Shown here in pieces: positions 1 to 64,000 of a stretch of DNA of 64,000 nucleotides. Position numbers and translations under genes: made by a program. How positions within the stretch are numbered: the first letter of the stretch is position 1; each line of letters starts with the position of its first letter. The notes under the pieces are model-generated. The model searched no databases. It was not told where the DNA came from and saw only the letters and a list, made by a program, of their open reading frames with translations. Source of the DNA: Bilabrum cf. latius (lineage: Eukaryota); the NCBI GenBank assembly GCA_965178125.1, contig OZ237753.1, positions 930,001 to 994,000 on the forward strand, in the 5' to 3' direction.

Positions 1-1599
1 CAGCGGAGGGGGCACGAACCGCGCCAGCTCGTCTGGGAGTGCATCTGATCCGCTCGACGCGCCTGGGGCCAGCCCTCCCACCGGCACAGCTGCCCCCATG
101 TCCTCGCCAGGACCCCCTTCCCCGCCCTTGCCTTCCTGCTCCCCGGCAGTCGCCGCCCCCGTCGCGCCTTTGCCTCCTCCTCCTCCTCCTCCGCCCCCGG
201 ACACGAGCGTTCTTCCCATCGAGGCCGCCCGCTGGCTGAGGCCCAGCACCTTCCGCGCCTGCGCCTTGAACGGGACCGGCTTCTTCCGCTCCACCGGCCG
301 GAAGGTGACTAGCAGCTCCTGCTGGCCCAGCGAGGGAACAGTGGCCTCATCCGGTGTGACGATCACGTCCCTCTAGCCAGGACCCAGAGACACCGCGCCA
401 CCGGAGCCGGACCCACCCGCGCCAGCACCCGCACCCGCGCCTGCGCCTGCCCCGCCGTCGCCCCCCTGCACCAGCCCCTCTGCGGGGTCAAACACCTCTG
501 CCTCCCCCGGCTTTCTCCTCCTAAACTGCTTGTCCACGGCAACTCGGAAAGAGGCCTCCTCGGGTCCGTTGTTCACCACGAGCAGCTTGAGCGTCCGCTC
601 CCTACCCACCATGACCGGCTCGAAGGCGACCTCGTCCACCTGCCCCTTGCCCTCGGGCCACACCACTTCTAGAGAGTGCGCCAGGACACTGGCGCTCACA
701 TCCACTGCGATGGGAGGCGCCCTGGATCCCTCCACCTCCAGCGTGGCAAGCGCCCTGAACACGTCCACTCGGTCTGCGTCCAAAGTGACCACCACCTCGT
801 CCGTCGGCGCGCTGCTCCTAACCCTCCGCTGCTGCGCGGGAGTCACTGCCTCGTTGAGGTTCAGGCCCGCCGCCACGGGGTTGGCGGGGAGCTCCCCCTC
901 GCTGGGGGAGAAGCTCAGGGGCAGCTCGCTGTCCCACCGGAGCCGCCAGCGAGACCCCGCCTGGCCGAGGCTGGCGATGCGCAGCCTGCGCTGCACCTTT
1001 CTGCCCACAGTCACATGCCCGAAATCCACCGTCGGGGATACCGGCTCGATCCGGGGGCAGGGCGCCAGGCCCAGCACAGGCACTCGAACCTCAAGGTCGC
1101 CGGACACGACCCGCACCTCGTCGCGGACGTCACGGCCATCCTTGTCCACCTCGATGAGCACCTCTACTGTCTGTTCTAGCCCAGGGGCGATGCCAGCGGT
1201 CGGCTTGTAGTTGGCCCGGATGTTAGGGTGTGTCGGGGGCACCACAGCGATGCGTCGCCGTCGGCTTCCAGAATTTTGAAGGCGAATCTCGGAGCGAAAT
1301 GACAGGCCCGGACGAATGCCGTGAAACACAATAGCTGCCGGAAATACGTGCAGCGGCCCAGCTTTGGCGGTTTCCCGTGTGGCGGCAGTCAGCACGTCAA
1401 TGTCGCCGATAGAGGGTGCGCCGTCCTGCAGTACCTATCTTGGAAGCAGCCGTGACCTCCGCACCTAACTGCTGTCATCTCCAGTGACACTTGACTGACT
1501 ATGAGCCTTCCCGCGCCCTGCCGAACTTTGGACGCTCCCTGAACTATTCGGATAGCGAGATCCGGCACCTGAGCCCGAGCTTGCCCTGGATTGGGACAT
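1..1599 (-). CDS. CFAP47: Cilia- and flagella-associated protein 47-like (ASH/Ig-like domains), N-terminal part; runs off the window
   Basis: ATG at 1599; frame open to position 1 if TAG (1465, 1435, 373) is sense. LHVFPAAIVF..IAPGLE..VPVLGLAP..VDFGHV..LVVNNGPE follows the CFAP47 N-terminal layout as I recall it. Confidence 0.75.
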
Positions 1600-1826
1600 C
1601 ACTATAATGCAGTGAAACGATTGGAAGTGTAATTAATATGAAATTATTGCTGGAAAGTAGATTGCTTTCCCGATACGCCTCAGCCGTGCCGGTCCGCGGC
1701 CAGATAGCGGTGCCAACGGACACGCCAAAAAAATGGAGCCTAACAACGAACCTTCGATTCACTGCACGGGGTTCGGCGGCGTCCAAGTCACTCAAACGGC
1801 ACAATATAGATGGCAAGTTCCTGATT

Positions 1827-3212
1827 ATGTGAGCCTGAGTCCATAAAGATGAAATAATTCAGCGATCGTGTTGGTGAATTGACCCGCAAATGACCCTGGA
1901 GCGCGAATTTGACTCGAGAATACGCATAAAACCGCCGCCTTTGGGTTGATATTGCCGCTCTGTTAGAAGAGAAAATAGCGAACGGTGCATTTCATCATTT
2001 TTTTAGGTTTTCCACAAAGCTTCACGTGCGTATCTACGGCGGATAGATGGATGAAGTCCGCGCTCTGCTAGCAGCTGGCGAGAACGCCAACGAAGTCGAT
2101 GAGGTGAGTTATGTGCTCGCGATGTGGGATGCACACCGTTCGGACCAAGTTTTTATGACTTTATATAGCTGATAACCTATCCCAGTCCTCTGCCTAGTGT
2201 CGCCTAGTGGTTCCGGCAAAGCGGGCCTGCCCTAGACTTGCCCCCAACGATGCGAGACTCGGTCAAGCCATCGGCTCATCTTGCCCAGGAAGCACTCCAA
2301 AGGTATATGAGCTGTATTTCATCGATGAATACCTCTGCAGAATGGCAACACTCCGCTTCACATTGCCGCAGAGGCCGGCAAGCCAGAGGCGGTCCCGATG
2401 TTGGTCGCCGCGGGAGCCGCGGTAGACGCCGAGAACCGCGTGAGGGAGAGGGAGGGGGAGAATCAGTATGTGCGCTCTCCTGAATCTATAGGAATCATCG
2501 GAAGTTGGTGATGCAAGTCTCGCTTGCAGTTCATCCCATCCCAGCCCATCCTGTTCGCAGGAAGGCAAGACCCCCATGTACGTGGCAGCGGAGCGGGGGC
2601 GCCCGGAGATATGCGCCCTCCTCGTCGGCCTAGGAGCAGTGAGAAAGTAGCGCACCTATTCACCTGGAATTATTGTGATGAGTGCAATGTGTTCGGGCCT
2701 CGCAGTCGCTTGCAGCTAGCAGCACCCCCTGCACCTCGGCACTGCACTGCACTGCACCGCAGGACATCACCGAGGACAAGTACCCGGACTTTGTCGCCTT
2801 CGAGTGCGTCCGGATCAACAAATTCATCAAGATGGCCCGTGGAAATAGGACCATGGTGGTGTTCTGGCTCATCGGCGAGTCGGCCCCACCGCACAAAGAC
2901 ACCGTGACGAGCATGCTCCCCTGGATATTTGCCCGCAGGAAAGCTAGGCTCGCGAGGTGGAGACGGGCGACAGATGCCCAGAGAGACGCGGGGTACATCT
3001 TCTGGTGCGCCAGGGACGGACGGCCGTTGGACCTGGAGCGGCGGCTGGTGCTGGGCGCGCGTGCCGGTGGGCTGGAGAGGAAGGGGGAGCTGCCGGGCGA
3101 TGAGGGGGGCACCAGGCTTGCGACCCCGCTCGAGGCGGCCAGAGCAGGGGGTCACACGGAGTGCGTCTAGTTGCTGGAGGATGCGGCTCGGAGGCTGGCC
3201 CCGTCGGTATGA
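1827..3212 (+). CDS. Ankyrin-repeat protein, multi-exon
   Basis: Exons approx. 2007-2103, 2341-2439, 2561-2638, 2763-3212 with GTGAG..AG introns. Motifs NGNTPLHIAAEAG, GKTPMYVAAERG, TPLEAARAGGHTECV*LL. TAG at 2044 and 3168, TGA at 3210. The start is uncertain; the ATG may be split by intron 1829-2006. Confidence 0.7.
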
Positions 3213-3370
3213 CGGCTGGTGGTGCTTCCGGTTTTCATGCCGCTGGTTGCTTCGCGGCAGTCTGCAATGAGTTTATCATGCATCGACGACTTGTCTGTAG
3301 CACCTTAAACAAGTTTCCTTGCTCTTCTTGGAATCACTCCCATTTCCTGTCGCGCGCATAGCTTGCACGC

Positions 3371-4987
3371 ATGGCCAGCAGTGCAGCACTTGGCCAGTCT
3401 CCGCCAAAGCCTCGCGTTGTGCTTGTGGTTGGCACAACAGGAGCAGGAAAAACAAAGCTTTCTGTTGATGTTGCTAAAGCCATTGGTGGTGAAGTAATCA
3501 ATTGCGATTCGGTGCAGATGCGTCGAGGACTGGACGTTGCGTCTGCAAAGGCAACTCCAGCCGAAATGGACGGGGTACCACACCACCTACTCAGCTTTCT
3601 GGATCCTCTTGACTCTAGCTATAGTGTGAAATCATTCAAGCGAGACGCGCTTGACCGCGTTGACGACATCACCAGGCGCGGGAGGGTGCCGATTGTGTGC
3701 GGAGGCACGCTGTATTACGCCCAAACTCTTCTATTCCCCGGCACCCTGGACTCAACGGAAGAACTCTTAGCAGTTCAAGGGGGGGGCAGTAAGTTTGCAC
3801 CCAGCGGTAGCGCCGTGGAGCCCGATGCCTCGCACAGGCCGTCCAAGCGACGACGGACGGAAATTGATAGTGCTGCCAGTGGTGATAGCGGGGTAGAAGC
3901 GCGTCACCACGGAGAATCGTCGGACACGGCCGATCATAAAGACGCAGCTGGAGCTGGTACAGTGCGATCTCGCCTGGCGGCTGCTCTCGGGCAGCATATC
4001 CGAAAAATGGCGGCCTCATCGTCATCATCACCGCGACCTTAGACAGACCCTTTGCAGCCGGTTGGGCCGGATCCGAGCCAGCTGCTGGAAGCAATAGAGT
4101 CTCTGGAAGCAGATCAGTTGCACTCTGTTCTCCGGAGCACGGACCCGGAGTCCGCTGCCCGGCTGCACCCCCGGGACCGCCGCAAGGTGCACCGCGCCCT
4201 CCTGGAGCAGGCGCAGAGGGGGCGCTTGTTCTCCCAGGCTATCAGGGAACAGAGAGAGATGGTCGCAACCGGGCTGCTGGAGGGGCCCGCGGAGTGCTTG
4301 GTGCTGCAGCCGTGGGCGGCAGACGACGTGCTGGCCCGCCGTCTGGGCGCGCGCGTGGACGGCATGGTGCGTGCGGGGCTGGTGGAGGAGGTGCTTCGGT
4401 TCGCAGAGTCTGGCGGATCGGTAGACAGAGGAAAAGAGGACAATAGGCCAGGGGACGGGCCAGTGGGTCTGCTGGGAGCGATCGGATTCAGGGAGTTTGC
4501 GCCTGTGCTAGAAATGAGGATGAAGAGAGCAGCGACGGGGGAGGGATAGCGCGGCCTTGAAGGCGGTTCTGCCTCCAGCAGCAGCAGCAGTAGTGCCAGT
4601 GCAGCACATATGCTTGGGGCGGGTCCCGCAGGGAAGGGGGATGAGGAGGCGGCAGTGCTGCAGGGTTGCCTGGCAGATCTCAAGCGGACTACTCGGCGGT
4701 ACGCCAAGTACCAGCAGCGCTTTCTGACTTCTAGATGGGAAAAGAGGGGTGTGCCCATCCTGCGTTTGAACACGTCAAGCGTGGGCGAGGTGGAGGGGGC
4801 GTGGGAAGAGCGAGTGCGGGGTCCAGCAGTGGCAGCGGTGCGTGCATTTCTGGAAGGTGGGCTGGAGGCGGTGCTGCGGCGGAGTGGTGCACCGCATGGC
4901 GGTGCAGTCCCGTGGGCCGGCATGATCCGGCGCGGGGAAGATGAAGATGGGGGTGGTGCAGGTGCAGGTGCAGGTGCAGGTGCAGGT

Positions 4988-5019
<32 letters not shown>

Positions 5020-5512
5020 GGGTGCAGGTGCGGGTGCGGGTGCAGGTGATAGTGCAGGCAGTGGTGTGACTTCGCTGCCGGGTAGCGTAGGCTCGGCTTG
5101 GCGGAAGTTTCGGTGCAATCTGTGCGGGAGCGAGCTGAACGGCTAGCACGAGCTCGAGGTACACCTGGGAAGCAAGTCCCACCGCAAGGGAGTGGCGCGG
5201 CGCCGCACGGTGGCTCGGGACCTCATTCGATTCGTGGAGGGCCGGGAGGAGAAAGGGGCCTCAAAGGAAGAGGCGGAGGCGGCTGCACGGGAGGTGCCAG
5301 TGTTTCGGGGGTGGACCCTTGAGCTGGCGAGGGAGGAGGTGGCCCAGGGAGGCGAGGGGGGCAAGCGGAAGGGTCACGGTGGGGGTGAGGGCGGCAATGT
5401 GGGTGGGCCCGCATCGAGTGGCGAGGGAGGAGATCGGTCGAGTGAGTCCGTGCGATGGCATGGGGCTTCTGTCCGGCGTGATCAGCTGAAGTGGCTTGAG
5501 GTGGTCGATTGA
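3371..5512 (+). CDS. TRIT1: tRNA dimethylallyltransferase (MiaA/Mod5/TRIT1) with C-terminal zinc finger
   Basis: GTTGAGKT, INCDSVQ, VPHHLL, CGGTLYY, LHPRDRRKV, GAIGFREF, TRRYAKYQ, CNLC..HLGSKSH. Four in-frame ORF pieces are joined by TAG at 4040, 4547 and 5144; ends TGA. Confidence 0.92.
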
Positions 5513-5646
5513 CGATGATCGGATCTGTGGCTGGCTCGTGGGTGCATTGCATGACACTTGGATCCTAGTCCACATTTGCTTTCCCTCTGCGCACGCAGGG
5601 GGCGCTTTTTTGGCCGAAGTTATCTACCTGCACCGCACCCAAAAGC

Positions 5647-6876
5647 ATGAGTGTCTCTAGCGCTCATGATCTAAGCAGCCGGCTGCAGCAACTGGAGCGC
5701 GAGAACGCTCTACTTCGCCGCAGGGTTGCAGAGCTAGAAACTGCAATGTCCACAATTGGAATGGTGGTCAGTCGATTTGGAGTGCAAAGTTCTTATCAAC
5801 CTCATGAAACTATAGCCACCGCTCCACATGCCAAGCAGCCGGCTGCCCCCAGATCATCAGAGTTCGAATTGCCAATGCTGTCGGCCTCAGATGTGCTAGC
5901 TGAGCAATTGGACGGGCGCAGACATCCATCTACCCGAGAAGCATCCTTAAATACTCATGGGTTAAGGCGAAGTCGAGCTGCAGTTGGGCCTGAGTTGCTC
6001 GGAAGTTCTGCAGGGTCAACAGCATCTGCGGCCGACTTCGCAGCCAAGTCAGACACAGCGATTCAAGGTACACCTAGCACGTCTTGTGGATCAAAACACC
6101 GTGAAGTCCCTCTTCTTGGTAGCGACTACGCCCGCAGCATGATGCAAGCAGCTGGAGTATCCCAATCGTCGTCAGCAGCTGCGTCTGGCGGAGCAAGCAT
6201 GCGTGCCGAATCATAGCACCAGCCCGATCAAGACAGTGGCGCAAGCACACGCGTGCGGGCCAGTGACGTGGTGGTCACTGACGAAGCCCGCAGCATGGCA
6301 GCAGCGGCTGCTGCAGCAGCCGCTGCTGCTGTTCGGCCCTGTACTAGTCTCAGTGGCGCCAAGCCATCTCCGGGAGCCTCTTCCTCTCGGCAGTTGGGAG
6401 CTTCTTCTCTTTCTAGCTCAAGTCCCAGTGCTCCTGGGGGGACTGGAGAACGGCTCGTCGAAAGCGCAGGTGCTGCCGAGGAGGGTGAGCACCCGGCCGA
6501 AGCAAGTGCTCCAGGCTGGCACGTGGCACTCGCAAGCACCAGCGGGAAGCCCGCCCTGCTCACTCGTCAGCGGGCAGACGAGGACGCTTTGGGAGCGGCG
6601 GGGAGACTGCTGGGGGGCGGTTCCAGCGGCGAGGGGCTTCTTTTTTCCGTGTCGTCAAGCGGGCCAAGCGGGGGTGCCGGCAGACCGGCAGAAGGGGGGG
6701 CTGCATCGTCAGCATCGGGGTCGGGTGCCAGAGCGCCCACGATGCCCACTGATGTGGAGGATCTGTCTGGTTTGGTTGGAAGCAAGGGTGGGGATGCGGC
6801 TGCCAGGCTACTGGCGAGGGCGGCGCAGGACGGGCTGCTCCACCAGTCAGGGAACGGCCCGGGGCGGAATCCATGA
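5647..6876 (+). CDS. Hypothetical protein with short N-terminal coiled coil and low-complexity Ser/Ala/Gly body
   Basis: ORFs 5647-6216 and 6253-6876 are in the same frame, joined across TAG 6214; ends TGA. Confidence 0.6.
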
Positions 6877-7072
6877 GGGGGAGTCGTCCGGGCCAGTATT
6901 GGGCACTCAATGGACGTGACAAACAAAGACTCAATCCAAATTCTCGACGGATCCGCCTACTCGGCAAGCCTGAAAATCTCGTTCTGTACAAAAAGCTGAT
7001 AGATCTACGCAAGAATAACTCATCCGCAATGCATTGCCATGCACGCACTGCATTGCCATGCACACGCACTCG

Positions 7073-8044
7073 TCAGTGCCTCTAGCCCCCGTGGTCCTGC
7101 ACCCCGAAAGAGTCCTTCAGCAGGCTGTATATGGTGAAGGACACCGACACCGCCACTGGCCCCTTGAACACGTTCATGCTGAGGCCCTTGTAGAGCCCCC
7201 TCCACCCACCCTCCTGCACGACCCCACGAGCCACCTCCAGCATGCCTCGGGGCCTGGGCCTCTGCCGAGCCCCATCCGCCCCGATCGCTCCTCCGTCCAG
7301 CGCCTCCGTCTGCATCCTGCGCCTCACCACATCCAGCGGGTAACACGAGGCCTGGCCAAGCAGACCAGCCACGGCCCCGCACGCCAACCGCTCCACCACG
7401 GTGGGCTCCCTCCCGGCGCCATCCCTGATTCGCTGCTTGAGCGCGTCATTCGTCCAGAAGCTGACCGCTGCATACGGCACGATTCCAACAAGAGAGGGGC
7501 CCAAGCCGCGGTACAGGCCCGCCAGCCCCCGCGCTTGCACCACCTCGCGGGCGGCGGCCATCAGACCGAACTGGCTCGAGTGCAGCGACGTGAGGGCCAG
7601 CCGCGCCCGTAGCATGTCTAAGGGGTACGTCACCAGCGTGGACGCCGTCCCCGCGGCAGCACCAGCCACAAGGCGCTCCGTGTGATTGAGGCTCGCCGAC
7701 CGCGTTGCGTCACCGTGCCGAATCGCTCTCGCTTTTCGGAACAGATTGGCAAGGATGTCGAAAGTTGCCAGCTGTATGCCAGAGTATGGAGCAACGCGGA
7801 TAACCGTCGCAGAGTTGCCCTTCCAAAGACCTCTTGGTCCTTCTGTTCGTAGCAATCGTCCCAACTCGCCGGCCGCGGCCCGTGCGGAGAACTATCGGTG
7901 GCTGGTTTGAAAAATGATTTTGACTATATCGAGCGGGGCAATTAGTGACTTTGCAGCCGATCCGGCTATAGCTCCGGCCAAGAATCTGCGCAGGGGCTGG
8001 TACGACGGCTGGAGAGCTTCTCTATCAGCCTTAGCCAATGCCAT
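7073..8044 (-). CDS. SLC25A42: Mitochondrial carrier protein, CoA-carrier (SLC25A42/Leu5)-like
   Basis: Three carrier signatures (APLDIVKIIFQ, YPLDMLRARL, YPLDVVRRRMQ) plus LWKGNSATVIRVAPY. ATG 8044, internal TAG 7892 and 7082, TGA at 7073. Confidence 0.85.
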
Positions 8045-8283
8045 GTCACCGGTACCTTCCGTGCCCACACCGTCACAGACAAGTCAATCAGACTAACTCT
8101 ATGCTAATCAGTCTAGTCTCTTAGTACGTATCAATCATATTTGACGTGACTTTTCGCGGATATCGATTGTACTAGAGCTCGTATTATGATACATCCTGTC
8201 GGCTTTCGTTCTGCCGGAAAAAACGAACCTATCAGACCGAACGTTCGTCTTGATGAAAAAGCAACTGTCACACACAACGCAAA

Positions 8284-10254
8284 ATGTCCGAGTCCAAGCA
8301 CGGTAGTGCTGCTGAACCACTACCAAGAGGTCGAGTTCTACTTGAAACAGAGGTCGGACGGCTTGAGATTGCCTTTTTCTCAGATGATGCCCCTTTGGCG
8401 GTCCGTAACTTCTTGCGCCGTGTCCGCCAAGGCTATTATAACGGAGTTCTCTGGCATAGAGTGTTACGAGGGGCGCTCATTCAGGCAGGAGATCCAACTG
8501 GCACTGGAAGGGGCGGTCGTGCTAGTGCGTTGGGCTCAGGCAGGCCCTTCCAAGATGAGTTCAGCCCACGACTGCACTTCAAGCGCCGAGGGCTGGTTGC
8601 ATGCGCCAACGCCGGCGAGCCGGACAGCAACGGATCGCAGTTTTTTGTAACACTTGGGCCCTGCGACTGGCTGGACGGGTAGTGCACCATATTCGGCTCG
8701 CTGGTAGGCCACGGCTGGAGCTCGACGCTGACCAGTCTGGGTAGCAGCCGCACCGAGCCCGGCTCGGAGCGCCCTATGGAACCCAGGCGAATCACGAGGG
8801 CCACTGTTGTGGAATGGCCGTTTGCAGACGATCCAGAGGCAGCCGACGAGTCCATCAGCATGGCGGGTGGGACGGAGGGGCGGGCGGCAGGGGCAGGCGC
8901 GGGGGCCGGCGGCGAGGATGCTTTAAGCTCGTCGGGGCCGAAAGAAGGGCTCTCGTCCGAGCTGTCGACAGCCGACAAACTGGAGAAACTCGCGCGGGAC
9001 CAGAAATTGAAGAGGAAGAACAGGCACCTGCTCTCGTTCGGGGCGGCGGGCGGCAAGCGGGCCCGCGCCGGTGCGGGGGCAGCTCTCGGGGCTGGCGGAG
9101 ATGAGGACGATGAGGACGACGAGGACGGGGCGGGTGCAGGGGGCTCCTCGCTGGCTGCTCGCAGACGAGCCAAGCGAAGAAAGGTGGGCCGCTCTGCGGC
9201 GGCGCTGGACCCGGAATCGGAATCGAGATCCGGGGGACTTGCAAGCGGTGGAGACAGGCTGCGGGCCGGTGGTCGCGCGGATGGACAAGGCGCGGCGGCG
9301 TCGGCAGGATCAGGGCCATCGGCAGTGTCTTCTTCACAGGGCGGATCTAGCCGTAGCAATGGTGCATTGCATGGTGGTGCATCAGTCCTGCGCGCTCGGA
9401 TGCAGGCCGCCCTGGAAGGGGATCTGGAGCAAGCTGGGATCGGTAGCTCGGCCGGGGCTAGCAGTGGCAGCGGAAGCAGCAGAAGGGATGAAGGGCCGGG
9501 CGGGAGGGTGGGCGCTCCATCCTCCAGATCAGCTGCCCCCGCCCCTGCCCCTGTCCCTGCTCCCGCCTCGCTCCTTGAGCAGCTCCGGTCCAAGTACACT
9601 CGCCGCGGGGAGGCACCTTTGTCCTCGTCCTCATCCTCTTTCTCGTCCCAGCGAGGTGCAAGTGGGGTGCAGGGGTCCAGAAAGCGCCGGAGGGAGCGGG
9701 AGAGCCGCACCCTGGAGCGGCTGAGGGCCTTCAGGGAACAAGTCAAGCAGGCGCAGGTGAAAGGGAAGGGGGAGGCGGAGGGTGATAATGAGGATGAGGT
9801 GGATGCGGGAGTCAGCCAGGATAAAGATGAAGACAAGGACAAGGACAAGGATCAGGGTAGGAAGGTGGCAGAAGCGGTGGGCGGCGCGTCGGCCCATGGG
9901 CTGTCCCGAGCCAATGCCGAGGAGGATGAAGGCCTCAGGGCGCGGCGATTCCTGGACGAGAGCGACTCGGAGTCGGAATCGGACTCGGAATGGATGGCGG
10001 CCCGGCTGCGCGCGGCTCGACATGTGGACCACGCGTTCCGTATGGAGGGCGGAGCTGGCAGAGCAAAGGGGGAAACAAGCAGCAGCGGTAGTAGCAGCAG
10101 CAGAAGAGGTGCAAGCAGCAGCAGTGGGGGCCCTGGTGCACGCCATCGTGGGGCAGGCGGAGCTGCCGATGGGAGAGGGAGCCGAGACTACCCGCCACGC
10201 GCCATGCCGAGAGGCGGTGGCAGCATCTCGACCGGGAACTCGAGCAGATGGTGA
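8284..10254 (+). CDS. CWC27: Cyclophilin-type PPIase, spliceosomal CWC27-like
   Basis: EPLPRGRVLLET, QAGDPTGTGRGG, FQDEFSPRLHFKRRGLVACAN, NGSQFFVTL, WLDG*CTIFG; the domain continues through TAG 8680. C-terminal RESRTLERLRAF and EWM motifs; ends TGA. Confidence 0.85.
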
Positions 10255-10414
10255 TCATTGGTTACACGGTATTGAGTCAAAATCTTCGCACACGCTGAAG
10301 GAAACCGCCAGTAACAACCTCCACAGCGGCGCCGCCGAGCTTCCGCCGCCGCCGGCGGTGACGGAACCTCGCAGCGAGTAGTTTTTCCGCCGCGCTTCAC
10401 GCACACCCGAGCAA

Positions 10415-11980
10415 ATGCAAAGCCCAGACTCTAAAGATGCGTCGAAGATTGCAATGGATGCCATGTTTGCCAAGGCAGGGGCGCGCACGTCGAGGAAAGG
10501 CCTGGACCACGATGATGATGCAATGAGCACGGCAACTGCGGACGAGCTGCTGTCCACGACTGGATTTGATCCCCTTGAGCTCGCTGATCCGCTATCTGGT
10601 GCTATGGGAGGATCTGCAGGAGGCGGGAGCGCAGGAAGCGTCGGAGCCGACGAGGTGGTCCGGCTACGAAACGTTCACAAAACGTACCTGCTTGGTACCG
10701 AAGGCGTGGCCGCTTTAAGGGGAGTGAGCATTTCGGTGCGGCGCGGAGAGACTGTCATGGTTGTAGGCAAGTCAGGCTCGGGGAAGAGTTCCACTTTGAA
10801 CGTGATTGGGATGATTGACAAGCCCACAAGGGGCGACGTCTGGTTGTGCGGAGCCAGGATCGATTCAAGAACGCCCGATTACGTGATGGCCCGCATCCGT
10901 CTCAGGCAGCTTGGCTTCGTGTTTCAGAGCTTTAACTTATTGCAAAGCATGACGGCGCTGGAGAATGTCATGCTCCCGATGACGCTCGCTGGGTGGGGCT
11001 CGGCCGAGGACCGTTCGAAGCGCGCAGAGTACCTGCTCCGCCGCGTCGGCATGGGGCATCGCACCGGCCACCGCCCCCCTCAGCTTAGCGGTGGCGAAGC
11101 CCAGCGCGTCACGATCGCCCGCGCCCTCGCGAACAACCCCGCGGTGCTGCTGCTAGACGAGCCCACGGGCGATCTCGACCAGCGCAACACCTCGATCGTG
11201 CTCAAGCTGCTCACAGACCTGTGCGAACACGAGGGGGTCACGCTCGTCATGGTGACCCACGACCTCACTCTCCGCAAGCTGGCCCACCGCGTGGTGCACA
11301 TGCTGGACGGGCGCGTGCTCCGGGAGGAACACATGGACCCGGAGAGGAGGCGAGCGGCACTAAAAGAGCTGGCCGAGTCGGATGCGGCCAGGGAGCTGGA
11401 GGCGGTGCTGGCGGCCGAGCGGGAGGAAGACCTCGGGGCGGGGGGGTCGCGCCCGGGGCTGTCAGCGGGCCGGACAGGGGCAGGGACAGGGACAGGGGCG
11501 ACTGCATCTGTCGCTCCGTCGCTGCCCGGGAGTGGCACTGATGCAGCGGGTAAGGCAGGGGGGAGTGCCGGTAGCAGAGCGAGCAGCAGCGGGGCAAGTA
11601 CATCTGCAGGAACAGGAACAGGGGCAGGGGCATGGGCAGGGGCAGGGGCAGGGGCAGGGGCAGGGGCAGGGGCAGGGGCAGGGGCAGGGGCAGGGGCAGG
11701 GCTAGAACAGGGGGCTGTTCCCCGGCGAGCCACCTTCGTGGTGAGGAGGCCGACCTCGTATGCCACCTTCAGGATCGCGCTGGCGCAGCGTGTGGGCGGG
11801 GGTACGAGTGGGGGAGGGGGTCACGTTGGGGGCGGGAGTGGCGGTGGCCTGGGAGCGAGAGGACTGGAGGGGGAGCCGCGACTGACAGAGGGACACCATG
11901 GAGGAGGCGCTGCTGCCGCCTCGCTAGAAATGGCGGGGGCCACGGACACGGGGCTGCACGCCGAGCTTGGGGGCCACTGA
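10415..11980 (+). CDS. Stand-alone ABC ATPase (LolD/MacB-type nucleotide-binding domain)
   Basis: Walker A GKSGSGKS, GFVFQSFNLL, LSGGEAQRV, LLDEPTGDLD, VTHD. No transmembrane segments, no internal TAG, ends TGA. Confidence 0.9.
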   Translation: MQSPDSKDASKIAMDAMFAKAGARTSRKGLDHDDDAMSTATADELLSTTGFDPLELADPLSGAMGGSAGGGSAGSVGADEVVRLRNVHKTYLLGTEGVAALRGVSISVRRGETVMVVGKSGSGKSSTLNVIGMIDKPTRGDVWLCGARIDSRTPDYVMARIRLRQLGFVFQSFNLLQSMTALENVMLPMTLAGWGSAEDRSKRAEYLLRRVGMGHRTGHRPPQLSGGEAQRVTIARALANNPAVLLLDEPTGDLDQRNTSIVLKLLTDLCEHEGVTLVMVTHDLTLRKLAHRVVHMLDGRVLREEHMDPERRRAALKELAESDAARELEAVLAAEREEDLGAGGSRPGLSAGRTGAGTGTGATASVAPSLPGSGTDAAGKAGGSAGSRASSSGASTSAGTGTGAGAWAGAGAGAGAGAGAGAGAGAGAGLEQGAVPRRATFVVRRPTSYATFRIALAQRVGGGTSGGGGHVGGGSGGGLGARGLEGEPRLTEGHHGGGAAAASLEMAGATDTGLHAELGGH

Positions 11981-12056
11981 CGGACACGGGGCTGCACGCC
12001 GAGCTTGGGGGCCACTGACGGACACGGGGCTGCACGCCGAGCTTGGGGGCCACTGA
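11943..12056 (+). repeat. 3 x 38-bp perfect tandem repeat including the ABC gene stop codon
   Basis: Unit cggacacggggctgcacgccgagcttgggggccactga at 11943, 11981 and 12019. Confidence 0.95.
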
Positions 12057-12265
12057 CGGCTGTTCGTGTATTCAATGCTTGTAATGTTTGGATCGCAAAC
12101 TCTTCTTGAAATCTAATCTCGGTGTGGACGCTGCTGCGGAACATGCAGCGCATTGCACTGCACCACCCGCGCGCATCCAACTACCCCGCATCCTCGTATA
12201 ATCCAAGAATACGGACGAACAGACAATCCGCCCCGCCAATCCAGACCACCCAACACGCACTCGCC

Positions 12266-14179
12266 TCACCAGTAGGACGGCAGGTCACCGTCGATCGAGG
12301 CCCGGATCTCCTTGAGCCCCCCGGCGGCGCTCTTGGCAGGCACCCCTGCCTTCGATAGGATCTCGGCGGCGGTCAGACTGCGCACTCCACGCCTGCACAG
12401 TGTCACAACGGCAGGCCCGCTTGACTCGTCCCCACCCACCGCACCCTCTGCCCCATCGTCCACGCCACTCCTGGCCCCCCGCACCCACCTCTGCACCAGC
12501 GCGATGGCCCGCTCCCTGGTGCGGCGCGATTTGAGCAGCTCCAAGGGCAGGTGCAGAGACCCGGGAAGCCGCACCACGCTCCACTGCGAGTCGTCGCGGA
12601 CGTCCACAACGAGCGGCAGTGCAGTCGGAGTAGAAGCACAGCCTGGTGCGTCGCTTCTGGTGCCGTCTCCGGCCCCGGTCGCTGCGCCCGTGCTCCCTGC
12701 TCCCGCGGGCTCAGCAGCCGCATCCTAGTCGGCACTGCTGGCCCCTGGGGCGAGTGCGGCCTGCAGCTGCTCCCGACCAGCCAGCACCTCCTCGGAGCCT
12801 GGTACGTACATGCGCCAGCGGGTGCCCGATGCCGCCGCCTTCCCCTTGGATCGTTCCCCCTGTTCCCCTGGCCCCTCTTGTTCCTCGGCGTCCCTGAGTG
12901 CTGCCTCCAGTGCATCCATCGCCCCCTACGCACCCACCTCCAGCTCACCGAGTCCCGCCACCTAGACCTACTGCCCCCCACCCTCACCCTCACCCTCACC
13001 CTCCGCGCATGCCTCGCACCCCTGCCCCCCCTCGAAGGAAGATAGACCCTTCTCCCTGATCCAGGCAGACGTCCCCTCCGCTGTAGGGCCCTTGTTCTCC
13101 CCCTCTCCCGCGCCTGCATCCCCCGACTCAGTCCCCTCCCCCTCGGCATCGTCTTCCAGCCCACCGCAAGCGAAGCAGTCCGGCCTCCTGCCTCGCATGC
13201 GGGCCGCCCGCACCACTACCCCCATCGCGTCCAGCACCAGCAGCCGCCCAGCCAGAGAGGTTCCCGCGCCCACCAGGAGCTTGATGCCCTCGCAGGCCAT
13301 GAAGGAGCCCACCACGCCCACCACGGGGCCCAGCACGCCGTCATCCGCGCATGTCTTCACGTCGTCGGCGGGAGGGGGTTCCGGGTGGAAGCAGCGGTAG
13401 CACGGTGCGCGGCGCCGCGGGGCTGCGGAACCGACCGTGGCTCTGGGAAGGCCCTCCCGCTCGCGCACCTGCTCCCAGCAGTAGACGGACAGCTGGCCGT
13501 CGCTGCCAAGCGCGGCGCCCGACACGAGCGGAACCTGGGCCGCCACGCAGGCGTCCGAGACGGTGTATCTCGCGGCGGGGTTGTCCGTGCAGTCCAGCAC
13601 CAGGTCGTAGGTTCCGCTGCCGATTAGCTGGAAGGCATCCCTGGCGTTCATGCGGCGGGTGTCCAGTGGTGTGCTCACCGCAGTGGCCGGGTTGAGGGCG
13701 AGGATGCTCGCCCGCAGGCTGCTCGTCTTGGACTGCCCCAGGCGGTCTGTCGTGTGGGCGATTTGGCGGTGGAGGTTGCTGTCGTCCACCACGTCGTCGT
13801 CCACCAGAGCGATGGAGCCCACCCCGGCGCCGGCAAGGTACAGCGCCACGGGGCACCCCAGTCCGCCGCACCCGATCACCAAGACGCGCGAGGCTTTCAG
13901 CCGAAGCTGCGACGGCGAGCCACCAAAGCCTGGCGCTATCATCTACCGACTGTATCTGTGGATTTCTGCGGGCGTTAGCGTCAATTTGCTGCTGCTGGCG
14001 GTTTCTAACGCGGCGGTTGCAGTTGATTTTGGTCCCTCCTGCCGTGCCGATTTGGACTATGTTTCCTCCACTGCACCCGTGGACTGTCCGTCAGACGATG
14101 TAAAGTGTAAAGCAGCCGCGGCCAGTCCCGCTGTAGCAGCACCGAGCACGATGCCGCCACCGAACGAGTAAACGTCCAT
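12266..14179 (-). CDS. MOCS3: Adenylyltransferase/sulfurtransferase Uba4/MOCS3 (MoeB domain plus rhodanese)
   Basis: EIHRYSR*MI, VIGCGGLGCP, SNLHRQI, DCTDN, PCYRC, GVLGPVVG, CFAC, rhodanese VVDVR..LCRRGVRS. Six in-frame TAGs (14057, 13943, 12968, 12962, 12926, 12725); ends TGA 12266. Confidence 0.92.
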
Positions 14180-14655
14180 TCCACCTAGGAAGAACGCGGG
14201 CGTTCGCTAGCTGCTACAGTCCCGCTGTAGCAGCTAGATTGGGGTCGGGAACGATCACCTAGGAAGAACGCGGGCGCGACCTCTCTGTCACCAGCCAAAT
14301 GTATCAACAGAAGTATATATCCGGCAAATAGATGCGCAGTCCCAGCAAGCTCAGACAATGAGGAACGATGGAATCCGATGGATCCAGCAATCGCACGCAA
14401 CAACCGGCCGAAAAATCGCACCATTGAGTATTTTCAAAACGACCAACTGCAACGACCCAAGCCCGTTTGTAGTTGCCCGCCCGCTGCATTCATTCAAATA
14501 TCCCCAAGCTTGTGCTGGGGAAGCAACAAGTTGGAGCCGTGGAAGAATCAGGCGCGTCACAAGGCCCGAGCCGCGCACTTGCCCTTGCTCTGCTAAAGAT
14601 CAGCAGGCAGCGAATAAAGAAGGCAGAGAGCAAAGGTCTCGGCTGGGTTGCTAAT

Positions 14656-16086
14656 ATGGCTGCTGCAAAGCCCACCGATGCGTCCGCATCTACCTCGGCT
14701 GGTGTTGCGCCGCCGACAGTTCCTGAAGGCACCAAGTCAGCCGAAGAGCAAGCTGGGTCCGGCGCGGGCACTTCCGCGAAATCTGGATCTGGAGAGTCAG
14801 CAGTCGTCGCACCGTTCGTTCCAGGAGCAGCTGGAGAGGGCACGCATTAGAATCACCCCTTTTTCCACTTCTATGGGCTGCTGCCGCACCAGCAAAACAT
14901 GATGCAGGATACTGTTCGAACGGGGACGTATTTCAAGGCGTTTGTGAGCAACCCGACCGACTTTAAGGACAAGGTTGTGCTTGACGTTGGCACTGGCTCG
15001 GGAATTCTGGCGTACTTTGCGGTCCGCGCGGGCGCAAAGCGCGTGTATGCCGTGGAGGCGAGCGGCGTGGCGGAGCACGCGCGCAAGCTGCTGGCGCACA
15101 ACGGGCTGTCCGAGCGCATCCGAGTGATCCGGGGAAAGATCGAGGAGGTGGAGATCCCGGAGAAGGTCGATGTGCTAATCTCGGAGCCCATGGGCGTGGC
15201 GCTGCTGCACGAGCGCATGATCGAGTCGTACCTCATCGGCAGGGACCGATTCCTCAAGCCGGGGGGCAAGCTCATGCCCAGCAACGGAACCATCTTCGCG
15301 GCGCCCTTCACGGACCAGGCCCTGTGGGACGACCGCATGTCCCAGTCTGCGTTCTGGAAGACGACGGATTTCTGGGGGCTGGACCTGAGCTGCCTGCATG
15401 GCGACGCCACGGACGACTACATCATGCAGCCAGTGGTGTCGTACGTGGACCCCTCCACGCTGCTGTGCGCCACGCCTGCCGCGCTGCGGATCGATTTCGG
15501 GTCGGCTTCCCCCGGCTCCCTGCACGACGTGAGCATTCCCTTTGATTTCCTGTGCACGAGGACCGCGGTCATGCACGGCCTGGCCTGCTGGTTCGACGTG
15601 GATTTCGACGGCAGCGACGCGCGCATCACGCTGAGCACGGGCCCGCACTGCGCGGGCACGCATTGGTACCAGAGCAGGTTCGTCATGAAGGAGCCGCTGG
15701 CCGTGAACGCGGGGCAGACCGTGACCGGCGTGCTGCGCATGGTGGCGCACGAGAAGTACAGCTACAACTGCGTGATCGAGGCGGGAATCAAGGGCACGAG
15801 CAAGCCGGCAGTCTCCCGCACCGCCAAGGTCAACCTGCAGGACCAGCACTACGCCTACATGGCGGCGGCGCCCGCGCCCGCCCCCGAGCCGGATTTCTCC
15901 ATCTCCCCGTATGCGAGCCCCTATGTGGACGACGGTATGGCCCCCACGAACCACACGTACGAGCCTCCCTTCGTGGGGGAGCCTCAGGGGTCCAAGTTCA
16001 CCCCCGCGGTGGGGTCGGCCGGGCCTGCCGCGGGAGGTGCGGGTGCTGCGGCTGGCGGAGCGGACGGAGCGGGGGGAAGTAGCTGA
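14656..16086 (+). CDS. CARM1: Protein arginine N-methyltransferase, CARM1/PRMT4-like
   Basis: FFHFYGLLPHQQNMMQD, VLDVGTGSGIL, ISEPMG..LHERMIESY, THWYQ. ATG 14656, TAG 14848 read through, ends TGA. Confidence 0.9.
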
Positions 16087-16248
16087 TTGGTCGACGCACA
16101 TGATATTTCAGTCTGCCCAAGCACACAATCAGCGATTCGCTCGCTCCCACCCTATCCAGTGGTGCGCGTGCGCGACACGTGGTAGGTAGCGGAACCTGGA
16201 TCCTCTCGTAATGGCAGCTTAGGATCCGGCGAAACATCGAAGCGTGAC

Positions 16249-19064
16249 ATGCGCTTTCCCGTTTTAATGAATGCTTGGCTAGTCGCATGCAGTGTTGCTT
16301 TCGTGTGTGCTGCAGCTGGCGATGCAGAAGATCCTAGGCGAATAGAGTACTTTCCAGTGAGTGGCGAATTCTCGTCAGGACTATCAGCACCATCGCACGA
16401 ACTAATTCATATTATTTTAGCATATCCAACATTGTTTCTTTGTAATTGTAGGCTGTGGATACGTTCGCAAGGGGGATACTGGGCGTTGACACCAGCGTGA
16501 AGGTAGTAGAAGAGCTCCCGCCTGGTCTGGCGGCTGAAGCCTTGAGGTTTGCGTAGCAGGATGCAAGTATGCAGACACGGGGAGGCGTCAGCGTGCTGCA
16601 TAGGGATACTCTACCAGCAACCGAGGTTGTGACGGAGTTTCTCGCAGGTGACGGTAGACCCTTCCAGTGCGTATTGCCCCGGCCGGCCCCGCCCCCACCT
16701 TCGCAAGAAAAGATTCGAGAGTATGCAATCAAGGATGACATGCAGTACTGTCAGCGTGTCCTTCGTCCGCGAAATGACGGTAGCGCGGACGAGAGCACGC
16801 CTAGGCACCTGCGTCGCACGCCGTACAACTCGTGCATCGTCCTGACGTCGGGCTACTGGACGTACCAGGTATGCCCCGGCCATAGAGTGCGATAGCTTCA
16901 CTTGGCTCCGGGCGAATCGATCGATCCCGTCAGCGGCGAAGTGACTGCCGTCGGTTTCCAGCCTTCCCAGGCGAGAGCCAAGGCAGCGGCAGCCAGCGGA
17001 GAGGAGGAGGAGGAGGAGGAGGAGGAGGGATCAGTGGGCGTGGGGCATGACGACTCGGGGGACGGCGACCTTGACAGCGAAGTCTCGTCTCCAGCTGATG
17101 GTGCCGCTTCTGCTGGTGGTTCTTCTGCTGCCAGCTCTGCCCAGATCGAGAGCGTCGTGCTGGACCTGGGGCGGTACCTCCCCGGGCACGACGTGCTCGA
17201 GTCGAGAGGGGACGGTGCAGTGTCCTACGTGCAGTCGTTCGAGGGCGGGACCGAGGGAAGGAAATCCACGGTGCGGTTCGTGTGCGAGCCGAAGGGCATG
17301 GTCCCGCAGGAGAACGCGCGGGGGGGCAAGGACAGCACCCATCGGCAGCACCAGAAAGGGGGACAGGCAGGTGAGGGCGATGGCTCGTACTCGGGCTCGA
17401 TGCAGGAGAGGAGGGCGAGGAAATCGGGGGCTGCGGGGCCAAAGAGCAGCTCTAGGCACCAGCAGGTGGTCAACGTAACGGAACCGCTCCCCAGGCAGTA
17501 CGATGTGGTGGTGGGCACTCGTCACACCGGGCTATGCAAGCGGTTGTCGAGCGCGAGCCGGCTGGTGGGCCGGCTTGGTGCGAGCACCTGCATCCAGGTC
17601 CCGCGCGGGTGGTGGACGTACGAAGTGTGCATTGGTGGTGAGGTGAGCCAGTTTCACCAGGTGGATAAAGTCGTCAAGGAGAAGAGGAGGATCCTGTCCA
17701 GCGGCAAGGGGGGCAAGACGAGCACGAAGCGGAGCGGCATGGGCGAGGATGATGACGACGATGAGGATGAGTAGGAAGATGAAGAGGATAGTGGTGTGAG
17801 CGGGGCTCGATACAAGGAGGTGCAGGTGCGTAAGACGGTGAGAGAGGCCTCCTTCTCGCTCGGGAAGTTCTCTCCCGAGTACGGCACGCGCATCATCCGC
17901 CCCAGCAGGGGGGGCTTCTTCGATGACCTGGAGGCGCTGGTGAGCGAGGCACCCACCAGGGAACAAGGCAAGGGCGAGGACGATGATGGTGAGGGTGAGG
18001 GTGGGAGTGCGGCCCATCGAGGTGCCTCATCATCATCATCATCATCTTCATCTTCATCATCATCATCATCAAGGAGGAGGGCCAGGGCAGCCTCGAGGAG
18101 CGGGAGCGGGAGGAGGGGGAGAGGGGCGGGCAAAAGGGGGCATGCGAACCAGCGGCCGAGGCCCAGCGTGGCCCCGCCCTTGCCCCCTCTGGTATTTAGC
18201 TAGCACGGGCAAGTGCTTGGGCCCGGCGAAGAACAGGGAGGGAAGGGGGTAGGGATCGATGTCGGTCGCAAAGGAGCACGAGGAGGAGGCGGCGAGACAG
18301 CGAGTGGGAGTGGGAGTGGGAGTGGGAGTGGGAGTGGGAGCGGGAGCAGCCCCTCGGCGGGCAAGGAATAGGACAAGGACAAGGAAAAGGGCCAGGGCAA
18401 GGAACAGGTCAGGCTGCTTGACGGCAGGGTGCCTCTGGACGCGGCCGAGCTGGGGCTGAGCTCGCCCGACCCCGCCTACGTGAGTCAGATGTACATTGGG
18501 GGCTCCAGGTGCGACCTCACGGGCAAGCCCCGAGCCACCGAGGTGAGGTTCGTGTGCGACCCGTCTGCCTCCGTGGTGGTGCTCGAGTCGCTCGAGGAGG
18601 CGCACACGTGCTAGTACAGGGTGATCCTCCGGGCCAGCAAGGTCTGCAGCCACCTCGAGCTGAGGCCCCCCAGTGCGCAGGCGGTGGCGAATGCGCAAGG
18701 GCAAGGGCAAGGGCAAGGGCAAGGTGGCGGGACAGAGGAAGGGGAAGGAGGGGATGCCTCAGTGGGTGGTCGTCTTGGGGGTGGATCGCATGCAGGCCCG
18801 GGCGATGGCAGTGACGGGGAGGAGCACGGGACTGGTGAGGCGGAGATGGAGGGGGACAGCGGAAGGAACAGCGACAGTGGTCAAGCCGAAGCGCAAGGCG
18901 AAGCAGGCGCTAACCGTAAAGATGAAGATGGGCCATTGAGCGTGCTCTCGGTCGACGAGGCCTTGGGGCTGCTTCGGTCGGGAAGCGCACTTTGCGCGCC
19001 TGCTCCGCTGGATCGAAGTAATTTGATGGCTGGTGCTGTGTAGTGGCAGCTAGGGCTCGCTTGA
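16249..19064 (+). CDS. ER lectin with MRH domains (OS-9/ERLEC1-like), signal peptide
   Basis: Hydrophobic N-terminus and intron 16357-16451. GYWTYQVCPGHRVR*LH, GWWTYEVCIGGEVSQFHQ, GSRCDLTGKPRATEVRFVC..TC*YRV. Seven in-frame TAGs; TGA at 19062. Confidence 0.85.
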
Positions 19065-19221
19065 CTCGGACGGATCAGGGCAGCGGATGCTCGTGAACGT
19101 GCGTGGTGCTCGTTAAAATCCAAGGCGCACAGAAAACGGACCGATTCTGATCGGAGTAATAGTATACTACGGAAACCAGGGGCGCTCTCATATCTAAACC
19201 ACGCGACAACTGCTACCTGCA

Positions 19222-22200
19222 TCACGTCAGGGCGTCAAAGAAGCCCACCTTGCACTGCCTGACCATGGTGCAGATTTCATCCGGCTGATACCCGTGAATC
19301 ATCAGTTCTGTGAGCTTGGGCGCGTGCGAGTACAGGTCCCTGCATGCCTGCTGCTGCGCCCTGGGGATGAGGCCCTCGCACACGTCCGAGAGCGCGTCCA
19401 TCACGTGGTCGTACATGAGCCTAAACTCCCGATTCTGCTGCACGCGGTACTCGAGCCGGGCGATCTCCCTCTCCCCCAGCTTGTGCTCCACCGCGGGGGG
19501 CACCCCGGGCGGGGGCGGGTCCTGCAGCCTCTGCAGCCTGTCCTGCAGCAGCCTGTCCCTGTGCCTCTGGAAATACCCCTCCACCATCGCGTCATACCCG
19601 CCTGCCTCCTTGGCCGCCTTCTCAAGCGATTTCGAGGCGTCTTTGATGGCTGCCTTGGCGGCCTCCTTGGCCTTGTTCTTCAGCTCAATCAGCTTCTTCT
19701 TGGCCTTCAAAGCGGCTGCCTGGGCCTGCTCCTTGACCTCGTTCGCGATGCGCTTGCCATCTGTCTCCAACCACTCCTTCGCTTGCGATGCGAACTGCTT
19801 GCCTTTGTCCAGCGCGGCCTCGCCCATCCGCCGACCGTCTGTCTCCAACCACTCCTTGGCCTTGCCCGCAACCTCCTTGCCTGTGTCCAGTGCGGCCTCA
19901 CCCATCCGCCGACCGTCTGTCTCCAACCACTCCTTGGCCTTGCCCGCAACCTCCTTGCCTTTGTCCAGTGCGGCCTCACCCATCCGCCGACCGTCTGTCT
20001 CCAACCACTCCTTGGCCTTGCCCGCAACAGCCTGTGCGTGGCCATGCACGGCTTTGCCGACCTGTTTCCCGTGCTCCAGTGCAGTTGCACCCAACTGTTT
20101 GGCATGCTCCAGTGCAGCCGCACCAACCTTTTTGCCATGCTCCAATGCAGCTGCACCCAACGCCTCGGCAACACCTGGACCGGACCCACGCCCCTCCTTC
20201 CCCTCCGGTGAGTCGCCCACCACGCGAGCAGACACACCACGGACGAGGTCACGGGCACGGCCCGCCAACCCACCCAGCTGCGCCCCTAGTCGCTGCAGCC
20301 CGTCCTGCTGCAGAGCTTCGCCACCACCACTGCCGTGCCGGCGGCTGGCGAACCGGGCTTGCTCCTACACACCATGCTCCACTCCGCTGTACCTGCGGCT
20401 GTGACCCTCGCCGCCCCTACGGATCATCGAGGCCAGCTTGGCCAGCTCGTCGTGGAAGGCGCCCCTGGTCCCGCTGCCCTCTGTATGCGAGTGGGAGTGG
20501 GAGTGGGCGTCGGGTTGGGTGCGATGGTGTCTCTGGGATGACGCTTCATGCGCGCCCGATACCCCGTGTGCACCCAACGATTGGAACCTGGAATGGGCGC
20601 TAGAAGGGGGTACCGGGGCACTCGGTGGTGCTGCCGGTGCTGCTTGAGACAATCTGCCTCCAGCTTGTGATCCACTGGAGGCCTCTCTCTTACGCCTGCC
20701 CTGAACTGCAGCCGCTTCCACTTCCCCATCCCCTACCTGTCCCGCTGCATTCCCAATCTTGGACCCCACTTCGACCTCCTCGCCCTTCTGTCCCGCGTGC
20801 AGCTAGCTGCCACTCGACTCGCTGCCCCCCGCCTCCCTCGCTTCCTCGCTGCCCCCCGCCATCGCGTCCAGTCTAGCCTACGCTGCCTTCCGCTTGGAAC
20901 TGTACGCAGAGTGCAAACCATCGTCACCTGCTCCATACGATGAAACATACCCTGCACCTGCACCCGCACTTGCTCCTCCCCGGTGCGCCATAGAGGCAAA
21001 CCGGGAGCCGCCCTCCATGCCTCCCTGCTGCTGCTGTTGCTCCTCTTCCTGCGACCCCTGGGGAACAGCCCCCTGCTGCACCCCCCACCCTGCCTGTAAG
21101 GACGTTGGTGGAGCAGCCACGCCTGGCATCAGGTCGGTACCCTCCTCTGCTGCAAGGTAAGGGTTAGCCAGCAGCATGGACGAGGGGCCCTGCTGCTCCT
21201 GCTGCTGCTGCTGCACCTGAAGCAGCTGCGCCCGCAGAGCTGCCACCTGCTCCTGGTACCTGGGCCCCATGCCCTCTCCGCCCTCGTTCATGCCGTACTC
21301 CCCCACTAGCATGCCGGGCATGGCAGTGGACTCCTGGGCGGCGAATCCCTGGGCCACGCCTGGGGTCATGGGCCCTCCTCCAAGGGAGCTGTACCCCGCC
21401 GCAGTGCCCTGCACCCCCATGCTCGCTGGCTCGCCCTCATAGGACCCGCCGTCGCTCAACCCGTCCACCCCGTGGAGCAGTGCCCTCTGCCGCTCCCCTC
21501 CCACCTGCAGCAGGGAGGGAGCCGAGCCCCTGTACTTGGCCAGGTCTGCCATCGTCACACCCTGCTCCCCTCCCACCTGCAGCAGGGAGGGAGCCGAGCC
21601 CCTGTACTTGGCCAGGTCTGCCATCGTCACACCCTGCTCCCCTCCCACCTGCAGCAGGGAGGGAGCCGAGCCCCTGTACTTGGCCAGGTCTGCCATCGTC
21701 ACACCCTGCTCCCCTCCCACCTGCAGCAGGGAGGGAGCCGAGCCCCTGTACTTGGCCAGGTCTGCCATCGTCACACCCTTGAGCGGCTGCACGGTGGGAT
21801 TGGTCGGGGCCATCGGCGTCACCCGCTACCCGTTGCGAAAGTGCCCCGCCAGCGCCGAGGCGGTGGAGTAGAATTGGCTGCCCGGCGTGCTGGCCATGGC
21901 CTGCAGCTCGGGAGACTGGGCGGCGGCGGCGTCCAGGGCAGCACCCGCCGGTGGCTGGCCCGGTGGGGGTGGAGGGTGCTTCCACGGGGGCATGGGAGGG
22001 GCGTTGTGCATGGGGTTCACTCGAGGAACCGGCGGGGGCCGCACGATGTCCTCGCCCGCCGGCTCGTAGCGGAGGTCCTCGGGCAGAAAGGACTCCAACC
22101 CGGGGTATCGGACGTAGGGGTCCGCGCGCAACTTCCGATCTACCATTTGTACCAAATATTCGCACATAATGCAACGTCTTGACGTAGTCATGGTAAGCAG

Positions 22201-22622
22201 CGTAGCTCGCTGCGATGTGGTAATCGTAAAAAGGACGGCGAGAAGCAGCCAATGGTTCCAGCCGCTAGAGCGACCCAAGCTGTTACAAAGCGGGGAGTGC
22301 TCACCTGTAATATTCCACTCAGACCACCCATTGCGCCGACACTTTGCTGGATTGCCCCACCTACTTTTTTCTAGATGTTGCCAATCCCTTTCTGGGAGCC
22401 TCCTTCTCTGAAGCGGACCAACTCGGCCTAGTCCTCAACAGAACCCGTAGATAATGAAGATGGCTTAGTTATATTCTTCGTGTGGCCAGGGCTAGCTATG
22501 TTAACTCTATTCTCCAACCTACTGCCATGCATCTCGGCCGCGAGCACATGGGCGTGCCCATCCTGGCTAGAAATTCCAGATGCTCCAATCAGGAGGCACG
22601 CAATAGCAAGTGCGCTCAACAT
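19222..22622 (-). CDS. Secreted protein with a split saposin-B-like domain and internal repeat arrays
   Basis: Signal peptide MLSALAIACLLIGASG and intron 22210-22304. CIMCEYLVQMV near the N-terminus; LSDVC..QAC..QPDEICTMVRQC at the C-terminus. Continuous frame through six TAGs; TGA 19222. Confidence 0.7.
19761..20030 (-). repeat. Coding tandem repeat, 78-bp unit (AGKAKEWLETDGRRMGEAALDKGKEV), about 3.5 copies, LEA-like
   Basis: ctgtctccaaccactcc recurs at 19761, 19839, 19917 and 19995. Confidence 0.9.
21493..21779 (-). repeat. Coding tandem repeat, 72-bp unit (GVTMADLAKYRGSAPSLLQVGGEQ) x4
   Basis: Near-identical units start at 21493, 21565, 21637 and 21709. Confidence 0.93.
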
Positions 22623-22800
22623 ACTCCAAGGAATGCCGTGAAAATGTCGAAGATTTTACCCACCGAGGCGGTGCCGAGGTGTATTGGCTAGAGCCAGCTC
22701 GAGATAATCTTGATTTTCTATGCAACATGCACGCAACATTTGAAACTGCAACTCGGAACAACTTTGCGCCGTCGCAGACATAGACACGAAAAGCTGATAC

Positions 22801-23884
22801 ATGGCGGGACCTCTACGAGTATTTGTCACCGGTGGGAGTCGCGGTATTGGACTATCTATTGCCAGAAGGTGAGATGCTGCCGTTTTGATTTGCGTACGTG
22901 GAATAAGTGTGCATGCTGACGCATTCGTATTTATTCCAAAGTATGATCGTAACCGGCGGCTCGTGCTGTTTACGTCCCATTTGCAGGCTTGCCAAGGATG
23001 GTGCCAAGGTTTGCATTGCGGCCAAGACGGCCGATCCTCACCCGAAGCTGCCAGGGACAATCTATTCGGCCGCGGAGGAGATCGAGAAGGCGGGAGGAAC
23101 CGCTCTGCCCGTCGTGTGCGACGTGCGGGACGACGAGTCGGTGGACAATGCAGTGTCTCTAGCTGCTAGTGAGTTCGGCGGCCTGGACGTGGTGATCAAC
23201 AACGCGAGCGCGATCAACAACTCGAGCCTGGAGGAGCTGCCCATGAAGCGCTTCGACCTCATGAACCAGGTCAACGCGCGGGGCACGTACACCACCACCA
23301 GGGCGGCTCTCCCGCACCTGCTGAAGAGCGAGAGGGCGCAGGTGCTGATGCTGTCTCCCCCCCTGAACATGGACCCCCGCTGGCTCAAGATGGGAGGCAC
23401 CGCGTACACGATGGCCAAGTACGGCATGTCCATGTGCGTGCTAGGGTTCGCGGAGGAGCTCAAGGGCAGGGTAGGGGTGAACGCATTGTGGCCCAGGACG
23501 GCCATCGCCACTGCCGCTATCGAGATGCTGGCCGGCAAGGCGGGCATGGCTGCCTCCCGCACACCGGAGATCATGGCAGACACGGCGCACTGGATCGTGC
23601 AGCAGGACCCGAAGAGCTTCAGCGGGCATTTCTTGATCGATGATGAGGTGCTCACACAGCGCATGGGCAAGTCGCAGGAAGACCTGGATGCATACGCGGT
23701 GCAGCCGGGGGCCCCGCTGATGCCCGATTTCTACGTTGGTGACCCGGACGCGCTTGGTCCGTGGGTGGCTGCAGGGGAGGCCATCAAGACGGCGGGCAAG
23801 GCTTGGAAGAACGTAGCTAGCATGTTTGGAGGCGGTGGCAAGGGCAAGGGCGGGGGTGGCGGTAGCTCCGAAGGAAGGCAGTGA
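22801..23884 (+). CDS. HSDL2: Short-chain dehydrogenase/reductase, HSDL2-like
   Basis: VTGGSRGIG in exon 1, intron 22869-22986, AAKTADPHPKLPGTIYSAAEEIE, NNASAI, YTMAKYGMS, NALWPRT. No TAG; ends TGA. Confidence 0.92.
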
Positions 23885-23962
23885 TGCTCCGCAGCTGCGG
23901 ACGAAATTGGTTGATGCGTGACAAGTAGTTCGTGTTGCACCAGGCACTGCCAGCGCGCGCAC

Positions 23963-24060
23963 CTCATTCGCTCGCTCACTGCACGGGCAGCAGCGATTTC
24001 TCAGTCAGGATCTCATTCGCTCGCTCACTGCACGGGCAGCAGCGATTTCTCAGTCAGGAT
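23963..24060. repeat. 2 x 49-bp tandem repeat including the glycoside hydrolase stop codon
   Basis: ctcattcgctcgctcactgcacgggcagcagcgatttctcagtcaggat at 23963 and 24012. Confidence 0.9.
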
Positions 24061-25646
24061 CAGCACGCTGTCCGTCACTGGCACCCTGAACGCCTGGCCA
24101 CTGGACACACCCCCGAGCGCCCCCAACCCGCCGCCCAGCCCGGCACCTCCCGCCGCCGCTCCTTCTCCCTTGAGCTCGTACACAGTCCCGGTCAGCGGGT
24201 CCAGCAGCGCTGGCTCCTAGATGGCCGTCGAGTTGGTCGCAAGTTGCCCGTGCACAGTTCCGGTCTGGTCCTCGTTGACGGGCGTGTGGTGTGACCCCCA
24301 GAAAGCGAGCATGGTGTGGCCCCCGGGGCTGCTGAAAGAGAACTGCTGGGTGACGGGGCCGTCGCCCGAGGGGTCCTTGGACGGAGCTGGCAGCGGGTCC
24401 GTCAGGCTGAGTACGACGAGTGCGTCCTCGTTGGCGGTAAACGTGCTGGGGATCGCGTTGAAGACCCTCTGCGCAGCGTAGTAGGCAATCTTTGCGTGCG
24501 TCACGGTCGGGTCTGGGCAGTCGACGGCGAGGACACCCTTGTAGTTCTGCTCCGAGTTGTAGCACATGTCCACCATCGAGAAGAGGTTCGAGGGAATGTC
24601 CCGGGCCGCGTCCCCCACGAGTCGCCTCGTGGCCCACTTGGCCTGCGAGCACTCGGTCCAGTTGTACCCCGACAGGGCGCCGTACCTGCCCCCGCGGGAG
24701 GGCGCCCCGTTCTCGCCCTGGAATATCCTCGTGTCCGGGGCGATGGCGTGCAGCTTCTCGCGGAGGTCCTTGATGGAGTCGTAGGATGTGTCCGGGTTGT
24801 ACGAGTACGGGTGGAACGTGAACTGGTTGAAGAGGTCCAGCGCGCCCGCCTTCTTGAATGTCTCAGCGAGCGCCTCGGCCAGGCCGGTGTTCACGCCGGC
24901 CGAGACGCCGGCGATGATGATGGAGTCCGACTGGGTGGCTCGCACCTACTTGGCCACTGTAAGGGCAAAGTCGCAGTAAGACTGCTCGCCCGCTCCGGCG
25001 TGCAGGGGTTCGCTGCGGACAGTAGGGGAGTGGTGGGCGGCTGGACAGGGCGAACGGGCAGTGCATCGGAATGACTAAACTGAATTTCAAATGGTCGCTC
25101 CACTTGGCGGGGCAGTGCTCACTTCCAGATCTCCCATTCTTTCACACCGAGTGCACCGTACCTCTTCACAGCCGCAGTGGACCAGTCCAAAAAAGCGGTG
25201 AGAGCCTCCCCGGTCGGAAAGGGGGACTTGGTCGAGTTATTGCCGCCTCCAGGGTAGATCGGGTTCCCGTACGACAGCTCAATCCATGGCATCACACCAA
25301 CATTCACCATTCCGTGTACAATCTCGTCCATCCACTCCCAAGAGTAGGTCCCCTTTGTCTTCTCGGTGCGAGCCCAACCGCCTTGCAGCCTAGCACGCTT
25401 GGCACCCAGCGCCGGCAAGTATTTTGACCATTTGTCAAACACTGTGTAATTACGGTCCATCGTTTCGGCGCCAATGGACCAGGCATTGTCGGATGCAGGC
25501 AGATCGGCCGCAGTTGCAGTCTTGAGCTACCCGATCTTCTGCCATCCAAGATCCTGTGCCATGTTCGAGTCGATGCCGCAGTCTGCATACGCAGTGGATA
25601 CAATGAAAACGATAAGTCCTCGAATCATCTGTGCTGCGCTCTTCAT
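24025..25646 (-). CDS. Secreted clan GH-A glycoside hydrolase (GH39/GH5-like)
   Basis: Signal peptide, IGAETMDR, ARLQGGWARTEK, LSYGNPIY, WEIWN|EP assembled across intron 25013-25122, FHPY, QGENG. TAG at 25527, 24946 and 24217; TGA 24025. Confidence 0.8.
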
Positions 25647-25906
25647 ACTTGCCAATGTATGGTGGAAGTGAACATTGAGATCGGTGATGCGTCACGCCCT
25701 GCCGCAAGGCGCGGCGCCCGCTGCGACCAAACGCGAAGTGCACGATCAACAAGGGCGCTGGTAGCAGCCAAAAGTAATTCCGTTCCCGTCGACGACTGGA
25801 TCTTGCGGAACCACGAACCACCCCAGTGGAGAACCAGGACAGCTGACAGTCGCACCTCGTCTCAGCAATTAGCGGCAAGCAATCAGAGCAGGAGATACCA
25901 GTACAG

Positions 25907-26654
25907 TTACTTTCCCTCGGCGCCCTTGCCCTTCCCAGCCTCCTCCTCGAGCTGTGCGTTCAGCGCCACGTAGTCGACCGGCTTGCTCGCTGCCCTTCGC
26001 CTCCGCTTGAACACCCGCTCCCCTCCTCCTGCCGCTCCCCGCTCCGGCTGCACCCCGCGCTTGGACCCCACTGCGGGGTCACCGCCCTCCGCTGCCCTCT
26101 TCATCGCCTCCTCCCTCTCCCGTTGTTCCCTGGCTCGCAGCGCCTCCTCCTCCTTCCGAAACAGCCCCGCCTCCTCCTCGGCGTTGTACCCCCGGGAAAG
26201 CCCACTCGACAGCGCGCCCACGTGCGCCAGCGCAGACCGTGCAAATGCACTGGCAGCCCCTCCCTGCACCCTGTAGCCCCCCTCCAGCACACTCACCACC
26301 CGCCCATGGCACCTCCGGTTGGCGATCCGCAGCAGGCACCTGGTCACCCAGGCGTAGTCTTCCTCCCGCAGCACGCCGTACCCGTGGTTCAGCTCGTCCT
26401 TCGCGTGCGCGTCGAACCCCGCAGAAATGAAAATCATGTCGGGGTCGAATGCGTCCACCCGCGGCAGCACCTCCTCCACCATGAGCCGGCGCCAGTCCCT
26501 CGCCGAGTGACCCACGGGCAGACCCACGTTCAGCACGGATGGGGCAGAGGACAGGCCCAGCCTGGGTGCGCCCGTGGCAGGGGCTCTGTGAGTACCGTAA
26601 TGAGAATCGGCAGCGGCCCGTGGTGCTTCCGTCGGGAGAGAGGACGAAGACGAA

Positions 26655-26687
<33 letters not shown>

Positions 26688-29120
26688 CGCGTTTCGGGCG
26701 CCTGTCCCGCTACCTGAGCCTTGGGCGCGAGGCCTCCCACCCTGGCAGGGTCCAGGCCCTCTCCGAGCTTGTTCCCTGACACCCCTTCCACGGGACCAGA
26801 GGCGGGGTAGAACCACGGGCCGGGCAGCCCCTTCGGCTTGCTCTCCTCCTCCTTGTTCTCCTTCTCGTCCCCCTCATCGTCGCCTCCACTCATGGGGGCC
26901 TGGCCACCTGCTGCTGCCTTGGAGACACCGTCCACCTGCTGCGCCTGCGCCTCCATCTTACGAGCCAGCGCCTCTGCACCGGCGGGGTCCCGCTTGCCGT
27001 ACCCGTGCAAGCTCACGAACATGGTGCTGTCCCCATCCTGCCCGTCCAGCCACGGCTTAAAGCTGCCCTGCTTCGCGCGGTAGCTGCCCAGCGGGAGCGC
27101 ACCACCCGTCTGCACCGCAGTGGGCTGCAGGTTCCGCACGACTGCCTCGGTCCCGTTCCCGTGATGCACGTCGAAGTCGAAGATCACCACACGGCGGACC
27201 GCGTGCTCCGTGCGGGCATACCGCGAGACAGCGTATGCCGCGCCCACTGCAACGTTGTTCACTAGACAGAACCCCTGCGGTGTGAAATTCGGGAGAAAGC
27301 GAACGGGGGGTAAGGCTTGCTGCTTGCAATCGCTAACGAATCGCGACGCGATGCGATATGAATCCGCAAACGAGGTACTGTGGTTTGCTCACGTGACTTC
27401 CGTGCGGATCGTTCGGGCAGGTCACAAGCCCAAAAGGACCCGCGTGGTGGCCAGGAGGACGTACGGCGCAGAACGCATTCCTGGCCCTCCCGGCCACCAC
27501 CCTGTCTACGGCGAGGCAGACGGACCCGGCCGCCCGCAGCACGGCATCCAGAGTCCCCGGAGACACCGCCGTGTCCATGTCAAGGTGCTCCAGCCCGCCC
27601 GTGCCCTCGGCCCGTCTGCACGCTTCCACCAGCCTCTGCACGTGGCTGTACTCGTGCACTCGCAGCACGTCCGCGATGCATGCCCTGGGCGCCTCTTCCC
27701 AGGCGGTGCGGCTGGCCAGGCAGCCCGCCCGCAGCACGCCCACGCGCGCGTCCACCAGCCAGCGCAACCTCTCGGGATTCTCGGGGGCGGGCTCCCCCAT
27801 GGGGCTCCGCTTGTAGTCCTATTGGCTGGTGAGGTGCTGCATGCAGTCCGGGTGCGTGACCAGCAGCGTGCACGAGGGTGCCGGGGGGGATTGGGGGGAG
27901 GTGGAGGCAACCCCCTGGCTGTCCGTCCCGGAAGCGGGCGATGCCTTGGATGTCCCAGGTGATGGAGACGATAGTGCGGAGGAAGAAGAAGAGGAAGAAG
28001 AAGCGGCCTGGGCCTCGACGGCCTCCTGGTGCACCCTCGCGGCCACAGAGCCGTCGCCCCCCTGCGACCGCACGGGGGCGGGGGTGGCTCTATGCGTGGG
28101 CTCCTGGCTCTCCATGGCGGACCGACCGTCCAGAGCGCGCAGCTCCGCGGCAGCCTCGGGCCCCATGGCGTGGACGAGGCGGTCGGCGAGCGCGGGGTGT
28201 CCCCCCGCCGAGGCCGAGTGTGCGGGGGTGCGGCCCAGGGCGTCTTGTGCCCTGGCCGAGGCGCCGCGCGATAGAAGAAGTTCCGCTGCCTCGCTCTGTC
28301 CGAACTCGGCGGCGCAGTGAAGCGGGGTGCGTCCCTGCCTGTCCCTGGCCCCGAGCAACTGCTCCACCCGCTGCTCGCCCGCCTCGTCTTGGGCCTCGGC
28401 GGCAGACGATGCCGCCCCTTCCGCCTCTCCTTTCTTGGAGTCACCACCGCCGCCCTGCTTGCTCCTGGCCGCGTCGAAGGCCTCCTGCGACACGTCAAAG
28501 TCCTCCATTAGGATTGATCGCCGCCTCTCGTCCGGCTCTTCAAGCAGCATCCTGAGGATGCCCTCGTCCACGCCACCCGAGCCCTTATCGCCACCTGTCC
28601 CCGAGCCCAAGGCCCCGCCGTCTGCTGATTTAACGGCCGTAATGATCGTCTCCAAGCACTTGGTGAGCCCGTTGGCAGCTGCGATGTGTGCTGGGCCTTG
28701 CCCGTCGTCATCCACCCGAGTCGGGGAGCACCCGGCTTCCAGCAAGACCTCCAACGCATCGTGCGCAAACTGCGATTGGCCGCGGACCGCGCCAACCGAA
28801 AGCGCAAGGTGGATCGCCGGGGAGCCGGCGCACCCAGTTGATGGTTCGGCGCCAAGCTCGAGGGCTTTGCGGAGCGCGTCCAGCTGCGCGTGCATGATTG
28901 CCGTATGCAGCACAGTTGCCTCCCAACAATCCCGGTCGTCTATCCCGACGTCGTCTCCATCAGCCTCAGGATCGTACTCATCGTCCATTTTCTCTTCAGC
29001 TGCCTCAAATTGCTCTTGCAGCTTGTCAGCATCGCCCTCTTGCGCTGCGTCGTGCATGCCAAACGTAGTCCCAGGCTTCTACTGCATTGCAGAGCTTGAT
29101 GACTTCTAAATCCCAGACAT
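25907..29120 (-). CDS. Ankyrin-repeat plus class II-type histone deacetylase fusion
   Basis: Ankyrin repeats (ATVLHTA, GRTPLHCAA, GRTPAHSA). HDAC motifs PENPERL, RPPGHHA, GFCLVNNVA (intron 27275-27392), DFDVHHGNGT, SAGFDAH, LEGGY. TAG at 27819 plus two near the start; ends TAA 25907. Confidence 0.88.
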
Positions 29121-29581
29121 GATAAAACGGAAATCCAGGAATGACTTCAACGCTGCAGCTGAAAAGCAGTCGCTGTGACTCTTCAAACTGTCCGGCTCCC
29201 CAGTGGATCCACCGAGGAACGAACCGCTGGCCGAAGGTTCGAACTAGACATCTCTCCGCAGCGTCACTTCCACCCAGCTCACGCCGCACCGGCACACCAC
29301 CAGAAGCCTTCCCCTCTCTGGGTCTTCTTCCGGCCCCGTGCCGCGCTCCGCTTCTCTGCTCGCCGGGCACTCGGACACGGGCTTGGACGGTGCGACGCTG
29401 TTCATCAGACCGAGGCATTAAAAAATTCACGCAACAATCACACTAATCAATGTGTGTGCACAATTATTCCCACGATGAAAGAGCCAGTTGCTATGCGCAC
29501 TATCCACCGTTTCCCCTCCTCCCCGCTGCTGCTGGCTCCCTCTCACCCACAGCCTCTCTCTCTGACCCTATGTATCCTCTC

Positions 29582-31288
29582 TCATCCCAAGATGCGCCGC
29601 ATGACGGGTCGGTCGAAGTCCACGGTGAAGATGAAGCTCTTCCTCGTGTCCACGTGCACCTTCTGCCCCGATGGGTCCCCGGGCACACCCGGCTCGATGC
29701 GGATCGGCACCACCTCCTGGTGCACGTCGAGGGTGACCCGGTACCCCCTCTCGGTCAGAATGTCCAGGGCCATGTTGAGGCCCAGGGAGGAGCTCAAGAG
29801 GGACGAGTTGGACCGCACGATGGCCCGCCCGGAGAGCGCCTGCCGCATGAAGATGTGCTCGAAGTCGCTCTTGAGCATCTCCGTCACCTCCACCAGCAGC
29901 TTGGGATGGTCCCTCGCGTAGCTGTTCAGCCGCTGCACCATGTTCTGCCTCGCGTTCTTGACCACCCCTTGCGCGGGCAGGAGGGCCTTGATCACCTCGA
30001 AGGTCTGGTCCCCCAGCTCCAGAGAGCTCTGGTAGGAGAATTCGTTCATGACACGCTGGCGCACCTCCTCTGGCTCCCCCATGGCATTCACCAGGTGGAA
30101 CTGAAACCTCTCGTTGGTCAGCGACTGCACAGCGTCGTACACCTCCCTCTTGAAGACCCTGTATCTCTCCCGGGCCAGGTCCTCGCTGAGGTCGGTGGCG
30201 CGGGCCTGCACCACCTTGCCCAGGCCAGTGTCTGCCGCCATGCGGTTGGAGGCGGCCAGGCGCTAGGCACGGGCGACCTGCCTCTTCACGCTCTCCTCCT
30301 CCTCGACATACAACACCGTGATGCGGAAGATGGGCCTCCGGAAAGCATTCTTGAGCGTGGGGTGTTCCCTGAACTCGATCCTGAGGTCCATCATGCGCTG
30401 GTGCAGCTTCTTGATGATGCCGGCCTGCACCCGGGTGCGGGGAAACCCGTCCACGATGGTCCCCGCCCTGTACTTCGGCTTGAGCAGCTCGAGGAGGACG
30501 GCTTCCACCACGTGGCGGTCCGAGACCAGCTGCCCCGAGTCCTTGATGGCCTTGAACTCGGGGCTGCTGAGCAGGTTCGAGACCTCGATGGGGCCCTCGG
30601 AAAGCGTGCGCTCGGTCATGATCGCGTCTGCCATCGTGCCCTTGCCGGCGCCGGGGGCTCCGCATAGCTGCGCATAGGGGGGGGAGGGGTAGAGGAGGCA
30701 CGGCACGCGTTCAGGAATTTGTCGTATCGGACTCTTTGGGCAGCCAAAGACCTCCTCAAGCACCGAAAGGAGTGGTCGGTGCCGCGCATTAAGGTGCGCC
30801 AAGCACTGCTCGAGATCGAGCCGTTGAGGATTCGGGCCCTGCCAGTATCAGCACACGCTCACAAAGATTATCTCCTTGGGGAAAACCATGTTCTCCCTAC
30901 CAATCTTTTGTTCAATGCTGGAGAAAGCCGTCTCGAAAATAATGCCTGGATCAGTGGTCGCATCAGTTTCTTCAACGAGGTCCTCCGCAGCTTGCTGCAA
31001 TTTTTCTTTCCGAGCTGAGGCAGTTCCACCCTTTGCCCGCTCGTCAGCAACTAGCTCTGCATCGTTATCATCAAATGTGGACTTGGAACCCATGGAGAGC
31101 ATGTCTGCCTGCAGCCCAGATTGCTTTGCGGGTCGCCCAGAGTGCGCTGCGGATGCCGCGTTCCATCTCTGGCTCAACACGGCGAGCCTCCCTCTTCGAA
31201 TGATAGAATTACATACGTGATCGCTGCAAAACCTCGCAGACAAAGACAGGGCTCGACGAAGCATGGTAGGGCTGGCTCGTTTCATCAC
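29582..31288 (-). CDS. Adenylate/nucleoside monophosphate kinase with organellar targeting peptide and C-terminal extension
   Basis: Arg/Ser-rich N-terminus; FPKEIIF|LCGAPGAGKGT across intron 30668-30862; GQLVSD, VDGFPRT. TAG 30263; TGA 29582. Confidence 0.85.
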
Positions 31289-31369
31289 CCCAGCACTGGT
31301 ATTATAGCGCGCATATTGGAGACCGAATCTGAATTACGGCGGGAGGACGACGGCCGAGAGGACATCAAA

Positions 31370-34253
31370 ATGTCGTCGAGGGCGGCCAACGGTAGCAGCA
31401 AATCCGCATCCCTCGAAGCTGATAGGCTCCTTGCCTTGCAGCTGCAAGAGGAAGAAGAGGAGGAAGACAAAAAGGCGAGGCAGAGGGAGAAAAGGGGCAG
31501 AAATGGGAAGGCGAAATCAAAGCAATCGTCGAGGTCCACCGGGGCCTCGCGCAAGTCACGAAAGCCGCCCAAAAAGCCCGCAACTTCTGACCAATCAGAT
31601 AGTGACGATTCATGGGATGCTTCGGAGGCTGAATCGGGGCTTCTCGGTAAAAGACGCCGCGAACCGTCGGATGACAGCAGCACGGACGAAGAGCCCGAAC
31701 CTATCCCGCGTTTGGCCGTACCAGATTGGACTGCAGTGCCAGATCATTCAGAGCCGCAGTCTTTGCGATGGCTAGGTAAGTTTTGGAGTGCTACGTAGCT
31801 CCAACTTGCATTTTGCATGCGAGTTTGCGTTGTTGCAGGAGGTGCGCCTCAGTGCAATTCGAATCCAGGCAATTGCTCGGGTATTCACAGCTGCTGCTTC
31901 TGCTTGAGCAACGCGCACGGGAGCGATCGATTCCAACGAACTATTTGGAGCCACTACGATGGGAAGTTGGGCGTTTTCTTTCCCAGCTGGGTTTTTGAAT
32001 GGTTGAGCCAGTGCACACTGATCTGCTGCGCTGATCGATGGGTGCGTTGGCCTTTGTCACTTTATACGTCGCGATGAATTGGTATCCGATCATCCCTGCA
32101 GGGTCTAGTAGTAGCTCGGGGGGGCGCACTGCTCGCGCTGCCTCTACGACTACCAGCGCCCGAGGTTCGAGCTCGCCTAAGGGTGGCCTCGCCAAGCTGA
32201 GGGCAGCACTTCGCGACGATTGGAGGGTGAGACCGCATATCTGCATTTCTAGCTTCGCGTGCATAGCAACCTTGGATGCGTTCGTGATGAACTGCTCTGC
32301 ATCGACCTCTTTGTTCGTGGTTTCCGCAGCTGCCGGCCCTTGCCCACTCCTTGTGGCTGGTGTCAGGCACACTTCGGATCAAAAGGCAGCATTTAGGCAT
32401 AGACACGCTCGCAGAGGCCTTGGTTCGCTATGATCCCGACGGGGAAGATGGAGGAAGCGGCGAAGGGGGCAGCCAGCAAGCCGACGGCGAGGCGGCAGGC
32501 GAGCAGGAGGGCGAGGGCGAGGGGGAGGGCGGAAGCAAAGACGGAGGAGAGGAAGACGAGGGCGACGAAGGGAGTGATGAAGGAAGTGATGAGGACGGCG
32601 AGGGACGGGTGGACCCAGATGAGCTGCTCACTCCCGAGGAGCGGGGCCCCGCTGCACTCAACGAGATCATGACCAAGCTGCTGCTCCCAGGGGCCAAGGA
32701 GGTCAACCGGCTAGAGGTAGGCGAGGGGTTTGGGCCGCAGTGGTGGGAGCCCAAGCTGCGGGAATACATGCAGGACGTGATGGAGCGGTTGATGGAGCTG
32801 CGGAGGAGGCACCGCGTGCATCAGGCCGCGCGGGTGGAGCACAAGGCAGAGATGCTGAGGCAGCAGATGATGCCAGAGGAGGAGGACGAAGAGGAGGAAG
32901 AGGAAGAGGAGGATGGGAGCGATAGCGATTCCGAATAGTCCGGTAGTGAGGGCGGGGACGATGCACCCTCCAAGGGGAGCGGAAAGGCTTCGGGCAAGTC
33001 CGGTGCCGGCGTGGATGGCCAGCGGTCGATGGAGGACGGGTAGGATGGGAAGGGCCAGGGCGAGGGCCAGGACGAGGAAGGGGAAGGGGAAGGGGCCGTT
33101 GCACAGGCGCAGGGGAGCGGGAGCGCGGCATCTTCAAGCTCGTCTGCGTCGTCTGCTGGCAGCGCGGCGGCATCGTCTGGTGCATCAGGCGAAGGGGGAA
33201 ACGAGGGGGACGGTACCGGGCAGCCAACCGCGCTATCGGCCGAGGAGGCAGCGGCGCGGGCCGCCGAGGAGGAGAAATAGCAGGAGAAGCAGCGGCTGCA
33301 TCGCGAGGTGCGGAAGCGCCTGATGGATATGCACCGCCGGCTCTTCGAGAGCCCCTCGCTGTCCGAGACAGACAAAGAGGCCATGCGATGGTTGGGCGTG
33401 GTGCTGGAGCCGCTCGAGGCGCTGACTGAGCCCATTGCGGAGGTTCCCGACGACAAGAAGGCGCATGACATGGCCAGGGCGTTCGCCATCTTGCGGGAGA
33501 AGGAGGAGGAGCAGGAGGACGAGGCGAAGGAGATCGAGGAGCAGACTGGGCAGGCGGCCATGACTGACGGGGTGGAGGACGAGGACGGGGGGGAAGGCGC
33601 CGCGAGCGCAGGTGCAGGTGCAGGCGCAGGTGCAGGTGCAGGCGCAGGTGCAGGTGCAGGCGCAGGTGGCGCCGTGGCAGAAGGAACAGCAGGGAGCGCC
33701 GCTGTGCTAGCCATGGGTGACTTCGGCCCCGCCGCTGACCCGGCCCTGGAGCAGCCCCCCAAGCTGCACCCGGTGGCCACAACCCCATTCGCTGAGCTGT
33801 CCCCTCGGGCGAGGCTGCTGCTGCTGCACTGCCTGACCCAGATCCGACTCGCCCCCGGCGACTGGCTCTCGGAGTCGGTGCGCGGGATCGAGCCAGCGGA
33901 CACGAGGATGGAGCCGGTGGGCAGGGACTCGACGGGGAAGTACTACCTGCTGCGGATGCTGCCCCGTCAAGGGGTCCTCTACCGCTCCTCGGTGCCAGGC
34001 AAGCGGGCCACTCTGACCGCATACGAGTCCACGGCCCCGGCCATGGCCACTCGACGGACGGGGCAGCTGCTGGAGGGCGTGGTGCAGCACGCGGAGCAGT
34101 CGGGCAAGATGGAGGCGGCGGGGGGCGCTGACATCGCAAGCGGCGCGATGGAGGGGGGGAGCGGGGTACAGGGGGGTGAGACGGACGGCAAGGCCACCGG
34201 GGGGGCTGCGGCGGGGAGCAGTGGCCCCAAGGCTCCCTCTTCGTCCTCTTCGT

Positions 34254-34284
<31 letters not shown>

Positions 34285-37200
34285 GACTTCACCCACTCAG
34301 GTAGGTGATGCCCCCGCGCCCGGGTCCCCAGGAAGAGTGGACAGGCTGTGGCAGTACGCTCACGAGGTGGCCCAGGCGCTCATTGCAGAGTCGGACGCAG
34401 CGCACTACCGCCCCGAGGAGGAGTGCCCCGACGACCTGCCGCGCGCCACCGCGCTGCTTGTTGCCCCTCGCGCGGCCAAGTGCGTCACCCACACGCTAGA
34501 TGGTTTCCTGTCGTGGTACGAGTCGCTGGAGAAGTCCTGCAAGGGCAAGTCGAGGAGCAGCCTGGACCGTCTGCTGCTGGCCGACCTGGAGGAGGAGGCG
34601 GAGGACGTGGAGGAGGAGCAGGAGAGGAGGGAGAGGCTGGCGCGCAGGTTCGCCGCCTCCCAGGCAGTGCTCTCCGCGCCCCGCCGCAGCAGCTCCCGGC
34701 TGCTCCGGAATGACATCGGCAAGCGCGAGCAGGAGAAGAAGCAGGCCGAGCTGGCCAAGCGCCGAGCCAAGGCCCGCAAGATCGAGACCCGCCGGGCCAT
34801 CGAGGAGTCCTGCGAGATGGCTGTTCGCACGCGCAGGAGAGCCTGGCGCATCCGTTTGGCAGAGCTCTGCGTGGACCACGTGATCAAGCGTCTCGAGGAC
34901 GAGCGTATGGAGGAGGAGCAGGAGCGCATGCAGCAGCAGATGGGCGGCGGTGGGCGCCGCCTGCGGTCCGCGGTGGGACTCGGGCCCCCGCCCCCGACCG
35001 ACAACCTGACTCCGGAGCAGCGGAGGGCGCACGAGCGCGCGCTGGAGCGCGCCCGCCGAAAGCTGATCCGGCAGCGCACCCAGCTGGCGGTGGACTCCAA
35101 GAAGGCGGCCATGGCGGCGGATCGGGCCAGGGAACAAGCCCAGCTGCGGTTCGTGCGCGCCAACCGCGCCATGCAGCGGGACGCTCAGGTGCTGGCGGGG
35201 GCCTCCGACTCGCGGGTGGAACGGATCAAGGCGGACCGAGACAGTGCCCAGCAGGATATGGAGGCGGCGGCCAAGGAGGCGGCCGAGTGCTGGCACGCGA
35301 CTGTGCTCGCGGAGGAGGAGGAGAAGGCGGTGCGGGAGCTGCCGCGGTCCGAGTGGTTCGACTATGGGAACGAGGAGGCGCTGCGGCCCCTCTGGGAGCA
35401 GGCTCTGGCGGCGGCCATGCGCAGGAGGCCGGAGCTGTTCGACGCCTCGGGGTCGGTCAACTACACGGGTGCCCTGTCCCAGCTGCAGACCACCACGATG
35501 GTGAGGGGACAGGGCAGCACGCCCGGCAGCCCGTTCGGGCTCTGGGAGACGCCCGCGCGCGACCTCGCCCTGGACCCCTCGCAGCAGTCTCGCTGGTGGA
35601 GGCCCCGGCCCTTCGTGCTGCTGGGCCGGGTGCAGGAGAGGGTGGTGGTGGAGGACCCCTTCCCCAAGTATCCGGGGCCAAACGTGCCCGTGTGCGAGTA
35701 GAAGAAAGGGGGCAAGCGGCCTCTGCAGTCACCCACCCACCTGCGCATCCGGCTGAGGCGATACCACCGCCCTAAGCACGCTACTGTGGCCCGGGCGGCG
35801 CACGCGGAGGTCTTCGCGATGCTGGATGCCATGAAGTCGGCCAACGAGCTGGACCTGTACATGGCGCTGACCGATCCCATCGCGCAGCCCAAGACGAGGG
35901 CGCGCTGGAGGCAGCTCACGGCCGACATCCAGGGCCTCGCGTGCGATGCGCTGGACGAGAGGAGCGCCGCGGGGGCGGGGCAGATGCAGCAGCAGGGGGC
36001 GGGGGCGGGGGCGGGGGCGGGGGCGGGGCTGGGGCCGGAATAGGGCGGGGACCAGCCGCAGGCGTCCTCTGCGCCCGCTGCTGTGGCCATGGAGGGAGGG
36101 AGCGACTTGGAGGAGGACGAGGACCAGGACGAGAGTCCAGGGGACGGTTCGGAGCCGCTTGACCCGAGGGGCCTCTCCCGCACTGCCATCAGCCAGGCCA
36201 TGACCGCGGTGCGGACGCTGATTCCCCGCCGGCTGCAGAACGAGGAGGCTGCCCTCCGGAAGGAAGAGGCCAGGATGCAAGCCGAGGAAAGGGCCAGGGA
36301 ACAAGCCAAGCGGGAGGCGGCGCAGGCCAAGCGGCGACAGGCGATGCAGCGCGCGAGGGAGGAGAGAGAGAAGGAGATTGAAAAGGCCAGGGCGCTGACG
36401 ATGCAGGGGCAGGGGCAGGCGCAGGTGCAGGGAGGCGCGGGTGCGTCTGCGGGGTCGGCAGGTGGGTCCGCGTCCGTCTAGAGTGTCCCGTGGCCGGGCC
36501 GAGACGGCGCTGTGCTGTAGGCCATCCAGCCCGGGCAGCTATTTGCCCGCACGCCGGAGGCAGTCCTGCATGCGGTGCAGGCAGTGTGCCAGCAGCACGG
36601 GATGGTGTCTGTCTCTGATACCACCTTGCTGCCCAGGATGGCCCCCCTCCCAGGCATGCGGCTGCCGATCGCGGCGCGAGGGCAGCGCGTGGATGGGCTG
36701 TACCTGGGCATGGGATGGTGGGCGCTCGGCTCCGTGGAGGGCGGGGTGCTGGTGGTGGACTGGCAAGGGAAGGAGGCCACGATGGGGATGGAGGCGTACC
36801 ACGCCAAGCAGCGGGAGTCCGAGGCAGCCAACACTGCCATGATGTAGCAATTCCTGGCCTCAATCCAGAAGCAGGGGCAGGTGCACTTGCACATGAGTGG
36901 ACAGGGACAGGCACAGGGCTCGGCGGCGCCCCAGCTGCCAGCTGCTGCTGCTCCTGCTGCTGCTGCTGCACCGAAACCGGCAGCTGTGTCTGCCGGTGCA
37001 GCGTTTGGTCCTGCTGTAACGGCGCAGGCCTAGGGCAACCCACCCACAAGCATGCCGCCCCCCGGCTCGGCCGCTGCTCAAAGCAAGCCAGTTGCTCAGA
37101 TGGCTGCCTCCTCCTCCTCCTCCTCGTCGTCGTCGTCGTCGTCGTCGTCATCAACTTCTGCCGCCGCTGGTGGGCATGCTGCAAGCAGCGCGGCGACTAA

Positions 37201-37378
37201 CGGGAGTGAACATGGACAAGCTGTAGGAGGGGGGGTGGCTCCATCAACGGCGTCTTCCTTGCCACCGGCAAGCGCAGGCATAGATCTAGGTGCAGGCACA
37301 GGCGCGCCCGGCGGTGGCCTCCGCCCAGGGCAGGCGCAGCCCTACAACCAGGGTGGAAGCGCACCCATGCAACAATGA
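31370..37378 (+). CDS. Large chromatin protein with DDT/WHIM-like motifs (CECR2/RSF1-like ISWI partner)
   Basis: LRDDWR|LPALAHSLWL (DDT-like, spliced), FAELSPRARLLLLHCL (WHIM1-like), RMEPVGRDSTGKYY (WHIM2-like). About three 5' introns, boundaries approximate. One frame from about 32330 to TGA 37376 with at least nine TAGs. Confidence 0.65.
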
Positions 37379-37609
37379 GGTATTGCGATAGGATACAGGT
37401 GTTAATTTTTTGTTTGTATTCTGATTTCCTGCAATCACCTTGAGTCCAAGCGACCACAAGTATACTTGTTGCGACCTCGATCGAGCAAAGCGGTTGCAAC
37501 CGCTGGACGGAATGAACGGATCGATTGACGGAGTATCACATTGAATCCTACAGCTAACCAAAACATCACCTTGCCCTGCATTTTTCGTTGGTATTGAACC
37601 TTTAGTGCA

Positions 37610-40367
37610 ATGAGCTCGGGCCCACAGCCGCTTCCGCCCAGCGCGGGTGGTAGACGGCGAATGGGCTCGCGTCCTCAAGCCGGACGCAGTTACCGAGAAG
37701 CCAAGTCAAACTCTCCCGACGATGGACCGAGGTCTGGAAGTCCCCGCCCTAGAACAGGGTTTAAGCCTAGTAAGCCATCTCTCGGAATGAGAGCAGGGGA
37801 AGACCGCCTGGCCGATATCGAGCGCTTGCAGAAGCAGGCCGAGATGTACACCAAGCGTATCGAGATGGAACGTCGACGGGCTGACGAAACGGAGATGAAG
37901 CTGAATGTGAGATGATTTGTTTGCGGTGGCGCTGTCCCCCCTTGGGCTAGCTGGCTCCGTGACTGGATTCAGAATCCCCAATTGCCCCGCCCCGCCAAGC
38001 TACCCGTTGCAGGTCTCGAGGCGAAAATTGGAAGAGTCTCGGTCTCGTCTCAAGGGATTAAATGAGGTCCAGCTGATGCGAAAGTAGGAGCGCTCCTTGA
38101 AGACCAGCGAGGGCCGATTGGAAAACATGCTGCAGCGCGTGAACCAAAAGGTGGCCCAGAACGACCGCAAGAAGAAGGAGATCGAGAGCCTCCGCAGGGA
38201 CCGTCTCCAGCGGGAAGAGGTCGTCCGCAAGCTGCAGGATGAGCTAGCAGACGCGACGCAGCGCGCCCGTAGGGGCCAGCAGGAGCAGGCGGCCGCTGCG
38301 GCAGAGCGCGAGCAGGCCGCTCAGGACGTGGAGGCGATGCAGTCGCAGCTCCAGTCCGAGCTGGGCGACTTCGAGGCGGCCTTTTAGCAGCAGGTGGGCG
38401 CGGTGGCATCCAAGGCGCGCCCCACGAAGCTGGATGAGGTGGACGCCCGGCAGATGCCCAGCCAGGCCGCGGCCATGCTGCTGCACATGGGAGCGGAAGA
38501 CGCCCACCACGGGGAGCTGTCCATCGACCAGGAGAGGGAGCTGAAGCACAAGAGCACCAAGACGTACTGGGACGTGGCTCGGCGGGAGGTGGAGCTCAGG
38601 GAACAAGCGGCCGCGCTGAAGCGGTACGAGGACGCCTTCGCCCGGATCCAGCAGGGCACGCAGATCCGGACGATCGACGAGATGGTGGGGGCCTTCGTGC
38701 AGGCAGAGGACCAGCACTTCGCGCTTGTGGGGATGATCAACGAGACGCAGAGGGACATCGAGCAGCTGGAGGTAGACGCCAAGAAGCTGAACGCGGGCGT
38801 GGACCGTGTGTACCAGGACGAAGCAAGCACCAGAGAGAAGCGCACGGGCCTGTTCAAGACACTCGAGGCCGAGATTGGGGCCATCGAAAAACGGGCGGGG
38901 GCCTACGACCGGAGGCACGACGCGGCCCTCAGGTGCCTGGACGTGCTCAAGCCCGGCGTGCAGAGCCTCTTTTAGAAAGTGGGTGCCAGCGACGAGACGG
39001 CAGCCGAGAGCCTGGCTGCCACCGGAGTCACCGAGGGGAACGTGCTGCAGTTCCTGGGGTCCATCGAGGAGCGGGTGGCCGAGATCACGCAGCTGCAGCA
39101 GCTGGCGGGGGTGGCCCCCTCACAGACCGGAGGGGGTGGTGCCATGGCCTCGCGAGGGTACTCCCCCGGGGTGTCGGGGGCTGCCCCCGGTGGAGGGGAG
39201 GTGTCGCTGCTCCGTCGGCTGCTGATGGGTGATGAGGATGCCCTGCGGGAGGTGCAGCACGGGGCGGGGAGTGGGATGGGAGGGGGGCAGTCCGTCGGCT
39301 CGCTGCACGGCATGCTTGAGTCAGGGGGGGGAGGGGTCGGGGAGGGCAAGGAGGACGCGGACATCGGGGCCTTCTCGCCGCGTGTGGCGGAGGTCGGGGG
39401 CACGGGAACCGGTGTGGGCGGGCCCATGGAGATGGAGCCGTTGGTGCGGGTGGGTGTGGTGCCATCCTCTGCGGATGCGGGAGTGGAGGGGGAGGACGAG
39501 GAGGATGAGGAGGCGATGGGGCTGGCAGGGGGGCATGCAGTGGGGCTTCGGGGCAGGCCCCGAAGCATAGGGGACGGGGACGAGGCTCTGCTGGCCGAGT
39601 CCGCGCGCGTGGTGGATCTCGGGGTCGGATTCCGGCAGCTCGCGGCTGCTAGTGCCGGGGAGGACGAGGAGGGTCTCGCCGGAGGCCTGTCTTCTCGGTC
39701 GGCCGCCAGCCCGGCCCGCTCCACCCGCAGCCACCGCAGCAAGGCAGGCTCCTCCCAGGCATCCCCCAGGTCGCCTAGATCGCCCGCCACGGACGGTTTC
39801 CCGGGGCGGTCGGGCACGGCGGGGCTGGCCATCGCGGATGCCACAAGCCGGAGCGTGACGCTAGGGGACCGCGGGACAGCAAGGGGCCGGATGGGCGCTT
39901 CTGCGACTGCACCCGGCAGTTCTCGGGGAGTGAGTGCGTCGGTGGCGGTGCTTCCGGCGCGCACTCGAGGGGGCAGGGGCGGCAGGGCTGGAGGGGGTCG
40001 TGCAGGAGGGGACGGCACTCCCCCAGTGCCCCTTGACGTGCGGGAGCTCAAGCACCAGCTGGGCCTGGCTGCTCCCAGGCAGGTGGGCACGCCGGGGGCG
40101 GGGGGCTCTGTGGCTGCCATGCGAGCCGCGGCGGATGCGGCTGGACTTCCACACTCCCCACTTGTGCAGCCCCGGTCTGCGCGCACCGGCCGAGTGACCC
40201 TGCCCTCCCGCGCGGAGGAGATGGCCCGATTGGAGGAGGAGGAGGCGCGGCAGGAAAAGGAGGAGAGGACAGCCAGGTACCAGGAGCTCAAGCAGCACAG
40301 GAAGGGTCTGCTGGCAGGGGTCCGCAAGGCCAAGCAGAACCTCGCCCCTGCGCTGCGGGATGACTGA
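37610..40367 (+). CDS. Coiled-coil protein, outer dynein arm docking complex (ODA-DC2/CCDC114/CCDC63)-like
   Basis: LQKQAEMYTKRIEMERRR, KEIESLRRDR, YEDAFARIQ, FVQAEDQHFAL, VTEGNVLQFLGSIEER. Intron 37907-38012; TAG at 38085, 38385 and 38973; ends TGA. Confidence 0.75.
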
Positions 40368-40504
40368 TGAGAGAGCGGGGCCGGGACAAACCGGACGCCG
40401 TGGTGGTCTTATTCTTGCAGAAGAGCTGAAATCCGTTTTGGATCATACCGTCACACAACACAAACCTGCGAAATACGAATTCCTGCGCCTGGCTCAGACC
40501 TGGC

Positions 40505-42594
40505 TCAGACTGGCGATTGCGCGAGCAGAGGCGCCCCCTCCTCCTGCAGCGTAGGTGAGCTTGGCACCGCATCCGAGTTGCCCCTCGCTGCCCCATTGCC
40601 CGCCTCTGATTGGTCACCATTCTTATCATAATCCTAGCTGCTGTCCTCCTTGGGGGCACTTGCACCACCACTAGCACTAGCACCGGCACCTGCACCTGCA
40701 CCTGCACCGGCACCGGCACCGGATCCGCTGCCGGTTTGGGGCACGTGTGCACCGCTCTGGCCGCGTACTTTGCTCTGCTGCTGCTGGTGGTGCTACCGTT
40801 GCTGCTGGGCCTCCCCTGCCTCCCTCTTGCCCCTGCCATCCCCTCTGCTCTCCCTCCTCCGCTGCACTACGGGCTGCAAGGCACCCGTACGCTCCGCCAG
40901 CCGCACCGCCAGCCGCTGCTGCGGCTCGAGCGCCGTGCCCGCACTCTCCGCCGCCAGCACGAGCTCTGCCAGCTTGTCCAAGGTGGCTCGGCGCAGCGGG
41001 TGGTCCACGAGCTCCACGGCCGTCCAGACCGGGTGCTGCAGCCAGTCGTGCCACCGACCCTGCGGCGGGCTGCCGTACAGGTTACCGCCCCCCGGGATGC
41101 CCATGCTCTCTGCGGCGTTGAGGAACAGCGACCTCCGGGTGAAGGGCAGGGGCACCCCCTGGGACTCGGGCAGGCGAGGATAGGACCCTCCTGCCTGCCG
41201 CATGTAGACCAGCCTCCTCCTGTGCCTGTACTCGTGCCTCGTCAGGTTGCTCGACACCAGCCAGGCGTGCAGCACGGCCTCTTCCCATACAAACACGGCC
41301 TGCCCCGCGGCCGCGAGCACGAGCAGCACCCACGCCGCCCCCTCCAGCGTGGCCTCCTCCGCGGCCCACAGCTCCAGGAGCGACAGAAACAGCACCAGCC
41401 CGGCGTTGAATGCCCACAGCACCAGCTGCAGCGTGAACAGCAGCAGGTTTCGCGCCCCGATGGATGTCCCCACCAGGGGGGCGAAGTGGTCATACCGGGG
41501 CACTGGCTTGAGGGGGACAGGGGGCATGGACCTGCTCCTGCTCGTGCGTCCGAACCTAGGATCGGCCTGGGACCGCAGGGGGGTCCGCACCTGCACCACG
41601 GCCCCGGCCCCGTGGGCCAGCTCTGTCCCCCGCGCGGCGAGGAGGGTGGCCTGCAGCGTGGAGCCGGCGCTGCGAGGGGCGGCCTTGAGGCCTCCCGGGG
41701 AGCTGTCCCCGTGGCGGGATGAGCCGGTGGTCCTGGGAGTCTGCAGCACGGGGGCTCCCGAGGGGGTGGAGGACCCACCGCCGGTCCCACTCGAGTCACC
41801 GGCCTAGATCTAGACCTATGGTTGCCCCGCGCCCCGGCTGTGCGAGCGCACGGCAGCGGCCGCCTCCGGTCCAAGGAACACACGGGACTGCGATGTGGAT
41901 CTCGCGTGGGAGCGGGAGGAGGAACCCGCCCTGCCGCCACTGCGGCTGTCAGTAGCAGCGGCGGCGGCGCTGGAGCGAGCAGAAGCCGGGAGCGGCACGC
42001 GGGTGCTGGACGAGTGCGCGCTGCGGCCGCGGCCCAGCCCTCCGCTGGCTGTTTCGCCGCCGCCTACTCGCAGGGCATTCACCGCACCCCCCAGACTGCC
42101 CCCTGAATGTCCCCTTCCGGCTGGGCCTGCCAGAGTGGTCGCTGTCGGAGCCGCGGCCGCCCGCCCGTCCAGCGCTGGGGTGAGGCGAATGGCCTCGCCA
42201 TCGATTGTGAGCTGCTCGATTGGCGCCGTGCCCGGATCTATCATGTACGTGGCAATGACAAGGATGGCTTCTAGCAGGAAAAATGGGAAGGTCGCCGCCG
42301 CTGCCGAAGCTGGGTGTTCAGCCAAAGCAGTGGCGGCATCAACGCACGCAATGCCGAACACCAGGATAAATCCGAGACGAACCAACAGCAGGGCACTCTG
42401 CCCAAACTACAAGCAACAGTCTGGTCCTTGTGATAGGGCCAGACCGACCATAAACTGCGGGAACGGAACCATCGACCAGGACACACGGCATAGTATCATC
42501 TACGCAGCACGAATGAGGGCACAACCTGTGTTCATGCAGCACTCAGCCTTACCTGTTCTACTTGGTCATGGAATCGCGTGGTAAATCGAACCAT
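40505..42594 (-). CDS. Divergent DHHC palmitoyltransferase-like membrane protein (DHHC replaced by DHFA)
   Basis: Two transmembrane segments, DPG, VPRYDHFAPLVGTSIGARNLLLF, two more transmembrane segments, NLTRHEY, PF..N. Intron 42455-42552; six TAGs; TGA 40505. Confidence 0.65.
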
Positions 42595-42876
42595 GAATTC
42601 ACCGATAAGCCGGCTAATGTGGGGAAATCTGCCGATTTGAAGACTTGCTGTTTGTAACGTGCATTTTAGATGGGTCGAAGGCTTCGTTGCAAACTTCAAC
42701 TCTACTACATCCGCGGACAGTCTCTGCCAAGTGCGAGCTCCCTTGTGTTTGAAAGTCGACAAGGTGTCGCCAACTTATTAGCAGTATGATGATCTCAGCG
42801 TAATTGGTCGGGCAAAGCGCACGAACGAGTTGCCGCTGCTGTTGGACACTAGACCCGTTTTTGGTCGCGCCGTGAA

Positions 42877-45800
42877 ATGGCGGGCGCTCCGATGGTTTCG
42901 GACCGCGCGCGAGAGTGGGCGCAATTTACAGTTTTCGCCAACGACTTGATCTCGTCCGACCTGGCCGATGGCGTCTATGTGATCGTTGGCAGCAACCTGC
43001 AGATGCCCGCCACAACGTCTCCTCTCGAGCAAGCCTCGCCTGCGACGAACCAGTTCAGATGGGACCAGATCGGATTTCATTTGGCGGATATAGGCAGTGC
43101 AAATGATGTGTGAGAACCGGCAGCCATCCTACCATGCTGGCCACCTTGAGCAGCTTCCACCCGGTCCTAGCCCCAAAGACACCACCAGTGTGCGTTTCCT
43201 TTTCGGAGCATGATTTCCGCAGCTTTCCGATCCATTTCTATGAACTTATCTAGAGACCCACTGCCGACGGTTCCACAAAACCGGAGCCGGAGCCCCTCGG
43301 ATACGTGCGGATCTCCATGAAGGGTGAGCGGCGCGCGTCCTGCACGCGACAGTCAGCCCCACGGATGTTGCTGCCTCGCAGGTACTGGGTCGCGACGGCG
43401 GCCCACAGGTCAATACACGTAGCCCCTTCGATGACGTGCCGAGTGGACTCCTCTTGATTCCCACCCCTCCCTCCCCCGCTTCCCCGCAGTCCTGCTGGAA
43501 GAGCAGCAGAAGCACGGGATGGTCGAGCTGCCCATCCTGCCGCCGCCCTCGCGCGTCCTTCGAGAAACGGGGGACGGGTCAACCCCGCCAGTGGGGAGCG
43601 CTCGCTTCCTGGCCGTCTCGCTCACCACGCTCCCTGACAAGGAGGCAGACAGCCGGGCGGACGCGCTGGCAGCTGCTGCTGTGGGGGATTTGGACGACCC
43701 AGACGCTGCCTCTGTGGGAAGCACTAGCAGCAGCACAGGCAGCAGCAGCGAGGGGGATCACGGGGACGATGATGGAGAGGGGGAGGGGGAGGGGGGCAGC
43801 AGTCCCCGGCTGAGCAAGAGCCTCACGCGCAGCTTCGTGGCTCGTGCCGGGGACGACTTCACCGTCGGCACACCGGACGACTACCGCGATGGCGGGGTGG
43901 TGGAGACCGAGGACGGGCAGCTCAATCCGAGGAGGGCCCGTCTGGCGCTTGACTCTCCGCTGTCCTCTCCCTCCTCGCTCGCACGGAGCCAGGGGTCCGT
44001 CGCGTCGTCCATCGGTGGAGGTGGAGGTGGGCAGCGGGGTGGGGCCAGCACCTCGCCCTCGAACGGTTCGGCTGGCGCAGGTGCTGCTGCCGCCGCCTCG
44101 GACCGTCTGGTAGCCGAGCTGCGGCGGCAGCTGCACGCGGCCCTCGAGAGGATGCGCTCAGCGGAATCCAGGGCCTCGAGGCTGGTGGACGCGCAGGCGC
44201 GGGCGGACCGGGAGCGCAAGCTGAGGGGGGCGATGGAGCAGGAGCGGGCGGTCGTGGAGCAGGAGCTGGAGAGGATGCGAGGGGCCGCCCGTGAGCTGGA
44301 GACCCGCGAGCTGGCGGTGCAGAGCGAGGCCCAGAGCAACGCCACGGTGGCTCGCTAGTGGAAGGAGCACGCGGAGAGTCTGGAGAGGCGGGCCACAGAG
44401 GCGGAGAGGCAGCTGGACGAGGCGAGGGCGGAGGCAGAGGCGCTCAAGGCCCTGAGGCAGGACGGCAAGGAGAAGGAGAAGGAGGATGGTGAGGGTTAGG
44501 ACGAGGAGCACGAGGCTCTCCGGACCGCGCTCAAGCAGGCCGCGGAGGCGCTGGGGCTGGCGCAGTCGGACGGGCGGCGGCTGGGCCGGGAGGCGGAGGA
44601 GGCCAAGCAGGCCCAGCGGGATGCCGCAGAGAGGGCGAGGAGACTGGAGGGACTGCTGCAGGTGGCCCGTGAGGAGGCAGGGGGGCTGCAGGAGCAGCTG
44701 GCGCGGGAGCTGGCACTGCGGGCTGCCGCCGAGGAGCAACTATAGCAGGAGCGGGCGGCAGCCACAGAGGCGCGCGAGTCTGCCAAGCAAGCTCTCGAGG
44801 CTCGGGTCGCGCTGGAGGCCCGGCTGGTTGAGGCCGAGTAGGAGGCCGGGGAGGCGCTCGTGAAGGCGAACAATGCGGAAGAGCAGGCCCGGGAGCAGGC
44901 CAAGGAACACAAAGCTGCGATGGCTGCCGCACTAGAGAAAGCAGCCGCAGCTGCAGCAGAAGCAAAAGCATCAGCATCAGCTGCTGCCTCGCCCCAATCG
45001 GGGAGAGGCATTGGCAGGGAGCGCGCAGGGTCTGGGCTAGGGCTGGAAGCGGAGGTGCGCGCGACCGAGGCCCAATCCCCCAGCACGCGGTCGAGGTCCT
45101 CCGATGGCGGATCCCCGACGCGCTCTCCGGATGGGCGCGAGCTGGCGGGTCTCCGCTCGCGGCTCGAGGAGCTGGGGGAGCGGCTGCGGGGCACGCAGCT
45201 GGAGGCGCGGCAGGCGGCGGAGCGGGCGGACGTGGCAAAGCAGCGGGCACAGGGCCTGCAGTCGCGGCTGGACGATGTGCAGTAGGAGCTCAAGGATGCG
45301 CGGGCGGCCAGCGAGGAGGCACGCAGGCTGGGGGAGGAGCGGGCCAGGTCAGGGGACGAGGTGGAGCGGCTGCGGGCCCGGCTGGAGGCGCACAGGGCCA
45401 ACGCGCAGCAGGAGCGGAGGCAGGAGCAGAGGCAGAGGGCGGCGCTGGAGAAGAGGGCGAACGAGGCAGAAGCAGAGCTGAGGCGCGCCCAGGAGCAGGC
45501 GAGGCAGGCGAGGGAGAGGGCGGAGGCGGCGGAAGGGGCCGCGGGGGGCCTGGCGCTGGCAGCCACGGAGGTGGTGGATAAAGGGAAAGGAGAATGCCTC
45601 TCCGCAGTGCACGAGGTGGTCAAGGTGGCGGAGCAGGTGCGAATCATGCTGCGGGAGCTGCTGGCCGCCGATGGCGAGGACGCCGAACAGGAGGAAGACG
45701 AGCAGGCAGAGAAGGAGGGCACCATCCAGGCGGGGGCAGATGCAGAGGCAGAAGCGAGCTCGGACGCGGCTCCGTCAGGTGCAGATGGTGGCGTGCACGT

Positions 45801-47682
45801 GCTGGAGCGGCGGGTGAAGCAAGCCGTGCGTGCGTCCACGCTCGAGGTACGTCGTGCTGTGCGGTCCATCCCGACCTCTGGGCTGCTTCGGTCCATGAGC
45901 CGGCTGTCACGGAGCAGGGCAGGGGTGGGCGCCCTGCGGAGGAGGGTTGACGAGGCCGTGGTGGAGGCGCAGGTGACGCACAAGCGAGCTACCGAGGCGA
46001 CGGCCCGTGCGGTGCGTCTGGAGGCGCAGCTGAAAGATGCGGTGGAGGCCAAGGGGGCCGCGGAGCAAGAGGCCAGACAGGCGAGGGAAGATCTGGCCAA
46101 GGCACGTGATGAGGAGAACCAGTCGGGCGGCGGGACCGAGACAGGGCAAGGAGATGGCGAGAAAGGCAAAGAGAAGGAGGAGGCGAAGGGCGAAGGCAAG
46201 GACGCGGATGTCGCTGCCTTGCGCGCGGACGTGGCGGACAAGGTGCGTCTGGTGAAGGAGTGGGAGAACTACGCGAACCACTGGGAGGCCAGAGGACGCA
46301 AGGCCGAGACGGCCATCCGGCAGTGGGAAGTCGTGCTCAAGGAGGCGAGGGGCAGGCAGGCGCACGCCGAGCACGCGGCTGCCGAGGCGGAGGCCAAGCG
46401 AAGGGCACTTGCGAGGGACTGTCAGCTGTACGGGGAGCAGCTTGAGGCAATGCGGGCCGTGCTGCTCAGAAACGGGATCCCGCTCCCTGCGGTGGCATCC
46501 GTGCGGGCCCGTGCCCTTAGCACTGCCTCGATGGGCAGCAGTGCGTCTGCCTCCTCCCAGGACGCGAGCCAGGGCGGCAGCGGCAGCGGGGCCAGCGCGG
46601 GGGCGCCCTCGGTGGCAGGTGCGCGGCCCCCTTCCCCGCCCTCGCCCTCCCTACCCAGCACCAGCCCGGGCACTGGCACCGGGGCGGGGATGCATGGGCC
46701 GTACCCCGTGGGCCAGTACCCGCACGCGCTCTCTCGCACAGCAGGCCCCAGCGCTGCCGTGCCCCATACCGCGCATGCACATGCACATGCACATGCACAT
46801 GGACCGGATGTTGCCGCGCTGCCCGCCTCCAGGGCCACCCATTCGGCTGCTTCCTCCGCGGCTCCCTCGCCGAACAGTGCAGCCGAGTCGCACGCCGGGG
46901 TCAGGGCGGGCCATGGCGGGGGCGCAGCGGCGACTTCTGTGGTACAAGAGCCTGCGCCATGGGCGGGTGTTGGGCCGGGGCGTGGCTCCAGCCGACAGGG
47001 CGGAGGGTCTCCGCCGCGGGATGCGGGTGCAGGGGCTGGGTCACCTCGCATGCAGCAGCAGAGGGGGCCGCCGGGAGGCTCCGCGTCCGCTGCCAACGGC
47101 AGGGTACCAGGAAGTCACTCTGGAGCAGGATACCGCAGCTTCTTGGGAGCAGTCGGCGCCAGCTCGGGGGCATCGGCAGGGCAGCGCCATGCTGGTGTGA
47201 ACGGCTCCACGTCTGGATCCGGGTCCGGATTGGTATCGGGAACTCGCTCGTATGCAGCCATCGCAGCACAGGCAGGTGGTCCGTACGCGAGCCAGAGGAC
47301 GTCACCTGCGGGCTAGGGCACAGGCACGAGCACGGGCGCGGGCGGCGGTTCGTACGCGGGTGCCACTGCATCTTCGCAGCTGAGGGGGGCCCGGAGGGGT
47401 ACCCGCGGTAGCTTTGTGCCCTCGACAGATAGGTCGGTGGGCAGTCCGCAAGCGAGCAGGGCGGGCCACGGGAGCAGCCCCTCCGTCGAGAAGCAGTCGC
47501 AATCCCAGGGGAGCGCCGGGTCTCGCGCCCACGCTCCGTCTGCGGCCTGGGATGCGACCGGTAGAGTTGATGCAGGCCGGTCCTCTGGTGGGAACAAGGG
47601 TGCATCCAATGGGAGGGGGGGCGCATCTGCTTCCCCCTTGCAACGGCTCGCGGACCGTGCTGCGCGTACTGGTCGGAGATGA
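42877..47682 (+). CDS. Long coiled-coil protein with possible N-terminal C2-like beta domain and low-complexity tail
   Basis: Exons approx. 42877-43109, 43223-43323, 43489-47682. E/A/R/Q-rich heptads continue across TAG 44356, 44742, 44838, 45283 and 47314; TGA 47680. Confidence 0.65.
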
Positions 47683-47882
47683 CGGCCCGCTGCGTACTAG
47701 TTGCCATCCATTCGATCCGGATTGGGAGACGATCCAATTTTTTGATTGAGGATGGATGGGTCCCCTTAGCAAGAGGATTTGAGAAAAGGTTGTAATGCTG
47801 TGTGGTGAGTGGTAAGTTTCGTATTCTGATGAAACAGATGGATTTAGCTGTCATATTCGTTAAACGTACCTCGACAACTACC

Positions 47883-50800
47883 TCAGCCCCACCAGGGCGG
47901 TCTACTCTCGTACACGGACGCAAACGAGCCCCCTTCCGCCTTCCTGCCGGCAGCCCCTGACGGCGTGCTGCCCCCCACCCCGAATCCGGCACGCCTCCCT
48001 CCATATGCTGCCTTTGAAGGCGTGTATAGAGAAGGTGACGGCGCCGGTGACACCCTCCCGGCCCCTCGCGGCGTCCTGCGACCACCGGCAGCGCGGTGGC
48101 CTGCAAGGCGCACCGGCGACGCCCGCTTGTACAGACCGACAGCGGCAGGTCCCGCCGCACCCAGACCCGACCCCACGTTGGACCCTCGCCCCCCTCCGCG
48201 GCCAGGGTGCCCGTACACCGCACCGGCCCCTCCACCGTACAGGCCTCCTCCGGCCACCCTGCCTCCGCGCGCGCTGCCCCGACTGCCTTTAGAAGATCCT
48301 CGCGACGCACGCCGCCCCGCCCTGCCACCAGCGTTTCCACGGCCACCGGCCCCGCCACCTCCATACGGCCCATACTTGGCATGTGCTTCGGCCCGCACGC
48401 GCCCGTCCCTCGCGGAATCCAGCGCCTCGAGCCCGGCGAGCCCGCCAAAGGCGTACCCAACGGAAGGTCGCGCCACCCCCGCCCCGCCCCCGCCCCGGTA
48501 CACCCCACCACCGGCACCAGCACCAGCTTGCCCCCCGCCCATTTGCACTGCGGCGGCCCCTCCACCCACAGGCGTGGCCCCACCGTACTAGTATTTAGGC
48601 ATGTATTTGGCTGGGGCCACAGAGGCTGCGTCGCGCTCCCGACTCCGGCCCCCGAGCCGGCTGCCCCTCCTCGCCTGGGAGCCGGAGCCCTGGCCTTGCG
48701 GGACTGCATCGCTGCTGCGGTACCGGCTCAGGCCCCGCCCTGCAGCACCAGCACCTGCCCTGGCCCCCCCACGGCCCGCCTCTCGCTCCATGGCCCGTCT
48801 GGCAGCCCACGCCCCGTCACTGAGGACGCTCCTCTCCTCGCCACGCGCAGCTGCAGCGATGGACCTGTCTGCGTGCCTCCCACCGGCCATGATCTCTGAA
48901 CCGCCGCGGGCGATGCGACTATCCCGCCCCCCAGCCCCTCGATCACTGCCATACTGACTACCGTACCCTTGTTCCCTACCCTTGCCACTCCCCAGTCCGT
49001 CCAAGGGGTCATCCACACCGCGGATGCCTCCCCGCCCCTGCCTCCCCCTCCCCCTCCCCCTCCCATCGTACCCCCCCGCACCCGCACCCGCACCCTCCTC
49101 TCCTCCGCCCCAGTCCTGCTCAAACTTCCGCAGCGCCTCCTGCGCGCGAGACACATGCTGCTCCCCCCGGTGACCCTGCGCATGGCCCTTCCCGCCCATT
49201 CCTGCCCAGCCCCCCGCGCCACCCCGCCCTTCCTGCCGCCCTCGCCCTCGTTCCACTGCGGCTCCCCGCCCATTCCGGCCAGGCCCCCAGTACCGATCCC
49301 CGCCGCCCTTGTCCCTGTCCCCATTCCGCCACCTGTCATCGGCTCCACCTGCGGCTGGCTCGGAACCCTAGCTCGGCTGAAAGAAAGACCGGCCACGCTC
49401 CTCGCGATCCGCTGCGGCGCGCTGTGCACGCGCGGCAGCTGCCGCTGCAGCACCGCTGCCCGATGAGCCCCCGTCCATCATCTTGCCCTCCAGCAGACCA
49501 ACCCTGCCACCCCCACCCCCACTGCCACCGCCCCTGCCACTGCCACTGCCACTGCCACTAGGCTCGCCCACTCCCGCCCGCCGGCCGTAGTGCACCAGCA
49601 CCTCCTCTTGACCGCCGGCTCCCTGCCCTCTCCCGGGGGGAAATCCCCTCGCCCCCGCCACGGGGGCCACTGCGTCAAACTCGCGCCCGAGCTGCACCGC
49701 GACACCAGCTCGCCCTTCGTCTCCCCCTTCACTGCCAACGCCCTTGGCCACGATCTTCTTCTTCCTCCTGACGTACTACGGGGACGGAAGCAGGTCTGCC
49801 AGCTACCCCGGGTCCTTGCGCGCCCCCCTGGGCACAATCATGGTGGCCAGCATCGCGTCGGGCAGGCCGCCCCCGCCTAGCCGCATCGTCTCCTCCTGCC
49901 AACGCCGCAGCTCGGCGCGCTTGGCAGATACCACCCGAGAGTCCAGCGCGCCTTGGGCTGATGGCCTCCTCCGGGGGTCCACCTGCAGCAGCTGGGACAC
50001 GAAAGCCGACAGATCCGCCGAGAAGGTCGATGGCAGTCGCGGGTAGTAACCCGCCTGTACCCTGCGCCTAAGCTCGTCGATGTCCCTGCCCCTGAAGGGG
50101 GGCCTGCCCGTGCACATCTCGTACACGACGCACCCCAGGGCCCACATGTCGTTCTTGTCGTCGTATGGCCGGTTCCTGTAGAGCTCCGGTGACATGTAGT
50201 ACGGCGTGCCGATCTGTGTCTTGACCAGGCCGTGCTTGACGAGCTTGCTGACGTTCATGTCACCAAGCTTTGCCCTGCCATCGGCCGCGAGGAACACATT
50301 GGCGGGCTTGATATCCCTGTGCAGGATGGAGCGGGAGTGCAGGTGAGCCAGGCCCTCGAGCATCTGCACCGTGTACATCCACACCCTGTTGAGAGCGAGC
50401 GAGAGGAGGAGGCGGATGAGATAGGGGAAGGTGGCAAAGAAGGCGGGTTGGAATGGAATGATCGGTAGCAGGTCGACTTGGGTGCTCCCGAGGTCACGCC
50501 GATCATGGTGGGCAGAGCAACTCGCGGTCCGGGAGGGCTCCATCTGCCGGCCCCCCGCTGGCAGGCCAGCATGGGTGCTCACTCTTTCTCCGGCATGCCG
50601 CGCTTCTGCCTGGCGTACGACTGAATCTTCCCTGCTAGATCGCCCCCGTCAGCGAATTCTTGCACGATGCAAAGCTCCATCGACGCGGGGTTCACGAACG
50701 CTTCAAGAAAACCGATGATGCAAGGGTGTCGGATGCTCGCGAGGAACCGTACCTCTGATAGAGCATCTTCGATCTCTCGGTGAGACATTGCGCTAATGTT

Positions 50801-51082
50801 GATCTTCTTCAAGGCGTCTGCGAGTACGAGCCACTGGGATGCACAGCATACGGCGGGGCGTGCAGAGAGACCGCAACGGCAACACGACTTGGGCAGCGAC
50901 GGTCCTGGCTATAGCCAGGAATGCATTCACTCACACGTAACTCCATCAGACTTTTTGACAACCTTATACACTTGAGCAAAGGCGCCCTTTCCCAATCGCC
51001 GCTTCACTATGAAGGATCGCATCGATGAACGCGATTTGCTGCCAGTTGAAGCCGACGGTTTGGCATCTGATGGGCGGTACAT
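47883..51082 (-). CDS. NIMA-related (NEK) Ser/Thr kinase with long low-complexity tail
   Basis: LGKGAFAQV, Y|ALKKIN, EVRFLASIRHP, HRDIKPAN, GDMNVSK, TQIGTPYYMSPE. Two introns; TAG at 49803, 49776, 49368 and 48588; TGA 47883. Confidence 0.9.
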
Positions 51083-51273
51083 GGCAGCACGTGAGGAATG
51101 ATATCAACAAATAACGATAAATCGCTGATCTGCGCTAGTACTAGGCTGGTTCATGCAGTGCGAGACGTAGGAGGGCCGTATATCTGCCGGTCCATCCCCG
51201 CTGGCAGCGCACGGTCGCAACCGCTTCCAGTGCAGACGCTGCCTCGAAGATCTGTATAGGTACCGTGTTCAGT

Positions 51274-52225
51274 ATGACCGCGACGAGACCATGCATAATA
51301 TTGAATCTACTTGCCATCTTGGCTGTCCGGGTTCGCTCGTAGGAGTGTAGGCTAACACAGGCAGGCTCGGCAACCGTGAGGATGCCGCCTATGCATCCAT
51401 CGGAATGGTCACCTGTCCAGCTACCAGGGCCACCCACACATTCCGCATTTGCTGTGCATTCCTCTCATGTGCGCAGCCGTCGCCGCCTCTGGTGCAGTGC
51501 TACCTCTATAACAGCGACTCGTGTTGCGTGGCTGGCCATGATGCCTAGATTCGCGAATGTCAGTGCCAGCTCCCGCACTTCATCGGCCTACTGTAGTTCG
51601 TGCGTTGTATTCCCTCGCAACTTTCATCCGACGACCCCATTTTTTCATTCTCCTGCCCGTAGAGTACGAGTCAATCCTCCCGCAAAGCTGCGTGCGAGAG
51701 TTCAGCTACTTTGAAAGGTACTATTGCGCTGCGTGCGACCCCAACAGCCCAGATTTTATCGACTAGACAAATCAGAGGATTTACGTTTGCAACAGTTTCG
51801 CTGCATCGATTCTCGGGGAGAACCTGGATAATTTTGACCGATGCGGCCTCTTCGTCGATGGGGGCGTACGTGAGACAGTTGCGCAGTACCTCGCACTTGC
51901 TACTGGTTTCATATGAAAGCGCATACAATTGTCCAGTCTAACCCCCCTACGTTCCGCTGCACTCTGCCGCATTCTCATTGCAGTGCTTCCAGGAGTTGCG
52001 TCAAGCACGTTCCGGAACTAGACTCAGTTCTTCAACTACAGGGACTCAGGCGGGGCATACCCATTTCGTCCACCGTTCTATAAGGACTACTAGGTTGAGA
52101 TTGTCTTGGACGACACGAGGGCGTGCTTCAGTGGCTCTGGGCGAGGTGCAACACTTGCACTAAGCGGAGCTGTTGGGGCGGTGCTGTTTGTTCTGGCTTC
52201 TTTGATGTAGCGACCTGAACTCTAA
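51274..52225 (+). CDS. Secreted or GPI-anchored Cys-rich protein, folate-receptor-family-like
   Basis: Signal peptide, CYLYNSDSCCVAGHD, YCAACDP, IYVCNSFA, FDRCG, hydrophobic C-terminus. Introns 51376-51476, 51559-51662 and 51870-51983; six to seven TAGs; ends TAA. Confidence 0.65.
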
Positions 52226-52406
52226 GTTTTTTCTTGTAATTCTACAAGTGAACGATTGCATGCATACATATACGCGCTCGCGCACGGACCCATCCGAGCA
52301 TTTGCTTCGTGACGAGCGAGCTTCAGAATGGAGTTTGCATGCATGCAAGCGCACAATCACAGCACACGTTTCGCTTATAAGTTCAGTGTAAACTTGGGCT
52401 GCTCAG

Positions 52407-53741
52407 ATGGCAGCAGTAGCCGGTAGCGCACCAAGTGACCGGAGTGCTAGCCGTGATGCGGCCGTCGAACACTTGCTCGCTTCCAGTACGACTCCTCCAG
52501 CTGAGGTTATCAAGCGGATTGAGGCATAGCTTGTCGGGTACACTGAGACCTTATTATCAGGAAGAGACCCATCTATAGTACTGCATTCAGATCGCCCAGA
52601 CGAAGTCTCGTTGCCAGGCGCTCGGACATTGGAGCTGTCATCCAAGCGAGGTGCACAGCGACACGCATCCATCTGGCTGATCTGGGCCCAAACATACGAG
52701 TTACTTCGACAGAACAAATCCTGCACCCTGCGTGAACTGTACTACAACAACGCGACCGTGTTCAAGTCTCAGGCAGAAGCCAACGCGGCCGTCATCGACT
52801 CGTGCCTGTCGTTGGGCGGCATATCTAGGCATTCCCTTGGGATATTTCCCAGCGTAAAGGGCCTGGTCGCCGGGAGCATCTTTGTTGAGCCTAGTGTTCT
52901 TGGCATCTCCTCAGCATCTTTGACTGAACACGTCGGGATGCCATCTCCAGCTGTCACCGACACGGCGGCTGCTGTTGGCGCAGCGGCATCACCGCGAGCT
53001 CCGTCGAGTGCGGCAGCAACTGGCCCTTCGTAGGACAGACCGGGCGCTCCAGCAAGCAGCTCCTAGTACATTGACCTTGCGGCTAGGACGACAGGTGTTC
53101 GCATCCCCTTTCGCGCGACGCAGGAGCTGACCCCCATCGTACCGCACAGAGCCGCCGAGTTCATCCTAGTTGTGGAGAAGGAGGGCATCTTCGAGCGGCT
53201 CCTGGAAGACGGATTCCCAAAGAAACACCCCTGCGTGCTCATCACCGGCAAGGGGTTCCCTGACCTCCCGACGCGGGCGCTCGTGTGGCAGCTGCACATG
53301 CGGTTCGCACTGCCAGTGTACGGGCTGGCCGACTACAACCCCTACGGGGCCGCCATCATGCTCGCCTACTGCGACCTGCCCGAGAGCGCCAGTGGGGATC
53401 CAAAGCCCGCTGGCCGACGAGTCGGCAGCGCGGGGGCGTCCGTGGGTACCAAGTTCACCGTGCCCGTGCGGTGGCTGGGCATGTTCGACCGGGATGTGGA
53501 GGCGCTGCCTGACTCGGTGCTGCAGGAGATGAGCAGCAGGGACACCAGCAGGGCGGAGGGGCTGATACGAGACCACCCCGACCTCCCAGAGCTGTGCGAG
53601 GAGGTGCAGCTGATGGTGGACGGGGGCTACAAGGCCGAGATCGAGGCGCTGCACGCCCACGGGCTGGGGCACCTCACCGAGACCTTCCTGCCGGAGCGAG
53701 TGGGCGACGCGAGCAAGTGGATCCTCCTCGCCAGGGATTGA
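52407..53741 (+). CDS. SPO11: Spo11 / topoisomerase VI subunit A, probably meiotic Spo11-2 type
   Basis: TLRELYY (catalytic Tyr), KGLVAG, VVEKEGIFERL, ITGKGFPDLPTR, DYNPYG, KAEIEAL. TAG at 52527, 53031 and 53064; ends TGA. Confidence 0.9.
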
Positions 53742-53805
53742 TGTTTTGAGTTGCACCAGAGATGATGCCTAGCTTCGCTCCCACGGCCAAGAATGTGTTC
53801 CCCCT

Positions 53806-56800
53806 TCACTGCCTGCCCTCTCCCGACCCCTCCTCGCGCGATATTGTCCACTCTCGCATGGCACGGTACAGCTCCACCCCCCTGAGCCGCTCTCCCACGT
53901 GTCGCGCGTGCACTAGCTCACGCAACCTCCTGCTCCTCAGGGGAGCGCCCTCCAGTGCCCCCCACAGCGGCTCCTCGATCCCAGACGCGCCCTCCAGAAC
54001 TGCCGCCGCGCCTTCTACGTCCAGCGGCCATGCGCCGTCCCTGTCACTGCCACTGTCCCTATTTGGTACAATGTACCCGCTTTGCGCAGAAGACGGCTGG
54101 TTCCAGGCAGCGAGCACTCGCTGCAGTCGCCCCGAGTGCAGCTGGCCCTGTCCGCCCAGCCCAGGTGAGACCCCCGAGTGCACAGAGTCCAGCATGGCAT
54201 CCAGCCAAACAGCTGCATCCTCCGCATGCCCTCCAGCCAGCCCGCCGGACAGCATGACTCTGTGCCGGACCCTGCTTCCCCCTAGCTGCTGCAGCATGGC
54301 CAGCATGTCAGGGCTCGCACCCAGCAGCGGGGTTGAAGGCGCGAGCGGAGCCATCTTGCGGGAGGCAGTCGGCTTGCTGGCTGCGATCATCGACGCATCC
54401 TGCAGCAGCAACAGTGCATCAGCTGCATCTGCAGCGCAGGGGGTACCATCTCCACCCGTGTGCAGCAGCAGCAACCTCCGCAGCTGTGCTACCTGCCACG
54501 CCGCTCTCAGTTGGTCAGCGGCTGCACCGTGGAGAGACAGGCCATCGGGACCTAGCTATATGCGCGCAGCGTGCTCCTGAACCACCGCCTAGGCAGCATC
54601 AAGCAAATGCTCTAGCTCACCAGCGCCTTGATCTTGATCGCCCCAATCTTTTGCCAGCACGATTGACTGGCCCACGGCGCGCCAAGTGGCCGACACGGCA
54701 CGATGGGCGTCGACAGGCGCTTCGTCTGCCAGCATTGCCTCTGCCGCCTATACAACGGCGGTCTATTCCCTTGTGAGCTGCTCGACGCTCGGACTCTCGT
54801 TGCTTCGACCGGGTGCCCCCAGCACGGCGCGGATACTGGACGCTGCTGCCTCTTCCAGCCCATCCAGTCGGCTGGCGACATCGGGCCGCGCGCTAGGCAC
54901 GCCCGCGAAAGTGGGCTGCCCGTGTTGCTGGTCCAGTGGATTGTCACCGTCTAGGCCCTCCAGCAGATCGGAGTGGTCCCACGTCTCCTCCCATCCTGGC
55001 GCGCCACCATCGGTCTGGCCGTCGCCCTGCAGTGCTCCAGCGACTGGTGCTGATGCACGAGCCAATGGCAGCTGCCAGGCAGCCGGCACCCAGACCCCGA
55101 GCTCTCCCAGCAGCACGTCCATCCGAGGAGGGAGAGACCATTGCGCCGCGCCATCGTCCCCAATGTTCATGCCTGCGATGCACTCGCCCAGCCCGCGGCA
55201 GTACTCATCCTGCAGGAGCCCGTGGGCAGTGCTTCCGGTCAGCAGACCCCTCGATGCCACCTCCTGTCGGATCTGCTCCGAGAGCCGCACTGCCATGGCG
55301 CGCTGACCTGCAGGGCACCACGGGCTCGCGCCCACGGCTAGCAGGTTGACGGCCACTCGAGCCAGCACCAGGCCAGCGCTCGACACACCATCCGCCAACC
55401 GCGCCTCCCCGGTCGTCTCGTTGGATGCGCCCGCCAATCCTCGTCGAGCTGCCACTGCAGCTACCACAGAGCTAGGGAACACAATAGCACCATGCCACGG
55501 GAGCTTCAAATCGCTCGGGGCCTCAATGGCACCCGCTCGAGCCGCGATCTCCACCGCATCGAGCACGTTCGTGCTCGTGTTCGTCAGGGTGGAGGCAGCC
55601 CCCAGCGCCCACCTGGCCGTGCCATCCACTGCCTCGATGCTTAGGTCAGCCCCTTGCCCCAAAATGACCCGCGCCTCTTCTGCCAGCAGCTCGTCCAGCC
55701 GCTGCAGCGCCGCACCCACTGCCAGCGCCACCGACAGGCGCGCCTCGTCGAGTGACAGAGGAACTGCAGCAGATTCGTCACCGCTAGCAGAGGCAGGACG
55801 GCCGTGGTCGCTACGCAGGTGCTCGTCACTCTCTGAGCCGTGGGGTTGCAGGGCTCGCCATGCTGAGGCGCATGCACGCAGGCACAGGCTGGCAGTGGTG
55901 CCGTTGCTCCCAGGCATCGCGGCTGCAATCACCGTGGCAAGCGGAGCCACGTGCCCCCAAGGGCTCTGCCCAGGGCCTGGGCTACCACTCGTTCTGCTAT
56001 CCCGAGTGGGTTCCAGCGACAGCTCCCGGCGGAGGGGACGCAGCTGCGAAGACACGCGCAGGAGGGCTGCACACGTGCGACCCATGGCCTGCAGCTGCCC
56101 ATGGCTCGCTCTAGTGCCGCGCTCCCCGTCCACCTGCTCAGCTGCCTCATCGTGCCGTGCCGTGGCACTACCATGCTCATGCTCATGCTCATGCTCATGA
56201 TCGTGATCATGCGAGAGGGCAGACCCTGAGCCCAGCGCGTGCATGAGGCTGATGGCCGTGTGTCGCACCTGCCACGCGGCCTCTCGCCACAGCTCAGGCA
56301 GTATCACTTCGTCTTTGTCTTCGTCTATGGCTTCCTCTTTGTCTGTTTCGTCCGCACTCGTGAATGCATCTGCATGCACACCACGCTCACCTTCGTCCCC
56401 ACTCTCACTTTCCTCTTCCTCCTCCTGCTCCTCCTCCCCGTGCATCACCCCCAGCACCTCGATGGCCCGCAGCACAGCCAAGGGACCCAGCGGCCGGTCC
56501 ACGTCATCCAGCGGCCGCGCTACCCGCATACAAGCCCCCGCCACCGCCTCCAGCCTCGGGTCGATCCTCAGCAGGCTGCCAGCCATGAGGAGCACCCTCT
56601 CCCTCGAGAGAGGCCCGGGGAGGCCCGTGGGCTTGGGGCCTCGGAGGGCGGACTGGTCAAGGGATGCTCGCTGGGGTGGGAGGGGCGGTGGCCCGGGGAG
56701 GCCGCGCTCGTGCCTGAGGCTGCGGGATGCCTTCAGCACGCGGCTCTCCACGCGGTCCATGTCGCCGTGCTGCTTCAGGTTGCCGTCCAGCAGGGCCTTG

Positions 56801-57570
56801 ACGGCGCCGCGCATTAACCTGCGGAACTCGGGGTCTTCGCCGTACAGCAGAGCAAGCCCCCCGCGTGTGGCAGCGCCGTAGGGCGGAGGCCAGCTGTTCG
56901 GTCCCTGTTGCGATGCCGCAGTAGACCCTGCCCCCTGCTGTGCGTGCGCCAGCATGAGCCTGTGCGCCTGCTGCCGACGGGCGACCGACGGGGAGGAGGC
57001 CAGCTGAGCCAACCGATTGCAGGCCTGCTCATACAGTCCAAGGGTAAATGCCTACCGATAGCGGGCATGGATTGCAAGGAGAGACTCGATCGAGCGGGCG
57101 AAACGGAGCCGCTTGCCGATGTGAGCTGCCTCCGATTGTTCGGCTTGCTGCGATAGCGACGATTGCCTCTACGTATCGTCCCTCCGCAACTTTCGTCGAA
57201 CGGCAGACAGCTAATTCATTTCTTGCGGGGTCAACGCAACAAGCCTTGAGCCACGAGACTGAGCAGCGGGTTCGATCTGGTTGTCGGTAGCACCCCGGCC
57301 AGCAACGCGACGGCCTAGCGGCGCCTTTGCAACGTTCTAACCGGAAAATTCCGTAACATGCACGATATCCGAGGATGTAGCAGGCTTGCGAGGTTCCAAT
57401 TTTGGCGTACCGACCCTCGGTCGATTGGGATCGCGCAGTTTCGCTAGCCTTGCACGCTTCTTCTGGAATGCCTAGGCCGCTTGGGAGGTGGCAATGAACC
57501 GACGGGGGCGCTCCAGCTGCATTTGGCCGACAGCAAGAATCTCTCGTATAATATTAGCGCGGCGATTCAT
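53806..57570 (-). CDS. Large hypothetical alpha-helical protein with possible mitochondrial targeting peptide
   Basis: Single frame of about 1250 codons from ATG 57570 to TGA 53806 when about nine TAGs are read through; basic N-terminus MNRRANIIREIL. Confidence 0.6.
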
Positions 57571-57925
57571 ACTGGATGTTGTTTAATCGGTGAAGACTGG
57601 GACATTTTGTTCAAGTGGAGGAACTGAGTTCGGAATCATAAGTGAATTGTCCGCAGTTGCTGGCCAGGACCCATCAGGCCACGGTGGCAGTACCAAGCTG
57701 GCACGGCCACCGTGGTTCGATGTGTGCGCAGCGCGCACGGTTTGATCCGCGCTGCCGGTATGGCCGCGGCGCCGCGAAGAATCTATGCATGCCTGGCGTA
57801 CACCAACGGTGGCTCGCAGCCACCAGCTGTGCCTCAGCAGCGCCACATTCGGACGGCGTTCGTGCAGCTCCCTGCCAGTGGTGAGCTGATGCAGCCCAAA
57901 ATGGCTCTCACTACTAGGTGCACAA

Positions 57926-58531
57926 TCACCTGCTCCCGCTTCGGCCCTTCCGCTTCAACAACGATCCGGCCGCCCCACCGGGTGAACGGCTTTTCGCCGC
58001 CTAGCTATCGTCTGCATCCCCCTGTTCCACGTCACTGCTACTCTCTGAATCATCGTTGCCAGATTTCCGAGGTTCTCCACGCTTCTTTGCATTCCCGAAT
58101 TGCTCATCCCAGTCCAAGAACCGCCTCTTCAGCGAAGGGGTAAGCATCATGCATGCCTCTTCCTGGCTTAGTATCCCAAATAACAAGTAGCGATTACCTC
58201 CGACGATATCATACACAAAATCACGGATCACTTGCGGGACCAGGAACGCGATGCTAGCTAGAAACCCAAGAACGCCTCCTAGGACGACTGCCATTCTAAG
58301 AATCGCAGTGGAGTGCGTGTAAACATTACCCTCATCGACAAACACAACCGATCGGAGCTTGTCTGCATCTGATATGTTGCCAGCCTTTAGGAATGGCTTC
58401 GCAAAGTTCGATTGCAAGGATGCAAAGCATATCTTCTAATCTGGATCATTTGCCACGGTGAACTTCACGGTATGCGCACAAAGATTACAAACACCATCAT
58501 ATAGAAGTATATGCTTCGGGCTTGGATCCAT
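57926..58531 (-). CDS. DCC1/DUF393 family thiol-disulfide oxidoreductase
   Basis: LLYDGVCNLC, FASLQS, RDFVYDIVGGNRYLLFG, RRFLD. TAG at 58436 and 58001; TGA 57926. Confidence 0.88.
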
Positions 58532-58683
58532 ACTGTGATGGAGGGCTCCGGTGACCGGTCAAGAGTTGCGTCACTGCTTCCGGTTTTGTTGTTCAAAGAT
58601 AAGGTTGCAACCGGTTGCTTGCGGCCCGTTGGCGCTTTCAAGGAGCCACACAGTTCCCTTGAAAAGAGACGTTCAGAATACTA

Positions 58684-60402
58684 TGGAACTAATTTCAAGA
58701 ATAGAAGCAGTGAAGCTGCTTCGTCGGCAGAGACAGCTTGAAATGAAGCAGTTGGAGTCGCCGTCGTACCTTGCACTGGTGAGAGAGCGCGAGCCTAAGA
58801 TCTCCTTACCGTACCATGTCGAAGCCTGTTGCTTCTGACGTTACGCCTCCAGCACTATAAAAGCTACAATAATACAATACATGTATTGCAGGAAGCTGGT
58901 GCGACCACCGTGGTCAAGTCCTAGCGCACTGCAGCGCAACTTCACGAGGCCATTACAACCAATCCCATGGAGCGGCCTGCAGTAAAAGAGATCATGCGCA
59001 GACTCGATATTGCAAAAAGATGGGTCTATAAGGAGGTTATTAGCGCAAGCATGCAGCATAGCTCTACGCCTGGATCCCATTTGCCAGATACGGACGCGAT
59101 GGAGACGCTTGCCGAACCAAGCGCCACAACCGTGACAAAGATTTAGTTTCTGGAGCAGCAACTGGAAGAACTGAAACGATTGATGGAATTGCAAACGGAA
59201 GAGGCTAGGGGCGCAGGACAGGGCGCAGCCGATGAGCCCTTGGAGGACATGTCAGTGTCGGAGTGCGACGAGGAGGAGCAGGACGAGGACAGCGAATGCG
59301 GTGGGGAGGAGGCAAGCATCTCGGCCAGCTCAGACGGGGAAGGGGGGCACATCAGATCCTATGGGGACGGGGCAGGCGGGGCACCCCTGGCTTTCTGCCA
59401 ATCGAAGCCACTGGCACTGGCAGCGACACAGAACCAGGGATGTAGTACGCCACCACAGCAGCGGCAGGAGGATCAACTTCAAGCTGCTCACTAGCCGCCC
59501 GACAGCGAGACACTGGCAAACCGCGGCGTGCCTCGGCACTCGCCCGGGCACAGGGCGGCTGCCGGAGCGGCAGCTGCGGCGGCTGCCCGCCGGCTCGGGG
59601 GCGCTGGGGTTGCGATGGGCATCGGGTCTGGCATGCGCAGGCGCAGCTCCATGCGGCCGTCTGTGGCCCGCCGCTCCATGGGCATGGGCATGGGCATGGG
59701 AGCAGCAGCACCAGGAGCTGCAGGCGCCGCCACTCAGGGCCGGCAGGGCGGGCGGCAGAGGCAGAGCGGATGGGCGTCGTCTTCGGTTGCAACCGGCAAG
59801 TCGTCTCGAAGCGGGGGGTCCAGGGCGGGGGCGTCGGCCGGTGGGGCGGCCCGTCGGCCGGACATGACCTCTTTGGTTGCGCAGGCGTTCGCCACGGTGC
59901 AGCTGAAGAAGGTGGGCAAAGAGGCGCGGGCCAGCGGCAAGCAGGGAGGCAGGGGCACGGGCAGGGGCAGGGGCAAAGGGGCAGGGGCTGGAGGTGCATT
60001 GCGCGGTGGTGCCTCCAAGGGCGGGCTAGAAGGGGCGCTCAAGAACGCGCTCGCTTCTAGGTTCCGTCACATGGCGGGCGCGGCCCCGGTGGCCCGCCGC
60101 GAGAGCATCGCGTCTTCCGTGGACACATCCTCGCCCTTCAGCGAGTGCTCGGATGATTCCGCGGCACCGCGCATGCCCTTGTTCCGCAGGGGCGGGCCCG
60201 CACCCGCGACGGCTGGAGGATCAGCCCCTGCCCGCAGGTCGTTGTTGTCCAGGGCACAGTCTTCCAGCGTGCTGCTCCCCACGGCGGCGGACGCAGACGA
60301 CCAGGAGAAGCACTCAGGCGACCAGGAGAAGGACGCAGACGACCAGGAGAAGCACTCAGGCGACCAGGAGAAGGACGCAGACGACCAGGAGAAGCACTCA
60401 GG

Positions 60403-60436
<34 letters not shown>

Positions 60437-61183
60437 CACACCGATGCGTCTGCAAGCGGACCTGTATCTCCTGCGGGGGTCTCTGCTCTGGAGGCAGCCG
60501 TTAGAGCGGGGGAACAAAGGGGAGCTGGATTGCCACCGCAGACGCAGCCGGTGGCCAATGCACAGGCGGCCTGTTCGGCCCGACTGATGCCCCGCCCGAG
60601 GCCGAGGCCGAGGCCCGCTCCCGCTGCGGTGCCAGGAAGGCCAGGCAGGCCCGGGCCACCTGCTGCTTTTGCACCTGCGCGACCCGGTAGGCCAGGCAGG
60701 CCCGGGCCACCAGCTGCTTCAAACGGTGCTATGCCTGCGCGACCCGGGAGGCCGGGCAGGCCAGGGAGGCCGGGAAAACCTGGCCGGCCGGGTCCTGCAC
60801 CGTCTGCGGGCGCGGGTGGCGCAGGTGGGATGCCCATGCCCATGGGAGGGCTGCTTGCTGAGATTAGGGGGTTCGGCAAGGGCAAGGGTAAGGGCAAAGG
60901 GAAGGGCAAGGGCGGGCTCCGGCCGGCAGATGGCAACAAGGGGCCCGCCGGCAAGAGTGTTTCCGCAAGCGCGGCGCCGATGAGCCTCGCGGATGCGATC
61001 AAGGCCGCCGCCAGCAAGCGGAAGGGCAAGGGTAAAGGCAAGGGGCAGGCCGCAAAGCTGGCCGCGCTTGAGGCAAAGCGGACTTTGGGCTCTCCGGCAG
61101 CTGTTGCGTCGGGCGGGGGGATGGCGGCGCAGGCAGCCGCTTTCCGCGGCAAGCTTAGAAAGACTGGCCGCAAGCTGAGGTGA
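58684..61183 (+). CDS. Proline/glycine-rich protein with WH2-like motifs (putative actin regulator)
   Basis: Main exon approx. 58892-61183 is open through TAG 58922, 59144 and 59492. Motifs LLAEIRG..LRP, VQLKKVG, KLRKTG and (PGR)n tracts. 5' exon uncertain. Confidence 0.55.
60290..60403 (+). repeat. Coding tandem repeat, 42-bp unit (DADDQEKHSGDQEK), about 2.7 copies
   Basis: gacgcagacgaccaggagaagcactcaggcgaccaggagaag repeated. Confidence 0.85.
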
Positions 61184-61597
61184 GCGGAGCAATCCAATCG
61201 GGCTTGCAGGGTCCGTCTCTCCCCCGCGTATTTTGTCACAGTATCTAATGAGCTATGTAGTGAATACCCAAAACCACAAGTATGTTCAAGTGAAAATGCC
61301 CAAGTGCAGCGGAACTACTTCAAGGTCATCGCACCACCACCACCCCAACCAGAACGGATCTCCATCGGCGCAGCTGGCACCCGACACCAAACCGCCCCGC
61401 CCCCCCCGGCCCACCACGTAGACACCGCGCCCAGCACGCCTAGCCCTACATCCAAGACCGCGACGGTCCCGGCAAGGGCTTCAAGGCATGTGCTTTGAGC
61501 CAACGGGAGGCGAAGTGGGGGACCTGGCAGCAGGCACTGCCCCGAGCGAGAGCGAGATCGACACAGCCAGGCCGCCGTGACTTGCCCCTGGCAGCGC

Positions 61598-64000
61598 TCA
61601 GAAATCCTTGAAGTGGTCCTGCGGGCCGCTGTACGGCGTGACCGGCTCGTCCTCATACTCGTCGGGGAAGCAGCTCGTGTCGAAGGGGTTCTTGAGCTTG
61701 GGCACCCACGGCGCCCTCATCTTCTTGGTCTGCAGCTGGATCCAGTCGATGTCCTTGGCAAACCACCGGTGGTTCATGATGTCCTTGCTCCCGTTGCGCT
61801 TGCAACCCAAGCGGTTCGTCACCTTGGCCACAAGGAGCTTAGCGATAAGGTCCTTGGCGTCCCTGTCCCGCATCCAGCTGGGCCACGAGAGCCGCCCCCT
61901 CACGATGGCCTTGCAGATCTTCATCTGGTCAGAGCCGCCGGAGCTGTCGGCGAAAGGGGAGTACCCCACCAGCATCTCGTAGATGAGCACGCCGGTGGCC
62001 CAGTGGTCCACGCCCGCGCCGTGGCCCTTGCCCAGCACCAGCTCGGGGGCAAGGTACTCGGGAGTACCGCACAGCGTGTACGTCTTGCTGCCCGCCGCCA
62101 GCTTCTTGGCGAAACCCATGTCTACGATCTTGATGAAGCCCTGCGCGTCCAGGAGAAGGTTCTCGGGCTTGAGATCCCTGTAGACGATGCTCTTCTCGTG
62201 CATGGCGGCGAGCCCTGCAATGGTGCAGGCCGCGTAGAACTTGGCGTGGTCCGAGGGCAGGCAGCCCGTCTCCTGGTTGGACAGCAGCGTGAACAGCTCG
62301 CCCCCCTGGACCAGCTCCAGCAGCATGAACAGAGAGTCCTTGTCCTGGAAGGTTTGGATCAGGCCCAGCACGAAGGGGTGGTTAATCTGCGCCAACACGT
62401 CCCTCTCGTACTAGATGTTCTTGACCTGGCCGTACTCCACGACCTGAGCCTTCTGCAGCACCTTGAGTGCCATGGCCTCGCCGGAGGGACCGTGCCGGAT
62501 CAGCTTCACCTTGCCGAAAGTGCCCGCGCCCAGGATGCGGATCTGCTCCAGGTCGCTGAACCGGATGTCCGTGCGCAGCCTGGACGTGGTGGTGTCCCCA
62601 TCCGCGCCCTCACCCGCCGCTCCAGCCGCCGAGGTCGTCTCCTTTGGCTTGCCCTTCCTGGCCTGCACCTTGGCTAGAGACACGCCCACCGCCCGCTCGA
62701 AAGTGGGCTTATCGATGGCCAGCACCGCGGTCTTGTCCTCCGTGGCAGTGGCGGAGGGCACCCTGGAGCCGCCCGAGCCCATGAGCGCCTCGAGGCCGAA
62801 GCAAGCACCCGCCTCCACCTTCACGCCGCCGTCCAGCTGCACCGCGCCCTGCTTCACCACCATGAAGAGACCGTGACCCGCGGCGCCCCCAGGCTGCACC
62901 ACCTCCCCCGCGGCGAATTCCCTACCCACGAGCGCCGCCACCATGCGCTCCTTCTCCTTGTCGCCCAGGTTGGCCAGCTGGGCCTCCGTGCTCACCACGC
63001 GGATGCCCAGGTTGTGGTCCAGCACCTCCTTCAAGGGACCCAGCAGCTCCGTGAATGCCTTCCGGTCCAGCACCATGCACTTGCAGCTCTCCGCGGCCAC
63101 CACGTCGGCCGCCCTCGGCTCGTCCAGGAGCAGAGCCCTCTCGCCGAAGTAAGCACCCGTGGGCAGGGCGAGTTCCTTCCCCTCCGCGCCGATGTTCTTG
63201 CACATGACGCTTCCCTCCTGCAGCATGTAGAACTCCTGCGCCTTGTCTCCGCTCTCGCCCTTGGTGATGATCGTGTCACCGGGCTTGAAGGTCCTCATCT
63301 GCACCGCGTCCGCCACCTGGGCCACCTGCGAGTCAGTGAGGCTCTCCAGGAGGGGTACCTTGCGGAGGCTGGCCACAACCTGCGCCTGCTGGTCCTCCTT
63401 CGTCGAGGCGATCATGTAGCGGAAGGTCACTCGGTCCAGCGCCCACACCCGCGCGGGACCCGCCGCCACCACCGAGGCCGCCCTGGGAGCGTTGTAGAGG
63501 AGCGCCAGCTCCCCGAATGCGTCGCCCACAGTGCGGGAGGCCACCTTGTTGTCGCCCACGAAGATGTCGAAGACGCCCTCCTCCACGACGTACCACTCGT
63601 TCCCGTGGTCTCCCTGCTTGATGATGGCTTCTCCCTTGCTCAGCTTCTTCTCCTTCATGGCCATCACCACGTCCTCGATCTCAGAGGCAGACAGGGAGCT
63701 GAACAAAAAGCCCGCCGCGCCGTCCGGGGACAGAGTCTTGCGGATGATAGACTTGCTGGCCTCTCCCTTGGGATAGACAGGGAGCTTGAAATCCTCTCGT
63801 CGGCTAGCATCGTAAGACTCGGCCATGATCACGCCGCGCTTCTTCTTTGCCTTGCCCGAGGCAGCCCCGCCGGCGGCACCGCTCGGTCGCTTCGCACCGG
63901 CACTGCTCAATCGCTTCGAGCCGGCCGGTGGCTCCCACTGCGTCAAATTCTTCTCTTCGTTCCAGAAAAACACGTCTCCAGACTGCTCGTCAACCTCCTC
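61598..64000 (-). CDS. Cyclic-nucleotide-dependent protein kinase (PKG-like): WW domain, three CNB domains and AGC kinase; 5' end outside the window
   Basis: FFWN..TQWEPP (WW), FGELALLYNAPRAASV, FGERALLLDEPRAADV, GAGTFGKV, YRDLKPEN, DMGFAK, TLCGTPEYLAPE. The kinase domain continues across TAG 62411; TGA 61598. Confidence 0.92.

What the first reader, a model, noticed from the sequence alone, without database searches (positions are those of the whole stretch)
1..64000. Non-standard nuclear genetic code: TAG is a sense codon (Gln) while TAA and TGA remain stops
Seen in sequence: about 90 in-frame TAGs (manual count) interrupt 24 of 26 gene models. These include conserved housekeeping genes (TRIT1, CWC27, Uba4, CARM1, CoA carrier, PKG-like kinase, Spo11). 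The frame and domain continue after each TAG with no frameshift or splice signal, and I found no internal TAA or TGA in the models. Established knowledge: UAA and UAG are usually reassigned together in eukaryotes. UAG-only reassignment is reported in very few lineages, e.g. UAG=Gln in the fornicate Iotanema spirale and UAG=Leu in an uncultured rhizarian. Inference: this GC-rich flagellate may represent a further independent origin, implying a tRNA-Gln(CUA) and an eRF1 that rejects UAG. Neither gene is in this window.
Basis: partly seen in the sequence, partly recalled or inferred. Interest (0 to 1): 0.97.

Follow-up and report, generated by a model that had tools for sequence, protein, structure and literature searches.

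The report
UAG read as glutamine in a stramenopile
This GC-rich nuclear DNA of a flagellate related to Cafeteria uses the stop codon TAG as an ordinary codon, most likely for glutamine, while TGA and apparently TAA still end genes, which adds a new lineage to the few eukaryotes with this rare genetic code.

Summary
If only TAA and TGA are stops, 24 long ORFs cover 52.9 of 64 kb and carry 88 in-frame TAG codons and no TAA or TGA. 79 of these TAGs lie after the first ATG and outside introns defined by RNA contigs, in 22 of 24 ORFs. At least 9 TAGs lie inside Pfam or PDB-aligned domains. Spliced contigs of two runs carry the TAGs unchanged: 18 of 31 checked. A codon model trained only on standard-code ORFs finds coding signal on both sides of 22 of 765 TAGs and of 0 of 1618 TAA or TGA (p = 1e-11).

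Glutamine is the best reading. TAG sits at the RYSRQ Gln of Uba4 (Q in 120 of 120 homologs) and at the sugar-binding Gln of an MRH domain. A relative whose PKG is 98% identical reads Q there. One site (CWC27) aligns mostly with Lys, and the four distant-homolog columns alone leave Gln and Lys tied.

21 ORFs end in TGA and one true gene end is TAA. The nearest named relative is Cafeteria roenbergensis. The tRNA and eRF1 genes could not be examined. I found no published report for stramenopiles.

The parts
1..1632 (-). Fragment of a HYDIN/ASH/PapD-like flagellar protein. It runs off the window. In-frame TAG at 1465, 1435 and 373.
   Evidence: ORF and TAG places. Pfam ASH, PapD-like and HYDIN_VesB hits.
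3104..5509 (+). tRNA isopentenyltransferase (TRIT1/Mod5 type) with a C-terminal zinc finger. TAG at 4040, 4547 and 5144. TAG 3359 lies just before the likely start Met at 3371. The ORF ends in TGA.
   Evidence: Pfam IPPT, E = 1.2e-44. PDB matches lie on both sides of TAG 4040, and the zinc finger continues after TAG 5144.
7076..8083 (-). Mitochondrial carrier. TAG 7892 lies inside the first carrier repeat. TAG 7082 lies two codons before the TGA stop.
   Evidence: Pfam Mito_carr, E = 2.9e-67, with the stretch 28-117 holding residue 64. PDB alignments.
8257..10251 (+). CWC27-type cyclophilin. TAG 8680 lies inside the isomerase domain, at a column that is mostly Lys.
   Evidence: Pfam Pro_isomerase stretch 27-184. 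PDB shows K in 5 of 5 printed alignments. In 183 domain copies from 150 representatives the column holds K 108, R 22, Q 10.
9761..11977 (+). ABC-type ATPase. TAG 10379 lies upstream of the domain. The ORF ends in TGA.
   Evidence: Pfam ABC_tran, E = 2e-30. TAG place.
12269..14254 (-). Uba4/MOCS3 adenylyl- and sulfurtransferase. TAG 13943 sits at the RYSRQ motif. Further TAGs at 14057, 12968, 12962, 12926 and 12725. TAGs 14234 and 14207 lie before the first ATG. The TGA stop coincides with the C-terminus of homologs.
   Evidence: Pfam ThiF stretch 101-360 and Rhodanese. PDB Uba4 alignments. Q in 120 of 120 homologs at this column. The Cafeteria alignment ends at the C-terminus. Contigs of X6 and X7 cover 13147-14322 with no other letters.
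14428..16083 (+). CARM1-type protein arginine methyltransferase. TAG 14848 is in the CDS. TAG 14470 lies before the first ATG. The ORF ends in TGA.
   Evidence: PDB CARM1, E = 1.5e-98. Pfam PRMT_C. An X6 contig covers 14447-16224 unchanged.
16446..19061 (+). OS-9/XTP3B-like ER lectin with MRH domains. TAG 16893 sits at the sugar-binding Gln of MRH1. Further TAGs at 16554, 17772, 18201, 18369, 18612 and 19041. TAG 16449 lies in the intron 16357-16451.
   Evidence: Pfam PRKCSH. In the PDB alignment the TAG pairs with Gln133 of XTP3B. The protein's own second MRH domain and OS-9 have Q at the same place. Gln133/Arg207/Glu228/Tyr234 bind mannose (passages of PMC12217079). The four side chains are conserved in the MRH family (passage of PMC9388126).
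19225..22434 (-). Repeat-rich protein of no known family. TAG at 21826, 20878, 20803 and 20365. Intron at 22210-22304.
   Evidence: ORF. No Pfam hit. The joint is seen in X6 and X7, and all four TAGs lie in contig pieces of X6 or X7.
22907..23881 (+). Short-chain dehydrogenase. This is the only gene without a TAG. Intron at 22867-22984 upstream. The ORF ends in TGA.
   Evidence: Pfam adh_short. Joint seen in X7.
24028..25086 (-). ORF of no known family. TAG at 24946 and 24217. TAG 25075 lies in the intron 25013-25122.
   Evidence: Joint seen in X6. The tail after the last TAG scores +24 bits in frame, against -15 and -9 out of frame.
25910..29417 (-). Ankyrin plus histone-deacetylase gene. Two ORFs are joined in frame by the intron 27274-27391. 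TAG at 29244, 29106, 29079 and 27819. TAG 27333 is intronic. It ends in TAA at 25907-25909, the only true TAA gene end in the window.
   Evidence: Pfam places the Ank repeats and Hist_deacetyl profile positions 2-115 in the upstream ORF and positions 196-290 in the downstream ORF. Joint seen in X6. That the frames match is my own arithmetic on the coordinates.
29585..30847 (-). Adenylate-kinase-like protein. TAG at 30263. Intron at 30668-30862. The ORF ends in TGA.
   Evidence: Pfam ADK. Joint seen in X6 and X7, and the TAG is covered by both.
32291..37375 (+). 1695-codon ORF of no known family, with 9 TAGs (32936, 33041, 33278, 35699, 36041, 36479, 36518, 36845, 37031).
   Evidence: It has the highest codon-model score in the window, 465 bits. 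The 114-codon tail after the last TAG scores -5.8 bits in frame, against -29 and -30 out of frame, so an end at TAG 37031 is not excluded.
37911..40364 (+). Docking-complex protein of the outer dynein arm (ODAD1/DC2 type). TAG at 38085, 38385 and 38973.
   Evidence: Pfam ODAD1_CC. The PDB alignment to Chlamydomonas DC2 covers query residues 5-342 and spans two TAGs.
40508..42565 (-). DHHC palmitoyltransferase-like membrane protein with 7 TAGs (42500, 42407, 41816, 41810, 41804, 40793, 40634).
   Evidence: Pfam DHHC stretch 355-447, with TAGs on both sides. TAG places.
43435..47679 (+). 1415-codon coiled-coil ORF with 6 TAGs (44356, 44497, 44743, 44839, 45283, 47314).
47886..50648 (-). Ser/Thr protein kinase, C-terminal part of the domain plus a long tail. 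TAG at 49803, 49776, 49368 and 48588.
   Evidence: Pfam Pkinase, E = 1e-38, profile positions 99-261.
52392..53738 (+). Spo11/Top6A. TAG 52527 lies upstream of both Pfam domains, in the N-terminal part. TAGs 53031 and 53064 lie between the TP6A_N and Toprim domains. The ORF ends in TGA.
   Evidence: Pfam TP6A_N stretch 90-151 and Toprim stretch 257-436. The PDB Top6A alignment reaches position 300 of 301 in the chain.
53809..57582 (-). 1258-codon ORF of no known family with 9 TAGs.
   Evidence: The tail after the last TAG scores +37 bits in frame.
58799..61180 (+). 794-codon low-complexity ORF. TAG at 59144 and 59492. TAG 58922 lies before the first ATG.
61601..64000 (-). cGMP-dependent protein kinase (WW domain, three cNMP-binding domains, kinase). 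It runs off the window. TAG 62411 lies inside the kinase domain. Codon 552 (CAG) is the place where the close relative's predicted proteins stop.
   Evidence: Pfam. P0121 and P0241 are 98% identical, read Q at the TAG and end just before the CAG.
2682..3209 (+). Short, doubtful ORF that may hold an ankyrin-like fragment, with one TAG (3168).
   Evidence: Weak codon score of 17 bits. No Pfam hit.

Best explanation
The window is nuclear DNA of a GC-rich, intron-poor heterotrophic flagellate. By single-gene evidence it is a stramenopile near the bicosoecids, and Cafeteria is the nearest named genus.

In this organism UAG is no longer a stop. Ribosomes read it as an ordinary codon, most likely glutamine, where it makes up about a tenth of the Gln codons (88 TAG, 614 CAG, 129 CAA). 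TGA ends almost all genes. TAA is rare but still outside coding frames.

**Shown here:**
- TAG lies in frame inside conserved domains.
- TAG is kept in spliced mRNA.
- TAG aligns with invariant Gln residues, and with Gln in a near-identical relative.

**Inferred from established knowledge of the other lineages that reassigned UAG alone (passages of PMC5304391 and the text of PMC11687900):**
- Decoding is by a tRNA-Gln with anticodon CUA. This anticodon is one base away from tRNA-Gln(CUG), and it pairs with UAG but not with UAA.
- The eRF1 has lost its grip on UAG.
- TAG codons arise from CAG by silent C-to-T changes.
For: 1. **ORF structure.** There are 24 ORFs free of TAA and TGA with 88 in-frame TAGs. 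79 remain after the first ATG and outside introns.
2. **TAGs inside aligned homology.**
   - ThiF stretch 101-360, Mito_carr 28-117, Pro_isomerase 27-184.
   - Pkinase 485-747.
   - ODAD1_CC.
   - Two MRH sites.
   - Further TAGs lie between two domains of one protein: IPPT, Top6A, Ank-HDAC and ThiF-rhodanese.
3. **Test free of the ORF definition.** Coding signal lies on both sides of 22 of 765 TAGs, against 0 of 1618 TAA or TGA. p = 1.1e-11.
4. **RNA.**
   - Contigs of X6 and X7 skip six segments of 95-195 nt with GT..AG ends on the gene's strand. X1 does not skip them.
   - Depth is even in X1 and very uneven in X6 and X7.
   - No other letters and no indels were reported.
   - 18 of 31 ORF TAGs in 12000-31000 lie in the listed pieces of X6 or X7.
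5. **Residue.**
   - Uba4 RYSR-TAG has Q in 120 of 120 homologs.
   - The MRH1 TAG pairs with Gln133 of XTP3B, one of four sugar-binding side chains conserved in the family.
   - P0121 and P0241 match the window's PKG at 445 of 453 residues and read Q at the TAG. Both stop just before a codon that is CAG in the window.
6. **Stops.**
   - 21 ORFs end in TGA and one true gene end is TAA.
   - All 9 extensions across a TAA lack a clear coding score, from -31 to +2.5 bits.
   - If TAA were used like CAA, 18.5 in-frame TAAs would be expected, and 0 are seen. This part is circular with the ORF definition.
   - In the continuity test 4.6 would be expected and 0 are seen, p = 0.01.
Against: - **CWC27 column.** It is mostly Lys: K 108, R 22, Q 10 of 183.
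- **PKG column.** In distant homologs it is hydrophobic: M 41, L 30, V 16, I 16, K 13 of 129.
- **Gln or Lys.** Summed over the four columns with many homologs, Q and K are tied at 1.6 against 1.5 bits. Gln therefore rests on the MRH site, on Uba4 and on one close relative.
- **The relative's DNA was not seen.** Its TAG at the window's CAG is an inference from where two predicted proteins end.
- **Run types are not on record.** The tool guessed 'probably DNA' for X6.
- **Partial RNA check.** Only the listed contig pieces could be checked, so 13 of 31 TAGs are unverified in RNA.
- **TAA.** Its role as a stop rests on one gene end.
- **Possible TAG gene ends.** Two genes have a TAG 2 and 6 codons before their TGA. 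By chance this has p = 0.14. One long ORF has a tail without coding signal after its last TAG. Some use of TAG as a stop is therefore not excluded.
- **Machinery unseen.** No tRNA gene, eRF1 gene or peptide data were available.
Confidence: 0.85

Rival explanations
1. TAG is a sense codon for an amino acid other than glutamine. Lysine is the main candidate. Leucine is a second, as in the rhizarian exLh and some phyllopharyngean ciliates.
For: - The CWC27 column is K in 108 of 183 domain copies and in 5 of 5 printed PDB alignments.
- The N-terminal Uba4 column is R 46, K 25, Q 10.
- The PKG column is M, L, V or I in distant homologs.
- The four-column score puts K within 0.1 bit of Q.
Against: - The Uba4 RYSRQ column is Q in 120 of 120 homologs.
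- The MRH sugar-binding position is Gln.
- The 98%-identical relative reads Q at the PKG TAG.
- TAG is one transition away from CAG, but it needs a transversion to reach AAG or TTG.
- Leu scores -9.5 bits.
Confidence: 0.06
2. TAG has two meanings. It is read as Gln inside genes but still ends some genes, depending on context, as in Condylostoma, karyorelictids or UAA in Blastocrithidia.
For: - TAGs lie 2 and 6 codons before the TGA of the carrier gene and the lectin gene.
- The 114-codon tail of ORF 32291-37375 has no coding signal.
- 22 TAGs show coding signal upstream only.
Against: - None of the 22 complete ORF ends needs a TAG.
- 18 of 20 tails after the last TAG score positive in frame and lower out of frame, and one of the two exceptions is explained by an intron.
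- Two TAGs this close to an end are expected by chance, p = 0.14.
- Where homologs reach the C-terminus, the end is at TGA: Uba4 and Top6A.
Confidence: 0.08
3. TAG is translated without a dedicated tRNA(CUA). A near-cognate tRNA-Gln(CUG), or a structurally altered tRNA, reads it because eRF1 no longer competes for UAG. Blastocrithidia does something similar: it reads UGA with a tRNA-Trp that has a shortened anticodon stem (my recollection, supported only by the abstract listing of PMC13092985).
For: - No tRNA gene lies in the window, so a CUA tRNA is not shown.
- tRNA-Gln is a known near-cognate reader of UAG (abstract of 10.64898/2026.05.08.723929).
Against: - TAG makes up 0.5% of codons, in 22 of 24 ORFs, and sits at invariant catalytic or binding residues. 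This calls for efficient decoding.
- Wherever tRNAs for UAG-to-Gln are known, they carry CUA (passages of PMC5304391).
Confidence: 0.1
4. The TAGs are not translated at all. They would be pseudogene lesions, assembly or read errors, sites edited to CAG in the RNA, or sites removed as tiny introns.
For: None found. 13 of 31 TAGs in the laid region lie outside the contig pieces that the tool listed.
Against: - The sequence is identical in contigs of four runs from four studies, with no other letters.
- Spliced contigs run straight across 18 TAGs.
- TAA and TGA never interrupt these frames, whereas the other frames hold 23-45 TAA and 233-258 TGA.
- The real introns here are 95-195 nt long with GT..AG ends.
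Confidence: 0.01

Closest known systems
Iotanema spirale (Fornicata): UAG = Gln, with UAA and UGA as stops (PMC5304391: abstract and passages read)
   Same: Only UAG is reassigned, and to glutamine. UAA is kept out of coding frames. A tRNA-Gln(CUA) and a change in eRF1 are the predicted mechanism.
   Different: Iotanema is an anaerobic metamonad in which UAA is the dominant stop. The window comes from an aerobic stramenopile that has a mitochondrial carrier and flagellar genes. Its DNA is 60-70% G+C, and TGA ends 21 of 22 complete ORF ends. The origin is therefore separate.
Phyllopharyngean ciliates Hartmannula sinica and Trochilia petrani, and Protocruzia tuzeti: UAG = Gln (PMC11687900: abstract, introduction and discussion passages read)
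   Same: It is the same code, NCBI table 15. UAG is widespread in most genes, and UAA is retained as a stop.
   Different: These are ciliates, with genomes of 27-54% G+C and UAA as the preferred stop. Here the supergroup is different, the genome is GC-rich and TGA is preferred.
Rhizarian exLh and three TARA phyllopharyngean genomes: UAG = Leu. Scotinosphaera: UAG = Ser (PMC11687900 discussion passage)
   Same: UAG is split from UAA.
   Different: The amino acid differs. Leu scores -9.5 bits here and is absent from the Uba4 column of 120 homologs.
UAR = Gln codes (table 6) of many ciliates, hexamitid diplomonads, ulvophytes, Streblomastix and Amoeboaphelidium (PMC11687900 discussion passage)
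   Same: A stop codon is reassigned to Gln.
   Different: In those codes TAA is a sense codon too. Here there are 0 in-frame TAAs where about 18 would be expected at the CAA:CAG ratio. None of 284 TAAs has coding signal on both sides.
Cafeteria roenbergensis, the nearest named relative
   Same: It is a GC-rich, intron-poor heterotrophic stramenopile. Its PKG is 56% identical to the window's and its Uba4 is 51% identical. The window's PKG falls in a clade of 13 rows with Cafeteria, with 99% SH-aLRT support.
   Different: The database holds its PKG (861 aa) and Uba4 (500 aa) as full-length proteins predicted under the standard code. I did not test its code directly.

Membership tests
Nuclear code with UAG alone reassigned to Gln (NCBI table 15 type) | In-frame UAG inside conserved protein-coding genes, with the frame and the homology continuing after it | tested here: met
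   88 TAGs in 24 ORFs. At least 9 lie inside Pfam or PDB-aligned stretches. Coding signal lies on both sides of 22 of 765 TAGs, against 0 of 1618 TAA or TGA.
Nuclear code with UAG alone reassigned to Gln (NCBI table 15 type) | UAG is present in mature mRNA, neither edited nor spliced out | tested here: met
   Contigs of X6 and X7 with six GT..AG splice joints carry 18 of 31 TAGs with no other letters. The run types are guessed, not on record.
Nuclear code with UAG alone reassigned to Gln (NCBI table 15 type) | UAG columns correspond to Gln in homologs | tested here: met
   Q in 120 of 120 homologs at Uba4. Gln133 of XTP3B MRH1. Q in the 98%-identical relative. Against this: the CWC27 column has K 108 and Q 10 of 183, and Q and K tie over the four distant columns. 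The feature is met on balance, on few sites.
Nuclear code with UAG alone reassigned to Gln (NCBI table 15 type) | UAA is not a sense codon | tested here: met
   0 in-frame TAAs in 17,632 codons. 0 of 284 TAAs have coding signal on both sides. The 9 extensions across a TAA score from -31 to +2.5 bits. One true gene end is at TAA. Numbers are small because TAA is rare in this GC-rich DNA.
Nuclear code with UAG alone reassigned to Gln (NCBI table 15 type) | UGA is a stop | tested here: met
   21 ORFs end at TGA. The ends of Uba4 and Top6A match the C-termini of homologs. 0 of 1334 TGAs have coding signal on both sides, and 32 have it upstream only.
Nuclear code with UAG alone reassigned to Gln (NCBI table 15 type) | A tRNA with anticodon CUA and Gln identity | not testable with these tools
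   No tRNA lies in the window and there is no Rfam match. No whole genome is held.
Nuclear code with UAG alone reassigned to Gln (NCBI table 15 type) | Altered N-domain of eRF1 (GTS, NIKS, YxCxxxF motifs) | not testable with these tools
   The gene is not in the window and no genome is held.
UAR = Gln code (table 6) | UAA is also used as a Gln codon | tested here: not met
   0 in-frame TAAs where 18.5 would be expected at the CAA:CAG ratio.
UAG = Leu code (rhizarian exLh, TARA phyllopharyngeans) | UAG columns correspond to Leu | tested here: not met
   L is absent from the Uba4 column (0 of 120) and is not among the six commonest residues of the CWC27 column. It is common only in the variable PKG column, 30 of 129. 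The summed score is -9.5 bits.
Ambiguous stop/sense codes (Condylostoma, karyorelictids, Blastocrithidia UAA) | The same codon also ends genes, depending on context | tested here: inconclusive
   No ORF end needs a TAG. Two TAGs lie 2 and 6 codons before a TGA, p = 0.14 by chance. One tail has no coding signal.

The most novel reading that the evidence does not exclude
This is the first stramenopile, and the first strongly GC-rich eukaryote that ends its genes with TGA, found to have reassigned UAG alone to glutamine.

The change arose on the long branch that leads to this flagellate and its 98%-identical sister. That branch comes after the split from Cafeteria-like bicosoecids, whose PKG orthologs are full length under the standard code.

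UAG is not expected to be a rare stop in a genome of 60-70% G+C. The case therefore argues against codon capture driven by AT pressure. It offers a culturable, intron-poor system with close relatives on the standard code, in which the tRNA-Gln(CUA) and eRF1 steps of a code change could be dissected.
Probability: 0.55. Interest if true: 0.85.

Novelty: new member of a known kind. Interest (0 to 1): 0.8.

Why it matters
Nuclear codes that separate UAG from UAA are rare. The papers I read name a fornicate, a rhizarian, a green alga and a few ciliates (PMC11687900, PMC5304391).

A case in a stramenopile would add an independent origin in another supergroup. It would also sit in an unusual setting, a GC-rich genome in which TGA rather than UAA is the working stop. 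This bears on two open questions: whether code changes need the codon to become rare first, and how eRF1 can drop UAG while keeping UAA.

There is a practical side too. Any standard-code annotation of this assembly truncates nearly every protein, since 22 of 24 ORFs here carry a TAG. Gene calls for this organism and its sister in public protein sets are visibly cut at such sites (P0121 and P0241).

Tried and rejected
- **Whole genome.** None is held for the window. So there was no Codetta-style run, tRNA scan, eRF1 check or 18S placement.
- **tRNA and Rfam scans of the window.** Nothing found.
- **GC3 as a frame marker.** It did not separate frames well enough, so I replaced it with a codon model.
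- **ODAD1 homolog search.** No hit; coiled-coil words swamped the word index. That search was wasted.
- **Metagenome scan with a PKG alignment.** It returned 80 loci at 28-50% identity and no close relative.
- **Sequencing runs.** No listed holder is on record as RNA.
- **Gln neighbours.** 14 of 80 TAG codons have a Gln within two residues (0.175). The figure is 0.262 for Gln codons and 0.10-0.19 for the other residues. This is uninformative.
- **PDB alignments at variable columns.** The carrier, PKG, the second MRH site, the Mod5 zinc finger and the three ODAD1 sites fit a polar residue but do not decide. The PRMT TAG lies outside the aligned part.
- **P0001.** This top Uba4 hit is labelled as an amphipod protein. 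It is a tandem duplicate at 40% identity, not a relative.
- **Literature.** Seven searches aimed at novelty found no nuclear UAG reassignment in a stramenopile, bicosoecid or Cafeteria. Two more found none in a nanoflagellate or under the label 'table 15'. The library lacks most subscription journals. Supplements were closed, so the supplementary screens of PMC5304391 and PMC11687900 may list taxa that I could not see.
- **Pyrrolysine and selenocysteine.** I considered and set these aside. The aligned residues are Gln, and TGA behaves as a plain stop.

Full report
**What the window is.** The 64 kb are 60-70% G+C throughout. They hold no tRNA gene and no Rfam family. The genes are eukaryotic and nuclear. 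Pfam and PDB searches find:
- a tRNA isopentenyltransferase
- a CWC27 cyclophilin
- Uba4/MOCS3
- a CARM1-type arginine methyltransferase
- an OS-9/XTP3B-like lectin
- an ankyrin-HDAC protein
- a mitochondrial carrier
- Spo11
- a PKG
- flagellar proteins of the ODAD1/DC2 and HYDIN/ASH types

Genes are packed at about one per 2.5 kb. Introns are few and short, 95-195 nt with GT..AG ends.

**The observation.** Under the standard code no ORF exceeds 806 codons. With TAG read through, ORFs of 1695, 1415, 1258 and 1070 codons appear. Reading TGA through also lengthens ORFs, because TGA is the commonest stop triplet in this DNA. ORF length alone therefore proves nothing.

I picked ORFs bounded by TAA or TGA with a codon model. 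This gave 24 non-overlapping ORFs over 52,896 bases, with 88 in-frame TAGs. 79 of them lie after the first ATG and outside introns defined by RNA contigs, in 22 of 24 ORFs.

In frame there are 88 TAG, 0 TAA and 0 TGA in 17,632 codons. The other two frames of the same ORFs hold 87 and 101 TAG, 23 and 45 TAA, and 258 and 233 TGA. So TAG is as common in frame as out of frame, while the other two stops are shut out.

**A test that does not lean on the ORF definition.** I trained a codon model only on ORFs free of all three stops: 29 ORFs with 11,277 codons. For every stop triplet on both strands I then asked whether the 50 codons before and the 50 after, in its own frame, both score above 8 bits.
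- TAG: both sides coding at 22 of 765.
- TAA: both sides coding at 0 of 284. Upstream only at 1.
- TGA: both sides coding at 0 of 1334. Upstream only at 32, as expected of a gene end.

Fisher p = 1.1e-11. The threshold of 8 bits is arbitrary.

**Homology across TAGs.** TAGs lie inside these Pfam stretches:
- ThiF 101-360, Mito_carr 28-117 and Pro_isomerase 27-184
- Pkinase 485-747
- ODAD1_CC 211-368

They also lie inside PDB alignments to XTP3B and OS-9 (two sites) and to DC2 (two sites). Others sit between two domains of one protein in one frame:
- the IPPT halves
- TP6A_N and Toprim
- ankyrin and HDAC
- ThiF and rhodanese

Of the 20 tails after a last TAG that are long enough to score, 18 score positive in frame and lower in both other frames. 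One exception is explained by an intron. The other is a low-complexity tail.

**Are the TAGs in the mRNA?** One search found runs that hold the stretch, and none is on record as RNA. I laid four runs on window:12000-31000. X1 covers it evenly, at depth 6-15 apart from one simple repeat, and shows no splice-like joints. X6 and X7 have very uneven depth. Their contigs skip six segments with GT..AG ends on the strand of the gene concerned:
- 16357-16451
- 22210-22304
- 22867-22984
- 25013-25122
- 27274-27391
- 30668-30862

The tool labelled X6 'RNA? (probably DNA)' and X7 'RNA?'. I read both as holding transcript-derived contigs because of these joints.

The tool reported no other letters and no indels in any run. 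Of the 31 ORF TAGs in the laid region, 18 lie inside the listed pieces of X6 or X7. These include the Uba4 RYSRQ site and the MRH site. The tool listed only part of the pieces, so the other 13 are unchecked, not contradicted.

The intron at 27274-27391 joins the two HDAC ORFs in frame, by my arithmetic on the coordinates. This explains why the Pfam HDAC profile is split between them.

Editing, micro-introns, read errors and pseudogenes are thus excluded for the sites that could be checked.

**Which residue?**
- *Uba4.* The TAG stands in the RYSRQ motif. The column is Q in 120 of 120 homologs and in the solved Uba4 chains.
- *The lectin.* The TAG pairs with Gln133 of XTP3B (the chain holds the full 483 residues). 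Gln133, Arg207, Glu228 and Tyr234 bind the terminal mannose (passage of PMC12217079). The four side chains are conserved across the MRH family (passage of PMC9388126). The protein's own second MRH domain and OS-9 have Q at that place.
- *PKG.* Two database proteins, P0121 and P0241, match the window at 445 of 453 residues. They read Q where the window has TAG. Both come from different contigs, yet both stop just before a residue that is CAG in the window. This is what a standard-code gene caller would do if the relative has TAG there. I did not see the relative's DNA, so that last step is an inference.

Against glutamine:
- The CWC27 TAG column is K 108, R 22, Q 10, N 9 of 183 domain copies, and K in 5 of 5 printed PDB alignments.
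- The PKG column in distant homologs is M 41, L 30, V 16, I 16, K 13 of 129.
- A log-odds sum over the four columns with many homologs leaves Q at 1.6 and K at 1.5 bits, then R at -1.4 and L at -9.5.

Within this window the distant-homolog tally therefore cannot separate Gln from Lys. The MRH site, the near-identical relative and the single-transition link between TAG and CAG tip it to Gln. I put Gln at about 0.9, given that TAG is a sense codon.

The other sites fall in variable columns that fit a polar residue: the carrier, the second MRH site, the Mod5 zinc finger and the three ODAD1 sites.

**TAA and TGA.** Of the 23 ORF ends inside the window, 21 are TGA and 2 are TAA. One TAA is the true end of the HDAC gene. 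The other is an out-of-frame read into an intron. The ends of Uba4 and Top6A coincide with the C-termini of homologs.

All nine extensions across a TAA lack a coding score. If TAA were a Gln codon used in the CAA:CAG ratio, about 18 would be expected in frame, and none is seen. That figure is partly circular with the ORF definition. In the continuity test 4.6 would be expected and 0 are seen, p = 0.01.

TGA is firmly a stop. TAA is very probably a stop, on thin numbers.

A dual role for TAG is not excluded. Two genes carry a TAG 2 and 6 codons before their TGA, which has p = 0.14 by chance.

**Who is it?** The nearest named Uba4 is from Cafeteria roenbergensis, at 51% identity. The PKG hits at 52-58% include a 90% cluster that holds the Cafeteria roenbergensis PKG. 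Cantina marsupialis follows at 45%, then oomycetes and Platysulcus.

In a quick single-gene tree the window and P0241 sit on a long stem (0.45) inside a clade of 13 rows with Cafeteria, with 99% SH-aLRT support. Cantina is the next outgroup, with 92% support. This suggests a bicosoecid-like stramenopile. One gene does not make a phylogeny.

The relatives at 52-58% identity are held as full-length PKGs of 711-883 residues predicted under the standard code. At the window's mean TAG frequency, a 780-codon gene would escape a TAG with probability 0.02. At the PKG's own rate the probability is 0.38. This hints, weakly, that those relatives keep TAG as a stop.

**Mechanism.** That UAG is translated and stands for Gln is shown here. 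Three steps are inferred from established knowledge:
- Decoding is by a tRNA-Gln(CUA), which pairs with UAG and not with UAA and is one base away from tRNA-Gln(CUG).
- The eRF1 is weakened for UAG. Iotanema has a T32G change in the GTS motif and the rhizarian has an Ala at position 69 (passages of PMC5304391; introduction of PMC11687900).
- New TAG codons arise from CAG by silent transitions.

None of these could be tested, because neither gene is in the window and no genome is held.

**Comparison and novelty.** The papers I read describe these reassignments of UAG alone:
- Iotanema (Gln) and a rhizarian (Leu)
- Scotinosphaera (Ser)
- Protocruzia, Hartmannula and Trochilia (Gln)
- three TARA ciliate genomes (Leu)

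These come from the discussion passages of PMC11687900 and from PMC5304391. Those described there keep UAA as the main stop. The window shows the same code as the Gln group, but in another supergroup, in GC-rich DNA, and with TGA as the working stop.

Nine searches of the held library found no stramenopile case. The library lacks most subscription journals, and supplements were closed.

The sequence stands in public runs of several studies, so the organism itself is not unknown. Whether its code has been noticed I cannot say. I file it as a new member of a known kind.

**Verdict.**
- TAG is a sense codon: about 0.97.
- It stands for Gln: about 0.9.
- TGA is a stop: about 0.97.
- TAA is a stop: about 0.85.
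- The whole statement, with the tRNA-Gln(CUA) mechanism: 0.85.

Noticed in passing
window 26640-26687: This is a short simple repeat inside the HDAC gene, where the protein has a run of serines. Its depth is 594-2745 in X1, X6 and X7 and 17.6 in X5, against 0-60 in the neighbouring bins. There are dozens of loose ends and back-joints in the runs. The same repeat must therefore occur at many places in the genome.
   Followed up: no
window 19225-22434 (-): This protein of no known family holds two sets of near-perfect tandem repeats: four copies of a unit of about 24 residues and three of about 27. It is the most deeply covered gene in X6 and X7, at depth up to 492 and 71.
   Followed up: no
window 9761-11977 (+): This ATPase resembles the small bacterial ABC subunits (Pfam ABC_tran, plus a weak AAA_21 hit). 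It has long low-complexity flanks. Its upstream ORF overlaps the end of the CWC27 ORF in another frame. An origin by gene transfer from bacteria was not examined.
   Followed up: no
window 61601-64000 (-), with proteins P0123, P0126, P0131 and P0132: The PKG carries an N-terminal WW domain (Pfam E = 0.00015, below the cut-off). The same pairing of WW and PKG is precomputed for several of the nearest relatives, including a Cantina marsupialis protein. It may mark this stramenopile group.
   Followed up: partly
window 3104-5509, 8257-10251, 9761-11977, 40508-42565 and others: Runs of alternating Gly-Ala, of up to about 20 pairs, interrupt otherwise conserved proteins. So do poly-Ser and acidic runs. 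These are microsatellite-like inserts tolerated inside housekeeping genes.
   Followed up: no
window 50700-52390: This is the longest stretch without a convincing gene. The one ORF there (51129-51941) has five TAGs, no Pfam hit and no coding score.
   Followed up: partly
window 12000-31000, introns: At least five of the six introns seen lie at the 5' ends of their genes. The sixth splits the HDAC gene about two thirds of the way along its coding part. Three of the six hold an in-frame TAG that a naive ORF count would add to the tally (16449, 25075, 27333).
   Followed up: yes

What the first reader, a model, noticed from the sequence alone, without database searches (positions are those of the whole stretch)
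13943..13945. Diagnostic site: TAG occupies the conserved Gln of the MoeB/Uba4 RYSRQ motif
The minus strand reads LTPAEIHRYSR-TAG-MIAPGFGG. MoeB/ThiF/Uba4 proteins typically carry RYSRQ at this position. This is the strongest single identification of the amino acid as Gln rather than Leu, Glu or Tyr.
Basis: partly seen in the sequence, partly recalled or inferred. Interest (0 to 1): 0.8.

Follow-up and report, generated by a model that had tools for sequence, protein, structure and literature searches.

The report
In-frame TAG read as glutamine
A TAG codon sits exactly where a sulfur-transfer enzyme (Uba4/MOCS3) always has a glutamine, and with many other in-frame TAGs nearby it indicates that this GC-rich eukaryote reads TAG as glutamine, not stop.

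Summary
On the minus strand, TAG 13943-13945 lies between ...LTPAEIHRYSR and MIAPGFGG... in a complete Uba4/MOCS3 gene (12266-14179; ThiF plus rhodanese domains).

- **The aligned column is Gln-dominated.** Q in 120 of 120 best eukaryotic homologues. With a query lacking the motif: Q 104, H 28, other 6, gap 12 of 150. Lys, Leu and Tyr never occur.
- **The upstream codon matters.** It encodes the arginine equivalent to CtUba4 Arg18, needed for adenylation. A protein starting at Met 13942 would lack it.
- **The TAG is not an assembly error.** Contigs from four runs of four studies carry it unchanged. A 98%-identical relative's gene call also starts at that Met.
- **It is not an isolated nonsense mutation.** 21 gene frames (16,195 codons) hold 80 in-frame TAG and no internal TGA or TAA. 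Six Pfam domains span a TAG. Genes end in TGA (23) or TAA (1).
- **A second TAG (16893-16895) aligns with the conserved Gln of MRH lectin domains.**
- **One site disagrees.** In CWC27 the TAG falls on a Lys-dominated column (K 102, Q 2 of 120).

Best reading: nuclear TAG=Gln with TGA and TAA as stops, a known kind of variant code. I found no report of it for an organism like this. No tRNA(CUA), eRF1 or peptide evidence was available.

The parts
13943..13945 (-). The TAG codon of the finding. It is codon 79 of the Uba4/MOCS3 reading frame and lies opposite the conserved Gln of RYSRQ.
   Evidence: Column counts.
12266..14179 (-). Uba4/MOCS3-type gene. It gives 637 aa when TAG is read as a residue, from ATG 14179-14177 to the TGA stop at 12268-12266. 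There are six in-frame TAGs (codons 41, 79, 404, 406, 418, 485).
   Evidence: Pfam ThiF 1.7e-64 and Rhodanese 2.5e-05. PDB Uba4 8e-62.
13946..13984 (-). Codons 66-78, LTLTPAEIHRYSR. This is the conserved N-terminal motif upstream of the TAG. The last codon (CGG 13946-13948) is the equivalent of CtUba4 Arg18, which contributes to the partner subunit's ATP site.
   Evidence: Paper PMC7527816.
13940..13942 (-). ATG (Met80) directly after the TAG. It is the start of the 324-aa ORF that standard-code gene callers report.
   Evidence: Gene calls P0385 and P0386 start here.
13175..13954 (-). ThiF/MoeB adenylation domain (residues 76-335). It spans the TAG.
12302..12613 (-). C-terminal rhodanese domain (residues 523-626) with the CRRGVRS loop. 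It is reached only by reading through TAG codons 404, 406, 418 and 485.
   Evidence: domain 3 alignment to the CtUba4 rhodanese domain.
12725..12970 (-). Four further in-frame TAGs of the same gene in the low-complexity linker (12968-12970, 12962-12964, 12926-12928, 12725-12727).
   Evidence: The columns are unaligned in homologues.
14057..14059 (-). In-frame TAG at codon 41, in the non-conserved N-terminal extension.
16893..16895 (+). In-frame TAG at codon 150 of an ERLEC1/OS-9-like lectin gene (16446-19064). It lies opposite the conserved Gln of the MRH motif ...RQYH. This is a second Gln-diagnostic site.
8680..8682 (+). In-frame TAG at codon 133 of a CWC27-type cyclophilin gene (8284-10254). 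It lies inside the PPIase domain, opposite a Lys-dominated column.
62411..62413 (-). In-frame TAG at codon 521 of a cGMP-dependent protein kinase gene (61598-63973), inside the kinase domain. The aligned residue is K in Plasmodium PKG.

Best explanation
The window comes from a GC-rich (about 63%), intron-poor, flagellated eukaryote whose cytoplasmic translation reads UAG as a sense codon, most probably glutamine. UGA is the usual terminator and UAA is still used as one.

The TAG at 13943-13945 is therefore an ordinary Gln codon inside a functional Uba4/MOCS3 gene. Translation starts at or near ATG 14179 and runs through RYSR-Q-MIAPGFGG. It then passes through the adenylation domain and a long linker containing four more TAGs into the rhodanese domain, and stops at TGA 12266-12268.

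Shown: the TAG is really in the DNA; it lies on a Gln column; TAG is in frame inside many conserved domains, while TGA and TAA never are.

Inferred: decoding is by a tRNA-Gln with anticodon CUA (or an equivalent), together with an eRF1 that no longer recognises UAG. Neither gene is in the window.
For: (1) Gene architecture.
- ThiF residues 76-335 and rhodanese residues 523-626 lie in one TGA/TAA-free frame.
- The best PDB hit is Uba4.
- The C-terminus ...DLPSYW-TGA matches the ...FPxY ends of the Cafeteria and related homologues P0003-P0005.

(2) Column at the TAG.
- Q 120/120.
- Q 104, H 28, others 6, gaps 12 of 150 with motif-free retrieval.
- Q 93, H 23, N 1, P 1, gap 2 of 120 short homologues.
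- K, L, Y and W are 0 in all three sets.

(3) The upstream arginine.
- The preceding Arg corresponds to CtUba4 Arg18, needed for adenylation in trans (PMC7527816).
- The numbering offset was checked on Gly45, Arg77 and Lys90 against the alignment.

(4) Window-wide pattern.
- 21 gene frames (16,195 codons) contain 80 in-frame TAG and 0 internal TAA or TGA.
- The two off-frames of the same genes hold TGA 231/219, TAA 21/41 and TAG 79/93.
- Pfam envelopes of ThiF, Pro_isomerase, Pkinase, ODAD1_CC, Mito_carr and DCC1-like each contain a TAG (with 13, 32, 36).
- Terminal codons are TGA in 23 frames and TAA in 1, the second exon of the HDAC gene.

(5) Second Gln-diagnostic site.
- TAG 16893-16895 aligns with the Q of ...hirQyh in ERLEC1 MRH1.
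- The gene's own second MRH domain and OS-9 have Q at the equivalent motif position.

(6) Not an error or a private mutation.
- Contigs of 4 of 4 laid runs, from four studies, cover 13943-13945 with 0 differences and no joints.
- One of these runs may be the window's own source.
- A 98%-identical protein from another assembly (P0386; 5 mismatches over the aligned first 345 residues of our protein) also begins at MIAPGFGG.
- P0386 also ends at ...GEGQ, where our codon 404 is TAG.

(7) Summed log-odds over 7 aligned TAG sites: Q 8.7 bits, K 3.6, R -2.1, N -2.5, E -3.6.
Against: - The CWC27 TAG (8680-8682) falls on a column that is K in 102 and Q in only 2 of 120 homologues, including the closest ones.
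- The PKG TAG aligns with K in Plasmodium PKG.
- ODAD1 TAG sites align with R, or with E/N/K/T. The IPPT zinc-finger TAG aligns with E of yeast Mod5 in a weak alignment.
- As a result, Lys is only about 5 bits behind Gln in the crude sum. That margin rests mainly on two invariant-Gln sites.
- ORF lengthening alone does not discriminate. Reading TGA as sense opens as many frames of 600 or more codons (22) as reading TAG as sense (22), against 4 under the standard code.
- GC3 upstream of the TAG is low (0.56, against 0.84 downstream). However, the same 5' dip is seen in clearly coding N-termini of other genes here, such as the CWC27 domain at 0.3-0.55.
- The count of 80 includes stretches that may be UTR or intron. 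At least one TAG (AnkHDAC codon 691) lies in a GT-AG intron.
- No tRNA gene is in the window and no whole genome is held. The decoding machinery is therefore unseen.
- Whether any laid run is RNA is only a guess.
- Two frames have a TAG 2-6 codons before the TGA, so residual termination at TAG cannot be excluded.
Confidence: 0.85

Rival explanations
1. TAG is a sense codon in this organism but encodes an amino acid other than Gln. Lys is the only candidate with any support here. The Uba4 site would then be a tolerated replacement of the conserved Gln.
For: - The CWC27 column is K in 102 of 120.
- The PKG site aligns with K.
- ODAD1 sites align with R, or include K.
- Lys ranks second in the summed log-odds at 3.6 bits.
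- UAG-only reassignments to Leu and to Ser have been reported elsewhere (abstracts of PMC5304391 and PMC11687900; passages of PMC8271138).
Against: - K, L, S-dominated or Y residues are absent or nearly absent at the Uba4 column in three homologue sets: 0 K, 0 L and 0 Y. S appears in 2 of 150 in one set only.
- The MRH site is Q in all three aligned MRH domains.
- Under TAG=Gln, a K (AAG) to Q (TAG) change is a single-base step, and K/R/E-to-Q replacements are common at surface positions. The neighbouring His of CWC27 is also changed here, to Cys.
Confidence: 0.05
2. The organism uses the standard code. The Uba4 gene carries a CAG-to-TAG nonsense mutation, and either is a pseudogene or is expressed as an N-terminally truncated protein from Met 13942. 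The downstream TAGs would be removed by an intron or would truncate the protein.
For: - A C-to-T change at a CAG Gln codon is the commonest route to a nonsense TAG, so a TAG at a Gln column is expected under this reading too.
- An ATG follows immediately.
- Standard-code gene callers produce exactly this 324-328 aa ORF in three assemblies.
- GC3 is low upstream of the TAG.
Against: - It would need the same accident in essentially every gene of the window. There are 80 in-frame TAGs in 21 frames against 0 TGA or TAA, and six Pfam domains are interrupted only by TAG.
- The rest of the gene is intact, with no frameshifts and with both domains, the zinc-site CxxC pairs and the rhodanese Cys loop present.
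- The truncated product would lack the Arg18-equivalent needed for adenylation.
- The TAG and the ORF are kept in a diverged (98% identical) relative.
- No joint skipping the linker TAGs was seen in any of 4 runs, although these are contigs of uncertain RNA status.
- Low 5' GC3 is general in this genome.
Confidence: 0.03
3. TAG is ambiguous: mostly read through as Gln inside genes, but still able to terminate in some contexts. Part of the Uba4 product would then end at codon 78 or be made from Met80.
For: - Two frames have a TAG only 2 and 6 codons before their TGA: mitochondrial carrier codon 329 of 331, and the ERLEC1-like gene codon 866 of 872.
- Context-dependent stop/sense codes are reported for ciliates (titles and abstract starts of PMC4967479 and 10.1101/2022.04.12.488043 in the listing).
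Against: - Two such cases among 21 frames is close to the roughly 0.7 expected from the overall TAG frequency (my estimate).
- Every frame examined reaches a TGA or TAA after its last conserved domain, and no gene needs TAG as its terminator.
Confidence: 0.06
4. The TAG is corrected at the RNA level (U-to-C editing to CAG), or is an assembly or sequencing error.
For: None found. Considered only because a single base separates TAG from CAG.
Against: - Contigs from four runs of four studies read the same letters with no differences over 13943-13945. Two of these runs are guessed to be RNA.
- Two other assemblies' gene calls start right after the site.
- 80 sites would need the same correction.
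Confidence: 0.01

Closest known systems
UAG-only reassignment to Gln with UAA/UGA kept as stops: Iotanema spirale (Fornicata) and the ciliates Hartmannula sinica and Trochilia petrani. This corresponds to NCBI table 15 (table number recalled, not checked).
   Same: UAG is used as a sense codon read as Gln. UAA is not co-reassigned; here TAA terminates the HDAC gene. The meaning of UAG is inferred from conserved Gln columns. Sources: abstracts of PMC5304391 and PMC11687900.
   Different: In those organisms UAA is the primary or preferred terminator. Here, in a 63% GC genome, TGA terminates 23 of 24 frames and TAA terminates 1. The organism is neither a ciliate nor an anaerobic fornicate by gene content and best hits. 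Its nearest named homologues are Cafeteria for Uba4 (51% identity), and Pedinophyceae and land plants for CWC27. Chlamydomonas DC2 is the best PDB hit for ODAD1.
UAR (UAA+UAG) = Gln codes of Dasycladales, Cladophorales, Trentepohliales and Blastophysa green algae, hexamitin diplomonads and many ciliates (NCBI table 6; table number recalled).
   Same: A stop codon is reassigned to Gln and TGA is the functional stop (PMC8271138, passages read).
   Different: No in-frame TAA occurs in 16,195 codons, and TAA ends at least one gene. With CAA itself rare (115 codons against 567 CAG), absence of in-frame TAA is only moderately informative.
Uba4 / MOCS3 (eukaryotic MoeB/ThiF-type E1-like adenylyltransferase fused to a rhodanese sulfurtransferase).
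   Same: The domain order is ThiF then rhodanese. The RYSRQ N-terminal motif, the GCGGLGCP nucleotide loop, two CxxC pairs (CYRC, CFAC), the adenylation-domain Cys (KTCADDG) and the rhodanese loop CRRGVRS are all present.
   Different: A roughly 170-residue low-complexity insertion lies between the domains, giving 637 aa against about 440-480. There is a 65-residue non-conserved N-terminal extension. Six Gln positions are written as TAG.

Membership tests
Uba4/MOCS3 | ThiF/MoeB adenylation domain | tested here: met
   Pfam PF00899, E 1.7e-64, residues 76-335, profile positions 1-236 of 238. PDB Uba4 6yub 8e-62 and MoeB 1jw9 1e-48.
Uba4/MOCS3 | C-terminal rhodanese domain with a catalytic Cys loop | tested here: met
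   Pfam PF00581, E 2.5e-05 (25.1 bits against cut-off 22.2), residues 523-626. ...tlCRRGvrs aligns with CtUba4 ...vvCRRGqds, a weak stretch of 1.9 bits.
Uba4/MOCS3 | N-terminal R-Y-S/G-R-Q motif carrying the trans-acting ATP-site arginine (CtUba4 Arg18) | tested here: met
   R75, Y76, S77 and R78 are present and at consensus. The fifth position is the TAG codon, so the motif is complete only if TAG is translated, as Gln. The role of Arg18 is taken from PMC7527816.
Uba4/MOCS3 | Structural zinc site (two CxxC pairs) and the adenylation-domain cysteine | tested here: met
   APCYRC, PDCFAC and KTCADDG align with CtUba4 apCyrC, kdCfaC and tsCgeag. The functional roles are taken from PMC7527816.
Nuclear code with UAG=Gln and UAA/UGA as stops | In-frame UAG inside conserved, otherwise intact genes | tested here: met
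   80 TAG in 21 frames with 0 internal TAA or TGA. Six Pfam envelopes contain a TAG (with 13, 32, 36).
Nuclear code with UAG=Gln and UAA/UGA as stops | UAG codons fall on Gln-conserved columns | tested here: inconclusive
   Met at the two strongly conserved sites: Uba4 and the MRH domain. Not met at CWC27 (K 102, Q 2 of 120). The other sites are variable polar columns. The sum favours Q by about 5 bits over K. Only 7 sites could be scored.
Nuclear code with UAG=Gln and UAA/UGA as stops | UAA and UGA still terminate | tested here: met
   TGA ends 23 frames and TAA ends the second exon of the HDAC gene. There is no internal TAA or TGA in gene frames.
Nuclear code with UAG=Gln and UAA/UGA as stops | Cognate tRNA with anticodon CUA, and an eRF1 altered in UAG recognition | not testable with these tools
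   No tRNA gene was found in the window. No whole genome is held for it.
Nuclear code with UAG=Gln and UAA/UGA as stops | Peptide or ribosome-profiling evidence of Gln insertion at UAG | not testable with these tools
   No proteomic or ribosome-profiling data are on hand.

The most novel reading that the evidence does not exclude
This is an independent, so far unreported origin of a UAG-only-to-Gln nuclear code. It occurs in a free-living, GC-rich, intron-poor flagellate outside the ciliates and metamonads, with affinities split between stramenopile and green-algal hits. It is also the first such code in which UGA, rather than UAA, is the dominant terminator.
Probability: 0.45. Interest if true: 0.75.

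Novelty: new member of a known kind. Interest (0 to 1): 0.62.

Why it matters
Nuclear code changes that affect UAG alone are rare. The abstracts I read report them only for one rhizarian, one fornicate and a few phyllopharyngean ciliates, and passages of PMC8271138 add one green-algal order, Scotinosphaerales.

A further case in a high-GC genome where UGA does nearly all the terminating would have three consequences:
- It would add an independent data point on how UAG and UAA recognition by eRF1 can be uncoupled.
- It would test the idea that codon rarity precedes capture.
- In practice, every standard-code gene call for this organism is fragmented. Public ORFs P0385, P0386, P0122 and P0264 are pieces of this one gene.

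The Uba4 site is a convenient single assay. One tryptic peptide (QMIAPGFGGSPSQLR) reports both read-through and the inserted amino acid. Uba4 itself makes the 2-thiouridine of wobble U34 (abstract starts), which recalled knowledge places in tRNAs including tRNA-Gln(UUG). This link was not tested here.

Tried and rejected
- Whole-genome look-up failed because no genome is held. tRNA(CUA) and eRF1 could therefore not be sought. ARAGORN found no tRNA in the window.
- The metagenome scan for relatives' DNA returned only three distant loci at 34-42% identity (L001-L003), which were not used. The DNA of the 76%- and 98%-identical relatives (P0122/P0264, P0386) could not be fetched. The codons at their equivalent sites are therefore inferred only from where their ORF calls start and end.
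- No RNA holder is listed among the sequencing runs. The 'RNA?' labels of X7 and X8 are guesses.
  - Both stop at 14322/14323, which is at most a weak hint of a transcript 5' end upstream of ATG 14179.
  - Both have no cover over about 12958-13146, a low-complexity stretch.
  - No joints were seen in any run.
- ORF-length statistics under alternative codes do not discriminate, because TGA-as-sense also gives 22 long frames.
- GC3 as a test of coding upstream of the TAG was uninformative because of a general 5' GC3 dip.
Two TAG-free ORFs gave only loose taxonomic hints: the nearest HDAC cluster is mostly Chlorophyta, and the nearest SDR clusters are mostly bacterial.
- Earlier findings of this scan returned nothing.
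- Literature searches found no report of UAG=Gln in a stramenopile, or in a green alga outside the Ulvophyceae. Papers outside the held library and all supplementary files were not seen.
- Selenocysteine and pyrrolysine were considered and dropped because the column is Gln or His.
Full report
**What is there**

The minus strand around the finding reads K L T L T P A E I H R Y S R [TAG] M I A P G F G G S P S Q L R L K A S R V L V I G C G G L G C P. The TAG is at 13945-13943 and an ATG follows directly at 13942-13940.

Under the bacterial/standard table the frame is cut into a 324-aa ORF from that Met (12968-13942) and a separate 113-aa ORF downstream. If TAG is read as a residue, one frame free of TGA and TAA runs from ATG 14179 to TGA 12266. 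It gives 637 aa with six TAGs, at codons 41, 79, 404, 406, 418 and 485.

Pfam finds ThiF at residues 76-335 (E 1.7e-64) and Rhodanese at 523-626. This is the Uba4/MOCS3 architecture. The best solved structure is Chaetomium Uba4 (6yub, E 8e-62). Its alignment runs ungapped across the TAG: query ...aeihrysrQmiapgfg against ...eeierysrQmivpgmg.

**The column**

I aligned the query, with X at each TAG, to three sets of homologues.

| Set | How retrieved | Residues at the TAG column |
|---|---|---|
| a | Best 120 of 3717 hits in the 350-1115 aa range, mostly eukaryotic Uba4/MOCS3 | Q 120 of 120 |
| b | 150 cluster representatives, retrieved with the Met-start ORF alone (no motif in the query) | Q 104, H 28, S 2, N 2, T 1, E 1, gap 12 |
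| c | 120 proteins shorter than 350 aa, mostly unnamed ThiF-domain proteins (named ones mainly bacterial MoeB-type) | Q 93, H 23, N 1, P 1, gap 2 |

- Set (a) was retrieved with a query that carried Q at the site, so a small word bias is possible. Set (b) avoids that bias.
- The two gaps in set (c) are gene calls of this same gene that begin at the Met.
- Lys, Leu, Tyr and Trp never occur in any set.
- Neighbouring columns are at consensus in our sequence: R75 120/120, Y76 119/120, R78 119/120.

**Why Met 13942 is an unlikely start**

Pabis et al. [quoted passage not shown] R18A strongly reduces adenylation in vitro. The yeast equivalent R49A abolishes tRNA thiolation.

I mapped their numbering on the alignment. 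Gly45, Arg77 and Lys90 all fit with an offset of +2, which places Arg18 on the second R of RYSRQ. That is the CGG codon at 13946-13948, immediately upstream of the TAG. A product starting at Met80 would lack it.

GC3 upstream of the TAG is low (0.56, against 0.84 downstream). I first took this as evidence against coding. However, clearly coding N-termini of other genes here show the same dip: the CWC27 PPIase domain at 0.30-0.55, IPPT, Spo11 and the mitochondrial carrier. The low GC3 therefore says nothing either way.

**Is the TAG real?**

Contigs from 4 of 4 laid runs, belonging to four studies, cover the site with no differing letters, no indels and no joints. One of these runs may be the window's own source.

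Independent gene calls point the same way.
- P0385 is identical over its first 166 residues or so and then departs into another frame.
- P0386 is 98% identical (5 mismatches over the aligned first 345 residues of our protein).
- Both start at MIAPGFGG.
- P0386 also ends at ...GEGQ, where our codon 404 is TAG.

The stop-like codons are thus retained in a diverged relative whose ORF is otherwise intact.

Two fragments from a 76%-identical relative (P0122, P0264) end at ...SSFEGG. Our gene continues there with CAG (Gln). This is what a TAG at a Gln position in that relative would give, but its DNA could not be fetched.

**Is it systematic?**

The window is eukaryotic.
- It carries flagellar genes (HYDIN-like, ODAD1), a PKG, CARM1-type PRMT, CWC27, Spo11 and an ERLEC1/OS-9-like lectin.
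- It has at least one canonical GT-AG intron.

In 21 gene frames totalling 16,195 codons there are 80 in-frame TAG and no internal TAA or TGA. The two off-frames of the same genes hold TGA 231/219, TAA 21/41 and TAG 79/93. TAG is therefore not avoided in frame, while the other two stops are excluded. These frames were delimited as TGA/TAA-free, and some of their ends may be UTR or intron. One of the 80 TAGs lies in the HDAC intron.

Independent of that delimitation, six Pfam domain envelopes contain a TAG: ThiF, Pro_isomerase, Pkinase, ODAD1_CC, Mito_carr and DCC1-like. The PDB alignments of PKG, CWC27 and ODAD1 run through their TAGs without gaps.

Frames end in TGA 23 times and in TAA once. 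About 10% of Gln codons (80 of 762) would be TAG.

ORF lengthening alone is not diagnostic. Treating TGA as sense opens as many long frames as treating TAG as sense.

**Which amino acid?**

| TAG site | Residues in the aligned column |
|---|---|
| Uba4 codon 79 (13943-13945) | Gln (counts above) |
| ERLEC1-like codon 150 (16893-16895) | Q of ...hirQyh in ERLEC1 MRH1; the gene's own second MRH domain (CAG/CAA) and OS-9 have Q at the same motif position |
| CWC27 codon 133 | K 102, R 7, Q 2 of 120 |
| PKG codon 521 | K (Plasmodium PKG) |
| ODAD1 codon 157 | R, R |
| ODAD1 codon 353 | E, N, K, T |
| ERLEC1-like codon 723 | E, Q, S |
| IPPT zinc finger codon 662 | E (weak alignment; seen after the sum and not part of it) |

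- That the MRH Gln is one of the sugar-binding residues is recalled, not tested here.
- A crude log-odds sum over seven sites gives Q 8.7 bits, K 3.6 and all others negative.
Lys is not rigorously excluded by this window alone.

**Comparison with known systems**

UAG-only reassignment to Gln, with UAA kept as a stop, is described for Iotanema spirale (abstract of PMC5304391). It is also described for the ciliates Hartmannula sinica and Trochilia petrani (abstract of PMC11687900). UAG=Leu and UAG=Ser variants exist as well.

The present case is the same kind of code. It differs in two ways.
- UGA is the dominant terminator.
- The host is neither a ciliate nor a fornicate. Its best named hits are split between Cafeteria (Uba4, 51%), Pedinophyceae and land plants (CWC27) and Chlamydomonas (ODAD1 in PDB). 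Its placement is open.

Five literature searches found no report for such an organism. Supplements and papers outside the library were not seen.

**Verdict**

The site is a real, reproducible, in-frame TAG on a Gln column of a functional-looking Uba4 gene, in a genome where TAG behaves as a sense codon.

- Confidence that it is translated as Gln: about 0.85.
- Missing: tRNA(CUA), eRF1, and peptide or ribosome-profiling evidence.

Noticed in passing
window 14182-14202 and 14256-14276 (minus strand): Two exact copies of a 21-base word lie 74 bases apart. One ends 2 bases before the Uba4 ATG at 14179. A palindromic stretch (ctagctgctacagcgggactgtagcagctag) lies between them. There are 0 matches in 100 shuffles. 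This could be a promoter or 5' UTR element.
   Followed up: partly
window 27275-27392 (minus strand): A canonical GT...AG intron of 118 bases splits the histone-deacetylase domain of an ankyrin-HDAC gene: ...HGSH | GFCLVNNVAVG.... It explains why the two HDAC ORFs (27057-29405 and 25907-27262) are in different frames. One of the counted in-frame TAGs lies inside it. The second exon ends in TAA, the only TAA terminator seen.
   Followed up: partly
first 60-100 codons of most genes, e.g. 8284-8520 (+), 52407-52650 (+), 13945-14179 (-): There is a general 5'-to-3' rise of third-position GC within genes, from about 0.3-0.6 at the start to 0.8-0.95 later. It holds even inside conserved domains, so GC3 cannot be used to call start codons here.
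   Followed up: partly
window 7073-8068 (-) codon 329 of 331; 16446-19064 (+) codon 866 of 872: Two genes carry a TAG only 2 and 6 codons before their TGA. Whether TAG can still terminate there (tandem stops) or is simply read through cannot be told from sequence.
   Followed up: no
proteins P0122, P0264 (relatives, 76% identical) against window about 13027-13029: The relatives' ORF calls stop at ...SSFEGG, exactly where this gene has CAG (Gln). This suggests a TAG at a Gln position in the relative, and hence the same code in a sister lineage. Their DNA could not be fetched.
   Followed up: partly
whole window, e.g. 11600-11700, 4900-5000: Long (GCN-GGN)n tracts encode GAGAGAG or AGAGAG runs, and other low-complexity inserts (poly-S, poly-E/D, GEGEGE) occur inside many otherwise conserved genes.
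   Followed up: no
runs X1-X9: Near-identical DNA of this locus is held by runs filed under four different coded organism labels in four studies. The organism may therefore often be sequenced as a companion or contaminant of other cultures.
   Followed up: no
protein P0002: The top-scoring Uba4 hit, labelled as from an amphipod, is a 726-aa protein with two tandem ThiF domains. The first copy lacks several consensus residues. Its high score comes from the duplication, not from close kinship (42% identity).
   Followed up: no
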